This document shows positions 1 to 64,000 of a stretch of 64,000 bases of DNA, piece by piece. Position numbers and translations under genes: made by a program. This DNA comes from Lepidodermella squamata. Taxonomy: Eukaryota > Animalia > Gastrotricha. The DNA is taken from contig JBLDXI010000003.1 of assembly GCA_047495785.1 (NCBI GenBank), positions 2,356,001 to 2,420,000 on the forward strand. Direction: 5' to 3'. Under the pieces are notes generated by a model, which saw only the letters and a program-made list of their open reading frames with translations, was not told where the DNA came from and did not search any database. Positions within the stretch are counted from its first letter, which is position 1. Each line of letters opens with the position of its first letter.

Positions 1-197
1 CGACTCATGCGCTTTGCTTTAACGGCGCAATCTTCGTGGCGATATAGCCATCTTTCAACGCGCAATGGAGAATCTTTGATCTCGGCAGCCACGGCTCGAG
101 ACAATGACCTACGCGATATCGCCTTATCTTTTTTCCACTCATCGAGGCGACGGCTTATAACATCAACTTGCCAGGGCTCGAAAGAGAACTTCAACAT
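1..197 (-). CDS. Type A multi-homeodomain gene, copy A0 (5' end only; runs off the window)
   Basis: ATG at 197 gives MLKFSFEPWQVDVISRRLDEWKKDKAISRRSLSRAVAAEIKDSPLRVERWLYRHEDCAVKAK, closely similar to exon 1 of copies A2 (13880) and A3 (23846). Confidence 0.8.
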   Translation of the reverse strand, partial: MLKFSFEPWQVDVISRRLDEWKKDKAISRRSLSRAVAAEIKDSPLRVERWLYRHEDCAVKAKRMS

Positions 198-1512
198 TAT
201 TCTACAAAAATGTATTAGCAAAACGCTTATTATTTTTGATTTATCTGCCTGGAGGTTGATTCGTTCTCCCCAAGTATGTTTTTCGAGAGTTCGAGAAATC
301 AGTTTGTGAGCTGGTGGGTGTATGCGATGCGCTGTGTACGTATGTTTTTCCTCGTATTCGTTAGAAAAAAATTAGAAACGAGTTTGTGCGAGAACCTTAA
401 CCATCGGAAACTGAGATTAAATAAAGCGTGTAATTTTTGATGGTTTTGTTGAAAATACGAAAATTAAATATTCCGATGGTTCCGAGGCTTCAAGTTGAAA
501 TGGTTCGAGAAAAGAAAATAAGTTTCGATGGTTTCATTTTACTTCGAGAGTTGGTGAGCAATTCATCACGCCCCAGATCGTTACTTCTAGTGAGAACGCT
601 AACAAAATGCAAGCTTTGTAAAAAGCTATCAAGTGAGCATTGACTACCTAATTAATAATTGACCGTTAAAGAAATAAAAAGGATATTTGCCGAATTTTAG
701 CGTTTTTTCTGTATTTTTTAGCAAATCGCAAATTGAATTTCGATTTGAAAAGGGACGATTTTTGGATTCCAAGACATTAGTACTCTGTTTTTCTGGGGGA
801 TTTCGAATTTTCAAAATTCAGACCTCTAGGAGGCTTCCGTCTACCGCAAAAAACGAAAGACCCAGAGTGTTGCCTAAGAAACCTTTAGGTTGATTTAGGT
901 TGACGTGAAAGCACAAGCTTGATTCCATCAACATTTTTGATTAAATAGCAAGATTCCTCACGTTAGATTACCCCGAAAAAACCTGGTCTGTGCATTATAA
1001 AATAGCATCAGACCTCTCTTTGATATCGTTCGACTCCTCGTTAATTGATCTTGGAAGCGGCATCAAAACCTCACGATGTCAAAAGTTTCGTCAAACCCCA
1101 TTTTTCACTTGTTAACGGTCATTTTCGATTTTCTGATAAGGATATAATTTTTCTAATTTTAAGAGTGGAAGATACAAATGAACAAGATTCTCAGGAGTTC
1201 TGTCATTCAGTTATAATAAAAACAATTAGAGAAAACAAAATTACAGTTAAAAAAGAATTATATTTAAAGCATTTGAATATACATGAATTTTCCGCTATTT
1301 CAAGCAACTGCAGAGCTGTAGAACGAGCAGTTGCTTCAAAAGTCGAGTTATGAACGATGCAAAGCGGACCGCAAAGCCGTTCACAAAACATTTCCCAAAA
1401 TAATGAAAATATTTCCTCTGAAAAAAAGAAAAAACCAATTCAATTCCAAAGTTCCTCGAATTCAACTAAATTTACTTAATTTTCAAAATCCATTCTTTAT
1501 TTTACTTCGCTA

Positions 1513-1678
1513 TCGTTCGTGGCGCGGAAGAACCCGCACTTCGATGATTTTTTGCCCTGACTGTACCCCGCGAGTACAGCCTTGGATACTATATGCAATA
1601 CTGCGCGTTATGCTGTACTCGCGGGTACAGTCAGGGCAAAAAATCATCGAAGTGCGGGTTCTTCCGCGCCACGAACGC
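1513..1678. mobile_element. Short foldback element / MITE
   Basis: Near-perfect inverted arms of about 67 bp (1514-1580 vs 1612-1677, cgttcgtggcgcggaagaacccgcacttcgatgatttttt...) around a 31-bp spacer, with TA on both flanks. Confidence 0.85.
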
Positions 1679-1764
1679 TATAACATATCGCTAAAACAAT
1701 AAAAAAAGATACCGTCAACGGGAGAGACTTCAAGCAGTAAGGGGACATTTACACGCCAAAATGT

Positions 1765-2005
1765 GGTGACTTTGGCTTATCAAAAATCGAAGATGATGAG
1801 GTAAAGAACCTGTGAGTGCGGTGTACCGTTGGATAGCCTGAGGGAAGGGAAATCTGAAAATGGCTCGTTATTTCCATTTTTATTAGAAATTTTCCCTAAA
1901 CTCTAGCTTCTATTTCAAGACCCTGAATGGTTTTCTGGCCTTCTATCCAACGGTACCCCATTCATATGGTCTTTCTCTTCGATTATTGATATGTCTAAGT
2001 CGACG
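1765..2005. repeat. Degenerate inverted-repeat element; related pieces at about 17830-17880 and 22890-23020
   Basis: Left arm gtgactttggc..aaaatcgaagat..gtaccgttggatag pairs imperfectly with right arm ctatccaacggtac..tcttcgatt..aagtcgac. Similar sequence recurs elsewhere in the window. Confidence 0.45.
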
Positions 2006-2209
2006 GTAGGTTCTGCGATTTATAACCACAATGTTTATGTATTATGAATTAACGAACGAGTTTAAATTAAATTACACACCATAAAACAAAACAAAAATTG
2101 ACAGAAAATTTCATTGAATATCAAACAGCAATATAATTTGAGAATAGGTAGTAATTTCATGAACGCAATTTTAATGATGAAACCAAGAAAATCAAGGATG
2201 AAACAAAAC

Positions 2210-3503
2210 TTAAGAAGAAACTCTTTTGACACGCTTCCTCGATATGCCATTTTCCAAGCGTTTCCGCGTGAAAAACTTTCCAGCTTGACGCCAACCGACT
2301 AAAAAACACTCCACAAGCGTCTGAAGCCTTTGTTTCGTCAATACAGGTGACTCGTCGAACGCCTTGGTAAGAGACAAAATCTGAGCGGCATTCAACGGCG
2401 GACTTACAGGTTTCCTAGGCACGAGATCACAACGCTGCTTCAAACACTGCCTCCTAAACCAGCCCATGATGGCTTTTTTGTTGATAGAAAGCTCTTCAGC
2501 CAATGATTCGAAAATTCGGTCGTCGAATTTTCCGCCTTTCTCTTTTTGATCACGGAGTAGGTCGTGCATTCTTTTGAGCTGTTCTGGGGAAAATAACCTG
2601 CTCCGAGTCCGAGTTTGACTAGGCATGAGACTGCGACGTTGCTTCACGCGCTGCTTCCTAAACCAGCTCGTGATTGATCGGCGTTGGACAGCGAACTCTT
2701 CTGCCAACAGCTTGTACACATTGACGTCAAATTTCTCGCCTTTCTCTCTTTGTTCACGAAATCGGTCTTGCATTATCTTGAGCTGCTCCGCTGAGAATAT
2801 CTTGCTCCGAGTCTCAGTTGAACCAAGCTACGCATTTTATTGAAAACAAACGAAGTCCGCAAAACAAGTCAATGTAGAGCAAACAATGGTGAAAACAAGT
2901 TAACTTACATACCTCAGACGTTCGCCTTGCTTTGACCCAACAAGCAATAGACCGCTTAGATAGACTCATTCTGGCAGCCAATTGATCGACGCGATCAACA
3001 CTGAATGTGCTATTCCTTTCGTATTCCTGACGAAATAATAAACATTTGCGAGCAACTTTAAATTGAATGTAAAAAAGAAACCGTTTCAAGGATGGTTCTG
3101 AATTTCTCGCTTATTCTGGCATTCCTCGGCATTCTCTCCAGGTGAGAGCTTGCACGAATTATATACCTCGCTCTATAGAACCAACACGATACTTCACGCG
3201 GGGTCAAACCAGCATTGCTTGCGATTTGTGTGATATCTTCTTTCCGTGGATAAGCGCTGTTTTGGAAGGCAGCGACTAAAATCTTCAGCTGTGATGGACT
3301 CTTCGACTTTCTTCTAACAGCGCGATCTTCGTGGTGTAATTGGCTCGCAATGTCCATTTTTAAACACGTAATGGAGATTCTTTGACTTCGGCAGCCACAG
3401 CTCGGGACAACGCCTTACGTGATATCGTCTCAACCTTTCCCCACACTTAGAGACGATAAAGTAAAATATCAACTTGCCAAGGCTCGAAACAGCACTTAAA
3501 CAC
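2210..3503 (-). pseudogene. Type A multi-homeodomain gene, copy A1 (first homeodomain disrupted; possible 5-homeodomain product from ATG 3357)
   Basis: The start is mutated to GTG (3503), with in-frame TAA at about 3447 and 3360 and a frameshift. Downstream exons 3357-3082, 3026-2913 and 2827-2210 join in phase 0 with GT-AG introns and encode homeodomain-like repeats (EVSCWFYRAR, SITSWFRKQR, AIMGWFRRQ). Confidence 0.8.
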
Positions 3504-4078
3504 TAGCCTACAAAATATATAGCAGCAACTCATTAACTTTTCAATATATCTGCCTGGAGGTGGACTAACATCTAACTCTCCTCCATAAGGACGTTTTTCG
3601 AAGGTCAGCAGTCAGCAGAGAGTGAGCACGTCATCACTTCGCCGGATCGTTGAACTCTTTGCAAAAAACTGGAAAAATGCAAACTTCGTATGAGCTATCA
3701 AATGAGCATTGAGATCGTAGCGATCATAGTGCACACGGGGATACGAGTTAATTTTTTAATTAAGGAAGACTTTTGTCAAAAATTCCTCGATATGCTTGAT
3801 ACGTCACATTCGTTGGATGGATGGGCCGAGGCCATGAGTCCCGAATGAGCGCTCTTTCGAGGAGTCTTTAGGACAGCTAAAGAATATTCGAAGACTTTTG
3901 TCATTTTCGGAATGTTCGGAACAAAAGAACTAGCTTTTCAGGAGTTCTGTCATTTAGTTCTATTGAAATCCTAACAAATTAGAGAGAAATCAAAATGACA
4001 GTTAAAAATGATTCATATCGAAAGCCTCTGAATACATGAAAGATGTTTCGTCGTAAAATTGTTCATCAATGACCGGCA

Positions 4079-5308
4079 TCACAGCAGTAAGTCAGCTTGA
4101 GATTCAATATCACTGAACAACAGAAAATCGGCCAAACACTTTGGCAGGCCGAAACTCGCTAGAGCAGTCTGTCTTCGAGACATACCCATTGGCAAAGTCC
4201 GCAAAATCACGTGCCGGCACGACGATTGCAAAGACTCCGGTAAAGACTGAGCAACAAACTTGGCCAGCTCAGATTCATGCAAATCTTCTTCTTCGAGAAT
4301 TTCATGTTTTTCCAAGTTCAGTTTTATCGCAGACATCTCGTTGCTCCTAGCAATACATACGATTCGCAAAGCCAAATTGGCATGGCTTCCTCCCCTGATC
4401 CGGTAATGAACATCAACACGCGACATTAACTTTTCCAAGTTAGAAGTCAACCGAATTCCGGCGCGTAAAAGCGGGAGGACTAAATATTTCACATTTTTCA
4501 CAAATTTCACAACTGGACTACAAATCGCAACATTGAGATCCCTCGAAAAGAACCTGTTTTCATAGTCATTCGGTAATAAAGCGTGGTCTATGAACCCTGC
4601 TAATATTTCCGGCCCGATCGTCGAAAGATCTGGTAGAGAATCGATTATTCTCGTAAAATCCCGTTCCTCGCGCATCCGAAACGTTTTTAGCCCTGGATTC
4701 CTCTCGAGATAAGAAAACAGCGTAGTCATGAGAAATTTGACTCGAGGCAGATTGATTCTCAGCTTGAAAAGCGTTAATGAGTGCGATATGGGGTGCCATT
4801 TCGGCTCCCAATTCTTTAAAGCCCCCATTTGAAGCAACAACTTGAAACTTTTCACGCCGCAATTATCAAAATTCGAAAAGTGCTTCATGATAAGATGAGC
4901 GCCAATGCATCCCGGCAAGTTCTTAATTTTGCCAGAAACTAATTTCAAAGCCTCATAATCGGAAAGAATTCCAGCGTTGAAAATGATCAAACCGTCAATA
5001 ACTTGGAATGTATCGAATTTCGGGCTAATTTTGTAGATATCAACGCATTCTTTGACAAACTGGGCCCGGATTACATCAACAGCAACCTTTGGGTGGGTAT
5101 CAAGGTAATCAGGATGAGGTGATAGATACAACATAGGCAGAAATTCGAAAACCTTGAAGTTCTTGAAATTTTGGTTCAAGCAATATTTGTAGTTACAACC
5201 AGTGGCGATTAATGCTTTTTCCAAACATTTAAAAGCAATTTCGCGGGCCGCCTGTGAAGCTTCGTCGTTGTGAACCACACACATGTTTCCATCCGTGCCA
5301 CACCACAT
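4079..5308 (-). CDS. SOCS-box protein (putative Elongin BC/Cullin-5 substrate adaptor), 409-aa ORF; 5' end uncertain
   Basis: The C-terminal PESLQSSCRHVILRTL...FGLPKCLADFLLF matches the BC-box plus Cul5-box pattern. The ORF is long and uninterrupted; the N-terminal region is not recognised. Confidence 0.75.
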   Translation of the reverse strand: MWCGTDGNMCVVHNDEASQAAREIAFKCLEKALIATGCNYKYCLNQNFKNFKVFEFLPMLYLSPHPDYLDTHPKVAVDVIRAQFVKECVDIYKISPKFDTFQVIDGLIIFNAGILSDYEALKLVSGKIKNLPGCIGAHLIMKHFSNFDNCGVKSFKLLLQMGALKNWEPKWHPISHSLTLFKLRINLPRVKFLMTTLFSYLERNPGLKTFRMREERDFTRIIDSLPDLSTIGPEILAGFIDHALLPNDYENRFFSRDLNVAICSPVVKFVKNVKYLVLPLLRAGIRLTSNLEKLMSRVDVHYRIRGGSHANLALRIVCIARSNEMSAIKLNLEKHEILEEEDLHESELAKFVAQSLPESLQSSCRHVILRTLPMGMSRRQTALASFGLPKCLADFLLFSDIESQADLLL

Positions 5309-5499
5309 TTCTTATAAATTTCCAAAATGTTAACACCTAAGAAGAAAAAATATACCGTGTTCAAGCCCGATTCAAAAACTAGATGAATAAAATATTCCGG
5401 ATCTCTTCTCGAAGCCTAACCTTTCAAAAACCTTTCAAAAAATACTATGATTTACTGTAGCTCTTTTTATTAAAAAATTTGAATTTAGCGGATTTAGTA

Positions 5500-5790
5500 T
5501 TCGACGAAATTTGATAAATCGACGACCCGTCGACTTTAACCGGAATGACCGAATTCCGATTGGCGGTGCACAACGCCTTGCATGAAAACTTACCTGAATG
5601 CCGTGCTGGCTTTCTGCCTTTTCCATCTATGCCAGTCGATATTTCAGAAAATAAAAGCACTCGGCCTTCAGGCGAAGTACGACGAAAATATGGTGCATTC
5701 CGGTGGCTGTGCTAATGTCTGGCTGCCCTTGCTTTTCTACCTTCTAATCTCGTACTACCAGCTATAGTGAAAACGAGCTTCTCGGCTACA
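5500..5790 (+). mobile_element. Degenerate MULE-type transposase fragment
   Basis: Frameshifted pieces MTEFRLAVHNAL, CLFHLCQSIFQKIKALGLQAKYDEN and LAALAFLP match the MULE pattern DFE..A, CxFH..Q, LALAFLP. Confidence 0.7.
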
Positions 5791-6208
5791 TAGTTGTCAC
5801 CGCGACGATGTCTGAGAACGAGGAACGTGAAAACTTCATCCGCCAAGGATTTCATGCATTCAGTGACGGATACGCTATAAGCTTGCATCGACAAACTTCG
5901 ATCAATGCGAGATGACATGGATCAAGTTCTGAAGTGAAATTCAATTAACCGAGCATCGTCAACCGCTACAAATAATTGAACTTCATTTTCAATGCCGAGG
6001 GTCCACATTGCGACTAACAGTTTTTCCGGTATAGAACTATCGGAGGATCACGTCACTCGAGCTCAAGCGAGCAGCCATTTGCAGAGCCAAGGAAAGTATT
6101 GGCAGGATACGTACTGGCAAAACCCATCTAGTACGTTGAGGAATCGTTCGGCTCAATTCGATATCGGACGGAATGCCACATCACTGGCAAGACTCATGAT
6201 TTGGAGAG

Positions 6209-9200
6209 GCACATTTCCGGGCCCGCCTATGTTTCGTCCGGGCGCGCGCACTGGTTGGCCGGCTGTTTCGACCAATGAGAGCGCGTAATCAGACCGCAGG
6301 CGCGCTGTTACGCCCTGCTCGATTGCGCGCGAGTATAATTACACACTTCACGGCCGCGCAGGCGAGGCCGCGCGGCAGTCGCGGTCGCAGTCTCGGCTGA
6401 ATTTTTGGCGCAAAATTCAAATTCAAATTTTGGCGCCAATTTTGAGGTGAAAGAAAATTCAAAAGGAAAATTCGTCATTACTCGTGAATCGTGCTATAAT
6501 ATTGTTCAATAATGACTAAACGCATTGCTGATCTGCCGCCTGACGTCGAGGCTATCTTGCCTGACGATGAACACCGTCTTCTTCACATCGTCACTAAATT
6601 CGAGCGGAAGAATGAGTCATCGTGGATTCTGCATTTTCGAGCGCCTTTCAAGTCAAACGAATGGGGCAGGTTTTTGGCCGGTGTACAGCGTCGCAGTCGA
6701 GTTGATTTCAAAGCTAAGCCACACGGAACGACGAAACCTAAAGGCATCAAATTCATCGCGAAGGAAGAGCTTGTGTGTAATCACGCTGACCACGAGAGCG
6801 GTGTACACGACTCGCGCAGAAAATGCGCCGCGCCCGGCGAAAAGGCGAAAAAACGGCAAGTCACCTCAAGCGGCGCTGCTCCGAAAAGCAAAATAACCGA
6901 TTGTACCGCATCGATCTCGCTTTCAGAAGTCGCACCACTGATCGACGACGGCACGCCAAAAAGTCGCGACGCAGCTCGAAAACGGCTGAGACGCGACCCG
7001 CTGATTACTTCGCACCCTACCATCGTCCAAATCGAGTGGCAGCATGACCATAATATTGGAGTCTTGGCTGCGTTAAGGTGGCGAAATCACGCCGAGGGCG
7101 TTGATACGGCAATGTTTCGCCATCTACAAGCCGAAGGTACAGCATCTGCAGCAATGCAAGCTTATAATAATGAGCTGGAGGAGCTGTATCCGGAAATACC
7201 CTGGTTGCAGCTGTCGGCTGATCGCTCGCTCTGCCCAACGCGCAAAGATTGGTACCACTTCGCCGATAAATTACAAGTAAGCACACACGGCGATCGTAAT
7301 GGAGAGTTAATGCGGTCGAAATTGAAGGAGTTAGCTGCGCAGCACTCGGAAACGTTTAGTTATCGCGAGACACTGGCGAAAAACGGCGAGCGGGTCTGGT
7401 GCTTGTTAGTTCGAACCCCGATGATGCGCCGTGTTTACGACACCGTTTCTGAAGCTCGGGACATCCTTTTTACCGATTCAACCGCCAGCTGCGATCTTGT
7501 AAACAGCTCTCTGACTTTGATAGTCAGCGCGTCATCAGCAGGCGCCTTGCCAGTAGCCGCCGCAATTCATTCATCGCAGACCGTCGATTGTTACAAGTAA
7601 GTTGAATGAATTTTATTTTATTTTTTATATTATATTTTTAGACATTTTTTTTAAATTTTATCCGAATTTTTTAATTTTAAATTATATCAAATTAAATTTT
7701 AAATTAATCTGCTAAAAAAACTGAATTTTACGGCGGAACTATTGTGCATTTTGACGTAGGGGGGAAATTTGCCGATGTGAAAATTTCTCAACCATTTTTT
7801 TAACTTGGGGCAATAATAAATTGATTTTTGTTATTTAATTCAATTTATTGTTTTTTTTTTAACAGACTGGCGTTTGGCATGTTCAAACAAACCTTGAACG
7901 GTGTTGAGCCAAAGCTGTTCTTAACAGACGACAGCGATGCAGAGCGGGAGGCTTTACGCCTTGTCTTTGTCAATTCCACTGTGTTGCTATGCGCATTTCA
8001 TATTCTCCAAGCCCTGTGGCGGTGGCTGACGAATAAAAAGCACAACATCGCTGCCGAAGACGCGCCGCTTTTGCTTCAACGTAAGTTCGGGAAATATTTA
8101 ACGCGATTGAATTTTAATTAGTTTTTTTCGCAGTGTTCCAAAATGTTGTTTTTGCACAAACCGAAAAAGAGTACGAAGCTGCACGTGGCGCTTTGCTCTA
8201 TTCGCCGCTTACTCGAAAATACATCAATTGGCGACTACACATCCTTGCCCACCTACAGCGTTCTCGCCTTTTCGTGGCTGCGTTTCGCAATTCCTACTCG
8301 CATGGTCACATGACCAACAACATCGTCGAAAGGTGAGCCCTTTATTTCTATATTATATGCAACAATTTTCAATTATTTTTGCTTCATTTCAGATGCGTTG
8401 GCATTTTAAAAGACGTGGTGTTATGCCGTGTTCGCGCCTTTAACCCTGTCGCGCTTGCGCAATTTTTGAGCGAAAAATTTGATAATTTTTTTGCGAAAAA
8501 ACTTCTTGACTTTGCGAACGGTCGCAATGATTTGAAAACGGAATGGCTGCGCTACAAAGACGCGGCAATCGTCGAAATCGCCCAGAAAAACAGCGAAATC
8601 CAAGCATTTGATGTCACGACTGCGAAGGGTGATAATTATGTTGTAAATTTGGCGGCGTGGCTGTGCAGTTGTCCTTATGGTCGAAATGGCCGGTTTTGTA
8701 AACATTTGGTAAGTAAAAATTTGGTTATTTTAATTTATAAATTTTAATTTTATTTTGAAAATTTTCGGAATTTTTTTATATTTTTATTAAATTTTTCTAC
8801 GCTCGAATTTGTATAAATTTATGAGATTAATTTTAATTTTTTAATTTTTTTAATATTCGCTCAGGTTCATGTCGCTGCTGCTAACAATGTTGCGCTGCCT
8901 ACAAGCCGCATGGTCGTTGGAACTCCCGACGTTAAGAAACTCTTGGCGTATATTGCTGTCGGAATTTATTACGACGATGAACTTTTTCTCGGCCTGACTG
9001 AGGTCAACACCAGCGCGAACGAGAACGCTGCATCGTGTTCAGCTTTTGTTAACGTACCACCGTCCAGTGGCCTCGAAATCGCCGATAATAGCGAAACCAA
9101 TGCTATTACTATTGAGCAAGAAACCGACGAGAATGCGGGAGAAGAAAACGACGACGGAACGAAATTCGCCGAAGAGTCACTCGTTAATTTCAGGTCCATG

Positions 9201-9901
9201 TGCGCTAAAGTGGAACGTCTCATCGCTGAAAACAAGTCGAATGGCGGGCTTTTGAAGCAAATGAATAAATTCAGCCATCGGCTATCAACCCTCGCAGATA
9301 CCGGTGTCATGGCGATTGAGTCTTGGCTCGCCAGGGCCTTGATGAAGTCAGGCGGACATAATCGCGGGGCGCTTATTCATGTGCAGAGTACCGCGGTCGG
9401 CCGGCGGATGTTTAACGTCGGTGGCTCCAGGCCACATCGCGCCGGAAGGAAACCAAATGGGTATCGAGCGCCGAAAAACTACGCCATTCGCCCAAGAAAT
9501 TTTCGTGAGAGAAACGGCATTCCGCCCACTCAGTGACTTGAGATTATCTCGTTGTGAGCAATAATTTAAAATAATTTGAATTCTGATTCAGTCGTTTCAT
9601 AATTTTTAAATCGATGTATTCGTTACTTGTTTATAGCGCTTTCCATGACATTTGTTGTAAGCACTCAGCTCTGAAAGTATTTGAAATTTAGTTCTGATGA
9701 TTGTTGAAATGAAATAATTGGAATAAAGTCCTGTTCTGTCTCGTTTATTTGAGTGTCGCGCGCGGCGTTATGCAATGCAAAATGCGAGTGTGCGAGCGAG
9801 CGGCGGGCGGCGGCGGCGTAATAACGCGGTCTCATTGGTCGAAACAGCCGGCCAACCAGTGCGCGCGCCCGGACGAAACATAGGCGGGCCCGGAAATGTG
9901 C
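6209..9901 (+). mobile_element. Complete Mutator-like (MULE) DNA transposon, 3693 bp
   Basis: Perfect 72-bp TIRs (6209-6280 and 9830-9901, GCACATTTCCGGGCCCGCC...) flanked by an exact 9-bp TSD TTTGGAGAG (6200-6208 and 9902-9910). Confidence 0.97.
6512..9536 (+). CDS. MULE transposase with SWIM zinc finger, 5 exons, about 828 aa
   Basis: Exons 6512-7596, 7866-8080, 8134-8332, 8393-8708 and 8865-9536 join in frame through GT-AG introns (2487 nt). Motifs: ILFTDST (D1), FLTDDSDAE (D2), CAFH, TNNIVE (E) and SWIM CSCPYGRNGRFCKH. Confidence 0.93.
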
Positions 9902-11149
9902 TTTGGAGAGCGTGAGTCAAGAGGTCAAGATTTCCCGGGAAATTTTCTCAAACTTTCTTCTCGCGTGTTTCCCTGTTACATTTTCAATCCAAGCCGAAGT
10001 TTCACATAAAGTTCACGCAGTACGCCAATTTTTCATGTTTTGCAGCCATGGCATACACAGAAGCCATAAAGGATGCCCTACGTAAAACAAACTGTTACAG
10101 TCTGGTCTATCGAACAATCAAGAATTCGCCAACGGCAACCAACGTGGTCGTGGAAGCTACCGCGGAAACAGGGGTTGATCCAAAAACCGAGGGTTGAACC
10201 AAAACAACTTTTCTCGTTAATCGGGCAAGCCATTCAACCAGGAGCAGGGAAACAACATGCATAACAATCTTCTAGCAATCGTCGAGGAATAAGCCGGCAA
10301 AAAGGCCAAGACCGGCTCCACCGAAAAACTAGCCTTTCCTAAGACTTAACATAGGATGAATTTTCAAGTTTTCACAAGTCAAAGTTAAAATGGCGCATAT
10401 TTCAAATTAATGGTATTGTAGAACATAATCTCACTAAATTCCTCGGCTTGGATCGCTTGCATTTCTCGTGAAAGATAGGCTCCGCGAAAAATGTTGCCTT
10501 CGGTTTGTTTATTCACATTCGGCTTCAGCTTTCATATGACCAACATCCCCATATGCGACCCATTTGCGATATTTCATCAAGACCTTGAAGTTCTTATCAT
10601 TGGCCTCTTCTGGCTTGCCAATATCCGTTATCTCGTTCGAATAAGTGTCGTGACGTCGATATAATCAGCATCGCGCCGATCCCCATTCAAATAATACACG
10701 ACTCGTTGCTTGTTGATGATATGCTATTTCATGGTACTTTTCGCAGGAAACAAGTAAAGTTGTGCGATTTCTAACCAAAGAGTTAAACAAATTCTACAGC
10801 ATAAAACAAAACAGTCATAAACAGCCGATTTCACAAGACAAGGAGGTCCGCCGTACTCATCGCTAAAACCATCGTACTCATAGCCAAAACAAGAAACAAG
10901 ATAGAGCAATTTCTAACCAAAAGGTTCGTGAAATCCGAGTTCTAATTCTACACCATAAAACAATACAAACATTGATTCGACTGAAGAATATAAACGCTGA
11001 ATCATTTCAAACCGCAATATGATTTGAGAACAGTAATTTTATCGATCTTCACCAATCAGTTCTGAACAATTAAACCACATACCGCAAATTAACTCTCTTT
11101 CAAGAGCAAGAGGCAGCATAAAATTAAGATACAAAATGTAGGGAAAAAA

Positions 11150-13880
11150 TTATGAAGGCACTCTTTTGACAGCCTTCATCGATGTACCATTTTCCGCGCG
11201 TTTTCGCGTGAAAAATGTTTCAACTTGATGGCTGCTTACCGAAAGACACTTCGCAATCGCCAGAAGCCTCAGTTTAGTCAACACGGGTGACTCGTCGAAC
11301 GCCTTGGTAAGAGACAAAATCTGAGCGGCATTCAACGGCGGACTAACAGGTTTCCTAGGCACGAGATCACAACGCTGCTTCAAACACTGCCTCGTAAACC
11401 ACTGCATGATTGCTTTTCTTTTGATAGAAAACTCATTTGCCAATGATTTGAAAATGCATTCGTCGAATTTTCCGCCCATCTCTTTTTGATCACGTAGCAG
11501 ATCGTGCATTCTTTTGAGCTGCTCTGGAGAAAATAAACTGCGCGGAGTCCCAGTTTGAAGAGGCATGAGTTCGCGACGCTGCTTACTAAACCAGTGTGTG
11601 ATTGCTCGGCGTTTGATACAAAATTCTTCTGCCAACAGATCGTACACTTTGCCGTCAAATTTCCCGCCTTTCTCTCTTTGTTCACGAAATCGGTCTTGCA
11701 TTATCTTGAGCTGCTCCGCTGAGAATATCTTGCTCCTAGTCTCAGTTGAGCAAAGCTATACATTCATTGAAATAAATCGATGTATCATTCATCAGGTACG
11801 CGTAAACATTTGCGAATCTGAGTACCCTCAGCGGGAAGAAATCTAAATTTTTCGAAAACTCGACTTGCTATTACAAGTCCTTAACCGGTCCCTTGCACTT
11901 CGTTATTTAAGTATCAAGCTCAGCTTGAAGTCAGCTCAGCTTACGGCACGCTCAGCGTATTCACACCTTAGCTTAGCGTTCAAGCTCAGCTAGTTATAAC
12001 CGAAGCCAGCTAACCTTAGCAAGCTCAGCTCATCTTGCTCGCTAGTAAGCTGAGCTGGCAAACTGAACGTAGTAGAATATAAGTACGAGAATTTTGGTGT
12101 AGTGGAACACGCTGAGCTTGTACCCTGAGCTGGTTTGTCTCCGATCGTAAGTTCAGCTTGTCACCTGAGCTTATTAATTACACTATTAAGCTGAGCTAGT
12201 TTGGCTGAGCTTGTTCATGGTTTAGCTGAGCTGACTATAAGCTGAGCTTGTTACTTAAATAACGAAGTGCAACACGGCCCTTAACCCTTTCATGGCGGAA
12301 TTATTTATCTGCGGTAGAAAAAATATTTGACGGCAGTTTTAGGGGTTTTCGAACGCCCTGATCACGAGTTTGAAATCCGTTTGTCTTTATCTATCACTGT
12401 TAGGGCTGTACAAAAAGTGGCCGAAATCGTCCTATCCGCCCAGCTGATTTCAGGCGATTTTTCGTTTTCGAACACCCTAACTTTTGTGTTAGATGTGTTC
12501 ATTTTTGGAATTTCATATTCTAATTTACACCCATGAATGTCCCTAAGATTCCCTCTCACTTATATCACCGATCTCACTTTAAAAAAGTTTCCGAGGCTCA
12601 GCATTCAGATCTGAATTCAGCTTTTCCAGTTTTAGCTCGCGACAGTTTTTGCAGCACAAAAATCACGCACTCCGCCTGTATATAAGTCTGGGCGGATAGG
12701 ACGAATTCGGCCGGTTTGATTGTATCTCTATAGCGTCGTCATTTTTAATTGCCGACTCGAAAAAATTTACACAATGGTCAATGAGACTATGGGGGACACG
12801 GTGGTATTTTTTGTTGGATCAAAAAATGATCAGGAACCTATGAAATTTCAAGTTGAAAAAAATCGAAATTTCAATCTCAGGTTGACTATTTTCAAATTGC
12901 TGGTATGCCCTGACCATGCAAGATAACGGTGTCCCGGTCTCAAAACCTTGTAGCCAACATCGAAGAGCAAAGTCCTCAAAAGGGCGATCAAGAATTCATC
13001 AAATTCAATTTTCTGCGAATTTTCAAAGTCGAAATTCCGAAATCGTCCTTCCCGCCGTGAAAGGGTTAAATGGAGTGTATTTTAGGGGCATTTTCACACT
13101 CCGACAGGCCTTTTCTTGGGCGATCCGAGGTTAACCAGCTTTTTCGGATTTTAAAGATTAAACTACAGTCGGTGCAATTCTTTGTGCGCATTGTAAATTT
13201 CAAGGGTAAATTTAGTGCTGAAAGTTTTCCAAGGCCCAGGAATCGTGAGTGCCTTTACAATGGCCTGATGTAAAGCCAGCAATGGCGAAAATAAGTTAAC
13301 TTACCTCAGACCTGCGCTTTACAATGAGCCAACGAGCGATCGACCGCCAAGAAAGACTCAAACTAACAGCCAGTTGATCGACGCGATCAACGCTGAATGT
13401 GCTATTAGTTTCGTATTCCTGATAAATGGAAAAGTTTGCGAGCAACATTAAATTAAATGTAAGTCCAACCGCTTCAAGGATGGCTCTGCATTTCTTGCTT
13501 ATCTTTGTGTTCCTCGGCTGATTCTCCAGGTGAGAGCTTTTGCGAATTCTAAACCTCTCTCTCGCAAACCAACACGATACTCGACGCGGGGTCAGGCCAG
13601 CATTGCGTGCTATATCTGAGACTTCTTTTCGCTGTGGATAAGCACTGGCTTGAAAGGCAGCGAGTAAAATCTGCAGCTGCGGTGGACTAACTGACTTTGC
13701 TTTAATGGCGCAATCTTCGTTGCGATATACCCATTTTTCAACGCGTAATGGGCATTCGTTGATCTCGGCAGCCACGACTCGAGACAACGCCCTACGTGAT
13801 GTTGCCTTATCTTTTCCCCACTCTTCGAGACGACGGCGCAATACATCAACTTGCCAAGGCTCTAAAGAGCATCTAAACAT
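11150..13880 (-). CDS. Type A multi-homeodomain protein, copy A2, apparently intact, 6 homeodomain-like repeats (about 376 aa)
   Basis: Exons 13880-13470, about 13417-13304 and 11755-11150, all phase 0. The second repeat is near canonical (SPPQLQILLAAFQASAYPQRKEVSDIARNAGLTPRRVSCWFARERFR). Intron 2 is enlarged by two insertions. Confidence 0.85.
11885..12280. mobile_element. MITE with internal GCTCAGCT/AGCTGAGC repeats, in intron 2 of A2
   Basis: Inverted termini TTGCACTTCGTTATTTAAGTA (11893-11913) and TACTTAAATAACGAAGTGCAA (12252-12272). Many gctcagc units switch orientation near the centre. Confidence 0.8.
12285..13065. mobile_element. Non-autonomous piggyBac-like element
   Basis: TTAA TSD at 12281-12284 and 13066-13069; termini CCCTTTCATGGCGG and CCGCCGTGAAAGGG; internal repeats of gaaatcgtcct..ccgcc; no transposase ORF. 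Confidence 0.88.
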
Positions 13881-14634
13881 TATCCTACAAAAATAGAGTA
13901 GCAAATGGCCCAATATTTTCGACATATCTGCCTGGGGTGGACTCATTCTCCAGAAAAATAAACAATCTTCGAAAGTCGGCGAGCAATTCATCACTTAGCC
14001 GGATCGTTGCTTGAAGTGCGAAAACTAACAAATGAAAAATTTGAAAAGAGCTTTTAAATGAGCATAGATAACGAAGAGATTGGAGTGCATGCTGGGATAC
14101 AGTTTAATTGTATCAAATTTTCAACTAAGGAATTTTCCGGAATGTTTCAAGTTCCAGCAGTTCCCAAACTTTTTGTCTCGTATGACACAGTAGTGTCTTG
14201 TGAAAATATGGCTTGTAGGACACCTTGGTAAAATGACTGCAATTCGGTAAGAATAGGTAAAATTTGAGCAAATAAATGATTGCTTGATCACATCGGACTT
14301 TTAATGGCAACCTAGCTCAAAATGATCAAATCGAAGGTGAAATTGAAACTAAACGCGAGCGAAGCGAGGAAACTGTTAGAATTCGACACTGAAAAACGAC
14401 GTATGACATCGAAAAATTGGTTCACAATTTTCGCAGAAATTCTGGAGTCTTTGCACTTAATTATGAAATTTCGATTAATCAGGCTGCCAAATACAATTAA
14501 TTTATACAATTTATAAATTCTGTAACATACTTGAATAACAAGGTCAGTTCAACAATTAATTCTATCGTTCGTAATCTACCACCTATCTATCCATAAACGC
14601 ACGGTCGCAAAATGTGATGTCCTTGTTTGAGGCT

Positions 14635-16329
14635 TTAATCCTTGATCCGTCTTCCTACACTTTCAAACCAACGTATCACCTGAAGAATGGAAATAACGTA
14701 GACTAATCGGATGCAACTCAGTAGGTTAATTACCATGTGCACAGGGCAGTCAAGAGCTTGCGCCAGTTTGCTTGCTCTTTCAACCGATAAACTTTGATCG
14801 AGTCTAAATTGCTGAACAAATACTTTGGTATGTTTACAGAAATCTTTACAAAAGCACTGGGGTATAAATGCACCTCCTGAATGTAAGATGTTTGTTGGCG
14901 GCTGAATAACATTCTTCTGCATTCAGGCGCTTTAGACTTCGTTTTACGAGAAATTATACAGCGATTGACGATATCGAATGACAAATGGATTTTGCAAGCC
15001 AGATCACGAACTTGGTCTTTAGATGGATTCGCAAAGTCTGCCATCAACTACTCAATAAATTTGCCACGCGCTACTTACATTGATACATTCATAAAATCAA
15101 ACCTGGTCAATTTGCTGTTGCTGGCACTTAGTTAATGTGGATTTCTTTCTCCGCTGAATTCCCATCTCCTCTCGTTTTTGCTCGTTATCGAAAAACACTC
15201 GGCGATTGCACCAAGCCTTTCTTGAGACAGAACAGGCGAAGAATCGAACTCCTTGGCGAGACTAGAAATAAGCGTGGAGCTGAGTGGCGCGAATTCTTTA
15301 TCAGGGACGTTCTGAAAACCGATTTCGCGGTACTCGTTCTGAAACCAGCGCTTGACAGTTCGGTGATCGATGCCAAACTCTATGCCTAGAGCTCGACAGA
15401 GCTCAAAATCGCATTTTCTGCCCTTTTCGACTCGGTTGCGGAATTACTCCCTCATTCTTTGTAGCTGCTGCTTCGAGAACGGATACCCAAATTTTTTCCG
15501 CAGTCGACGGAATCTGTTCTGAAGGGCCTCAATGGAAATCCCGAATTTTTTCGATCAAGTCGATCACATCTAGCTCTTGATAGCGTGCGATTTTTTATGA
15601 ACTCCTGAAATATAAAACCACTTCAATAGCTAGCTGCAATAGTCATTCCTGAACGCACTTCATGGCATAAATCTGACACATCGACAGTTGTCAAGGTACC
15701 AGCCAATTCCACATCATGCCCCAATCCACACATCACGCTGCGACATCTGCGCCTAGCAGCGATCCAGCGCGATACCGAGTGAATGGAAACTCCCGTTTTC
15801 GCTGCTAGTTGATCGACACGATCGACTGTAAACGCACTATTTGTTTCGTATTCCTGAAAATGAATAGCATTCGAAGTTCGCACATCCATAGTATATGAAT
15901 ATGGGTAACCATTTCCAACAATCTTCTGTGCCTATCGTTCATGGGCTGATTTATAGATTCTGTTTGGATTCCCAAACTATAAGAAAGCTTTCTCCTCGCA
16001 CGTCTGAACCAATTACCGACACTCTTCACGTTCAAACCAGTTTGTTTCGCCAAGTCTCGACGCACTGCTTTGGATGGAAAAGCGTCGTCTTGATACGCAG
16101 CACGTAAAATTTTCAATTGAGAAACACTGAATTTCTTCTGTACGATCGTACGAATGTCACGGTTTTGATTCTGCTGAAACCATTCTAACACGCGCCTCTG
16201 ATCACCGCCAATCTCGGTAGACACTGCATGACTCAACGCTCTGAGAGATGTTGCCTTATTCTTCTGCCACTCTCCCTGGCGATTACATAAAATTGCAAAC
16301 TGCCAAGGTTCGAATGCAAAGTTCACCAT
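14635..16329 (-). pseudogene. Type B multi-homeodomain gene, copy B1 (deletions, frameshift, stop); the only copy keeping the last homeodomain
   Basis: Exon 1 is intact (VKSVGNWFRRARRK). There are deletions relative to B2 around 15660-15750, a frameshift near 15555 and a TAA near 15445. Terminal exons give RMLFSRQQTSYIQE|QFRLDQSLSVERASKLAQALDCPVHM|VIRWFESVGRR. Confidence 0.8.
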
Positions 16330-17088
16330 AAGCAACAATTATTAATAATACAGGACAACTATAACAAACTCAAAGCAAAACTAGAGAAACAGACACGAAA
16401 TTCGAAAAGCTTGCACTATAATCGTACTGTTGAATTTAGTTTACTGTTGTGTTCGTGCATCATCGACGGAAGATCAAGAAGCAAATACTACTACGGATTG
16501 GTTGATGGCACTTGAAGAAAACCAGCTGTAGCAAGGGTCCACAAGGCGTATCAAATGACTAGTTTTCATTTCATATTCAATTATTAATATTCAAATTCAT
16601 TAGTGAAAGCGCCATGACACTGAAGGGCAACAAGAAGGTAACGGAATGCGCAATTTCTACGTTACGCCGAGCACAGACTCTACATACTGAAGTGCAGAAG
16701 ACCACTAACGGCGTATTGCCGAAGATTGCCCCGAAATACGAAAATCTGTCGAAATACCTGTGGCGAGACATGGCATGGCATACGAGCTATAAGCCAAGTT
16801 CAACTCCAGGCTCGAATTCTAATTCCTCCATTCATCCTATATCCTATATCCTATATCCTCCATTCCTTTTTTCAATTTTATTTTTTAAGGATATCAAAAT
16901 GTTGCTATTAAAATAAAAACCAAGAAGAGTTTAGCGATTTCCACCCAAAAGTTTGAAGAATTCACAAATTCTGCAACATGAAACAAAACAAATACTGAAA
17001 AATTAAGATTTCACCGCATTATGATTTGAGCAAGGTAGTTTTATCAATCCGATTTTGAGCGTTGAGACCAAATACCGCAAATATTAAC

Positions 17089-17721
17089 TTAAGAAGGTGC
17101 TCTTTTGATAGCTTTCGTCGACGTACCACGTGTTTTTCCACCATTTTCCACACGTTTTTGCTTGAAAAATGTTTCAGCTTGACCACGACTGATTGAAAAA
17201 CACTCGTTAAAGGTCTGAAGCCTTCGCTTCGTCAACACGGGTGACTCGTCGAACGCCTTGCTTAGGGTCGAGATTTGAGCAGCATTTAACGGCGGCCTAC
17301 GAGCCCTCCTAGGGACGAGATCGCATCCCTGCTTCGAACACTGCCTCATAAACCAGCCAATGATGGCTTTTCGGTCGATAGAGTACCCTTTTGCCAATGA
17401 GTCGAAAATTATGTCGTCGAATTTTCCGCCTTTCTCTTTTTGATCACGGAGTAGATCGTGCATTCTTTTGAGCTGCTCTGGAGAGAATAAACTGCTCCAA
17501 GTCCCAGTTTGAAGAGGCAAGGGACCGCGACGCAGCTTCATGCGCTGCCTACTAAACCAGTTCTTTACCGATCGCTGTTCAACACCAAACTCTACTGCCA
17601 ACAGCTTACACATGTTGACGTAAAATTGCCCGCTTTTCTCTCTTTGATTAAGCAATAGGTCGCGCATCATCTTGAGCTGCTCTGTTGAGAATATTCTGCT
17701 TCCAGTCTTTGTTGAACCAAG
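17089..17721 (-). CDS. Orphan type A terminal exon (3 homeodomain-like repeats); its own upstream exons are missing
   Basis: An intact TAG acceptor at 17722-17724 opens a frame LGSTKTGSRIFSTEQLKMMRDLL...SVKNWFSRQR...AIIGWFMRQ. No type A exons 1-2 lie between it and B2. Confidence 0.7.
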   Translation of the reverse strand, partial: LGSTKTGSRIFSTEQLKMMRDLLLNQREKSGQFYVNMCKLLAVEFGVEQRSVKNWFSRQRMKLRRGPLPLQTGTWSSLFSPEQLKRMHDLLRDQKEKGGKFDDIIFDSLAKGYSIDRKAIIGWFMRQCSKQGCDLVPRRARRPPLNAAQISTLSKAFDESPVLTKRRLQTFNECFSISRGQAETFFKQKRVENGGKTRGTSTKAIKRAPS

Positions 17722-18543
17722 CTACACATTCATTGAAAACAAACAAATCAATGTAGCATTCACTTCGTGAAATCATGAAGTGTGTGTGTGTGCGGGAGGG
17801 TGAGAGGGTAGGCCATTGACATGTCAAAACAGGGTGACTTCACATCAAAAATCGAAGATGTTAAGGTAAAGACCCCTTACCTTAGGACGTAAGGTAATTT
17901 ACATATTTTCAAACGCTACCTGCCATTACCTTTATGTCACTACATGGATGGTATTACTTTAGCATTGAATTTCAGCACGCGTTCATGTAGAGCAAGGTAA
18001 ATGTTGTATAGCCGCGCAATTTCCCCTTATTCTGTCTCTGTTTCCACGACGTGACATACTCAAAAATGGTAAAGAAGGACTCAAACTGCGCCTCCTTCCA
18101 AAAATGTTTCCGAAAAACCTCAAACTTTCCGCTGCGCATAATTGCCTCATTACGCACGTTTTTCCTAGCATTTTTGGGACCGCTTTGTGACTGACGAGAT
18201 TTTGCTTATTTGTTGAGATCAATGATGGCTGGGGTAAACTTTGAAAAAATTTTCACTTAAACGGAGAATTTTGATGTCAAACTGACATCCATTAGTGTCA
18301 TAATGAGTGATCTCAAAATCAGAAGTGTGCCATTCGTTTTTTCGCCATCTTGAGCTGCTATGCCATACTGAGTGTAACAGATTGAGTTATGCCTGAATGA
18401 GATTGCCATATCAATTGAGCCATGACGTGGCACTCCCCTAGGCAGGCTTCGAGGTGGATGGTAAACAATTAAATTCAATAAACAATACAGTTCGCGGTTG
18501 AATATCCTTCTTCTGCGTTCAAGCGCATTCAACTTCAATCACG

Positions 18544-20159
18544 CTAAAATATAAAGCGATTGACGGTTTCGAATGCAAAATTAATTTTCCAAGCGAAATC
18601 ACGAACTTTAGAAGGATTAGCAAAGCCTGCGGTCAAATGCTCAATAAATTTGCCCCATGCTACATAAATTAATACATTAATTTGAAAAACCTGGTCAATT
18701 TCTTCTTGCTGGTTCTTGGTGAACACGAAGGACTTTTCCCTCTCCTCGAGCTTTCGAACAAAGACATTTGCAACCTGTTTGCGGCTTATCGAAAAACACT
18801 CGGCGATCGCTTCAAGTCTTGCTTCCGGCAACGCAGGCGAAGAGTCGAATAACTTAGTGAGACTCGAATTTTGCGCGGAGTCAAGTGGCGCAGAATCTGT
18901 TTCAGCGATATTCCGGAAACCGTTTGTGCGGCACTCGCTCTCAAACCAGTGCTTAACAGCTCGATGGCTGATACCAAACTCTATGCCGAGAGCTCGAAAG
19001 AGCACGATATCACATTGTTCGCCTTTTTCGACTCGATTGAGCATTAACTCGCGCATTATTTGTAGCTGCTGTTTCGAAAAAGGAGCGCCAACCGTTTTCC
19101 GCAACCAACGGAATCTGTTTTTGACGGAGTCGAAAGGAATTCCGAACTTGTTCGCAATATGATCGCGTCTAGCTGTACATAGTCTTGGATTCTCTATGAA
19201 CTCCTGAAACATCAGTAATAGCTAATTGCATGGTAATTCATGAACGCACTTTTTCCAAGGCATCGGTTTTCTCGCGATTGAATAATACGCGTTTGTTTTT
19301 ACCGCATTGGCGATGGCAATGGAAAAAATCCGAGACCTCAGCAGTTGTCCAGGTCCCAGCCAATTCAAAAGCATGTCCCAATCCACACCTCACGCTGTGT
19401 ATTTCTTCACCAGACTTCTCCATCTCAGTGCTCTCAGACGCAGAGTTGTTTGTGTACGATTGTTGGCGCTCAAAAGCTTCCCGCAACTATTAAACACATA
19501 ATTTAGACAGATAATGTAACGAAAGCGACCCACTTGAAGTGCCTCGGCTGGTTTTAGAAGTCGGTTGACACCCGAACTGCGCCTAGCAGCGATCCAGTGC
19601 AATACTGATGAACTGGAAAGGCCCGTCTTCGCTACTAGTTGATCAATACGACCGACTGTAAACGCACTATTAATTTCGTATTCCTGGAAATGAATTGTGC
19701 GAGTTAAAATCTCTATGGTAAATGAATATAGGTAACCATTTCCAACAATCTTCTGTGCCTATCGTTCATGGGCTGATTTATAGACTCTGTTTGGATTCCC
19801 AAACTATAAGAAAGCTTTCTCCTCGCACGTCTGAACCAATTACCGACACTCTTCTCGTTCAAACCAGTTTGTCTCGCCAAGTCTTGGCGCACTGCTTTCG
19901 ATGGAAATGCAGCGTTGTCTTGATACGCAGCACGTAAAATTGTCAATTGAGAAACACTGACGTTTCTCTGTTTGATAGCACGAATGTCATTGTTTTTGTT
20001 TCGATAAAACCAATCCCCAACGCGCATCTGATTCACGCCGATCTCGATGGATACTGCTTGACTCAACGCTTGTATAGATGTTGCCTTACTCTTCTGCCAC
20101 TCTCCCAGGCGATTACATAAAATTGCAAACTGCCAAGGTTCGAATGCAAAGTTTTTCAT
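18544..20159 (-). CDS. Type B multi-homeodomain protein, copy B2 (open through about 8 repeats, 3'-truncated)
   Basis: Exons about 20159-19737, 19684-19533, 19486-19251 and 19203-18544 join in phase 0 without stops. A premature TAG at 18544 is followed by loss of homology to B1 below about 18480. Confidence 0.75.
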
Positions 20160-21346
20160 AAGCAGCAATTGTTAATAATACATCGACACTATAACAAAAT
20201 CAAAATATCATTTAGCGAAACTAATTCTACCTTTCCGAATATATTTCTACGATATATTTCGACAATGTATGCATTTTACAAGTAGTGAAGAACGTATCAT
20301 ATATACAGAATTTTTCGCTGAATGTAATTTTAAATTATGCCAAGCAATCATTACTTTCTGATCTTCATGAACATTTCGATAAGGGCTTTTTGGCCCATAG
20401 AAAATTACCAAAAATTATGGTTATGTACTTTGTACGCTATAGACCCTAAAAAATCATAATTGATGAGGCAGAAACCATAGATGCGAACAGGAAATCCGAA
20501 AAGCTTGCTTCAAGGTACTAATTCTAGTTTTCCTATCGTTATTCAAAGGCTTAATAAATAAATAAACCGTAAATTGAAATGATTATCTTCTATCCTCTCG
20601 GTGATTCATTTTCATAATTGGTAATTTAAAAACCTGTTAGAAGTGACCCTTCAAAGGTGAAATCATCTATATTTTTCAGCTTTCTTAAAATCAATGCTTT
20701 ATTAAAATCAATGGGCTATCAGAAGGCAACGGAAGGCGTCACGGAAGGCGAACCTGATTATTACGTCAAGCATAGACTAAATTGCAGGAGACCAATAGCT
20801 GCTCAGTTATGCGCGAAGATTGTCCCAAGATCCCATAGTCTGACGCTGAACCCGTGGCGAGACAAGGCAGACGAAATTTGAGCCACGGCCTTCAACTCCA
20901 GGCATGAATTAGAATTAGAATTCCTCCATTCATCCCAGTCATCCTATTCCTATTCCTTTTTCGGAATTTAGGAAAAATTTAGGGATGACGGCGAAATTCG
21001 ATTGTGAGCGACCTGGTATTTTTCTCGAATTCCTCCATTCATCATAGGCTTTTGTATCAATTTTTAACTGTCGTCTTAATTTCAAAAGTTCCAAAAATTT
21101 CAAAAGTTTCATGGTGCTTTTATCAATTAAAACAAGAAACAAAAGAAATCAGCGATTTCCAAACAAAAAGCTCATGAATTCACGAGAAACTTCAGATACT
21201 ACAAAATAAAATAAAACACAACAAACACTGGAAGAATAAGATTTCACTGATAAACGTTGTATCATTTCAAACCGTATTATAATTTGAGAACTGTAGTTTT
21301 ATCAATCCAGTTTTCAACGGTGAAACCAAATGCCGGAAATACAAAC

Positions 21347-23846
21347 TCAAGAGGGCAATTTTTTGACAGCCTTCGTCGACGTACCATTTTCCACACGTTT
21401 TCGCGTGAAAAACTTTTCAGCTTGAGTTCGACTGATTGAAAAACGCTCGACAAAAGTTTGAAGCCTTTGCTTTGTCAATACAGGTGACTCGTCGAACGCC
21501 TTGCTAAGAGTCGAGATTTGAGCGGAATTTAACGGTGGTCTGAAAGCCCTCCGAGGCACGAGGTCGCAACGCTGCTTCGAGCACTGCCTCCGCCAATTCC
21601 TTCTAAATTCCTTCGCCAATAAGTCGAAAATTTTGTCGTCGAATTTCTCGCGCTTCCCTTTTTGATCGCGGAGTAGGTCGTGCATTCTTTTAAGCTGCTC
21701 TGGTGAGAATAACCTGCTCTGTGTCTCAGTTTGACAAAGATGCATTCTTTTGACAGCCTTCGTCGACGTATACAATTCCACACGTTTTCGATTGAAAAAC
21801 TTACTAGCTTGACTTCGACTGATTGAAAAACGCTCGACAAAAGTCTGAAGTCTTTGTTTTGTCAATACAGGTGACTCGGCGAACGCCTTGCTAAGAATCG
21901 AGATTTGAGCAGCATCCAACGGCGGACTAACAGGTCTCCTCGGCACGAGAGCGCAACGTTGTTTCGAACTTTGCCTTATAAACCAGCCCATGATGTCATG
22001 GCCGTTAGTAGAAAACTCCTTCGCCAATGACTCGAATATTTTGGATTTCTCGAATTTCTCGCCTCTCTCTTTTTGATCACGGAGCAGATCGTGCATTCTT
22101 TTTCGCTGCTCTGGTGAGAATAACTTGCCCCGATTCCCAGTTTGCAAACGGTGCTTCACGTGCTGCCTCGTAAACCAGTCGACGATTGATTGGCGTTTAA
22201 CAGCAAACTCTTCTGCCAACAGATTGTACACTTTGACGTCAATTTTCCCGCCATTCTCTCTTTGCTCACGCAATAGGTCTTGCATAATCTTGAGCTGCTC
22301 TGTTGAGAATATCCTGCTCCGAGTCTCAGTTGAACCAAGCTACGCATTCATTGAAAGAAAAGAATCGATGTATCATTCATCAATTCATCAAGCACACGTG
22401 AACATTTGCGAATCTGAGTACCGTCAACTGGTGACTTTGTTCAGTGAGGTCACTTTTCATTTTGACATGCACATTTTCCAGCCCGTCTGTGTTTCCCCCG
22501 CGCGGGGGGTCGTTGCGCAACAATTCAAGATAAATCTAGCCTCACCCGCGCGCGCAACCGATCACGCCCGTGCGCCAAGTCTTAAAATAGGCATGCTATA
22601 AGAAATAGCCAATCCTTGAAAATCGGTCTGATTTGCAATAAAATAAAAAAAAATTGACTGCATAGCGGCTCAAAATAATATTTTCAATACTAAATCAAGT
22701 CCGAAGAATACGAAAATAAATACAGCGGAAGACAGAATTCGGTCATTGTCGAATATAGGCTATAAATGCATGTAAAACAGGGTCATGTTAGCCATAAAAC
22801 TTCACCATGTCTGAGTCAGTTTCCAGTCAGTTGGTCCCGATATTATCTGAAATGGCAATCTGAAAATTGCTGTTCCCAAAACGTTACCCATTTCAAGCCC
22901 TAAATGGGTTGTATTCACGAGCATTGTACGCAACCCGGCTAGCCTTTTCCTGGGTTATCTAACGATACCCCACGGGGTCTTTATCTTCGACTTTGAGATG
23001 CCGAGGTCAACCCCTTTTCGCATGCCAAAGCAACCCCACTGTTCAAATTATTCTCAGTTGACGGTACGTGTATGAAAAAAGAATAATCAGCTTTTTCAAT
23101 ACTTCAATAACCAGTCAACCACCTTTTTCGTATTTCGTATTTTAAATACGTTCGGTGCGTTTCTTTGCGGACATGTTGTATTTCAAGCATACATCTATTT
23201 ACTTGGAAGGTCCGGAAATCGCGACTGGCTAGCTCCTAGATTGTTGCCTAACTTGGAGAAAATAAATTAACTTACCTCAGACCTGCGCTTTCTATTGAGC
23301 CAAAAAGCAATCGAGTGTCTAGAAAGACTCAAATCGGCAGCCAGTTGACCGACTCGATCAACGTTGAATGTGCTATTCTTCTCGTATTCCTATTAAAATG
23401 GTTGAAATTTGAGTGCAACTTTCAATCGAATGTAACAGTCTAACCGTTTCAAGGATGGCTCTACATTTCTCGCTTATTCTTCCGTTCCTCGGCAGATTCT
23501 CCTGCTGGGCTCTAATACGACTTCTACGCATCGCATTGATGAACCAATACGATACCTTACGCGGGGTCAGACCTGCCTTGCTTGCGATTTTCAAGATATC
23601 TTCTTTCAGTGGATAAGCGCTGGATTCAAAAGCAGCGGATAAAATGCACTGCTGTGACGGACGTTTGACATTTCTTTTAATGGTGCGATCTTCGTGGCGC
23701 ATTATCCATCTTTCAACGCGGGATGGGTATTCGTTGATTTCGGCAGCCACTGCTCGAGACAATGACCTACGCGATATCGCCCTATCTTTTTCCCATTCTT
23801 CGAGGCGAAGGCGTAAAACATGAACTTGCCAAGGCTGGAAAGACAT
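21347..23846 (-). CDS. Type A multi-homeodomain protein, copy A3, 8 repeats through internal duplication of the last two
   Basis: Exons about 23846-23445, 23388-23276 and 22339-21347 are in frame. The block LFSPEQ.KRMHDLLRDQK...PPL..AQIS.LSKAF.ESPVLTKQRLQTFVERFSISR occurs twice. Confidence 0.85.
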
Positions 23847-24129
23847 TAGCCTAGATAATATAGAGATGCAACACTTTTAGTATTTTCGATGTTGATATAC
23901 AAAGGTTTACCAGAATTACACTCGTCTTCAGTTGTTCAGAGATGTTTGCAAAATTAGCCGTAAAATATGAATAAAATGAAATTATCATTGTTCATGAATA
24001 TTCTATGAATACTTTTTAAATTCAAGAGGCACGCTGCAGGGGAAAAGTAAGCCAAAAGTGACCAAAAGTAAGTACTAAGCAGGATTCGAGATATTTCCCG
24101 GATGGCACACACGTCTCACATTCAATCAA

Positions 24130-25519
24130 CAGTTCGATGATGAATATCATTCTTCTGCGTTCGGGCGCATTCGATTTCGATTATGAGAAGTCGATAAGTC
24201 GAACTACTTGGATATACTCAAAATTTGCGCGGAGCTAAGTGGCGCAGATTCTGGCTCAGGAATATCCTGGAAACAGTTTTTGCGGAACTCAATCTCAAAC
24301 CAGCGCTGAACAGCTCGGTGATCCACACCAAACTCTATACCGAGAGCCCGATAGAGCACGATATCGCATTGTATACCTTTCTCGACACGGTTGAGCAATA
24401 ACTCGCGCATTATTTGCAGCTGCTGATTCGAGAACGGAACGCCAACCGTTTTCCGTAGACGACGGAATCTGTTCTGGACGGCCAATGAGGAAATTCCGAA
24501 TTTTTTCGATAGTAGATCACATCTGGCTGTTGGAAGTCTAGGATTTTCTATGAATTCCTAAAACATGACTTCTGTAATAGCTAACAGTGGTCATTCATGA
24601 ACGCACTTTTTCAAGATCTTCAATTATTTCGCGGCTTAATATTACGCGTTTGTACTGACCGCATTGGCGATGGGAATGGAAGAAGTCTGATACCTCTACA
24701 GTTGTCCAGGTCCCAGCCAATTCCAGAGCATGTCCAAATCTACACACCACTCTGTGCTTCCCTTCGATAGACTTATCCTTCTCAGTGCTCTCAGACGCAG
24801 GGTTGTTCATGCTCGATCGCTGGCGCTCAAATGCTTGTCGCACCTATCAAACACATATTTTAGACAGATAATGTAACGAAAGCGACTAACTTGAAAAGCC
24901 TCGGCTGGTTTTAGAAGTCGGTTGACACCCGAACTACGCCTAGCAGCGATCCAGTGCGATACTGATTTACTGGAAACTCCCGTTTTCGCGGCTAATTGAT
25001 CAATACGATCGACTGTAAACGTACTATTTGTTTCGTATTCCTGAAAATATATTGTCTTCAAAGTTGGCATCTCTAGGTTAAATGAATATGGGTAACTATT
25101 TCCAGCAATCTTCTGCACCTATCGCTCATGGGCTGATTTCTAGATTGTGTTCGGATTCCCATGTCATAAGAAAGCTTTCTTCTCGCATTTTTGAACCAAT
25201 AGTCAACCCGCTTCAGGTTCAATCCAGTTTTGATAGCCAGGTCTTGGCGCACTGCTTTCGATGGAAAAGCAGCGTTGTCTTGGTACGCAGCACGTAACAT
25301 TTCCAATTGAGAAACACTGAATTTCTTCTGTTCAATCGTACGAATGTCACGGCTTTGATTCCGCTGAATCCATTCTAACACGCGCTTCTGATCACCGCCA
25401 ATCTCGGTAGACACTGCATGACTCAACGCTCTGAGAGATGTAGCCTTATTCTTCTGCCACTCTTCTAGGCGACTACATAAAACTTTAAACTGCCAAGGCT
25501 CGAATGCAGGGTACACCAT
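24130..25519 (-). pseudogene. Type B multi-homeodomain gene, copy B3 (truncated after about 6 repeats)
   Basis: Same exon structure as B2. A TAG at 24204-24206 in repeat 7 is followed by a deletion that jumps to sequence matching the start of the last repeat. Confidence 0.75.
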
Positions 25520-25811
25520 AAGTATCAATAATTAACAAGTAAGAACAACTGTAACAAAATCAACATTGGTTAAACAGAAACCAGAGATACGAACAAGAAA
25601 TCCGAAAACCATGCATTTTAACTACTTCGAGAACGTAAGGTTTCTACTTTTTCATTCTTTAGTCAACGACTAAATGAATAAATAGATCGTGAATCAAAAT
25701 GATTCGTTTCGCGGTGATCGATTTTCGTAATTCAAAATTTTAAATAAAAGAACTTAATATGGGTGACCTTTCAAAACGGAAAATCATCTATATTTTTCAG
25801 CTTTATTGAAA

Positions 25812-27124
25812 TCAATGCCAGAACGCTAACATCCAGCCGACCTGCTTCGATTCAGCATTATAAGCTGGCAGTTCAAACGGCCGTGTTCCTCGGCCCAATT
25901 CGATGTGAAAAACACGCAGCCAACGCGCATAGCATTTCGAATTATTGTCTATGTAAATTTTACCTAACGTAGCTGCAACTGCAAAAGAGTGATACTCATT
26001 TGATCTCGCTACCCAACCCTGCGTCTTGCAAGTGAAGGGCAGTGAAGGGTTTTGAAGCCCTTCAAAGGGCAAGTGAAAAACCATCCAATCGACGACAACA
26101 TTGCCGGTTGGATTCAGCAAAGCGCAATGGAATGGCCCAGATAGTCCACCAGTAAGAAGATTCGCGTGTCGGAAACGCTGAAGCCCTACTATAGCTGATA
26201 ATTCATAGTCAAGCCTCTCCTCTTCAAATTGATTATCCAGGTAAGCAGAATAGCTCGCATAGGGTCGAATCAGGGAAGCCATGGGCTTATCAAACGGAGG
26301 TTCCAGGCATATACTGTGCGATGTTCTAGGATCTCCAATGCAAAACTCAATAACAGCTCTGTCATTGATTGCGTTGAACAATCGAATTCCAACTTCATCA
26401 TTCACGTGACCATTGTTGGCCATAAAACGAAATTCGCACTGACGGCTAAAGAAAACGTCACGAAGGGCCATTTCCAAGCATGCAGCAAATCCCCTTGAAC
26501 TGCCCAACTTCGCGTTGCCTGCGATAGCCTGGTGTTGGGTGTTTTGAGTAGTCACCAGCGCCCTTAAAGGGTCATTTGGCGGCAATTGACTGACGTTTAA
26601 AATTGGATCTTCAGGACTCCGATCGAGTAGGAAATGGCGTTTTGCAAAACAACCTTTATTGCGGCAATTATTCAGGGCTTCGCCAATATATTGCGTCATT
26701 ACTCTAGCGAACGCAATTGCTTCCCTTGTAGAATAAAAGTTTAATCGCAATTCTTGGCGAGGAATCCAACGGAGCCCCAAAGTGAATTCGTCGACATCAT
26801 TGAGAGTAAGTGTCGAATTTTCGCGGTCTAACCTAATACGGGTATTAGGGTTTAGCAAGTACGTTCGAACAGGATGTTCAACTGCGATAAATCGATGGTA
26901 TTGGCCGCCTCTTTTCACAATATCGTACGCTATTGTTACACGCTCGAAAAATTGTGGTTGATCGGCAAGCACGATAGGACGCCATTGGACATTAGCGACG
27001 TCCGCCCTGACTACAATCTGTGCGAGAAATTAAAAGCAAGAAATATATCACTTAGTGCTAACGATGATACCAGGGAACGAACTTGGGCGGGAAATTGGTG
27101 GGGAATGACTAGAGAGTTTTCCAT
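25812..27124 (-). CDS. Protein with N-terminal EVH1/WH1 (PH-fold)-like domain and unrecognised C-terminal domain, about 419 aa
   Basis: Exons 27124-27071 and 27017-25812 (53-nt phase-0 intron). VVRADV..WRPI..QFFERVTIAYD..HRFIAV...LRLNFYSTREAIAFARVM parallels the EVH1 pattern (A.V..W.P..SRV.IY..FRVVG...GLNF.S..EA..F). Confidence 0.6.
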
Positions 27125-27939
27125 TGGGCACGTTTGTGAGTTAAAATCGCAAATTTGAAAAAGCAAAATGGAATAAATAAATTTAAGGTGGACGTTTTAT
27201 TTTTGTTAAAAGACGAGAAAAAAGTTCACGCCTATCTCAAAGGTCCCATAGTTGGGTAGTAATAGGTAGCTGAATTTTTTTCAAAGAAATCTTTATAGTC
27301 AACCTGATACCTACATCTAGTTATCCAAGTCGATATTCCGGTAAGCAAAATAAACAGTCATTTTTTTCGAAAAAAAAATGAAATCGAAAAATCAATCCCA
27401 ATAAAATCCAAGTAATTGAACTAACTTCAATCAATTATCTACTCAATTCCTGATTCATGAGAAAAACTTCGATTACATTCGCAAAGGCTCTCCAAAGCGA
27501 TCGTGAAAATTAATCGGTGAAAAGCCAAGGTTGATAGCGGAAACTTCGGTCCGTTGAATTTTCCGTCCAAAGATCATTCGTTAAACTATAAAATGCCGTC
27601 GTGCCATGGTCCCAAATATTAGTCAAGACTCAAAAATGCGTGCACGTGACCCTGATAAAAGTTTTCACCGCCGAATAAAGTTCATGAAAAATTCAAACTA
27701 GATTTCAGTCCAACGTTCAACGTTCAACGAAAAATTTGGAATTATAAAAAATTCAGCGTGATACACACCTTATTTGGCTTTCGCTCAAACTTTTTTTTAT
27801 CAATCCAGCCTGTGTTTTTTCATTATTACTATTCTTCCTACCACTTTTTGCACGCTTTTTCATATATTAAGGTTTTCTGTGCTCGTTTTTTGTCGTAGTG
27901 AAATAGAATGTATGCAGATTACATAATAACGTATTTTGC

Positions 27940-29559
27940 ATGAAGGCGTGCAAGGTTCGTGCTTCCCTAAGGGAGAATAGTCCTTAATGTACATAAGTTT
28001 CTTCAAAAATTGCAGATTTGTAATGGCCCACTTCGGGCAAGCCGCGGCTACTACGAAACCAGCTGTGACGCCTGCATAGTAAAATAAATCCTTCCCTACT
28101 GAAATCGACTAAACGTTTAATTTTGACAGAAATTTTTCAGGCGAAATTGCCCGAAAAAGAGCACACTGAAGTGCAAAACTGGTCTTGGGCTATGTGCAAT
28201 CGATTATTCTACACGGCGATGCTGTCCAAGCTGTCGATTTGACAAATGCATAATTCTTGGAATGCGAAGTAAGGATGAATTCAAATAAAACTTTTAAAGA
28301 TAAATGCACCCAAAATCTCCTTCTAGGCCGCCTTTTGACCAATGACGGCAAAACCGGAAATTCGGAGCAAAGTTCCTCTTTACTGATGATGACGAATAGT
28401 CGATCATCCAGAAATAAAAATTCCCACGAATCATCGACAGAACCATCATCAGCACTATTACCATTAGTTCGAGAACCTATAATGTATGATGGTACAGCTG
28501 TCGAAAGAACAGCTAGAAATTTGGCTCAAGCATTTACAGCTCTGCACGGCTTCAACTTTGTAATATTTTATACAATAAGCTTGAATTTGTTTAATCGCGA
28601 TTGTTTTTTTGTACGTAAGTTACCTTTCGTGACGCCACCGGAATATTGGCTTAATTTGGACCGACAAGGGCTTATCAATGCAATGACAGAAGAAGCCAGT
28701 CAAATCGCCAGCATGATGCCGAGTTATTGTTCCTATTTCTTTGGTAAATTTCACGTTAGCAATTCAACATGAATCTAAAAAAGGTTTCATTTTTCAATTT
28801 CTAATTATCGGACCGTTTTGTGACTATAATCAAAACGAAAAATTACGGAAATAAGCTGATTTATGGCGCGTGAAAATTATTGAATCAGTTTTATTCCAAA
28901 TTCTCAAAAATATTGGAAGAATTGCTAAATTCGAACATTCGTTGCGAAACACCCTCGTGCTTAAAATGACTTTATATTAAACCAATTAGGTGCAGATGGA
29001 ATATCGGAAGCGGAAGCTATCCAACTGAGTGAAAGTGTCTTTCTGTCCGAATCAACCGTTATCTACCGGGCGCTTTGCGGATGCGACAGCTCTTGCTTCT
29101 TCAACATGCATCCAATGCTGAAAAACGTCACCCTTCGCCACTTCCCTGAACTCACAACCTCTTGGATGCTCAGCGAACAGCTACAAGCACTGGTCCAAGC
29201 ATGGCAACCTACTTTTATCGAATGCTTTATCCTAATTGGACTGCTATATTTAAATGGTAAACTTTCAAATATCGATTACTAAAATGAATTTATGTATCAC
29301 AGAAAGCCGTCTAACAACTAACGCTCTACGACTAGCTAGGCAACGACTGATAACAGCATACGAGGGTTTATTAAGCCGCGATTTTGAAACCAATTCAGCC
29401 GACGCTAGCAGAGCTTTCATGTTTTCTGCCCTGAAATTGGCGACACAAATCGCGGCAATAGCCGCTGTGCGACTACAAGAAACTGCAAATTTCGATCCTG
29501 ACGTAAAAGTCATCGCGGATGCCTGCACATCAGGCCGGATTGATAATTACCACTATTAA
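27940..29559 (+). CDS. Divergent nuclear hormone receptor, copy 1 (7 exons, about 365 aa)
   Basis: Exons 27940-27954, 28016-28078, 28130-28268, 28327-28559, 28620-28743, 28990-29256 and 29303-29559 are in frame. The C4 DNA-binding domain reads CK|ICNGPLRASRGYYETSCDACI|KFFRRNCPKKSTLKCKTGLGLCAIDYSTRRCCPSCRFDKCIILGM, and an LBD-like ECFILIGLLYLN follows. The ORF track misses the DBD. Confidence 0.92.
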
Positions 29560-29825
29560 GGTGGATTTTTTATATTTTGCTAAAATAGAACTGATGAAAT
29601 GAAACTCCACAAGAAAACCTGTGAAAACGATGTTTTGAGGCACGAGACGTCAGCTTGGAAAACGCCGAAGTCCGCTCACAAAAAAATCAAGGTTAATCAG
29701 GAAAGATGTGGATATCTCGGAATATTTTCAAATTATCCGCGATTTTCTCAAGTTTTCAAAGTAAATAATGTAACGCAGCTTTTCTTGCGGACAGTCTGAA
29801 ATTGCCCTGCTTTTTCAATAATAAA

Positions 29826-29990
29826 GAGCAGTTGCCGTAGGACACTGGACATGTTTTTGTGGTATTTTATTTGCCAAGTATTGGCTCCTACAGCAGGACA
29901 TTTTTTTCTGGCACATACGCCGCCAATGTGTAGTTCTGGATTAAATCACTGGACTTACACGCATACGCTGTCGCGAGCATATATAAAGGC
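29826..29990 (+). promoter_or_regulatory. Putative promoter of EBP-like gene 1: repeated CACTGGAC-type motifs plus TATA box
   Basis: CACTGGAC at 29843 and 29947, a CAGGACATTT variant at 29894, and TATAAA at 29982. The same arrangement is present upstream of copy 2. Confidence 0.5.
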
Positions 29991-30042
29991 GGCGAAACAA
30001 TTTTTCGAGGCATTTTCCATTTTTCGGTCTTAGCAAACATAA

Positions 30043-30702
30043 ATGATTAAAGAAGCCGTAGCCTACGTCGGCCTGCCCGTAGCTATCGTCGGATGCGGCG
30101 TTTATGCAGTTAGAAAACTGGCTGCAACGCAACGAGGCCGAAAATTTTCAACTACCGAACTGGCAATTGTTGGGTGGAATGCTGCGGCATTGAGCATGCA
30201 TATCCTCTTCGACTCCTACCACTGTGTTATGCCGCGAGTTCTAGCACCTGGTTCGGATGATTCGATCCCGTACGATGCAATTCGCGAACTTTGGCGGCTG
30301 TTTACAACAACTGATATACGATTTTATTCCGAAAGCCATTTTGGCCTGATTGATACGACTTTTTACGCCCTGGCTATCGGGGGAGGAATTTCGACAAGCC
30401 TCACTCTTTATGGTACATTTTACTGAATAACATTTGAAATTATCCGTAACAATATTAAAATCGCAGGGTACTTTAAGAACAAGAAATGGACGCCTGTTGC
30501 TCAGTTGATGGCTGCGACCGTTCACCTAGGCGCCATGTATTTCTTGAACATGCCTGAGATTTTGGATGGTGGCAAGAGCTTCCGCAACTATGGCCTTCTT
30601 ATCCCAGGCATCTTGCCGTTCATCATTTTCCCGGCTATTGGCGCCTATCATTCTTTGACAAAACTAGCTGAAGAGGAAGCAAATGGTGACAAAAAGAAGT
30701 AG
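30043..30702 (+). CDS. EBP/EXPERA-like multi-pass ER membrane protein, copy 1 (201 aa)
   Basis: Exons 30043-30412 and 30467-30702. W..AL.MHILFDSY...ELWRLFTTTDIRF...AQLMAATVHL...PEILDG parallels EBP (H..IEG, LWKEYAKGDSRY, LQL, TEHRDG). There are hydrophobic segments and a C-terminal di-lysine tail DKKK. Confidence 0.8.
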
Positions 30703-31564
30703 CCGATAAAGATCGCCACTTGTAAAAACGTTTGGTCCCAATCTGCGCTATCATAATGTTGTCCGAATTTCGAATCATTTCAACAACTTGTACTTCATAA
30801 TATTTATACATCAGGTATAGGATTAACATGAAATGACGCGAAAACCCCAACTTTCAGCAATAAATAACCTTCTACTTCAAAAAAGATGTTCTAAAATATC
30901 AAATCTTGAATTAGAAAATTAAAAGCCTTGCAAAGGTCAAGACCACCTTGCGATCTTCGATCTTAACGACCCACGCAAACATGGAACTTGTTCCAAATGA
31001 ATTTCTAAATCAGAAACGCTGAAAATATAAACTATAGAGGTTTCATGAAGCAATAAATATCAGGAAGTTATAGAGGGTAGAGAAAAAGTTCGTTTCCTGA
31101 AACAATCGGCAGATAAAGAATTTAAGATGTAGACGGCTCTGAAAATAACCCTTCTCTTGACATGAGAAAAATGAACTCTCGATTAGAATACTGAAGAATT
31201 CTGTTGGGAAAGAACATGTGGGCAATGACTCCGATGAGTATACAGCGTGTCCATAATTTGCGGAACCATTTTTTATTTTGAACATTTTTCAAAAAACTAA
31301 ATTTTTCACTTGTTTTGAAATTAAGCCCCCTTTATCAACGATTTTACCGAAGAAATTAAAAAATTAACCGGAGAAAATTCTAAAAAAAACCCGACCGTGA
31401 AAGATTCGGTAATGTTCGGTTTGTCGAATTGTCGGAATCCCTTCTATCCGTAATATTAAATATTTCTCAACCATTCTGATTTCAAAAAGAAGTGAATGAG
31501 ACCGCCGAACAACATTCATAAATTTTGAAAATTAAATTCTATCAGCTGTTCAAAATATTAAATA

Positions 31565-31917
31565 CACTATAAAAAAGAGTTCGCAATTTAGCCGCTAAAT
31601 AACCGAATTTTACTCGGGCATTTAGAACCCTGGGACCCGATTTAGCCTAAATATTCCAATTCTAATTACCGAAAACTGAAATTCGAGGCGATAAATACCT
31701 AATTTTAGGTAAAAAGAATAAAAAGGTGGGTTTTCTTAGTCATCTATTTTTGAACACCCAAAACTCCAATTTGCCCTATGTCACTCAGGATAAATAACCC
31801 CCGGTTATTCTAAATAGTTTCCTGATATTTAGCGATTCGAAATTGTTCTAATTTTCATTCTAAATAACCGGCCGTGCTAAATGCCAAGTGTTAAATAGCG
31901 AACTTTCTTTTACAGTG
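31565..31917. mobile_element. MITE with CACT...AGTG termini (EnSpm/CACTA-like), TA flanks
   Basis: CACTATAAAAAAAGAGTTCGC pairs imperfectly with GCGAACTTTCTTTTACAGTG, and both ends are flanked by TA. Confidence 0.7.
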
Positions 31918-32121
31918 TAATTATTGTAAAAAATCCAGCCTAAAACACACCCTATTTGGCTTACGCTCAAGCTTTTTTATCAATACATCGCGTGTTGTGT
32001 CATTATTACTATAGGCGCACTCTTATTTTCCTATATTATAAGATTTTCCATTTTACGTTCATGCTCGTTTATGCTAGTAGAGATATAGAATGTATGTAGA
32101 ATACACAAGATTGTACCTCTT

Positions 32122-33770
32122 ATGAAGACATGCAAGGTCCGTAATTTTACCGAACGCGATTATTCAAAGATCGAAATACATATTTCTACATATTGCAGGT
32201 TTGCGAAGGCCCCGTTCGGCCAAGCCGTGGCTACTACGAAACCAGCTGTGACGCCTGCATAGTAAAATAAATCCTTTTCTCCGAAAATCGACCGAAATTT
32301 GATTTTCACAGAAATTTTTCAGGCGATATTGCCCAAAAAAGAGTACATTAAAATGCAAAACTGGTCTAGGGCTATGTGCAATCGATAAATCTTCCCGGCG
32401 ACTCTGTCCCAGCTGCCGATTCGACAAATGTGTAATTCTTGGCATGCGAAGTTAGTATAATTTTTGGTAAAATTCAAGAAAATATTCTTTTTTTTTAATC
32501 TCATCTTCAGGCCGCCTTCTGATCCACGATGGCAAAGCCGGAAATTCTATTACTTTTACTTCCGAGCCAAGTTCCTCTTCCATTATGATAACGAGTAGTC
32601 AACCACCCTCAAATGAAAATTCCAACGAATCATCGACCGAGCCGTCATTAACTGTGCTACCTCTAGTTCGTGATCCGGTACTGTTTGACGGTACAGCTGT
32701 CGAGCGAACAGCGAGAAATTCGGCTCAAGCATTTACAACCCTACATGGCTTCAACTTTGTAATATTCAATCCGACTTTCTTTTGATAATGGTTAATTTCA
32801 ATTTTTCACCGCAGCTATCCTTTGTAAAACCACCGGAATATGTGGTGAATTTGGATAGACAAGCTCTCATCAAGTCAACAGCAGATCAAGCCAGCAAAAT
32901 TGCCAGCATGATGCCGAATTATTGCTCCTATTTCTTCGGTAAATTTCGTGATATTATTGAAAATAAATCTTGAAAATTCATTTAAAATTCAATTACTCAT
33001 TGAATAAATTGGAAAATTTTGGAATATTTTTATAAAATAGGAAAGTAGTAAAAGAAAAAATTACCGAGTATTTACGGATGAATTTTTCAAATTATTGCGG
33101 CATTAGTGTCACGTTCGGATTTTTTTATTTTTTCCTTTTTCTGAATATCGATGAATTTTAATAATTTTTCATTGATGAAAATGATTCTTAAAAATTCCCA
33201 TAGGTGCTGATGGAATATCAAAAGCAGAAACTGACCAACTAACTGCAAGCTTTTTCCCGTCCGAAGCAACCGTTATCTACCGAGCGTTATGCGGCGGTGA
33301 CAGTTCTTGCTTCTTCAACATGCACCCGATGATGAAGAGCGTGATCTTGAACCATTTTCCTGAACTTTCGACCTCATGGGCACTCAGCGAGCAGCTACAA
33401 GCTTTGGTTCAATCCTGGCAACCTAATTTTTTCGAATGCTTTATCCTAATTGGACTACTATTTTTCAACGGTAATTTTTTTTAAATTGACTGAATTTTAA
33501 AAATAAGAATTGGTCACCTCAGAAAGTCGTCTAACAACTAGTGCCCTGCGCCAAGCTAGACAGCGATTAATAATAGCATACGAAGGTCTATTAAGCAGCG
33601 ATTTCGAAACCGATTCAGCAGAAGCTAGCAGAAATTTTATGAGTTCAGCCCTAAAAATGGCGACCCAAATCGTGGCCACAACTGCTATCCGGCTACAAGA
33701 AGCCGCAAATGTCGATTCGGGCGTTAAAGTCCTCGCAGATGCTTGCGCTCTAGGCCGGGTTGATAATTAA
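32122..33770 (+). CDS. Divergent nuclear hormone receptor, copy 2
   Basis: Same 7-exon structure as copy 1: MKTCK|VCEGPVRPSRGYYETSCDACI|KFFRRYCPKKSTLKCKTGLGLCAIDKSSRRLCPSCRFDKCVILGM. The LBD exons are open and the protein ends GRVDN. Confidence 0.9.
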
Positions 33771-33849
33771 AAATAAAGGTGGAGCATTTGCAAATAAATT
33801 TGATGGAAATAACACAGATATCGCGTATTTTTTGGCACATAAACGCATT

Positions 33850-33968
33850 TGTAGTACTCGTCTATATCACTGGACATTTTTTGCCAGCACGCACATAGCA
33901 TCGTATTTCATATGCGCAGTACTGGGTTATTTCACTGGACATTTTCCCACACGCTCTCCTATATAAGA
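33850..33968 (+). promoter_or_regulatory. Putative promoter of EBP-like gene 2
   Basis: Two copies of AGTACT(C/G)G-n7-CACTGGACATTTT (cores at 33868 and 33933), followed by TATATAAG at about 33960. Confidence 0.5.
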
Positions 33969-34025
33969 AGGCAGTGAAACCTGTTTTCGCCCCATTTTTC
34001 CAGTTTTCAATCTTAGAAAATATCC

Positions 34026-34682
34026 ATGATCAAAGAAGCCGTAGCTTATATCGGCTTGCCAGTATTTTTCGCCGGATCTGGCGTTTATGCTGTTCAAAAA
34101 CTTACTGCAACGCATCGAGGCCGTAAATTTTCAACCACTGAGTTGACCAGTGTTTGGTGGAATGCTGCGGCTTTAAGCACGCATGTCATCCTCGATTGCT
34201 ATCATTTTATCATGCCGCGAGTTCTACCGCCTGGTTCGGACGACTCAATCCCGTTCGATGCAGTTCGCGAACTGTGGCGACTCTTCGGAACGGCTGATGT
34301 ACGATTCTTTACCGACAGCCACCAGGGCATGGTCTATTCCACGCTTTATGCCCTAGCTATAGGGGGAGGCATTTCTACTGGCCTGACTCTTTATGGTAAA
34401 TTTCAGAAAATTTAAAATTCTTATTAAAATCGGAAATTTCACATTTCAGGGTACTTTAAGAATAAGAAATGGACGCATGTCGCTCAGCTGATTGCTGCGA
34501 CGATTCACCTGGGCGCCACTTATTACTTCAACATGCCTGAGATTTTGGATGGCTGCAAGAACTACCACAACGTCGGCATTGTTGCCCTGGGCGCCTTGCC
34601 ATTCATTATTTTCCCGACTATTGGCGCTTATGATTCGCTGAAAAAGCTGGTTAACGACGAGGAAGATGGCAAGAAAAATTAG
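34026..34682 (+). CDS. EBP/EXPERA-like membrane protein, copy 2 (200 aa)
   Basis: Exons 34026-34395 and 34450-34682; ELWRLFGTADVRF motif; ends GKKN. Confidence 0.8.
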
Positions 34683-35340
34683 CCGAGAAAAACTAGCCAA
34701 TATTTAGTAATTTTCTGAAGAGACTAAAATCGGCGCCCTAGTAATTTTTTAAGAAAAATAGTCGTTTTGATTTTGAACTTTGAACTGAATATTTCTCTGC
34801 ATTTTATTTTACTTGGCTGTACTAATACATACATATATCAATGGAATTAATGATGCAAGAAAAACTCGGTTTTTTCGGCCGCTGTTGGAGAATAAATAAC
34901 CTTTTATTGAGAGGCCTCAGTAACGCAATGAAAATTTGAACAGAAAATTTACATAAAAGTTTGAAATCAGTTAGCATCTTAATCAAAATATAACCTTGAT
35001 TTTGCCGGAAAGAAATCCTAAACAAGAATTTTTAATATCACAGAAAATTCGCAAAAATGAGATGGAAATATCAATAACTCTTAATTTGATCATTGAAAAT
35101 TCCGAAAATAGAAAACATGAGTAAAAAAGTTAGGCCGACTAGCGGTCAATTTAAAACAACTTGCTTTTAGTCAGTCTTCATATTTGAGCTTGGAAATTGG
35201 AAACGACCATATTGCCAGGTGAAATTCATCATATTTGATTGTAAAATCTAAAAGTCTAAAAAAATCAGCCCATCACTCCTCTTAATTTATCTAATACAAC
35301 AAATATTGCACAATCGCCCATATTATTCATCAGAAATAAT

Positions 35341-38300
35341 TCAATCCTCAGTTGAAGATTCCAGAATTTCGACCAGAGCACGGGCATCGCCCCAACGGTG
35401 GCAATCGACCGCGATTTGCAAAGGACTCTTATATTCTTCGTCAGCTTTTTTCGCCAAACCGGGACTTTTAGAACACAAGTAATCAAGTATTGGCGTTATC
35501 TCGCCGCCGACCAACCCAAGATAATTGACAAGAACAGACCGACCGAGCTCATCAATTGATTCCGGATCAAAATCGTATTTTTCAATCAGCAATTTGATAG
35601 TATCAAGACTGCCTGCAAACGCAGCTATATGGAGAGCATTTAAACCTGAACCATCAACTGCATACACGTCGCATCCGTTTTCGATGAGAAATTCGAGCAG
35701 GTCTAATTTTCGATAATCAATCGCGGTCAGAAGAGGCGTCATTTTATGGTCTAAAGCGCGAGACTCCCTATAGTCGGGAATCAATTCGAATAATCGAGTC
35801 AAAATGAGTTTCGAAATTGAAGAATCCTTGCATTGTAAAGCGACGTGGAATAACGATTCCTTTTCATAATTGAAAAATCCCAATTCAACCTTTTGCTCGA
35901 CTAAATATTCGAAAATATCAATTTTGCCGTGTCTAACAGCCCGCATAACTGATGGCTCTCCGTTGCTGTCTGGGAAATAATAATTCAGATCGGTTTCTTC
36001 CGTCAAATATTTGAAGACAGATAAATCGCCCTGAGCAGCGTTGTTTAAAAGATCCGCGTCGTTCCGATCACGCATTTCCAACATTTCAGGATATTTTTTG
36101 ACAAAATACTTCACAACATCCAGGTGGCCATTTCTCGCGGCGAAAAAAGCCGCGTTATCTTCAAAATAGCCCGTACAAAACGGGTCCACGTTAAGGTCTT
36201 CGACGAGAAATCGGACCAGATCGAGGTTTCCAGAAGCAGCGGCGGATAAAATTGGTAATTCACCGTTGGGCAGCTTGAAATTTGCGATGAATATATCGCA
36301 ACCAGGTGGAAGTCTTGGGTCTCCGCATATCTCTTTCACAGCTTTGAAATCTCCAGTTTCCAGAGCGGCGTGGTATCGCTCAACCTCGTAAGGCAGTAAT
36401 TCAGGCTAAAATACATAATTTACATTTAAATTTTGCTGGAAATTACTGATAATTTATAGCACTTAGCATAAAGTCGTGTTTCCCATTGTGAATAACTGTA
36501 AAAGGTGGTGGAATGCCTACCAACTCACGAGGAAATTGATATCATGGCAGTGTTTCGTGAGTTATCGGTCAAACGCTAGTTCAATTTTTACATCCTATCA
36601 TCATTTTCAAGGGTAAGCGCGCCAACTCGAACCAACTACCCGGTTTCAAGGCGTATCTCAGTGATTCCGGGTATATCAAACAGGATATCGTCCTCGAGTA
36701 CCTCTTCCACTTCAACCAACATCATCTGGATAAAGACCTCGTACTACTTCTGCTCGACGGTCAATCGTCTCAGCCATCGAAGTTTGACGAATTAATGATT
36801 TAATGATTATTGTAATTTTTTGACATGCGGTTCCCGGAAGATTTACGAACAAACAATGGCAATGATGCTGGAGCAGTTTGATAACCTCATCGAAAAGCTA
36901 GTAACCGTAGTTTAAGAGACAGGAATGTCGTAACTCAGATCTTTCACATGCCTGAAATGTCAACTTTACAACGATCTGCTGATGGAAAACTCTCAGATCG
37001 AATCGAACCGGTTGACTTCAGCTTCCTCCAGCCGCCTCAATTACGACTACGTCTGGTTCCCCTGCAACTTCAGCGCCGTCCGAAGCTACTGCCGCGAGTG
37101 TCACACCTGCACTCCGCACTTTCGTAGACGTCATGGCTCTACTGCGACATGACGATAATCAATCGTCTTTCAGCCTCCACACATTATACCATGCATTACT
37201 TCAGAGGTATCCCGAACAGTTCCAGTTGGGTCGTCAAGAGGAAGCAGAACCAGAGGCCTTGGTTGCCGATCCCAGCTTGAGGCTGCCATTTGAGGGCACT
37301 ATTTGCCGTAAGGTACACTGCTTATCATGCGGTCGTCGCTATTCGCTATATACCACCTCCACGGTTAAGTCTACTGAAATCATGTGCAGGCAAAATTCGC
37401 AAGGCGACCAACCAGCCGACCAGGGTGCCGCTGGCCCGCGGTGCACGAAGCCTCTGGCGCAACGCCACAGGAGGTCGTTTTCGGCTAACCAGTCCGTACG
37501 GCCACCAAGCTTTTATCCAGCCCTGCCACCGGCGATCTCGACCATCCCAATGGTCCGCCAGCGCAACACGCTGGGTCTCTCTCGCCTCGACGCGCTCAGG
37601 CAGCGCACGTCCGCCAACCTGGATAAGACAACGGCACCTGGCGTCGTGACACGCGCCCGTTCGGCACGCGTTCGCCTCTCCCGCCACGGCGCCCACTTCC
37701 CTATTTAAGCGCAACTATCATACTTTCATTCATCAACTTCTCTACTTCGCAACTTGTTATTTTACTATGCTCTACCGGTGCCTCGTCCTAGTCCTCTCAC
37801 CCTATCATTGGCTTTTGTAACTTATCAAATTCCATATTTAATCCGAATTCCTATCGTTAATTAGAACATATTTTATCTATTTTATATCGGCGAGTTGTAT
37901 CGATCCGCTTACCTCAACCGTACCTGCCTACTGCGCGATCGGTAATTTGTTGTTTATTATCAATGTTCAAGGCTTAAACTTACCTTCATCTAACAGCTAT
38001 TCTTGCCGTCACTCTAAATATTGCTTCTCCCGGCTGACCGTTTCGCCTTAACACGAACCCGGTATGCGACCTCGCCTTATAACATTTTACCTCCTTTTCT
38101 GACACATTGTTCTGTATTCTGTATACAGGGCCTTGATTTTACCTAATAAAAAGACCGTTAGCGCCAACAACCAGTTGTGCCCTTTTCTTCGGTCACTGTT
38201 ACACACGCCAACTCGCACACGCGTCGGCGACTATATCGGTGTCGCATCGAGGATCACGAACGCAAGGGCAAGTTCGCCCCACGATGCAACAGCCCGTGTT

Positions 38301-40637
38301 CGTGGTCACCGCGGTTGACGAGGAAACAACAACTACAGGCTCTCGGCTCCTTCGGACCCGGCGAAAACTCTGCCCTTGACAAACCGGCGCAAGCTGGTCG
38401 CGTTTCTCGCCGCGGCGGTCGCAAAACCTTACCTTATCATGAAAGCGATTATTGGTCTACCACCGACTATCTTGGTTGCACAGCAGTGAAGAAAACGGTG
38501 TCACCGAATCGATACAAAACGATTTCTTAACTACTGCGATAACAGCAACTTGGCTCTCTCAGACAGATTTGCTAACTGGCACTTTTAGTAAAATTGCTGA
38601 ATGAATTTCAAGCGCGACGGTTATTTCTCGGCGATGCTCTCCATCGATGAATCCGGACAGCTACAACAGCATCACTTAAGTGCACAGTCGGATCACTTAA
38701 CCGAACACACGTCACTGAAACCTGATCCCCGTATGATTGACGCTCATCGTCCGTCGCCTCATCGGTGGTCTCAACTAAGGCTAATTCTCGGTCCCTATCG
38801 TCTCTCCAACTCAACCACTGCATCCTCCGTCTAGACCATCAGTCCCACCTTGCACACGGCTAGGTGAAATTGAGCAGCTGCTGCCTACGATCCTTGACAC
38901 GTTGAACGACACGAGGTGAGACTCGGAGCGTTTCCCTACTGATGGCCTATTGAAAGATCCGCAAATTTTCAAATCGAACGCTGATATCAGTTTTACCGTT
39001 GATTATCTAAAGCCCAAAGGTGAATACTGGTTTCCCATCTATACGAGTCCACTACACCCTGACGGAAGTGCCAAATAGACCTCGAGAAGCGTCAGGTTGG
39101 TACTATTCTACCCAATTCTGCCCTGGTACAGCTTGCGGTTTAAAAGCCGCAGACGCTTCTTCTCATCTCTCAAGCCGTCAAGGACGAGGTCTGAATATAG
39201 CGGCTAGCGGCTATAACAATTCGGATGGAAAGCTGCGATGCACATTATGCCATTAAAGTTTTCAACTACAGACCGCAGCAATTTTTCGAACTTTAAATTC
39301 GATAGGGCTCTCTGTAACGCTCTAAAATGATGTTACTAGCCATAAAAACTCCGCTAAGCAGATCGCGGATGCTTTTACAGTCCAGTTACTAAAACTGGAA
39401 ACTGGAAACTTTTACTCCAGTTGCTAAAAAGCGAGATATATTACTCACCACTTGCTCATTTTTTGAAGATTTCTTCTCGGACGGCGCACCAATGAAAAAG
39501 ATTTTATCGATCAATGTCGAAATGTGGTTCGCCAGCGTCTCATCCACATCAAATAATACATCAAGAAGTCCGAATTCAGGATTTTCCATCAGCCTCAACT
39601 TTAAAACCACAAACAGTTACGGATTCATGATTATAATTGCTATTTGCAAACCTTTTGATCGACCATTCGAGTTGTTTTATGAAACGTTTTGGCTAAATCC
39701 AATGTTCCGCAGTGACCAGGCGTTAAGTTGCTGTAGTTGTTTTGACGAAAAATTTTCCTCAAAGATGGCCAGAGATCAACAGAAAGCCGGTTTTGAACGA
39801 AATTCTTCCTCGCAACTAATCGACTTTCCAAATTTTTGAGCATTACACAGCGATTCTTCTCAATGGCCAATCGAAATTTTTCAATCTGAGCATCGCATTG
39901 AGAATTGATTTCAGCCGTCAATTCATTTCTTAATTTCTCGTTATTTTCATCGTGATCCTTAACTTTCCTTTCGCGGCTGGAAATTGCGGCTTGATATCTG
40001 CTAACAAACTGGACAAATATGCGATAGAATTTTCCAAAAATTTGAAGATGAAAACTGACATTAAGAGATATCCAGTTCATTTCAAGCCGTAAACGCTCGC
40101 AATGGGCTAAAGAGCAAGATTCGCAGAACAGCTGTTCACAATGAGGACATTCCCAAGATTCGTCCGCGAAAAGATCGCTATGATGGCAACGCTCGCCGAC
40201 AACGAAGCACTGTTTCGCAGGATTCGAGCGTCTATTCAGCTCGTTTAAAATCTTATCCAACGAATGATTCCTGTGGAAACCTGGCTCATCTAGGAGAAAA
40301 TACTTAATAGGTAACAATGTATGTCTTTTTCATTGAACCAAACCATTTTCGTCGTCAAACTCCAATTTTTGATTCAGTTTTCGACAAATGGGACATTTAA
40401 CTATGTGATAATCGGGGTGAGATTGGTAGCAATTAAAACAGATCGTATGACCGCATTCTTGCAACAAAACTGATCGGATAATATTCTCATTGCAAACGCA
40501 GCAATTCAAAATCTGGAAAATGCATGATTTATTTCATGTTTTTTTCGAGCAGAAATGAAGCTTACTTCAGTGAAACAACTGTTAATAGGTTGAATTTCTT
40601 CGATTCGAGGTCTCTTTTTTCGAATTTCAGACGCCAT
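35341..40637 (-). CDS. RBCC-ANK gene T1: NLS, RING, B-box-like, coiled coil, linker, about 10 ankyrin repeats
   Basis: Exon 40637-40566 gives MASEIRKKRPRIE. The RING exon from 40512 gives CCVC..CGHTICFNC..CPIC, followed by B-box-like CHH..CPHCEQLFCESCSLAH and a coiled-coil exon. The linker exon ends in a phase-0 donor at 39449, and the ankyrin exon 36405-35341 opens with a phase-0 acceptor and has no start codon of its own. Confidence 0.85.
36575..36775 (+). mobile_element. pogo/Tigger-like DDE transposase fragment in T1 intron
   Basis: Translates to LHPIIIFKGKR...SDSGYIKQDIVLEYLFHFNQH...LVLLLLDGQSS, the DDE_1 pattern (P..IFKG, SGW, LLLLDGHSSH). Confidence 0.7.
36990..38190 (+). mobile_element. 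Decayed LTR-retrotransposon-like remnant (integrase-like pieces plus LTR-like tail)
   Basis: YVWFP..AVRSYCRECHTC resembles the integrase zinc-finger region. An AT-rich tail with AATAAA (38146) follows and shares sequence (gaacccggtatgc, tacagggcctt) with about 53240-53335. Confidence 0.45.
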
Positions 40638-40984
40638 TCTCAAGTTTCTAAAAAAATAAAAAAATTCGATGGCACCTCATAATGTATAGAAAACGTTTTT
40701 TCAATAAATAATATGAATCCATCAGCTAGTAGCTAGTTGAAACATAACAATAAAGTAAGAATATGGAGTGGAACACTGGGAAATCGATTATGAAAAATGC
40801 ACCAAGAAAAGTGTAGTCTTAAAACAAGATCCAAGGGCAAAATTTCCGAGGACATCTTTTGCGTTATTGACACAAAATTTCCAAAAACCTCGAACAAATA
40901 AGGGCGTCAAATGAAATCAAAGATTAGAAAAGAGATAAAAATGATCAGTGGCACGCGAAATGCCTTGTAAGCAATATGTTTGAA

Positions 40985-43900
40985 TCACCAAAAAAAGGGT
41001 TCACAGGGTTCCAGTTTCTGATGAGTTTCCAATAAAATGCGAGCCACATTCCAGTGGCGCTTATCAACGGCCTCTTGAAGCGTACTTCGGCCGGAATCTT
41101 TATAGTAGATCATTCTCACAAGAGATGGGTCTAATTGACACCAGTATTCAACCAATTCTGGGTTGTCGTTTGAAACAGCTTCACGGAAAGCTGCCATTTC
41201 ACTTTTCCACCGAAGACTTTGATCCAAGCCAGATTTTTTGAGCCATTTTCTCATAATTTCGATCAATCGAGGAGCTTCTTTCGATTTAAAGCTACAAGCC
41301 GCTAATTGCAATGCACCTAACCCACAGGTAGTAGCAGCCTTTAGGTCACATCCTTCATCAACGAATTTGTTGAGTAGTTCAAACCTCCTGGATTTAATAG
41401 CGTACAACAGCGGGGTGAAACCGATGTTTTCCGCTTTCTCCTTCAAATCCGGGATCACGACGAGCAAGCGATCTAAAATTGCTTTTGAAGTTTCGACACA
41501 ACCGTCAAAATCGGAAAGGCGATGAAACAATGTCATTCCCCGGCTATCGACCACTCCACAATCAGCTCCTTTTTCGATTAGGAATTCGAAAATGTCCAGT
41601 TTTCCGAGTTTCACCGCCTGAATGATCGGCGTCTCTCCATCATGATCTTTCCGATTAATGTCAATATCTAAATTTTCGAGCAGGTACTTGACCACAGTTA
41701 ATGATCCGTAACACGCGTAGCTTATCAGGCAACGATTTTTCCGCGACGTTGCTGTTAGACATTCAGGAAATTTTGACACAAAATATTTAACAGCTTCAAG
41801 TTGCCCATGTTTTGCAGCAGTTAAAACTGCGTGCTTACGCTCTCCACGGCTCGAGTGTCTTCCGCAATTAGATGGGTCCACGCCAAATTTTTCGACAAGG
41901 TAACGGATCAATTCGAGGTTCCCAGATTTAGTAGCGTAGGAAATAGAAGGAGATGCCCTATAGCTCTGCCCCATGAAGTCCGCGATGTAGAGATTACAAA
42001 AAAGAGGGAGTCGGTTGTCTAATAAAGTCAGCTTCACCGTCTCAATGTCGCCTTTGTTTAGTGCGGCTTGGAAGTGCTTTTGCTCAGAACTTAAACTCTT
42101 ACTGAACTGAAAAAACGAATAAAAATAAGAATTTTATTCGAAATCGATAAGATACCAAGTCAGTTTCTCCGGTTGTTCTGCTATAGCTCAAACATTTTGC
42201 CGTTTTGTTGATCAACTTTAGAATATGTTTTTCAAGTTGCGCTTCAAAGTCAAGCTCGAATTTCCACAAACGTTTACAAGGTCGCTCCATTACTTGCAGC
42301 TGTATTTCAAGCAAAAATAGGGTGATTACTTTTCAAACCTTCTGATGAGTCATCGAGGTACTCAACAAAACTGTTGACCCCCGTTTTTTCGACGGAATCT
42401 TATTTCGAACCTTCAAAAACCCTAGAAGTCGATCTAATACAATTTCTAACCCTCGGTCATCGGTCAAAGTCGGTGTGGCGGTGACACCTTTAATAAATAG
42501 CACGTGTCACGCCACGAATTGTTATTTCTATCTGGCGCGTGCCAGCAATAGCCGCGCCAGAAGCCTGATGCCATTCCGCCTATAAAAAGGCCCAATTTGA
42601 TACTTTTAAATCATCTACCGTTTCGGAGATCATAAAATAGTTTAAGCCTTAGCCTTAATAAAATACCCTAGTTTCGTATACGTCGAACGTGTTTTTGCTA
42701 CAACTTTACCTAACAACAAACAAGTCGGGTCGTCGGTCATGATCCCGTGATCGCGAGAACCCGTCACCATTACAGTCGGTTTGTCCGAAACGAGGTCAAT
42801 CGATTTACCTGGTCAACAGGTGTGATGGGACGGCGAGATCAAACTGCTCCTAGGACTGGCGCGCATCATAAATCATAAATTTTTTGAGAAATCGGGGAAA
42901 ACTTGTATGTCCGAGGAAGGGATATTTTTTAATAGATTTCTGTCAAAATTTAGCCAACAGGTAAATTAGTGAGCACCTCGATTACTCATCAGACGGTTTG
43001 AAAAATAATGACCCACTAGATTTCGAACAAGCTCACTTTGCAATCAATTTCCATAGCTTGTTTGTAATGATCGAGCTCGAAACCATCGGTTATGTGCTGT
43101 GTCGCGGTGATGGAGGCTTCGGTTTCAGCATACAATTCACGAGACATATGCTCATGAATCCACGCCCTGTTTTCTTCGAACGGTTTGTCCAACTCATTTA
43201 GAAGCTCCTCTCGCGCTTCTTCAACAGCCAGCTGCAGTTTCTGGTTCAATCGATCGTAATAGGAATTTATCTCATTTATCAGCTCAATTCTTTTCGCCTT
43301 CATTTCCATCTCGGCGGCAAATTTAGTCTTTTCTCGGTTGAGGACAGCTGATCTCAAGCGACCGGCGAACTATAAAACGGCACATGCTCACGGTCAGTTT
43401 AAAAAAGCAATGCTCACGTTGACAGAAATCCAAGCCGTTTCTAGTTTAACTTGTTCCAGGTGGGCTTTGTTGCAAATTTCGCAAAACAATTTATGACAAT
43501 GAGGACACTGCAGCCATTTTTTCGAGTCCAAGTGGGGACATCTTTCGCCAACAAAGAAATGTTTGTAGACTGGATCTAAAGCTCGTGAGTATACCCGGTT
43601 GATCTTTCTCATGGCTTCATCATACAAATAATCTAAATTGAAAAAATTGCATTGTTTCTATGTATTTAGAGTAAAAGAATGATCCACCTACATCTCTTAT
43701 TAGAGTCACATTCCAGTCCTGGACTCACTGCTTTGCAAACAGGGCACAGTATGAAATCATTTTCATCGCTCGTACGAGAAGGGAAACAGCCCTCGCAAAT
43801 AGAATGGCCGCAGGCATCCATCAAAACTACGTCTTCCTTCACTTTGTGACAAACAGGGCAGCTCAATGCCTGCAATACGCAGAATTATTCAAAGGCTATG

Positions 43901-43993
43901 CATATTACGGTAACTTGCCTCCGCGATAGATGAATCGACAGGTGTCAACGATTCGATTCTCGGCCGCTTGAAACAACGACCAGTATTAGACAT
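40985..43993 (-). CDS. RBCC-ANK gene T2 (best-supported model)
   Basis: Exon 43993-43919 is followed by a 49-nt GC-AG intron, RING CPVC..CGHSICEGC..CPVC, a B-box-like exon and a coiled-coil exon ending at 43037. The linker exon 42299-42156 joins the ankyrin exon 42106-40985 in frame across a 49-nt GT-AG intron. Confidence 0.9.
42320..43014. mobile_element. MITE in the T2 coiled-coil/linker intron
   Basis: Imperfect TIRs of about 45 bp: GGGTGATTACTTTTCAAACCTTCTGATGAGTCATCGAGGTACTCA vs the reverse complement at 42970-43014. Confidence 0.8.
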
Positions 43994-44149
43994 ATCGCGC
44001 GAATAAGAATTTCTAAAGATGTCATGACAAATAAATGATAAATTGGTGACGATCAATACTTTTTCTCGTATTCTCCATTAAACCTGAAAAATCCAAAATT
44101 CAATATTTGAATGAATATCTACGTATCATGTGTAAAAAGGTCAGTATTT

Positions 44150-47100
44150 TCAACAGTATCCAAACAAAACAGGCGCCGAAGATTCGAGGCTTTCCAGTAA
44201 AACACGAGCAGCTTTCCATCGCCGATTTTGAATCGCTTCGATGATAGGAAGCTGATAATTGCTGTCCATCTCGCTAATCAACTCCGGTGCCTTTTCACAC
44301 AAATACTTCGCTGCTTCAAATTCATGAGGATTCGTAGCACAATGCAGAGCAGTTCTGCCGTATTCATTCTTAACACTAGGATCAAAACCATGAGTTTCAA
44401 CCAATTTTCTGACCAGCGGCAGCAATCCTTCTGACGCAGCTATATGCAACGCATTGTTGCCTCCTCCATCAACCGCTCGAATATTGCATCCATTTTCAAT
44501 GCAAATATCGACAAGATCGAGATTTTCCGAAATAATGGCATTGAGAAAGGGGGTGTGTTCACTGCTGTTTGTATTCTCTTTGAAATTTGGAATCAATTGA
44601 AATAGTCTCTTCATGATAACATTCGCGCCGTCTTCTTCCACCACATCAGAAACAGTGTGGAGTAAAGTTTCGCCGTAAATATTTTTGACCTTTAGAGTCG
44701 CCCCTTTCTCGACCAGGTATCCAAAAATTTCGGATTTCCCTTTTTTCAACGCTTGCATTATCGGCGTTTCGCGATCCCTATCCCTTCGATTCATGTCGAA
44801 ATTTCGCACTTCGACTAGATATTTCACCACTTCCAAATTTCCTTGGCAAGCATAACTTAATAGGCATCGATCTTCTTCGCCAGTGGCTTTCAATGACTCA
44901 GGGTATTTTTCGATCAGATATTTCAAAACTTCGAGATGTCCATGTTTAGCCGCAAATAAAACAACAGGATACAGTTGCTTTTTGTAACAATTTGTTCGAC
45001 CCTTGAAAAGCGGGTCAACGCCAAGATTTTCGATTAAAAAGCGGACGAGATCGAGGTTACCGGATTTAACAGCTTTGCGAAGAGCAGGCTCGGTGCCACA
45101 TGGTGACATGTAATTCGCGATGTAGATGTTGCAATCAGGCGGCAGTTCGGGATTGGAGCAAATTTCGACAACCGTCTTCAAGTCGCCTTCCTTAAGAGCC
45201 GTTTCAAATCTCGCGATCTCGTAGACGGGCACATGGGGCTAAGGAAAATAGGTAAACAAAATATTACAGAAAATTCGAATAAAGGGAATATTAATGAACA
45301 TTTTGATGAGAAAAGCAATGTTTCAGTCGTCCCTACATGACATGGCAACACTTAATGCCCGGCTAGATAATACAGAATCGGAAAGTCGCAGGCAATTTAA
45401 GGACCTCAACAAATCGGTTGACAAATTCATAGGCGTGGTGGAAGACATCAAAACAAAAATGTCAGCCGTTACCATATGCCTCAAACTGCTGTTATAGAAA
45501 AACCTTTCCGTGTGGCTCCGTGCTATTTCGTCATTCATTACTTTCTTATCGGCACCGACCAGGGAGTCATTACGGCGCAGTATAAATATACGACTGACTA
45601 TCAAATTACACACCACCCGGGTTGCATCTGAAGTACCCATACCGGCCGAAATGTCGTTGATAACTGCGCTTTAGTGATCTATTCCCTACGGTCTCAAAAC
45701 AGCTGTAACTATCTCAAGTGCAAGTGTTTGAAGGGCTGCAATTCGTCAGTGGTTACTGATGAATACATCGATATCATGGCGGGACTTCGCAAAGTCATCG
45801 GCAGCTGCCTTGACAAAAAGCCCAGCCTGGGCATACGTCGTAGCGCAATCTGGGATCTGGTAAATAATGCAGCATGTTTTTCATGGATCAATTCGTTGTT
45901 AAAAATTTTGTTCTCGAGTATAATTGGAGTTTGTGGAGTGTAATTTTTTGGGCTGAAGACCGTTTTTCATGCGATTTCGGCCAGAGCTTGCTCTTTTTGG
46001 TGTTTAAAATATTCCCGTTTGGTGCTTAAAATGCTTCAAAAGCATGATGGGACCTAATGGGCTCGGTTAGATCGCGCATTTTCCCGACAACGAATGATTC
46101 TGCCAACAGTGCCATTGTTCCTACCAAGAAGCGCAACATCACAAAGCGTCACAAAAGAGTACTTATGTCCGCAGTGCAACGCTATATGGAGCAAGAGCAA
46201 GAAAAGCGAAGGAAAATTGGGCAAATGTCCGGAGTACCGCGGAGTACGGCGCAGTACCGCGCTGTAATTATAGTTTTATAATTAACTGTTTCGATCAACT
46301 CTATTATAACGTCTCTATCTACAATGAAGGATTGTAATTTGTTCTACGTTTTTTTCGTTCATGATGAGTTCGTTCAGGTAGAGCATGCTGTCACTGGATG
46401 CAATCTCTGCGTCATTTACAAAACCGATGACTTTTTCTCGGTTGGCAAGAAATTCTATCATGTCAAATTTGCAGTGCCTAACTCCTTCAAACGGCCGTTT
46501 TCCGGCGAGTAACAGAGCTATCTGTCAAGAAATAACGCGGTTCGGTTATGCAGGTTGCGAGACCTCGCAACACAACATTTTTCAATATGTTTGATCCAGG
46601 TTGCTGACCTGAGTCGCCAAATGCAAACTGGCTTTGAGGTCATCAACAATCGCATCGACGCGACGGAAACACGTCTGAATGCCCGCCTCGACACTTTAGA
46701 ACGTCGTCTCAATGGGATTCAATGGGCAACAGTAAATCAACACCGGCTAACAGCTTCGCCTTATAAAGAACCCGGTACGCGTCTCCGCCTTCTCTACTCA
46801 CTTTTTGTATACTTATGAGTTGTATCTTTTACATTCCGGGACTTCCGTTTGAGAAATAAATCAAGAGACCGTTGAACAGCTTGCCCTTTGCTTACAAGTA
46901 TCGGTCTCCGCCCCATTCGCAAGTTCGAAAAAGTTTAATACCTCCATTTTGTTCCGGTGACTCGTATGTGCAACAACACTTCTGCATTATAACACGAACG
47001 ACTTCCAGTCTTAAGTCTGCTATGGTAGCATTATATCGAAAGGCGACATCGAAGCCAGCCCTTGAAAATGTGTTGCGCGATACAAAGGAGGCGAAGGGAA

Positions 47101-48996
47101 TCCACAACATGCACGCAATCTGAGTTGTTTCACTGTTAGTTGTCCGCGCTGCTACTATTTCTGGCGAATAGAACAAATTACGATATTCGAACGCTTAACT
47201 GACTAAAACGGCTTCTACTTGAAACTCGATCCGGTAAAGCTGCATTTGACGTTGGCGTCATCGACTCGGAGGGTGTTAATCATATACAGTACTATCTTCA
47301 AGAGCCAAGAAAGCGTTTTTCGTAAGGTACACCATGTAACGCCCGTTTAGTACCCAGCCGAATTTTGCATCCACAGAACCACTATATCCTTCGACAGTGG
47401 TAACGAATATCTTTGTGGAAGAAGGCGAACTGCACTCCCTGAAAGCAGTAGACGAAAACGGCAAGCTGCTTCCAAATTCTCGAATTTTTCTAAGGTGGCA
47501 CCTTGATGACCTCTTCAAAAGCTCCCATGAAGACAAAGGCCACCCCGAACTACCCCAAAGCTAATCGCTTGTATTAATCGCTTCTTTGACTGTTCATTGA
47601 CACTGTTTCAAAAGTTTCCAGTTTTCGATTCACCATGCTGTAATTGATAGGTGTACTAATAAATAATGTTAAATGTTGCGTGTACATCTAGCGGAAAGTC
47701 ATTCAATATTTCGATAGTATTTGAATAGGCAGCGGAATGCGCGCTATTTGCAATATATTCAATATTTAGCGGAACGCGCTTTCCGCTAAAACGCGTGTTG
47801 CGCTACGACAAATATAAATTAATGGGTATCGGGTGGCCTATTCTGATGCTGGCTCATTAAGAGCACGCCGATGTTACAGTATTTTCTCCGTCCATCACGG
47901 ATTCCCCCAGAACTATAAATAGCCACTACAATAAATAAATTAGAACGTGTAGCAAGCCTTGGTATCCTAGCTCTATCGTAGGTCCAGAAAATCGACAAGA
48001 TACAATCATAGCCTAGGCCCTAGGCTTAGAAATTAGGAGCCTAGGAGTCCATGTGTAATGTAGGCCAACAGGGTTCGTTGCCAGAATTAATGTTTTTGTC
48101 ATTTTTTGGTTATTATCATTTTTTATTGCAAATTTCAAACTACCTCAAAGACTTCTTTAGTGGAATACTCGCCGATTCTCCATCCAACGCCAGCAGCCTT
48201 ATCGATTAGCCCAATAATGTGATCGATAACCGGTTGATCAGAAACAAATTGCAGTTCAGGCAGGTATCCCCCAGGCTCTTCGATTTTCTGCAACTAACAA
48301 TCAAGAAGGTTAAACATGGGAAATAAAATTAATCAATTGAACCTTTTTATCAATATCATTGACTTCGCGGAGAAGTTCGGCCGCGTCGGTCATAGAACAA
48401 TATTCGAGACCGTCGCAAACTTGTTTGCTAACGATAAATTTGTCGATTAATTCAAAATTTTCTGAAGAAAGCGAATCGATTGAGAATCTTCGACGGGTTT
48501 GAACTCGACTTTCGAGCTTTTCAAGCATTTTTCGACGGCTTGCCTCCACAGCTGATTTCAGCTTTTCGATCAAAGAATCGCAATGAGAATTTATTTCATC
48601 CGTCAAAGCCTTCTTATTCTCTTCAATTTTCGAGTCAGAAATCGCCATTTTTTCTTCGATTTTCCACCCTGCTGATTTAAATCGCTTTGCGAACTGAAAT
48701 TCAGATCAAAATGTTAAATTTTAAAATTCTGGAAAATCAAAACGAACGTTTACAGAAATCCAGCTTGATTCAAATTTGAGAAGTTCCGAATGACATTTCG
48801 CGCAAGGTTCGCAAAATTTTCGCTGACAATGCGAACATTCGACAGTTTCTACATTAGGCAAAACTGATCCATGAGGACATTTTTCTCCGACAATAAAATT
48901 CACCAGTCCATTTTTAGAAGAATAAAACGAGTCAAACTTGGGTCTCTTAATATTGGCAGATTCAGAAGACACCATTGTTTTTATTAAATTAACCAT
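44150..48996 (-). CDS. Gene T3: RING-less B-box, coiled coil, ankyrin paralog
   Basis: The N-terminus (..IKRPKFDS..) runs directly into FIVGEKCPH..CSHCQRKFCEPCAKCH. A coiled-coil exon and linker exon 48293-48144 follow, then ankyrin exon 45238-44150 in phase 0. No RING-coding sequence lies in 49000-49400. Confidence 0.82.
45294..47565 (+). pseudogene. Antisense, fragmented coding-like insert inside the T3 intron
   Basis: Two related coiled-coil pieces (TLNARLDNTE at about 45350; RLNARLDTLE at about 46675), each follow a splice acceptor. The frames contain many stops and AATAAA occurs at about 47659. Family not recognised. Confidence 0.35.
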
Positions 48997-49399
48997 AACC
49001 TAAAAGCAATCAATAAACAAAATTGAGGCAAAAAATGCTGACTAAAATCTCAATAAGTTCGGAATTAGAGAAGAGATTTGAAAATTGAAGTTTTCTCGAA
49101 AATTTAATAAAGATTTTAGAGGAAAATGAAAAATAAAATTTCGATAAATTAACAACACAATTATTTATAAATTGTATAAAGAGCAACATTTGAAACAATA
49201 GCGGAAAATGGTATTTTTGAAAATTTGCCACGCGTGGAGCTCCAATTTCGCTCAGATGTCTTCTAATTTCGCCCAAAAAATAATTTCATTACTTCAGAAT
49301 CTATAAAAAGGGAAATTAAAAGGCTTGCAATGATAATTCAATTTATTTTCATTTTCGCAATATAAAAAGCATACAAATCATAATAAGGGTCATGCGTCG

Positions 49400-52300
49400 T
49401 TACGATGAAACTTGAACAAGTTCAAGGAGAGCACGAGCGTCATTCCAGCGGCGGCAATCGACAGCTATTTGCAATGGCGTTCTCGAACCTTCCTTAGACT
49501 TGTTAACCAAGCCAGGACTCGTCTTACACAGGTACTGAAGCATCGGCGTATTTTCGCCATCGAAATCAAAATAATCAATGAGAAGAGACTGACCGGTTTC
49601 ATCCACCTTAAGCGGGTCAAAATTGTACTTTTCAATAAGCAATTTCATTGATTCGAAGTTGCCGCTCGTAGCCGCTGTTTGTAACGCATTGTTACCAGAA
49701 TCAAGAACGGCATTCACATCACACCCGTTTTCGATAATAAATTCCAGTAGCTCGTGATGTTGGCAATCAATCGCGTAAAGCAGAGGCGTCATTTTACAGT
49801 CAAAAGCATGAGACTCCTTAAAATCGGGTATAAGTTCAAACAATCGAGGCAGTATGTGTTTCATTGCCGACGAGTCATCGCAAGTGAACAGAATGTGGAA
49901 CAACGTTTCTTTGTCCTCATTTACAACTCTTAAATTAGCTCCTTTTTCGATTAAATATTCGAAAATGTCGACCTTCCCATATTGGACAGATCGCATGATC
50001 GGGGTTATTCCACCGCGGCCACTTTCGTTGACATCGAACCGATGCTCCTCAATTAGAAATTTCACAACAGACAAATCGCCATTAGAAGCACTGAGAAGGA
50101 GATTTTGACCGTTCGAATCAGTTGATTTCAACATTTCAGGGAATTTATTCAGGAAATATTTCAAGACATCAAGTCGGCCGTTTCTAGCTGCGAAAAAGGC
50201 TGCGTTATCTTCAGGCGAGGAATAACTGAAAATTCCTGTGCAAAACGGGTCCACTTGAAGATCTTCGACGAGATATCGCACCAATTCAAGGTTTCCAGAC
50301 GCAGCAGCGGATTGAATCGATAATTTACCGTGCTTTTCTCGGTAATTCGCAATATAAATATCGCAACCAGGCGGCAATCTATCGTCTTCGATTATCGCCT
50401 TGACTGTTTGCGAATCGCCATTTTCCAGAGCAGTTTGATATCGCTCGAATTCGTGAATCTTTAAATCAGGCTACAAAATGACAAAATAAAAAGTAATTGA
50501 CCACGCTACATTAAACCATATTTTTGCATATTTCTTGATTCTTCAATTCATAACACTATTTTCTAAAAGATTCCATTTCAATATAAAACGGCTTCCACGC
50601 AATTAAAATTCGCTCAAATTTTGGCTTCAGTTCTCTCTATTCAAGATTTTGCGCGAAATTTCAATGATACTTGGTTATTTTACTCTCTTTATCTTTATCT
50701 TTACTCGGCTCGCCCTTTTTCCACGCCGCTAATTCGTAACTTAATTGTATATTTCTCAGATTATTTTTTTCCATATTTTCTTTGTTGTTGCGCATTTCAG
50801 ATTCAACGTTAGCCCCAGGGCTTGCTGGCGTCACATGGACTGGTTCAGTCCGGCTTAGACCTGAGGGTCAAACGTTGGAACCCTTTGCTTCAGTCTGCTG
50901 TTGAAATGCTATGCTGAGATCGAACGCCTAAAAAGAACTGACACAGAATCGGTAATGCCTATAAATAGTTTGAATGTATTATTTTTAATATTGGTTCTGT
51001 CAAGTGACACATTGAACTAACAGCCAGACACTTGCTTCCATATTATTTGTCAATAGAACAACGAATCGTAACAGCTCACGCTTCTTCATTTCTTGTTCAT
51101 TTCGAAAAAGCCAAGGTATGGCTAACATACTGTTTTTCCAATCTAACCTAACGCGGCTGAACCACCTGTTTGGTCACTGTTACAACTACGACTTCTCGGC
51201 TTGGCACTTTGTGCTAATCGACTGCCAGCATCGATGTCTCTACCTTCTAGGTCACTAAGCTTCGATCATCCAGATTTCTCAGCGTGTTTCAAATGCGACC
51301 TATAGGTTTCTAAAAGATTTTTGAACGATTAAGGTTCTGCTTAAGGTTCTGCGGAACCTTAATCGATGCTTAGCTTGATCTACCCAATCCTCCCCAATTA
51401 CGATGTGGTAGCCCTTTCGAGCAACTAATGAAGCTAACCGTACACTGGCGCCTGGGCGTATTGAAAATACACCATTTTCGCACGACACCTGCGACGTATA
51501 TATTATTCATTCCCATGATCTTATATAAATTCCTCGTTACCCTGGCTGTGCAGAGAATCTCTTTGAAGAATTGAAGCCTGGTTTTAGAGAGCTTCATCAT
51601 TTCATCATTTCATTATTTCATCAGTTGCTTGAGGCTAATCTGATGGAATATATGAAACCTCTTCTCTCGGTGTAAAGAATTTGTGAGCTGAAAATTCAGC
51701 TTTGCATTTTATTGTCTAGAAATCATCGTGAGGGGCCTGAGACCTAGTCAAAGCTCGGCCTCACCATAACATTGCGGTAATTGACCTCTGATAAACTTTC
51801 CTTTCATTCTGCCATCGAACAATAATTTGCTCTTTGAGGCTTCGCAGCCGGGCTTCAAATTTTAATTGAACCGAGAATCTCCTCACAGCCTCATGGTTGG
51901 CGATATGATAGAGAGCAGCACAAGTTTGAGTCGCCAAGTCGCCAAGTTTGAGAAGCTCTCACCTGTTGGAAGTTGGAACTCCTCCGGGTGATGAGCCATC
52001 ATCGTCCGTACAAAATTCTCTCAGGTTAAAGTACAGTTTTTACATTTGGTTTTTTTTCAGGCAACGCTGCGTCAGAACCTAGCGGCTTACAGCCCCGCGA
52101 GAGAGGTCGATTCGCTAGCATAGGGAAAGGTCAGAAATCAAAAAAGCAGCGGCCATTAATTTGCCCATACTGCAATCAAACGAAGTCCTCCCCGAAGTCA
52201 ATAGTCTATCATTGGCTAGCGCCATCGCTACCGTGCCACACAAAAAATCTACGTGCTCTCACCTTTCAAGAAAGGCGCAAAAACGTTTCTCTCGAGACGA

Positions 52301-55029
52301 AGGATGCCTCTCTCCAACAACCTCTCCCACATCCCACACCATCAATTGTTGCCGTCTCAGGAGCCAATGCCTCCGCTAGCGTTGCAAACGCCAACTGTCA
52401 GAGTTAGTTTGGAGTCATCGCCCCTGTCATCGATCCCGAAGACCCCACCATCGGCAAGCTTTTCGGACAAACGCTCCCTGAAACAATTGATATCCGAGTT
52501 TGATAAGGATTATTTGAGGAAGTTGGGCGCGTCGGTGAATCCTTGAAGATTCGCGATGAATCATTGGTTGATGTTTTGCCGCAGCCTCACGAAACCTACG
52601 AATATCTAATTCTGAACAATGTCAAGTGAGCATTTCAACGACTCGACTCGACTGCGAGGCCTTCGTGCTGATTATATTGAACATGGCTGAATCAGAATGT
52701 CATTCAACGAACACTGACTTTCTTACTCTTTTTCACTTCTTCATAATACATTAGATGTGATCAGTACCTGAAGCATTGATTTATCCGGTTAGTCCGGCGA
52801 CGAACCAAATCCCGTTTTAATGAAGCATATGAGCCTGAGAATCTTTTCAACTGGCTTCTTCGTAAAATGATAGCGTAGAAAAACTTATTGTGGCGGTGAC
52901 AGGTTGTAGTCCCGCCACGCTTCATTGAACACGCGATTCGCGGTCGCGTGCGCTGCCCCTCTCTTATCATTTTGTTTCAACTTCTCTCATTTTTTATAAT
53001 AATTCCACGAATCTCTACTTACCTACGTTGCCGGCAGATCGCCGTTAAAACACCTTATTTGAATCCTACCTTTCGTTATTAGAACATTTATATATAATAC
53101 TTGTCGGTTATTCCTCGCGTCGGTCCGCGCCCTCACACAAGCCTCCTTCTCGGGCATACAATATGTTTTATTATTAGGACGCGCTTATATTTCGCTAACC
53201 GCCTGTCTTGCCTCTGCCCATTTTACTGCCCTGTCCTTGTTTGAACCCGGTATGCCGATCCTCTTGCTTCTTTCGACTGTCATTTGAACCTTTAAATTGT
53301 ACAGGGCCTTACCTTTGAGAATAAAAGGACGTAACGCGACTCGAGCTTCTTCGGTGTCTATAAAAGTCGTCCCCGTTACACTTATTTTCGCCGAAAGCCG
53401 TGAAAAGATTGGAACGGTCACTGATGACACGTTACTGATTGAAAAAAGGCATTTCTACAAGTCGAATACTTGATAATGAAAAAAATCAGCAATTTCGAAT
53501 TTGAAAAATTGGAACAATGACGCCCCAGCTTGTGATTTTAATGTACATAGCAATTTTCGCATATGCCAACTGATAAATTGCAGACACCGAAAAATTAAAA
53601 TTAAAACAGGCCCTTTCTTCATAATCATCTGAAAATTAGCTCAACGTAATAAAAGTCTCCACTACCTTAGTCCTTAGTTAACATTATAGTAAATAAATTA
53701 TGATTAGGACAACATGCGTTATAGTAATGAACGTACGATCAATTGCCCCAATATAAAAAATATCATCAAACTATAAAAAAATGTTGCTAGATTGAATTTT
53801 TGAATTTTGAGATCATTTAAAACCGAAAACTCACTGGTTGATATGACGAGGAGGCTAGCTCAGACGGCAAACCAACGAACAGAACTTTGTCAATCAACTT
53901 AGAAATGTGATTGACCAGCGAATCATCCAGGTTAACAACGATTTCCTGAAAGCCGATTTCGGGATTTTCCATCATCCTCAACTTCGATGAGATATTGAAA
54001 TTAAAATAATGGCAGTTCTCAACGGGTACACTCTTACCCTTTTGTCGAATTTTCGGACCAATTCATTGAAATTTCCGGCCTTGACAAAGGATGAGCAGTA
54101 CGTTGGAGATTGATCGTAATACTCATTTTGAAGAGCAACTTTTTCACAGACTTTCTGACAGTTGAAATCAACATTGAGTCTGTTAGTCACCATTTTCTTC
54201 CTTTCATTAAATCTACGGTCTAGCTTCTTGCTCAGTTTTTGGCGATTCTTCTCCACGGCCAGTCGAAAATTTTTAATTAGACCATCGCACTGAGCATTTA
54301 TTTCATTCGTTAATTCCCTTCTCAATTCTTCAGCCTTCTCGTCGTAATCTGAGATTTTCTTATCGCGGCTAGAAACAGCGGCCGAATATCTGTCATAAAA
54401 CTAAAAAAATTGCTCTAATTTTTGTGGAATTTCAAAATTCAGAAACTTACATTTACAGATATCCAATTCGTTTCGAGTCGCAAACTTTCGCGATGAGCTA
54501 GGGAACACGGCTCGCAGAATAACTGATCACAGTGGGGACATTTCGCAGTTTTATCCATGAATAGCTCGCCATGTGGGCAGCTTTCACCGACAACGAAGCT
54601 CTGTTTCGAAGGTTTCGATCGGTCTTCAATTCCCTTCAAAATTTTAACCAGCGTGTAATTTTTATTGAATCCTATTATTTAAATCGAGGATTTGAAAAAT
54701 ATCGGTTTTTTAGCAAAGAACATACCATTTTCATCGGTGGACTCTAGCTCAGATTCGCGATTTGTCTTGTGGCAAATTGGACATTTCACTTCTCCATACA
54801 AAAGCCGAGATTGAAAGCAATCCGAACAAATCGTGTGGCCGCAGTCGTGCAACAAAATTGGTCGGTACATAATATTGCGACATGCATCACATTTCGAAAT
54901 CTGGAGTAAATTAATGAATTAGATTTTTAAACCAATGATAGCAAAGACAAATCATACCTTCTTCAAAGATTCATCCATAGGTTGAATGGTTTCGATTCTT
55001 GGTCGCTTTAATCGTGTTTCTGAGGCCAT
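49400..55029 (-). CDS. RBCC-ANK gene T4 (closest to T1)
   Basis: MASETRLKRPRIE, RING CDAC..CGHTICSDC..CPIC, B-box-like CPH..CPHCDQLFCEPCSLAH and a coiled coil. The linker exon ends at 53835 and the ankyrin exon 50470-49400 is in phase 0. Confidence 0.85.
52860..53400 (+). mobile_element. LTR-like remnant in T4 intron, related to 37640-38190
   Basis: Shared motifs gaacccggtatgc and tacagggcctt followed by aataaaa. Confidence 0.4.
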
Positions 55030-55258
55030 TTTAAGACAAATACTTTCTTTTATTGACTGATAAATAAATCCAGGAAAATTAATTCTAGTAAATTCTAGAC
55101 AAAATAAAAATTAAATTTCTTTGAAAATTGTATTCGATTAATCATGGGAATTATGGATCTTTTCCATTCTAGAAAATTCAACCATGAATATTTCAAAATT
55201 GTGATAAAATCAAGAATCAAAACAAGGGAAGTTTCGGTATGAGTAAAAAATGTAAGAA

Positions 55259-58200
55259 TCACTGCATGAAATCATTGGGCCTCAGAGATTGATGAGCCTC
55301 CACAAGAATGCGAGCCATGTTCCAGCTACATTTCATAACAGCATCCTCCAAAACAGTTCGGCCGTTTACTTCACGTTCTTTGATGATATTCGGAAATTTT
55401 TCGCACAAATACTCCATGAGTTTAGAATTTCGACTTTCAACAGCTCGGTGTAAAATTGTGTTTCCGGACTCGTCGAAAAGCCCTGGATCCAAGTTGTGAT
55501 TTTCGATCAAATTTCGCACAGCTTCAAGCGACTGAGGAACATTGCGGGATTTCGGGTAACTTGCAGCTAAATGCAAAGCACTCTGGTCATGATAACAATC
55601 AATAGCCTTTGGATCACATCCGTTTTCGATGAAAAAATCAATCAGATCGAATTGCCGCGACTCAACAGATTGAAGTAAGGGAGTAAATGGGCAGCGATCG
55701 CCGGATTTTTCCTTCAAATCTGGGATCAAATGGAACAAGCGCTTCAGAATTGCCTTCGAAATTTCAACGCTACCCTTGAAATCAGACGCGAAATGTAGTA
55801 GTGTTTTGCCATCATCACTCATCACACGCAAATCGGCTCCTTTTTCGATTAAAAATTCGAAAATTTCAATTTTTCCAGATTTCACAGCAAAAACAATAGG
55901 AGTCTCTCCGTCGCGATTTTTTCGATTGATATCCACTTGAAAATTTTCGATCAGGTACTTGACCACCTCCAAATTTCCGCAACACGCATGACTGAGTAAA
56001 CAGCGATCTTTGCGACAGGTCGCGGTTAGAGAGTCCGGAAATTTTGCCAGCAAATAAGCAACAACTTCGAGATGGCCAAGTTTGGCCGCGATTAAAGCGG
56101 CGTGTTTAATTTTACGCATGCAAAAACTCGTTAATCTTCCGTTGTTTGAAGGGTCAACGCCGCATTTTTCGACGAGGTAACGAATCAGCTGGACATTGCC
56201 AGATTTGGCAGCGTAGCAAATCTGAGGAAATTGCATATCGTAGTCTTTGAAGTTGGCGATGTAGATGCTACCACCGAGCGGTAGCCTGCCATCGGATAAA
56301 ATATGCTGCACCAAGTCGATATCACCTTTGATCAGGGCAGTCTCCAATCGCTCCTTCTCATAGTTCGGTATTTTAAGCTAGAGGAACAACAAATGATAAG
56401 GAGTAATGCATCCTTTCGAGACACAAAAATGCGGTGCTCTATCTCATAGCCAGAAAAAATTGTAAACCCAAGAAAAAGAAATTAAATGTGAAAATGATTG
56501 CAAAATACCAGGTAAAATGGATGATATTACCGATTTTTCCAAGGTAAAATTCCAAAAATTACCAAAAGGTACTTCCGCGATTTCCTCAATAAATTTCGAA
56601 ATTTTTCGAGAAACTAGAAAATTAACCCTCCAGCGCCCACGACGTGTATACACGCGTTTTTCACTTTTAATACCCGACAAATTCAGATTTTCCTTTTCTT
56701 TTCACCTGATAATTTATTTCACTACGATTGCGATAAAAATATCAACCTCGAACATTTTTTTCTGAAACACCTGTGCCCTCTGTCGCAGTGTAGGAAGTTG
56801 GCATAGTTGGCAAGTGCCTAAACGCTTGTTTACACGCTTGTGGTGCGCTCATGCGTGGCGTCGATATGGCCGATCGCCTTCGTACGACATACAGCATCTG
56901 TACGACATACAGTGTTTTACTGGGGACTCGAAATTGCTCTGAACAACGCCTTCATTGTAAGGCGGCAGGTGAGCGAGGACGCTGACTCCACGGCACTCGA
57001 TTTTCGGCGCGAACTCGCTGAGCTGCTTGCTGCCGCGCAATTGGCGCAGCCAACGGCTCCAAACACGGCCAAAGGGAAACGCCGCAAGTGCGATGTCAAT
57101 GTCGCGTTGACGCCTACGGCGGCTTGGCGAGCTGGTGGCCACTACCTGGAACACAACGGCTACCTGCCCGGAAGCACGACCTCGGTAATGCGCCGTTGCC
57201 GACTCTGCCACGCCCAAGGCAATCGCAAGGAAACGTTTATTCACTGTGCAAAGTGCCCTTTGCGTTGTACCTTGCTTCGGGCAGTATGGACCTCACCGTG
57301 GCCAAGCTTGAAATCGAAATAAGAACTTCCAATGATTTTTTCCATGATCTTTATCCATATTTTCTGACATTTTCTACTAATAAATTGATGAATAAAACTC
57401 TACAATTAGCATATGCGCGTGTTTAGACGCCTCATTATCGTGTCGAGACGTCTTAGTATTTTTTCGCAACTTGCGGGCATAGACGTCGAGTTTCTGGAAA
57501 AGCGGGTTTTCGCGTAAACCCGCCAAATCACCGAAAAACGCCTTTGCGTGTTTACGCGCACATCGACACGCGCACATCGACACGCGCATCCGTGGGCGAT
57601 GGAGGGTTAATGAGAGATATTCGATGTTTCCGGTAAGTAAATTTGAATAAGTTGAAGTTATTGCTAAAAGATAGTAATTTCTGGATTTATATGATTGATT
57701 TTTGGATTTGGAAAATTCGATAATGGCTGGAGACACTATGAAGTTTCCCCGAATTTTTAAGATTAAATAAAAATATCATTTTTACCTCATAGTCTCTGCC
57801 TTCCTCAAACCACTTAACAGAGGCTGTTTTCCCCAACAGCTTGACAATATGGTCTTCGAGTGACCCGTCGCGCTTAAAAACGATATCACGCAGGTAACTG
57901 CTAGGCTCTTCCATACAGCGTAGCTATCAAAGAAAATTATGAGAATTTGATAATTTATCGACATCGGTTCAGAAAAACCTTGTTATCGATTTCCACAGCA
58001 CGTTTAAAATCATCCAAAGTCAAGTCACCAAAATTCGGCTGAGCGGCGATCAATGCCTTGATTTCATCAGATCGTTGCTTTGATAAACGTTCATGAACCA
58101 ATTTTCTGTGTTCCTCAGCTCGAATTTCTAGATCATTCAGCAGTTTTTCGCGATTTTTCTCAACAGCAACGCGGAGATTTTCGATCAATAAATCGCAACT

Positions 58201-58958
58201 TTGGTTTATTTCACTCATTATTTCACACTTTTCCGCATTGATTTCGCCTTCAGCAGCAACCAGAAGATCTTCCCGATTAGAGACGGCCGATTTGAAACGA
58301 TCAGTAAACTAAAAGAATATTCGATCAAGTGTTGAATTTCCAATTATTATTGAAGAATACGAACATTGAGGGAGATCCAAGCAGTTTCGAGCTTAACGCA
58401 TTCAACGTGGGCTTTGAAGCAAACTTCGCAGAAATAATGCGTACAGTGAGAACACTGCGAGCGCGAGGGCTGCGAATCAGCAGTATGAGGGCATCTCTCG
58501 CCAACAACAAAATTCTGATTGAACGATTCCAGGGCACGTGAATAAAGAATAAACTCGGTTGATTTTGCTCAGCGAATGATCATGAATATAAACTAGAAAA
58601 TTGAGAAAAATTTACACTAAATTGCTTAAATTTTAAAATTATCCACCATCAACTGACCTTTTCCTGAAGAACCACGGTCGACACCCGGATTTACGGCATT
58701 ACAAACCGGGCACCGCCTCGAATAAAATTGATCAATCGGGTGAGCTGAGAAGCAATCTTTGCAGATGGAATGACCGCAAGCATCCATTAATATCACATCT
58801 TTGGTCACCTTGTGGCAAACGGGGCAGCCCAATGCCTGAAATGGTAATTGAAAATGAAATAAAAGTCTTTAAAATGGCGTAACTTGCATCGACGAGAGAG
58901 GTATCGCCAGCGATTCGATCCTTTGCCGCTTTATATTGATTTGACTCGAATGGTCCAT
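55259..58958 (-). CDS. RBCC-ANK gene T5 (closest to T2)
   Basis: MDHSSQINIKRQRIE, RING CPVC..CGHSICKDC..CPVC, a B-box-like exon and a coiled-coil exon. The linker exon ends at 57786 and the ankyrin exon is 56377-55259. The exon-1 donor choice is uncertain because of a 7-nt deletion relative to T2. Confidence 0.82.
56626..57606 (+). mobile_element. piggyBac deletion derivative retaining the transposase C-terminus
   Basis: TTAA TSD (56622-56625, 57607-57610) and 16-bp TIRs CCCTCCA(G/T)CGCCCACG. The internal ORF has VFYWGLEIALNNAFIV...LDFRRELAE and the cysteine-rich RRCRLC..RKET..HCAKC. Confidence 0.93.
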
Positions 58959-59190
58959 TGAGGACGCTGGGATTCGATTTCGATGAAAAGCTTCGAACTC
59001 GCTTCTCAAAGGCTCACTCCACGATTAAACTTCGCGGTTTCTACTGAAAATTGGAAATATAAAATATGAACCAATTTTTAAGTCTATGACGCGGAGCCAC
59101 GATAAATCCTCAAAACTGATCACCTTTCGTATAAAAATTATCGAATCTAATTTGGGTGGTTTCACAGGCATAGCATAAATCCAAAATAAA

Positions 59191-59286
59191 CTGTTTTGCC
59201 GCAGAAGCTCATCACTCGCAAATCGGCTCCTGCTTCGATTAAATCGATTTTCGATTGATATCCACTTGGAAAATTTCTATCAAGTA
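59191..59286 (-). repeat. Short internally deleted copy of T5-like ankyrin exon sequence
   Basis: Matches about 55801-55860 joined to about 55915-55958, and is flanked by repeated ACAGGCATAGCAT and ATCCAAAATAAA. Confidence 0.65.
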
Positions 59287-59414
59287 TTAACAGGCATAGC
59301 ATTCGATAACATTTTCAAATATCCAAAATAAAACGAAACTAATAATTGAAGAGAAACATTTTAAGTTTGCAAATAATATGATGGAAAGCTCAACAACTGA
59401 AAAAATCGAAAAAG

Positions 59415-62400
59415 TCATTCGTGTAAGAATTGAGAGGATTTCAAGTAGCTTTTCCAGGTGTGATGAAACAAAATTGGAACATCGCAATAATGATGATAAC
59501 GTAACGCCCGCATTAACGGAGTATCGCCATTCACATCATCCGCCTGATCGAGCGATTCTGGGTACTTCACGCAAAAATAGTTGGTCATTTCCAAATTTTT
59601 TTCAGCAAATGATAAAGCCGAATGAAGCTCGTCATTCAAATCAAGCCCAGAGAAGCCGCATTCTTTTATTAGAAATTTGACCGTGTCGAAATTTCCTGAT
59701 TCCGCCGCGTAATGCAGAGCGTTCGAACCTCGAGCATCTTTGGCAACCATGTCACAATTTTCGCGGATAAATTTCTCTGCAAGATTTCTCCGTCCTTTTT
59801 TACAGGCAGTTAAATATGGAGTTTCGCCCGATTTATCGATTTTTTCATCAATAATGTGATGAACTTTTGTCTTCAAAATATCAAGGATTTCAAAGGCTCT
59901 GTCATTTTCACATTCTGATAGCAGATGAAACAGGTTGTAGCCGTATTGGGTCTTTACTTCACAATTCGCTCCATTTTCGATGAGATAATTGACAAAATCA
60001 GGTTTCCCGAGCCGAACGGCCGTCATGATAGCGGTTTCTTTCTGGTTGTCCAATGTATTCACGTCGATTTTCGAATTCTCAACCAAAAACTTGACGAGTT
60101 CCAGTTTCCCTTTGCAAGCCAAATGCAGCAGATTTTTCTCGATTTCGAAAGTTTCACCAACAATTCCAGGGAATTTTTGCAACAAATAATGAAAAATTTC
60201 CGAATTTCCGAACCTGAGCGCATTCAGCAACGGGTTGTCATTAATATTACCGAGTAAATAGACGCGACGTTTGAAACATGGGCCATACACTCCAATTTCT
60301 TCAATCAAAAATTTCAAGATTCCCAACTGATTGCATCGAGCAGCTACTGAAAGGGCGGTTTCGATTTTTTTGGATAAAAAATTGTTGGCGATGAAAAATC
60401 CGCATCCTTGAGGCAATCTTTCGTCGTAAATAATCGCCCTTAATTTTTCGACATCGCCTTCTTCTATGGCTGTTTGAAATCGAGAGAGTTCATGTGGCCA
60501 AATGGGATTATCCGTTGGAAAATAACGACTTAGAGCCTGAATATGAAAAATCGATACGGCGTTTCTAATTTCGACGCTATCAACTCACAAGATCTGTGCC
60601 GATAACACGACGCTGGGTCCCATCTTCTTCACGATCGCGTTCACGAGAGTAGACCGTTGCAGTTCGTTCTACGTCGTGTAATAAGAATTCGAAGGTATAC
60701 GGATCCACCTTAAGCTCGATCTTCGGCTCCAAAGCAATTGAATCCAAATTGGCTAGTCTTTCAAGCTAGAAAAGGGTTAATAATGCACAAATTAAACCGA
60801 GTATGAGATTTTCCGAATTTAGTGGGATGGGCTGATTTTGAAAAAGATTTTTTTCAAAACTCAAAATCTCAAAATGTACTGTTACGAGATAGTAGATATC
60901 AGATTTGAAAAGCAGAGCATTGCAAATTTGTACAACTAATCCGAATCTAAGAAAAAATTAAAAAATTTAGCATTGAAAGGCCGCGGGTCATACGAATTTT
61001 TCCCGCCTTCTGACTATGTAACATCACCGGCTCTTGAAGAAGTTTTCTTAAAGATTGATCGTGTTATTATTCGATATTGTTACTTTATATAATTAGAATC
61101 CAACAACTACATTCACGTCTCGAAAACCGAAGTTACCAACAAAATTAACAACCTGACCAAAGCGTATTAACAAGAGTGCGCTCGGCTCTTGGAGACGGAC
61201 GAGCAGGCATCCTCGATCGCTTATTACGACCTTGACGAATTCATGGCGGAAAAATCCGGTTCGAAACCGCTTAGTGATGCAATAGATTCAGGCCAGCAAT
61301 TATCTGTTCATCTCTTGGCTTCTGGGGTCGACAATCACTGGCGCGTCATCGTCGTCAAGGTCGAGCCTTCTGTGCCACACAACGCATAAAGCTCTTGATG
61401 CGTCGAAAACGAACTTCTTTCTGATCTTGCGCATGCAAGACACCGCTCACCACTCTTTAATCAACAATAGCATATATTTCACGCTTCCTACTACTGCTTT
61501 ATCTAAAAGTGTAGGGAAGACAACTAAATCTACGCTGGACACCATATCGACAATATCGATCAGCTCAAACTACAGGTAGGTAGGTAGGAGCCGTAGACAA
61601 ACGCGTGACGAATGTTGAGCAACTTGCAGAAAAACGATGGAAGTATATATATATAAAGATGATGTTAATATATCTCGAACAAAATCGAGAAATTCCTTGA
61701 AACGACATTGAAACCCATCTCGATCAAACATCGGCTAAAATTCAATTCGCCAGAAGTTCAATTAGTCTAATTACCACTGAATCAGTCGCCGCTCACGCCG
61801 GCCCTTTAGCAGCCGCCGCTAGCTCATCGTTTATACGCTCAACTTATTTTATTCGCATATCTTTTAGAGATAGGGGCTCACTTTCAGTTGATAATATACG
61901 CGCATCCATTTGTTGCGCGTAAAATCATCGGTAAAACACGCATATCTTCAGCGTGCGCGATATGCGAATCATGGCAAAGAAGACATGTGCATCTCGAAGA
62001 TGCGCGTAAAATGCGCCTCAGTGATGTAGGAAATTTAATACCCATGCAGTAAATTATTGAAGTAAAACATTCTAGTCTCTAGTTTTTCTTTTTTGTATCT
62101 TTTTTGAGAGCGATTTCTTCGAACGAAAAACGAATTGCAGCGGCTGGAATCGAACCCACGTTTTTCACATGACAGCAGATAATTGATACGAATGCACCAG
62201 TTAGCCAACTCGAAATTTTGATTAAAAACGGACTCGCCAACACAACAATTACAAACCAGGTATACGTTGAAGCCAATAATGTCTGTTACGTTGCCGGATT
62301 CTGCCTATCACGTCTATCAAAGAAGCTCATCTGCAAGCTATGCATTAAATCACCTATCGGCTCGGAACAATGTTTTTTCTGTTCATTACATTGAGAAAAT

Positions 62401-64000
62401 ATAATGACGATTGGCGTATCTACTGTTCTGGCGTCTGGCTTGTTTCGGGCTGTCAAATTTGTGGTCAAAACTCAAAAATCTGCAATTGCCAAATGCTTCT
62501 GTCCTGCGCTGGGGGTTTCTATTATGGCTTTCCGTTAAATCGGCGAGGAAAATTCAAAGATTCTGGACTTAAAATGGGCGCGCGAAGTGTGCACTACGAT
62601 TCCTGTTGTCTACAGTTTGTTGAAGCGAAAATCGAAAGACGTTTACTGTCGGCTATTCAACAAGCTTCGATCAGTTTGTCTAACGTTGTCTTCTATCACC
62701 TGGATGGTCGATTTCAAGAAGGCCGTCATCGAGGCTATCATCATCGTCTTCCCCAACTGCCTCTTATCGGGTTGTGTCTTTCACCTTGCGCAATGTGTTT
62801 GAATTGAAACTAGTTTACTCGGACGATGAAGAGGCGCGAGTTCGCATCAAACGTCTAGTCGCGCTGGCATTGCGAGGTGCCTCGCGTTTTCGCCCTTCTC
62901 GATGCCGATCTTGCGCCTGTCTCGGCAAAATATCCGAAAATGGCAGAGCTCTACCAATACTTCGAGAAGAATTGGGTCAACGTGTGACGACATGGCCAGC
63001 AAAGTGTCCGTCCAGAATTCGACTTCGAGCTCTGGAACATGGTGAAGCGCGTTGAAAATTCGCTACCTCGCCCCGACAACTATCACGAGGCTTGGCATCA
63101 GCAATTCACGGCCAGCAATGTCAGGAACCACCCGCATCTGTGGCGCCTCATCATGGGTCTTAAAAAAGGGCAGAACCTGATGTAGGAGAGGGTAGCCGAC
63201 TTTCGCCTCTGCCTTTGCCGCGAAAGAGGCTCTGATGAAACTTACCCCTACTTATTCTATTCGCTACTTATTACCATTGTGGATTAGCTATTGTGTCGGC
63301 CGGTCAATATTTGGACCCATTGAAAATTGAAAAAATAAAAACAAAATACCTTAATGTCCGAGTCCCAAACTTGTTGATAAACTTCGCAGATTTGAGTTAA
63401 ATCTAGCAATTGATCTCCCTCATTCATTTCTTTCACCGCCTGCACTGCAGCCATAATTTGACCAGGTTTCATCGCTTGGCAGGTTGTCGCGACCAAATTT
63501 CGCCGGTCTTCAACAGCTTTTTCCGCATCAGTGATGAGTTCTTTACGAAAACTTTCAATTTTAAGGCGCAATTTTTCAAGCAATACGTCGCAATGGTAAT
63601 TGATTTGGCGGGTAAGCTGATTTTCGTGCTCAGCAAGCTTCGAATTGACTGCCTCGGTCTGCTCATTAGATGACTTCATCCATGATTCCAAACGCTCCGA
63701 AAACTGTAAAAATTAAATATTGAAACATTTCAAAAATAAACAAAAAATGAAAAACTTACATTTACTGAAACCCAGCTGCATTCGAGTCGAAGGCGTTCAG
63801 CGTGAACAATGGAACAAGGCTCGCAGAATCTTTCATCACAATGAGGGCACTTTAACGCGTTCTCATTATCGAATTCGCAATGAGGACAAGTTTCACCGAC
63901 GTGCATGAATTCTTTGTAGCTGGACGAAAGCAACCCTCGAGAAGCCTCAAATATTTTTTGCATTCCAACATTGACAGGTAACTCTAAACAAATGAAAGGA
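59415..64000 (-). CDS. RBCC-ANK gene T6 (5' end, presumably with the RING, lies beyond the window)
   Basis: B-box-like exon (LPVNVGMQKIF..CPH..CPHCDERFCEPCSIVH), coiled-coil exon ending at 63350, linker exon 60765-60589, a 52-nt intron, then ankyrin exon 60536-59415 in frame. Confidence 0.85.
62136..62212 (-). pseudogene. tRNA-derived pseudogene or SINE head (Asp-like GTC)
   Basis: A-box TGGCTAACTGG, B-box GGTTCGATTCC and a CTGTCAT anticodon-like loop. The stems are poorly paired, so it is not called a functional tRNA. Confidence 0.5.
62570..63180 (+). mobile_element. Degenerate MULE-type transposase fragment in T6 intron
   Basis: IPVVYSLLKRKSKDVY..LF, MVDFKKAVIEAI..FP..GCVFHLAQ, YFEKNWV and WNM..RPDNYHEAWH, interrupted by stops and frameshifts. 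Confidence 0.85.

What the first reader, a model, noticed from the sequence alone, without database searches (positions are those of the whole stretch)
1..25519. Birth-and-death cluster of proteins built from 6-9 tandem divergent homeodomains
Seen: eight copies or remnants, in transcription order B3-A3-B2-A'(orphan exon)-B1-A2-(SOCS, MULE)-A1-A0. Type A has 6 repeats (8 in A3). Type B reconstructed from B1 and B2 has 9. Only repeat 2 is near canonical, and none has the WFxN asparagine (WFRRAR, WFKNAR, WFARER, WFINAM, WFYRAR). Established: homeodomain Asn51 is the key adenine contact, and most homeoproteins carry 1-2 homeodomains. Inference: a poly-homeodomain array with variable recognition helices could act like poly-zinc-finger proteins, reading long DNA sites such as repeats or transposons, or serve germline or early-embryo roles.
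Basis: partly seen in the sequence, partly recalled or inferred. Interest (0 to 1): 0.78.

Follow-up and report, generated by a model that had tools for sequence, protein, structure and literature searches.

The report
Fast-evolving multi-homeodomain gene cluster
A small invertebrate genome (probably the gastrotrich Lepidodermella squamata) carries a row of duplicated and partly decayed genes for very basic proteins made of six to nine homeodomain-type modules; the residues that would read DNA bases change faster than the rest, but proteins of this kind are already known and their function here is untested.

Summary
The cluster is real.

**State of the copies**
- A0, A2 and A3 keep full open frames and conserved GT..AG phase-0 introns.
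- A1 has lost its 5' end.
- A' is a lone terminal exon.
- B1 and B3 are broken.
- B2 is open over seven repeats only.

**What the repeats are**
- Predicted structures show three-helix bundles, and their fold matches are almost all homeodomains.
- Only repeats 2 and 6 pass Pfam's cut-off on their own.
Most other repeats carry Arg51.

**Selection**
- Positions 47, 50 and 54 are the most variable in every repeat, with dN/dS about 1.3-2 against about 0.5 elsewhere.
- Open frames this long are unlikely under neutral drift.

**Novelty and function**
- No orthologue was found. The nearest proteins are unnamed multi-homeodomain orphans.
- Precedents exist, such as C. elegans ceh-100 with 12 homeodomains.
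- This scan already reported sister arrays elsewhere in this genome.
- The proteins probably bind DNA, with specificity diverging between copies. Expression and targets are untested.

The parts
24207..25519 (-). B3: truncated type-B copy. Exons: e1 25519-25097, e2 25040-24891, e3 24843-24607, e4 24557-24207.
   Evidence: Splice sites are GT..AG, phase 0. e4 ends in an in-frame TAG where B2 has TTA and B1 has GAG. Downstream, the rest of unit 7 and unit 8 are deleted relative to B2 and B1. Repeat 2 reads WFKNAR, so it has Asn51.
21347..23846 (-). A3: intact type-A gene of 502 codons. Exons: e1 23846-23445, e2 23389-23276, e3 22339-21350 plus stop.
   Evidence: Open frame with conserved splice sites. 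e3 holds repeats 4-6 (22339-21740) and a duplicated 5-6 pair (21739-21350) whose first unit has lost W48-F49. Intron 2 (936 bp) carries fragments of dispersed repeats. Repeat 2 reads WFINAM, aligned to Asn51 of DUX4.
18547..20159 (-). B2: type-B copy, open over e1-e4 (units 1-7 and the start of unit 8). Exons: e1 20159-19737, e2 19683-19534, e3 19486-19250, e4 19203-18691; the ORF runs on to 18547.
   Evidence: The 3' units are degenerate compared with B1. An open frame of this length is unlikely under neutral drift (P 0.0015-0.0125).
17089..17721 (-). A': lone type-A terminal exon (repeats 4-6, 210 codons) with an intact acceptor and no e1 or e2.
   Evidence: dN/dS against the other A copies is 0.46-0.54. 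It lies about 0.5 kb downstream of B2, so a B2-A' fusion transcript would be in frame, but this is untested.
14638..16329 (-). B1: type-B pseudogene. It is the only copy that still shows units 8-9 (15047-14638).
   Evidence: e1 16329-15910 is intact. After that come two deletions in e2-e3, a 2-bp insertion, an in-frame TAA and a further frameshift.
11150..13880 (-). A2: intact type-A gene of 376 codons and 6 repeats. Exons: e1 13880-13470, e2 13418-13305, e3 11755-11153 plus stop.
   Evidence: Per-repeat Pfam scores: R2 45.3, R6 26.5, R4 20.3, R3 14.9, R5 13.7 bits, R1 none. Structure models were built on e1 and e3.
12281..13069 (.). Dispersed repeat of about 790 bp inserted in intron 2 of A2.
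   Evidence: At least 40 copies at 82-91% identity across the genome. This explains the 1549-bp intron, against 51-85 bp elsewhere.
6512..9536 (+). MULE-type transposase remnant, as fragmented ORFs.
   Evidence: PF10551 at 30.1 bits on 7828-8118 and a SWIM finger at 18.9 bits on 8379-8744. It sits between A2 and the SOCS-box ORF.
4079..5308 (-). SOCS-box ORF (409 aa) interleaved in the cluster.
   Evidence: PF07525 at 23.0 bits. Paralogues lie just downstream of A0 (28% identity) and next to the related homeodomain genes on contig C24 (31% identity).
2210..3611 (-). A1: type-A copy with a damaged 5' end. Exons: e1 remnant to 3082, e2 3026-2913, e3 2827-2213.
   Evidence: Repeat 1 has Val in place of the start Met, an in-frame stop at 3449-3447 and a frameshift. 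e2 and e3 are open with intact splice sites. An ATG at 3357 could still start a five-repeat product.
1..197 (-). A0: start of an intact type-A gene that runs off the window. In window coordinates: e1 197 to -213, e2 -268 to -381, e3 -448 to -1275 (L005 1501-2973).
   Evidence: The gene has 451 codons. e3 holds a perfect 225-bp tandem duplication of repeat 5. Repeat 2 reads WFSEAR.

Best explanation
This is a lineage-restricted tandem cluster of two related gene types, A and B. Their products are very basic proteins made almost wholly of 6-9 divergent homeodomain-fold repeats.

**How it was built (shown)**
- A B-A gene pair was duplicated as a segment, giving three units, and there are extra A copies.
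- Repeats were duplicated inside genes.
- Copies then decayed. This is birth-and-death evolution.
- A0, A2 and A3 are kept as genes.
- The fold-forming residues are under purifying selection.
- The canonical base-contacting positions 47, 50 and 54 of every repeat change at or above the neutral rate.

**How it most likely works (inferred)**
- The products are nuclear DNA-binding proteins.
- Several tethered homeodomains, most with Arg51 in place of Asn51, each make a short non-canonical contact and together read a long or composite site.
- Paralogues differ in what they bind.
- Whether the targets are repeats, transposons or developmental genes is unknown.
For: **Architecture and homology**
- Self-tblastn and blastn give the copy map and show homologous A-to-B intergenic segments.
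- Gene models have conserved GT..AG phase-0 introns.
- Pfam PF00046 reaches 38-53 bits on repeat 2.

**Fold**
- The AlphaFold models have pLDDT 76-77 and show five complete three-helix bundles.
- Foldseek's top hits are almost all homeodomains and the VIA-align rows all are. They include DUX4 and tandem engrailed aligned over two domains, and single domains at Z about 9 and rmsd 0.6-2 A.

**Selection**
- Open frames are unlikely under neutral drift: P<=0.023 for each of A0, A2, A3 and B2.
- dN/dS is 0.45-0.57 in e3.
- Positions 47 and 50 are the most variable in all six repeats: mean 0.875 against 0.373, permutation P<5e-5.
- Contact-set dN/dS is about 2 against about 0.5 for the rest.
- On the tree, N:S at contact sites against the rest gives Fisher P 1.5e-5. 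The excess over the pooled synonymous rate gives Poisson P 0.013.

**Chemistry**
- Net charge is +33 to +50 and K+R is 20-22%.
- W48, F49 and basic residues at 52, 53 and 55 are retained.

**Ongoing turnover**
- A0 holds a perfect 225-bp repeat duplication.
Against: - There is no RNA evidence.
- Asn51, the near-universal adenine contact, is missing from all repeats but two.
- The N-terminal arms are weak.
- Only R2 and R6 pass Pfam's cut-off on their own, and R1 has no sequence hit.
- The excess over neutrality at contact sites is only marginal (P 0.013-0.054). It rests on 17 codons and on related, possibly gene-converted, paralogues.
- Positions 47, 50 and 54 are solvent-exposed, so simple loss of constraint would also make them variable.
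- Half of the copies are broken.
Confidence: 0.6

Rival explanations
1. The repeats are homeodomain-fold scaffolds that no longer bind DNA, like the homeodomain-only protein HOP. They would act as protein-protein or RNA-binding modules, and positions 47, 50 and 54 vary because they are simply unconstrained surface residues.
For: Asn51 is absent from nearly all repeats. The ESM Atlas nearest clusters include 'homeodomain-only protein', though at a low score of 0.82. HOP appears among the fold hits. The contact-site rate is only marginally above neutral.
Against: Net charge is +33 to +50 and basic residues at 52, 53, 55 and 57 are conserved. Arg51 is itself conserved within repeats 1 and 4-6, which argues for constraint on this face. 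Other exposed positions are much less variable than 47 and 50.
Confidence: 0.2
2. The whole array is decaying junk. All copies would be recent pseudogenes, and the long open frames would be leftovers of recent duplication or gene conversion.
For: Five of the eight copies are truncated or broken. dN/dS in exon 1 is 0.70-1.15. No homologue or predicted protein from this locus is in the public protein sets.
Against: At the observed divergence (dS 0.2-0.5), open frames of 1.1-1.5 kb survive in at most 2% of neutral simulations per gene, even ignoring indels. Non-contact sites have dN/dS about 0.5. All splice sites of A0, A2 and A3 are conserved.
Confidence: 0.1
3. The units are not separate genes. 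Because every intron is phase 0 and all exons share one strand, B and A exons would be joined in longer or alternatively spliced transcripts (for example B2 exons spliced to the lone A' exon), giving proteins with ten or more repeats.
For: All introns are phase 0. A' keeps an intact acceptor and open frame although it has no e1 or e2, and it lies about 0.5 kb downstream of B2, whose own 3' units are degenerate. No clear polyadenylation signals were seen after the stops.
Against: A0, A2 and A3 each have a conserved ATG, a stop and a conserved 3' flank. B3 and B1 carry stops and frameshifts upstream of A3 and A2. There are no RNA data.
Confidence: 0.1

Closest known systems
C. elegans divergent multi-homeobox genes (ceh-100 with 12 homeodomains, ceh-99 with 4, ceh-83 with 5, duxl-1), PMC4448998
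   Same: - Orphan, fast-evolving genes with many tightly packed, divergent homeodomains.
- Made by recent duplication.
- Sit in duplication-rich regions among expanded families of ubiquitin-ligase adaptors: fbx, btb and math there, SOCS-box and ankyrin arrays here.
- No orthologues in related species.
   Different: - No detectable orthology. None of the 20 best hits checked by name (of 42) in the 1.84-billion-protein search is a named nematode protein.
- Here there is a head-to-tail cluster of two subtypes, Arg51 in most repeats, a 4-residue longer helix1-helix2 region in repeats 4 and 5, and introns at homeodomain position 18/19.
Mammalian DUX4 / double homeobox (PRD-like class)
   Same: - Best sequence match in the PDB for repeat 2 (E about 1e-6).
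- Best two-domain structural match.
- Repeat 2 has the Tyr25-Pro26 signature that I recall as typical of PRD-type homeodomains (own knowledge, not tested here).
- Tethered homeodomains, with linkers of 6-16 residues here.
   Different: - DUX has two canonical homeodomains with Asn51, and it is restricted to mammals.
- Here there are 6-9 repeats, almost all without Asn51, in a spiralian.
- Similarity is at the level of the generic homeodomain only.
Eutherian ETCHbox/Obox tandem arrays (LEUTX, TPRX, ARGFX), PMC8208926
   Same: - Young, lineage-specific homeobox genes in tandem arrays.
- High pseudogene fractions (45-79%).
- Positive selection that includes DNA-contacting parts of the homeodomain.
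   Different: - Those genes have one homeodomain each and a known role in the early embryo.
- Here the proteins have many homeodomains and expression is unknown.
ZF-class multi-homeodomain proteins (ZHX1-3/Homez, ZFHX/zfh-2), PMC7144352 and PMC6118893
   Same: Several (3-5) divergent homeodomains in one protein, some of them without canonical contact residues.
   Different: - Those carry C2H2 zinc fingers and are ancient and conserved.
- No zinc finger or other domain is detected here, and the family is not conserved.
KRAB zinc-finger protein clusters (a comparison of how it works, not of family)
   Same: - Tandem gene clusters evolving by birth and death.
- Proteins made of modular DNA-binding repeats.
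- Repeat number varies.
- The base-contacting residues are the fastest-evolving positions.
   Different: - A different fold.
- No KRAB-like effector domain is detected.
- No link to transposons is shown.

Membership tests
Homeodomain superfamily (PF00046) | Three-helix fold with a helix-turn-helix, and helix lengths and spacing typical of homeodomains | tested here: met
   AlphaFold models of A2 e1 and e3 show five complete bundles. Foldseek and VIA-align top hits are nearly all homeodomains. Repeat 1 was matched only inside two-domain alignments, not on its own.
Homeodomain superfamily (PF00046) | Score above Pfam's gathering cut-off (22.9 bits) | tested here: met
   Met for the proteins, and for R2 (38-53 bits) and R6 (26.5 bits) taken alone. 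R3, R4 and R5 taken alone score 13.7-20.3 bits, in register but below the cut-off. R1 has no hit.
Homeodomain superfamily (PF00046) | Asn51 in helix 3, the conserved adenine contact | tested here: not met
   Present only in A3 R2 (WFIN) and B3 R2 (WFKN). Position 51 is Arg, Lys or Gln in R1 and R4-R6, variable (Lys, Ala, Val, Arg) in R3, and Arg, Glu or Asn in R2.
Homeodomain superfamily (PF00046) | Sequence-specific DNA binding | not testable with these tools
   Only indirect signs: net charge +33 to +50 and retained W48, F49 and basic 52/53/55.
DUX / double homeobox family | Two PRD-like homeodomains and orthology to mammalian DUX | tested here: not met
   There are 6-9 repeats. The PDB match to DUX4 has E about 1e-6 and is confined to repeat 2. 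No closer relative turned up in 1.84 billion representatives.
ZF class (ZHX/Homez, ZFHX) | C2H2 zinc fingers next to the homeodomains | tested here: not met
   No zinc-finger family was hit on any exon.
Nematode HOCHOB double homeodomain (PF17943) | Match to the HOCHOB profile (homeobox, cysteine loop, homeobox) | tested here: not met
   No PF17943 hit on e1 or any other exon at E<=1 to 10.
Nematode ceh-99/ceh-100 group | Orthology or specific sequence similarity | tested here: inconclusive
   The profile search found 42 weak hits. The 20 best are unnamed or come from insects, fungi and unidentified eukaryotes. CEH-100 itself was not compared directly, because I had no reference sequence to give by id.
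TALE class / spiralian SPILE genes | Three-residue loop extension between helices 1 and 2 | tested here: not met
   Repeat 2 has canonical 60-residue spacing, and Homeobox_KN scores below PF00046. Repeats 4 and 5 have 4 extra residues, not 3 (52 residues aligned to 48 profile positions).
KRAB-ZFP-like adaptive repeat arrays (a comparison of how it works) | Base-contacting residues of each module evolve fastest, with dN/dS above 1 | tested here: met
   The excess over neutral is marginal (P 0.013-0.054).
KRAB-ZFP-like adaptive repeat arrays (a comparison of how it works) | Repressor or effector domain and transposon targets | tested here: not met
   No domain other than homeodomain repeats was detected. 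Targets cannot be tested here.

The most novel reading that the evidence does not exclude
The gastrotrich genome runs an adaptive, modular DNA-recognition system built from homeodomains instead of zinc fingers. It would be a superfamily with at least 90 R1-R2 double units on contigs C3, C24, C54, C23, C31 and C2. In it, poly-homeodomain proteins with Arg51-type helices read long sites. Repeat number and base-contacting residues would be continually reshuffled under positive selection, for instance against transposons or satellites. That would make it a convergent counterpart of KRAB zinc-finger clusters.
Probability: 0.15. Interest if true: 0.8.

Novelty: new variant of a known kind. Interest (0 to 1): 0.55.

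Why it matters
Homeodomains are usually single, slow-evolving and fixed in their DNA-contact residues. This is a documented case in a barely studied phylum where they are strung together six to nine at a time and duplicated in clusters, and where the base-reading positions vary most.

If binding assays confirm it, this would show that the homeodomain fold can serve as a modular, fast-evolving recognition array. It would also give a natural set of Arg51-type helices for studying non-canonical homeodomain-DNA recognition.

The finding also warns that homeobox surveys which discard 'aberrant' sequences miss a large part of this genome's repertoire. The published genome paper did discard them (PMC11660948).

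Tried and rejected
**Searches that found nothing useful**
- A word-indexed search of 5.8 billion proteins with the terminal exon of A3 found nothing at E<=1e-3.
- The ESM Atlas gave only generic homeodomain clusters, at score 0.82.
- P0001 is not from this genome; its best match here is 27-30% identical.

**Repeats that could not be supported**
- Profile-profile comparison of B unit 4 against the R1-R2 profile gave no support (probability 0.3%).
- Pfam found nothing on B1 units 8-9.

**Signals that were uninformative**
- A scan for polyadenylation signals downstream of the stops was uninformative.

**Ideas rejected**
- *Assembly artefact.* The copies are 70-87% identical, each with its own lesions.
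- *Transposon-encoded helix-turn-helix array.* There is no transposase domain in the genes. The MULE element is a separate insertion on the other strand, and the repeat in A2 is intronic.
- *Human contig.* The genome is 121 Mb with 50-85-bp introns. It is not human.

- Joined spliced proteins were not sent to any search or fold tool. Everything was done exon by exon, by reference.
Full report
**Where and what**

The window is G000:C3:2356001-2420000 of a 121-Mb, 151-contig assembly. Its size, contig count and G+C fit the published Lepidodermella squamata genome (122 Mb, 157 contigs, 43% G+C; PMC11660948). That is a match of summary numbers only. Earlier notes of this scan reached the same guess. 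The contig is not human.

A tblastn of the candidate exons against the window finds every copy on the minus strand between 1 and 25528. It finds none in 26000-64000. The whole-genome search adds the rest of A0 just upstream of the window.

**Gene models**

All models were built exon by exon.

- *Type A* has three exons, with GT..AG phase-0 introns at conserved places.
  - A3: 23846-23445, 23389-23276, 22339-21350 (502 codons).
  - A2: 13880-13470, 13418-13305, 11755-11153 (376 codons).
  - A0: 197 to -213, -268 to -381, -448 to -1275 in window coordinates (451 codons).
- Introns are 51-85 bp, except intron 2 of A2 (1549 bp) and of A3 (936 bp). These hold dispersed repeats, among them a family of about 790 bp with at least 40 genomic copies.
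- *A1* has lost its start codon. It has an in-frame stop at 3449-3447 and a frameshift in repeat 1, but keeps open e2 and e3.
- *A'* (17721-17092) is a lone terminal exon with an open frame and an intact acceptor.
- *Type B* has at least four further phase-0 introns.
  - B2 is open over e1-e4.
  - B3 ends in an in-frame TAG followed by a deletion.
  - B1 carries two deletions, a 2-bp insertion, an in-frame TAA and another frameshift. It alone still shows units 8-9, with introns at homeodomain positions 18/19 and 44/45.
- Intergenic stretches between the end of an A copy and the start of the next B copy are homologous between units (16686-16859 against 20776-20957). The duplicated unit was therefore a B-A pair.
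- A3 has an internal duplication of repeats 5-6, with the first duplicated unit damaged. A0 has a perfect 225-bp duplication of repeat 5.

Intact, truncated and frameshifted copies thus sit side by side, which is birth-and-death evolution.

**Are the repeats homeodomains?**

- Pfam PF00046 scores 38-53 bits on repeat 2 of every copy.
- Taken one at a time in A2:

| Repeat | PF00046 score |
|---|---|
| R2 | 45.3 bits (passes cut-off of 22.9) |
| R6 | 26.5 bits (passes) |
| R4 | 20.3 bits (in register, below cut-off) |
| R3 | 14.9 bits (in register, below cut-off) |
| R5 | 13.7 bits (in register, below cut-off) |
| R1 | no hit |

- AlphaFold models built from the paralogue alignments (pLDDT 76 and 77) show three-helix bundles for R1, R2, R4, R5 and R6.
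- Foldseek's top matches are almost all homeodomains. DUX4 and a tandem engrailed construct align over two consecutive repeats.
- VIA-align gives Z about 9 and rmsd 0.6-2 A over 50-65 residues for R2.
- R1 was matched only within two-domain alignments.
- B units 4 and 8 have no support from sequence.
- Repeats 4 and 5 carry four extra residues between helices 1 and 2.

**Asn51**

WFINAM (A3) and WFKNAR (B3) are W48-F49-x-N51, and the A3 asparagine aligns with Asn51 of DUX4. The other R2 copies have Arg or Glu at this position. R1 and R4-R6 have mostly Arg51, and R3 varies.

**Selection**

- Pairwise dN/dS (Nei-Gojobori) is 0.45-0.57 in e3, 0.41-0.90 in e2 and 0.70-1.15 in e1, with dS 0.2-0.5.
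- In simulations at 0.08-0.12 substitutions per site per lineage, ignoring indels, the frames of A0, A2, A3 and B2 stay open in at most 2.3% of runs each.
- Mapped to homeodomain numbering, positions 47 and 50 rank 1st to 9th of 38-59 positions in all six repeats. Their mean variability is 0.875 against 0.373 overall, and none of 20000 permutations reached this. W48, F49, 52 and 53 are conserved (0.224).
- For the a-priori contact set 47/50/54, pairwise dN/dS is 1.2-5.8 (about 2 for the three intact genes), against 0.41-0.66 for the rest.
- A parsimony count on neighbour-joining trees gives N/Nsites 1.50 and S/Ssites 0.86 at contact codons, against 0.56 and 1.13 elsewhere.
  - Fisher P = 1.5e-5 for the contrast between the two sets.
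  - Poisson P = 0.013 for exceeding the pooled synonymous rate.
  - Binomial P = 0.054 within the contact codons themselves.
- The contrast is therefore solid. The claim of dN/dS above 1 is only suggestive.
That agrees with this result but is not independent proof.
- The A proteins are very basic, with net charge +33 to +50.

**Relatives**

- The e3 profile finds nothing outside this cluster in the genome except weak hits on C24, C23 and C54.
- The e1 profile (the R1-R2 pair) hits at least 90 places, chiefly the large arrays on C54, then C24, C23, C31 and C2.
- PF00046 alone gives 420 first-look candidates. All 150 that were scored are over the cut-off.
- This cluster is therefore one subfamily of a genome-wide expansion.
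- The closest relatives, on C24, are five-unit B-like genes. They too sit beside a SOCS-box gene.
- Against 1.84 billion representative proteins, the e3 profile gets 42 hits at E<=1e-3.
  - The best is an unnamed 431-aa protein with four canonical homeodomains (E 4e-21). It is not from this genome.
  - The rest are unnamed or hypothetical proteins with 2-12 homeodomains from insects, chytrid fungi and unidentified eukaryotes.
- No orthology to a described family was found.

**Known precedents**

- C. elegans has ceh-100 with 12 homeodomains, ceh-99 with 4, ceh-83 with 5 and others. They are orphan genes in a duplication-rich arm among fbx, btb and math families (PMC4448998).
- A published list of multi-homeobox genes names Hdx, Compass, Zfhx, Zhx/Homez, amphioxus Mux and Dux (PMC6118893).
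- ETCHbox arrays show tandem duplication, many pseudogenes and positive selection in DNA-contacting parts (PMC8208926).
- The gastrotrich genome paper analysed only Hox genes and filtered out aberrant homeobox sequences.

**Verdict**

The best reading is a fast-evolving family of poly-homeodomain, probably DNA-binding, proteins whose specificity residues diverge between paralogues. The rivals are non-DNA-binding scaffolds, pure decay, and longer fused transcripts.

**Limits**

- No RNA data were available.
- Joined spliced proteins were not submitted to any search or fold tool.
- The selection tests rest on few, related sequences.

Noticed in passing
window 4079-5308 (-); L005 3-1106 (-); L013 1357-2637 (+): Paralogous SOCS-box ORFs (28-31% identical) sit next to multi-homeodomain genes both in this cluster and in the related cluster on contig C24. 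The two gene kinds seem to have been duplicated together. In C. elegans the divergent multi-homeobox genes likewise lie among expanded ubiquitin-ligase adaptor families.
   Followed up: partly
window 35341-60416 (-): A tandem array of at least six intronless ankyrin-repeat genes (325-362 aa; ORFs at 35341, 40985, 44150, 49400, 55259, 59415). Pfam Ank_2 E-values reach 4e-60.
   Followed up: partly
window 12281-13069: A dispersed repeat of about 790 bp with at least 40 copies at 82-91% identity across the genome, inserted in intron 2 of A2. It is probably a non-autonomous transposon.
   Followed up: partly
L005 1501-2328 (window -448 to -1275): A perfect 225-bp tandem duplication of one homeodomain repeat inside the last exon of A0. 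It is either very recent or an artefact of an assembly made from amplified DNA, and should be checked against raw reads.
   Followed up: no
window 25812-26972 (-): A 386-aa ORF directly upstream of B3 with no Pfam family at E<=0.1.
   Followed up: no
window 39640-40317 (-) and 63284-63691 (-): Two related ORFs with a cysteine/histidine-rich stretch followed by a similar coiled-coil-like region, interspersed with the ankyrin genes. No convincing Pfam hit.
   Followed up: no
window 1511-1680: A palindromic stretch of about 170 bp (87% self-complementary) between A0 and A1.
   Followed up: no
window 13881-13892 and 198-209: An acceptor-like TTTTGTAG lies 4 nt upstream of the start ATG of A2 and A0. 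It could mark a 5'-UTR intron or a trans-splice site. A conserved motif also follows the stop codons of all A copies.
   Followed up: no
G000 contig C54 2.15-2.19 Mb and 0.60-0.64 Mb; C23 1.35-1.45 Mb; C31 0.13-0.14 Mb: Much larger arrays of the same R1-R2 double unit. The genome has at least 420 first-look homeodomain candidates, and all 150 that were scored are over Pfam's cut-off.
   Followed up: partly

Follow-up and report, generated by a model that had tools for sequence, protein, structure and literature searches.

The window analyzed here (the whole 64,000-nucleotide stretch) carries six units, T1 to T6, between positions 35341 and 64000, all on the minus strand and in the same orientation, in agreement with a prior sequence-only reading of this DNA. 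In the layout of these genes, the RING comes first, then a variant B-box, the coiled coil and a linker, and behind them a single intronless exon of ten ankyrin repeats (Table 1). The RING–B-box–coiled coil (RBCC) portion is spread across four exons. In T1–T4, open frames run through all junctions (605–688 aa); T1, T2 and T4 are complete genes with predicted products of 680–688 aa, and T3 has an intact frame of 605 aa and no RING, none being found by tblastn in its front half. T5 is broken as assembled, because a 7-nt tandem duplication at 58553-58540 shifts the frame of its B-box exon. The window edge truncates T6, whose 5′ part, and thus its RING, lies outside. The claim that each gene encodes an RBCC and an ankyrin part therefore holds for T1, T2, T4 and the RING-less T3, but not for the frameshifted T5 or for T6 within the window. 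Transposon-filled introns occur in these genes, and a decayed ankyrin fragment lies at 59192-59286.

Table 1. Coordinates of the T-gene features within the window.
Feature	Position	Strand	Remarks
T1 terminal ankyrin exon	35341..36405	-	phase-0 acceptor; stop at 35341; joined to 39449 in RNA contig
T1 linker-ankyrin intron	36406..39448	-	3,043 nt, GT..AG; contains repeated DNA; skipped in X1 contig
T1 linker exon	39449..39598	-	phase 0/0
T1 coiled-coil exon	39652..40008	-	introns on either side spliced in X1
T1 B-box-like exon	40060..40289	-	
T1 RING (C3HC4) exon	40344..40512	-	Pfam zf-C3HC4_3, E=7.7e-8
T1 first coding exon	40566..40637	-	carries basic KRPR motif
T2 ankyrin exon	40985..42106	-	
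T2 linker-ankyrin intron	42107..42155	-	49 nt, GT..AG; beyond RNA contig coverage
T2 linker exon	42156..42299	-	
T2 exons 1-4	43037..43993	-	N-terminus (GC donor), RING 43869-43692, B-box-like 43632-43418, coiled coil 43369-43037
T3 ankyrin exon	44150..45238	-	10 helix pairs in model
T3 front half without RING	48144..48975	-	N-terminus fused to B-box-like 48975-48748, coiled coil 48693-48343, linker 48293-48144
T3 linker-ankyrin intron	after linker 48293-48144	-	2,905 nt
T4 ankyrin exon	49400..50470	-	
T4 exons 1-5	53835..55029	-	N-terminus, RING 54900-54726, B-box-like 54671-54451, coiled coil 54400-54038, linker 53981-53835
T4 linker-ankyrin intron	after linker 53981-53835	-	3,364 nt
T5 ankyrin exon	55259..56377	-	open frame
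piggyBac-like insertion	56621..57611		TTAA, CCCT..AGGG ends; within last intron of T5
T5 exons 1-5	57786..58958	-	B-box exon frameshifted
T6 ankyrin exon	59415..60536	-	
T6 linker-ankyrin intron	60537..60588	-	52 nt, GT..AG
T6 linker exon	60589..60765	-	
T6 coiled-coil and B-box-like exons	63350..63983	-	coiled coil 63703-63350, B-box-like 63983-63760

Inspection bore out the phase-0 AG before every ankyrin exon, the phase-0 GT donor closing every linker exon, and the linker–ankyrin introns of 49 and 52 nt in T2 and T6. Splicing was analyzed in two runs: X1, which is probably RNA (its RNA status is a guess), and X2, which is DNA-like. In a single X1 contig, the T1 joint 39449>36405 was spliced across 3,043 nt with GT..AG borders, and the two short T1 introns at the B-box/coil and coil/linker joints were also spliced in X1 contigs. 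None of the T1 splice joints was present in X2, in which depth inside the linker–ankyrin intron reached about 400. The open frames, together with the T1 RNA joints, place the RING, B-box-like finger and coiled coil in this order on one polypeptide with C-terminal ankyrins. The proposed single spliced RBCC–ankyrin gene is thus documented in RNA for one of the six genes (T1), whereas frame, splice signals and homology suggest the same joining in T2–T6, including 42156>42106. Alternatively, the ankyrin ORFs could be separate genes of operons, with a spliced leader added at their phase-0 acceptors, so that the RBCC and ankyrin proteins would be made apart. Four of the six linker–ankyrin introns are indeed long (1.4–3.4 kb), but the cis joint in the RNA contig already refutes this arrangement for T1, the ankyrin exons have no conserved Met at their start (first Met at 44-171), the linker exons terminate in a donor rather than a stop, and the T2 and T6 introns are very short. 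We consider separate genes highly improbable.

The RING is of the C3HC4 type; all eight ligands are invariant in T1, T2, T4 and T5, and the Pfam zf-C3HC4 match was above the cut-off. Its closest PDB counterparts, BRE1 and TRIM32, were tied, so an origin from Thin/TRIM32 is no more than a lead. TRIM proteins are defined by the B-box, which has eight zinc ligands and is of type 2 where only one is present (PMC2533329). The B-box-like finger of the T genes shows the invariant pattern C-x-H..C-x-H-C..C-E-x-C..H-x-E, which retains seven of the eight canonical ligands with the final His replaced; an additional invariant His and an invariant Glu might take the place of the missing ligand. In Pfam, this exon had no zf-B_box match (ANCHR-like_BBOX, E=0.0018, was under the cut-off), and PDB searches by sequence or by fold, using a low-confidence model (pLDDT 67), returned no B-box. 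ESM-Atlas features of the B-box plus coil mapped to zf-B_box/TRIM clusters (0.90–0.91), and all ten of the best families agreed. The coiled-coil exon directly follows the B-box, and is 110–121 aa long, charged and almost free of Pro. A hydrophobic period of 3.65–3.7 was detected in four of the six coils (T3–T6; p 0.0015–0.04); the heptad signal was weak in T2 (p=0.08) and not significant in T1 (p=0.49). The linker exon had no match in the Atlas. The KR-x-[RK] motif conserved at the N-terminus points to import into the nucleus and, possibly, nuclear targets.

The ankyrin module consists of ten helix pairs in a structure model (pLDDT 87), consistent with the predicted number of about ten repeats, and the protein ends after repeat 10. 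The closest fold was the N-terminal ankyrin domain of espin, which also has ten repeats (Z 30.4, rmsd 2.3 over 327 residues, TM 0.80). Espin is an actin bundler without a RING and is 20% identical to the T-gene arm; in the modeled structure, the resemblance likely reflects common repeat number and curvature rather than demonstrated kinship. The best contiguous in-register sequence match was to FEM1B/FEM1C, substrate receptors of CRL2, in repeats 2–4 (profile 47-145 to FEM1C 42-141). A comparably long loop separates repeats 2 and 3 in both (63 versus 65 residues), although the whole fold is nearer to espin, and the second half of the arm had no FEM1-type match. FEM1 also contains TPR and VHL-box regions and works with a cullin, whereas the T-gene proteins have neither a TPR insert nor a C-terminal VHL box. 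A bacterial donor of the intronless ankyrin exon was unsupported, the best matches being at most 35% identical and scattered among taxa.

Ankyrin repeats also form the target-binding arm of ubiquitin ligases in the RING + ankyrin proteins BARD1, MIB1 and plant XB3/XBAT, and in the adaptors of the ASB (ankyrin–SOCS box) and F-box–ankyrin types. [quoted passage not shown] TRIM/RBCC E3 ligases share with the T genes the fixed order of RING, B-box finger, coiled coil and C-terminal recognition module, and also include RING-less members comparable to T3. They differ from the T genes, which have ten ankyrin repeats as the C-terminal module, seven of eight canonical B-box ligands and an RBCC divided over four exons. 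Because Pfam matches of the terminal exon were to ankyrin families only, the T genes belong to none of the described TRIM C-terminal classes (SPRY, NHL, filamin, PHD-bromo, COS/FN3, MATH, ARF, TM). As had been claimed, the architecture is not in the classifications of Sardiello 2008 (PMC2533329) and Marin 2012 (PMC3503706), and neither survey uses the word "ankyrin"; according to TRIM surveys, only a small number of C-terminal modules were ever combined with the tripartite motif (PMC2533329). Literature searches found no description of an RBCC–ankyrin protein, and the paper that probably reports this genome makes no mention of ankyrins. Homologue searches with the B-box exon and the coil alignment gave no match, and the ankyrin exon retrieved generic ankyrins only (about 22–40% identity, without RING or B-box Pfam domains); since full-length 680-aa kin lie outside the length range of this search, these blank results are weak. 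The family is lineage-restricted as far as the searches reach. A search of viral contigs gave no match, and one match in a metagenome scan (L001, GC 65%) was an unrelated chance hit.

We then consider how the copies have diverged. As predicted, ankyrin residues on the binding side vary more among them, with an identity of 0.18 on the concave face and 0.45 on the convex face. Overall omega was 0.22, a sign of purifying selection, with 0.47 in the groove versus 0.14 on the outer face (fixed-site model versus one omega, p=8e-19); the groove thus exceeds the outer face, but stays significantly below 1 (p=6e-8). Site models for positive selection among the six old paralogs were negative (M1a versus M2a, p=1; M7 versus M8, p=0.26), in tests whose power is limited by the small set of copies and by saturated dS (about 1.2 to saturated), so that episodic selection may have escaped detection. 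The ankyrin exon was more constrained than the coiled coil plus linker (0.20 versus 0.26), and the front halves are as divergent among paralogs as the ankyrin arms. With groove omega below 1, negative site tests, dS near saturation and a more constrained ankyrin exon, the description of the family as rapidly diversifying immune receptors is unsupported. Coiled-coil and ankyrin trees were concordant, grouping (T1,T4) and (T2,T5) with support of 91–100. The T1 RING/B-box region and the T2 ankyrin end have second copies about 10% divergent and of equal depth in X2. The family history is one of birth-and-death turnover, with block duplication (T5-T4/T2-T1), RING loss and recent breakage of T5.

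These results bear on the possibility that the proteins act inside cells as sensors for immunity or transposon defence and are engaged in an arms race, as with TRIM5 or the finTRIMs, with the ankyrin groove as a variable antigen-binding face. The groove is the most variable class of sites, and the divergent second copies and the birth-and-death turnover point the same way. FinTRIMs and TRIM5/TRIMCyp likewise form tandem lineage-specific clusters and gained their C-terminal module via exon shuffling or capture (PMC2657112; PMC2533329). [quoted passage not shown] An arms race is conceivable, but we regard it as rather unlikely. Somewhat less likely still is a large lineage-restricted TRIM–ankyrin repertoire, a natural "DARPin-on-a-TRIM" possibly derived from a FEM1-like degron reader, that would survey nuclear viral or transposon proteins and be kept diverse between haplotypes, as the roughly 10% divergent second copies at T1 and T2 might reflect. 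It is improbable that the copies are mostly redundant or decoys drifting in a duplication-prone region, many of them inactive as ligases: the frameshift in T5, the RING-less T3, the ankyrin fragment, the transposon-filled introns and the variant B-box would fit, but omega remained about 0.2 over a tree whose length exceeds 10 substitutions per codon, the RING ligands are invariant, and T1 is expressed and spliced in a contig of the probable RNA run. Relaxed selection on T5 or T3 was rejected (branch omega 0.19 and 0.11).

The T genes are thus probably an old, expanded tandem family of dimeric TRIM-like E3 ubiquitin ligases with paralog-specific substrates, possibly nuclear; ligase activity and dimerization are predicted by analogy. 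The family would have arisen by the attachment, in phase 0, of a single intronless ankyrin exon downstream of an RBCC front half, and would then have expanded in tandem. By extension from TRIM biology, the coiled coil would form an antiparallel dimer, whose two ankyrin arms may hold a target protein within their concave grooves. Target binding would then cluster dimers via B-box-like contacts and pair the RINGs, which would transfer ubiquitin from an E2 to the bound target. The RING-less T3 might serve as an adaptor or decoy within heterodimers. As the grooves differ among paralogs yet are constrained, each copy probably acquired a set of substrates of its own at an early stage.

A spliced and selected RBCC–ankyrin family represents an additional C-terminal module for the tripartite motif, expanded in a whole animal lineage. 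Since ankyrin grooves are programmable binders, T-gene proteins would be natural counterparts of engineered binder–RING degraders. If the immune reading were true, they would give the first view of intracellular immunity in a phylum that has hardly been studied.

The array at 35341-64000 consists of six genes (T1-T6), all on the minus strand, whose structures were modeled manually from the sequence. T1, T2 and T4 have six exons each, encoding a short N-terminus, a RING, a B-box-like finger, a coiled coil, a linker and, in a single exon of 1.07-1.12 kb, the ankyrin repeats; their open frames are 680, 688 and 682 aa, respectively. Introns end in GT..AG throughout, with a GC donor at T2 intron 1 as the sole exception. 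In every gene a single long intron adjoins the linker exon; all remaining introns measure 48-65 nt. This long intron lies 5' of the linker exon in T2 and T6, and 3' of it in T1, T3, T4 and T5. The sequence-only reading had assigned a RING-B-box-coiled coil (RBCC)-ankyrin design, the RING not in every copy, to each gene, which held for T1, T2, T4 and, minus the RING, T3, but not for T5 as assembled: T3 is intact (605 aa), with an N-terminus continuous with the B-box-like exon, and no RING was found in it, and the B-box exon of T5 is frameshifted by a 7-nt tandem duplication (58553-58540). T6 is truncated by the window edge. As that reading had also proposed, linker donors and ankyrin acceptors are in phase 0 in all six genes, and the introns separating them measure 49 nt in T2 and 52 nt in T6.

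We compared two public sequencing runs, X1 (2015, probably RNA) and X2 (2024, DNA-like), over 36340-42330. In a single X1 contig (depth 14.6), 39449 in the T1 linker exon was joined to 36405 in the ankyrin exon on the minus strand, skipping 3,043 nt bounded by GT..AG. T1 introns of 53 nt and 51 nt were likewise skipped in X1, and none of these joints was present in X2 over the same interval. Therefore, the coil, linker and ankyrin arm of T1 share one spliced message, confirming the predicted junction 39449>36405. The direct joint to the linker also excludes the T1 ankyrin acceptor as a spliced-leader site. The T2 junction had no X1 coverage. For T2-T6, an indirect case for joining comes from canonical frame-preserving sites, ankyrin exon starts without a conserved Met (first Met at residue 44-171), and matching coil and ankyrin exon trees, which both group (T1,T4) and (T2,T5) with support of 91-100.

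The RING is of the C3HC4 type, with all eight ligands invariant; among solved structures, BRE1 and TRIM32 match it best, with about equal scores. In each of five aligned copies the second finger has the sequence C-x-H-x(9-12)-C-x-H-C-x3-F-C-E-x-C-x3-H-x-E, giving B-box-2 spacing and seven of eight ligands, with the last His missing. It fell below every Pfam cut-off, and its shallow model (pLDDT 67) yielded no B-box fold match; language-model features of finger plus coil placed it with the zf-B_box and TRIM clusters (0.90-0.91). We term it B-box-like, a possible member of the B-box class. The coil exon has a hydrophobic period of 3.65-3.7 in T3-T6. KR-x-[RK] is present at each of the five N-termini that lie in the window, and we take it to fit a classical nuclear localisation signal. 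The ankyrin arm was modeled as ten helix pairs (pLDDT 87), and its nearest fold is the espin ankyrin domain (Z 30.4). FEM1B/C is the nearest contiguous sequence match for repeats 2-4; the match is in register, and in both proteins repeats 2 and 3 flank a long loop of similar size. This sequence resemblance may be a lead on the origin of the arm, short of a result.

Identity among copies was 29-58% in ankyrin exons, no lower than in coils (19-45%); between paralogs, dS was at least 1.2, often saturated, and dN/dS was 0.19-0.40. The concave groove of the arm (positions 33, 2, 3, 5, 13 and 14, DARPin numbering) was 18% identical versus 45% for the convex outer face (permutation p<5e-5), and the same two-fold contrast is seen in ankyrin repeats generally (0.09 versus 0.19). 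In codon models purpose-written for this analysis, M0 omega was 0.22, and a fixed-site model gave 0.14 for the outer face, 0.21 for the remainder and 0.47 for the groove, a value significantly lower than 1 (p=6e-8). The binding face thus has the anticipated excess of change relative to the rest of the arm, but no positive selection was found (M1a versus M2a, p=1; M7 versus M8, p=0.26), six old copies giving low power. The ankyrin exon is more tightly constrained than coil plus linker (omega 0.20 versus 0.26, p=4e-6), a pattern opposite to that of finTRIMs (PMC2657112), and relaxed selection was not found on T5 or T3. With groove omega below 1 and null site tests, neither the rapid diversification envisaged earlier nor an arms race is supported by the tests applied here. 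A role in immunity or against transposons is possible, but not the likelier reading.

In X2, 40035-40435 is covered by two equal-depth contigs, one identical and the other with 43 differences in 401 nt; 40787-41292 likewise has an identical and a divergent contig at equal depth. These second copies are about 10% divergent, their variants are partly present in X1, and ten listed coding variants cause four amino-acid changes. This lead points either to a second haplotype whose alleles have diverged or to a young paralog that is unplaced.

Part of the array arose through a block duplication, in which the pair T5-T4 recurs as T2-T1 at about 14.1-14.9 kb. The array may be an operon resolved by trans-splicing; no spliced leader was seen. 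Stop-to-next-ATG gaps measure 156-456 nt (40638-40984, 43994-44149, 48976-49399, 55030-55258 and 58959-59414), with an acceptor-like AG shortly upstream of each following ATG.

Among the neighboring features, Pfam Homeodomain matched ORFs 2213-2773 and 13299-13994. The SOCS-box ORF would be a further ubiquitin-ligase receptor near the array. ORF 56840-57322 (+) of the piggyBac-like element has a Cys-rich end resembling a transposase tail. Pfam gave no match for this ORF, for the one hydrophobic ORF scanned, or for the two scanned among the long ORFs. The plus-strand long ORF group looks transposase-like, with a SWIM-like Cys/His motif near 8600.

Repeats and neighboring features in the window
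Feature	Position	Strand	Detail
Divergent homeodomain-like genes	2210-25528	-	tandem array, two or three alternating types
Intronless 409-aa ORF	4079-5308	-	SOCS box at end, E=9e-5, just under cut-off
Long ORFs	6512-9536	+	
Long ORFs	25812-26972	-	
Two paralogous hydrophobic ORFs	30043-30426, 34026-34415	+	immediately left of array
Inverted-repeat element	42320-43014		45-nt terminal inverted repeats, 89% alike; fills T2 intron 4
piggyBac-like non-autonomous element	56621-57611		
Decayed ankyrin fragment	59192-59286	-	85-90% identical to T5 ankyrin exon; between T6 and T5

Exon-by-exon searches found no RBCC-ankyrin architecture in other organisms, although such blanks are weak, full-length kin being beyond the reach of one search. 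Ankyrin is unmentioned in two TRIM surveys (PMC2533329, PMC3503706), and we found no description of this class in the literature. The architecture of T1-T6 is real, spliced and under selection, and amounts to a previously undescribed variation on the TRIM plan. Most likely the genes encode dimeric TRIM-like E3 ligases in which the ankyrin groove would pick the substrate, each paralog having its own long-fixed specificity and possibly acting in the nucleus; T3 would then serve as an adaptor or decoy.
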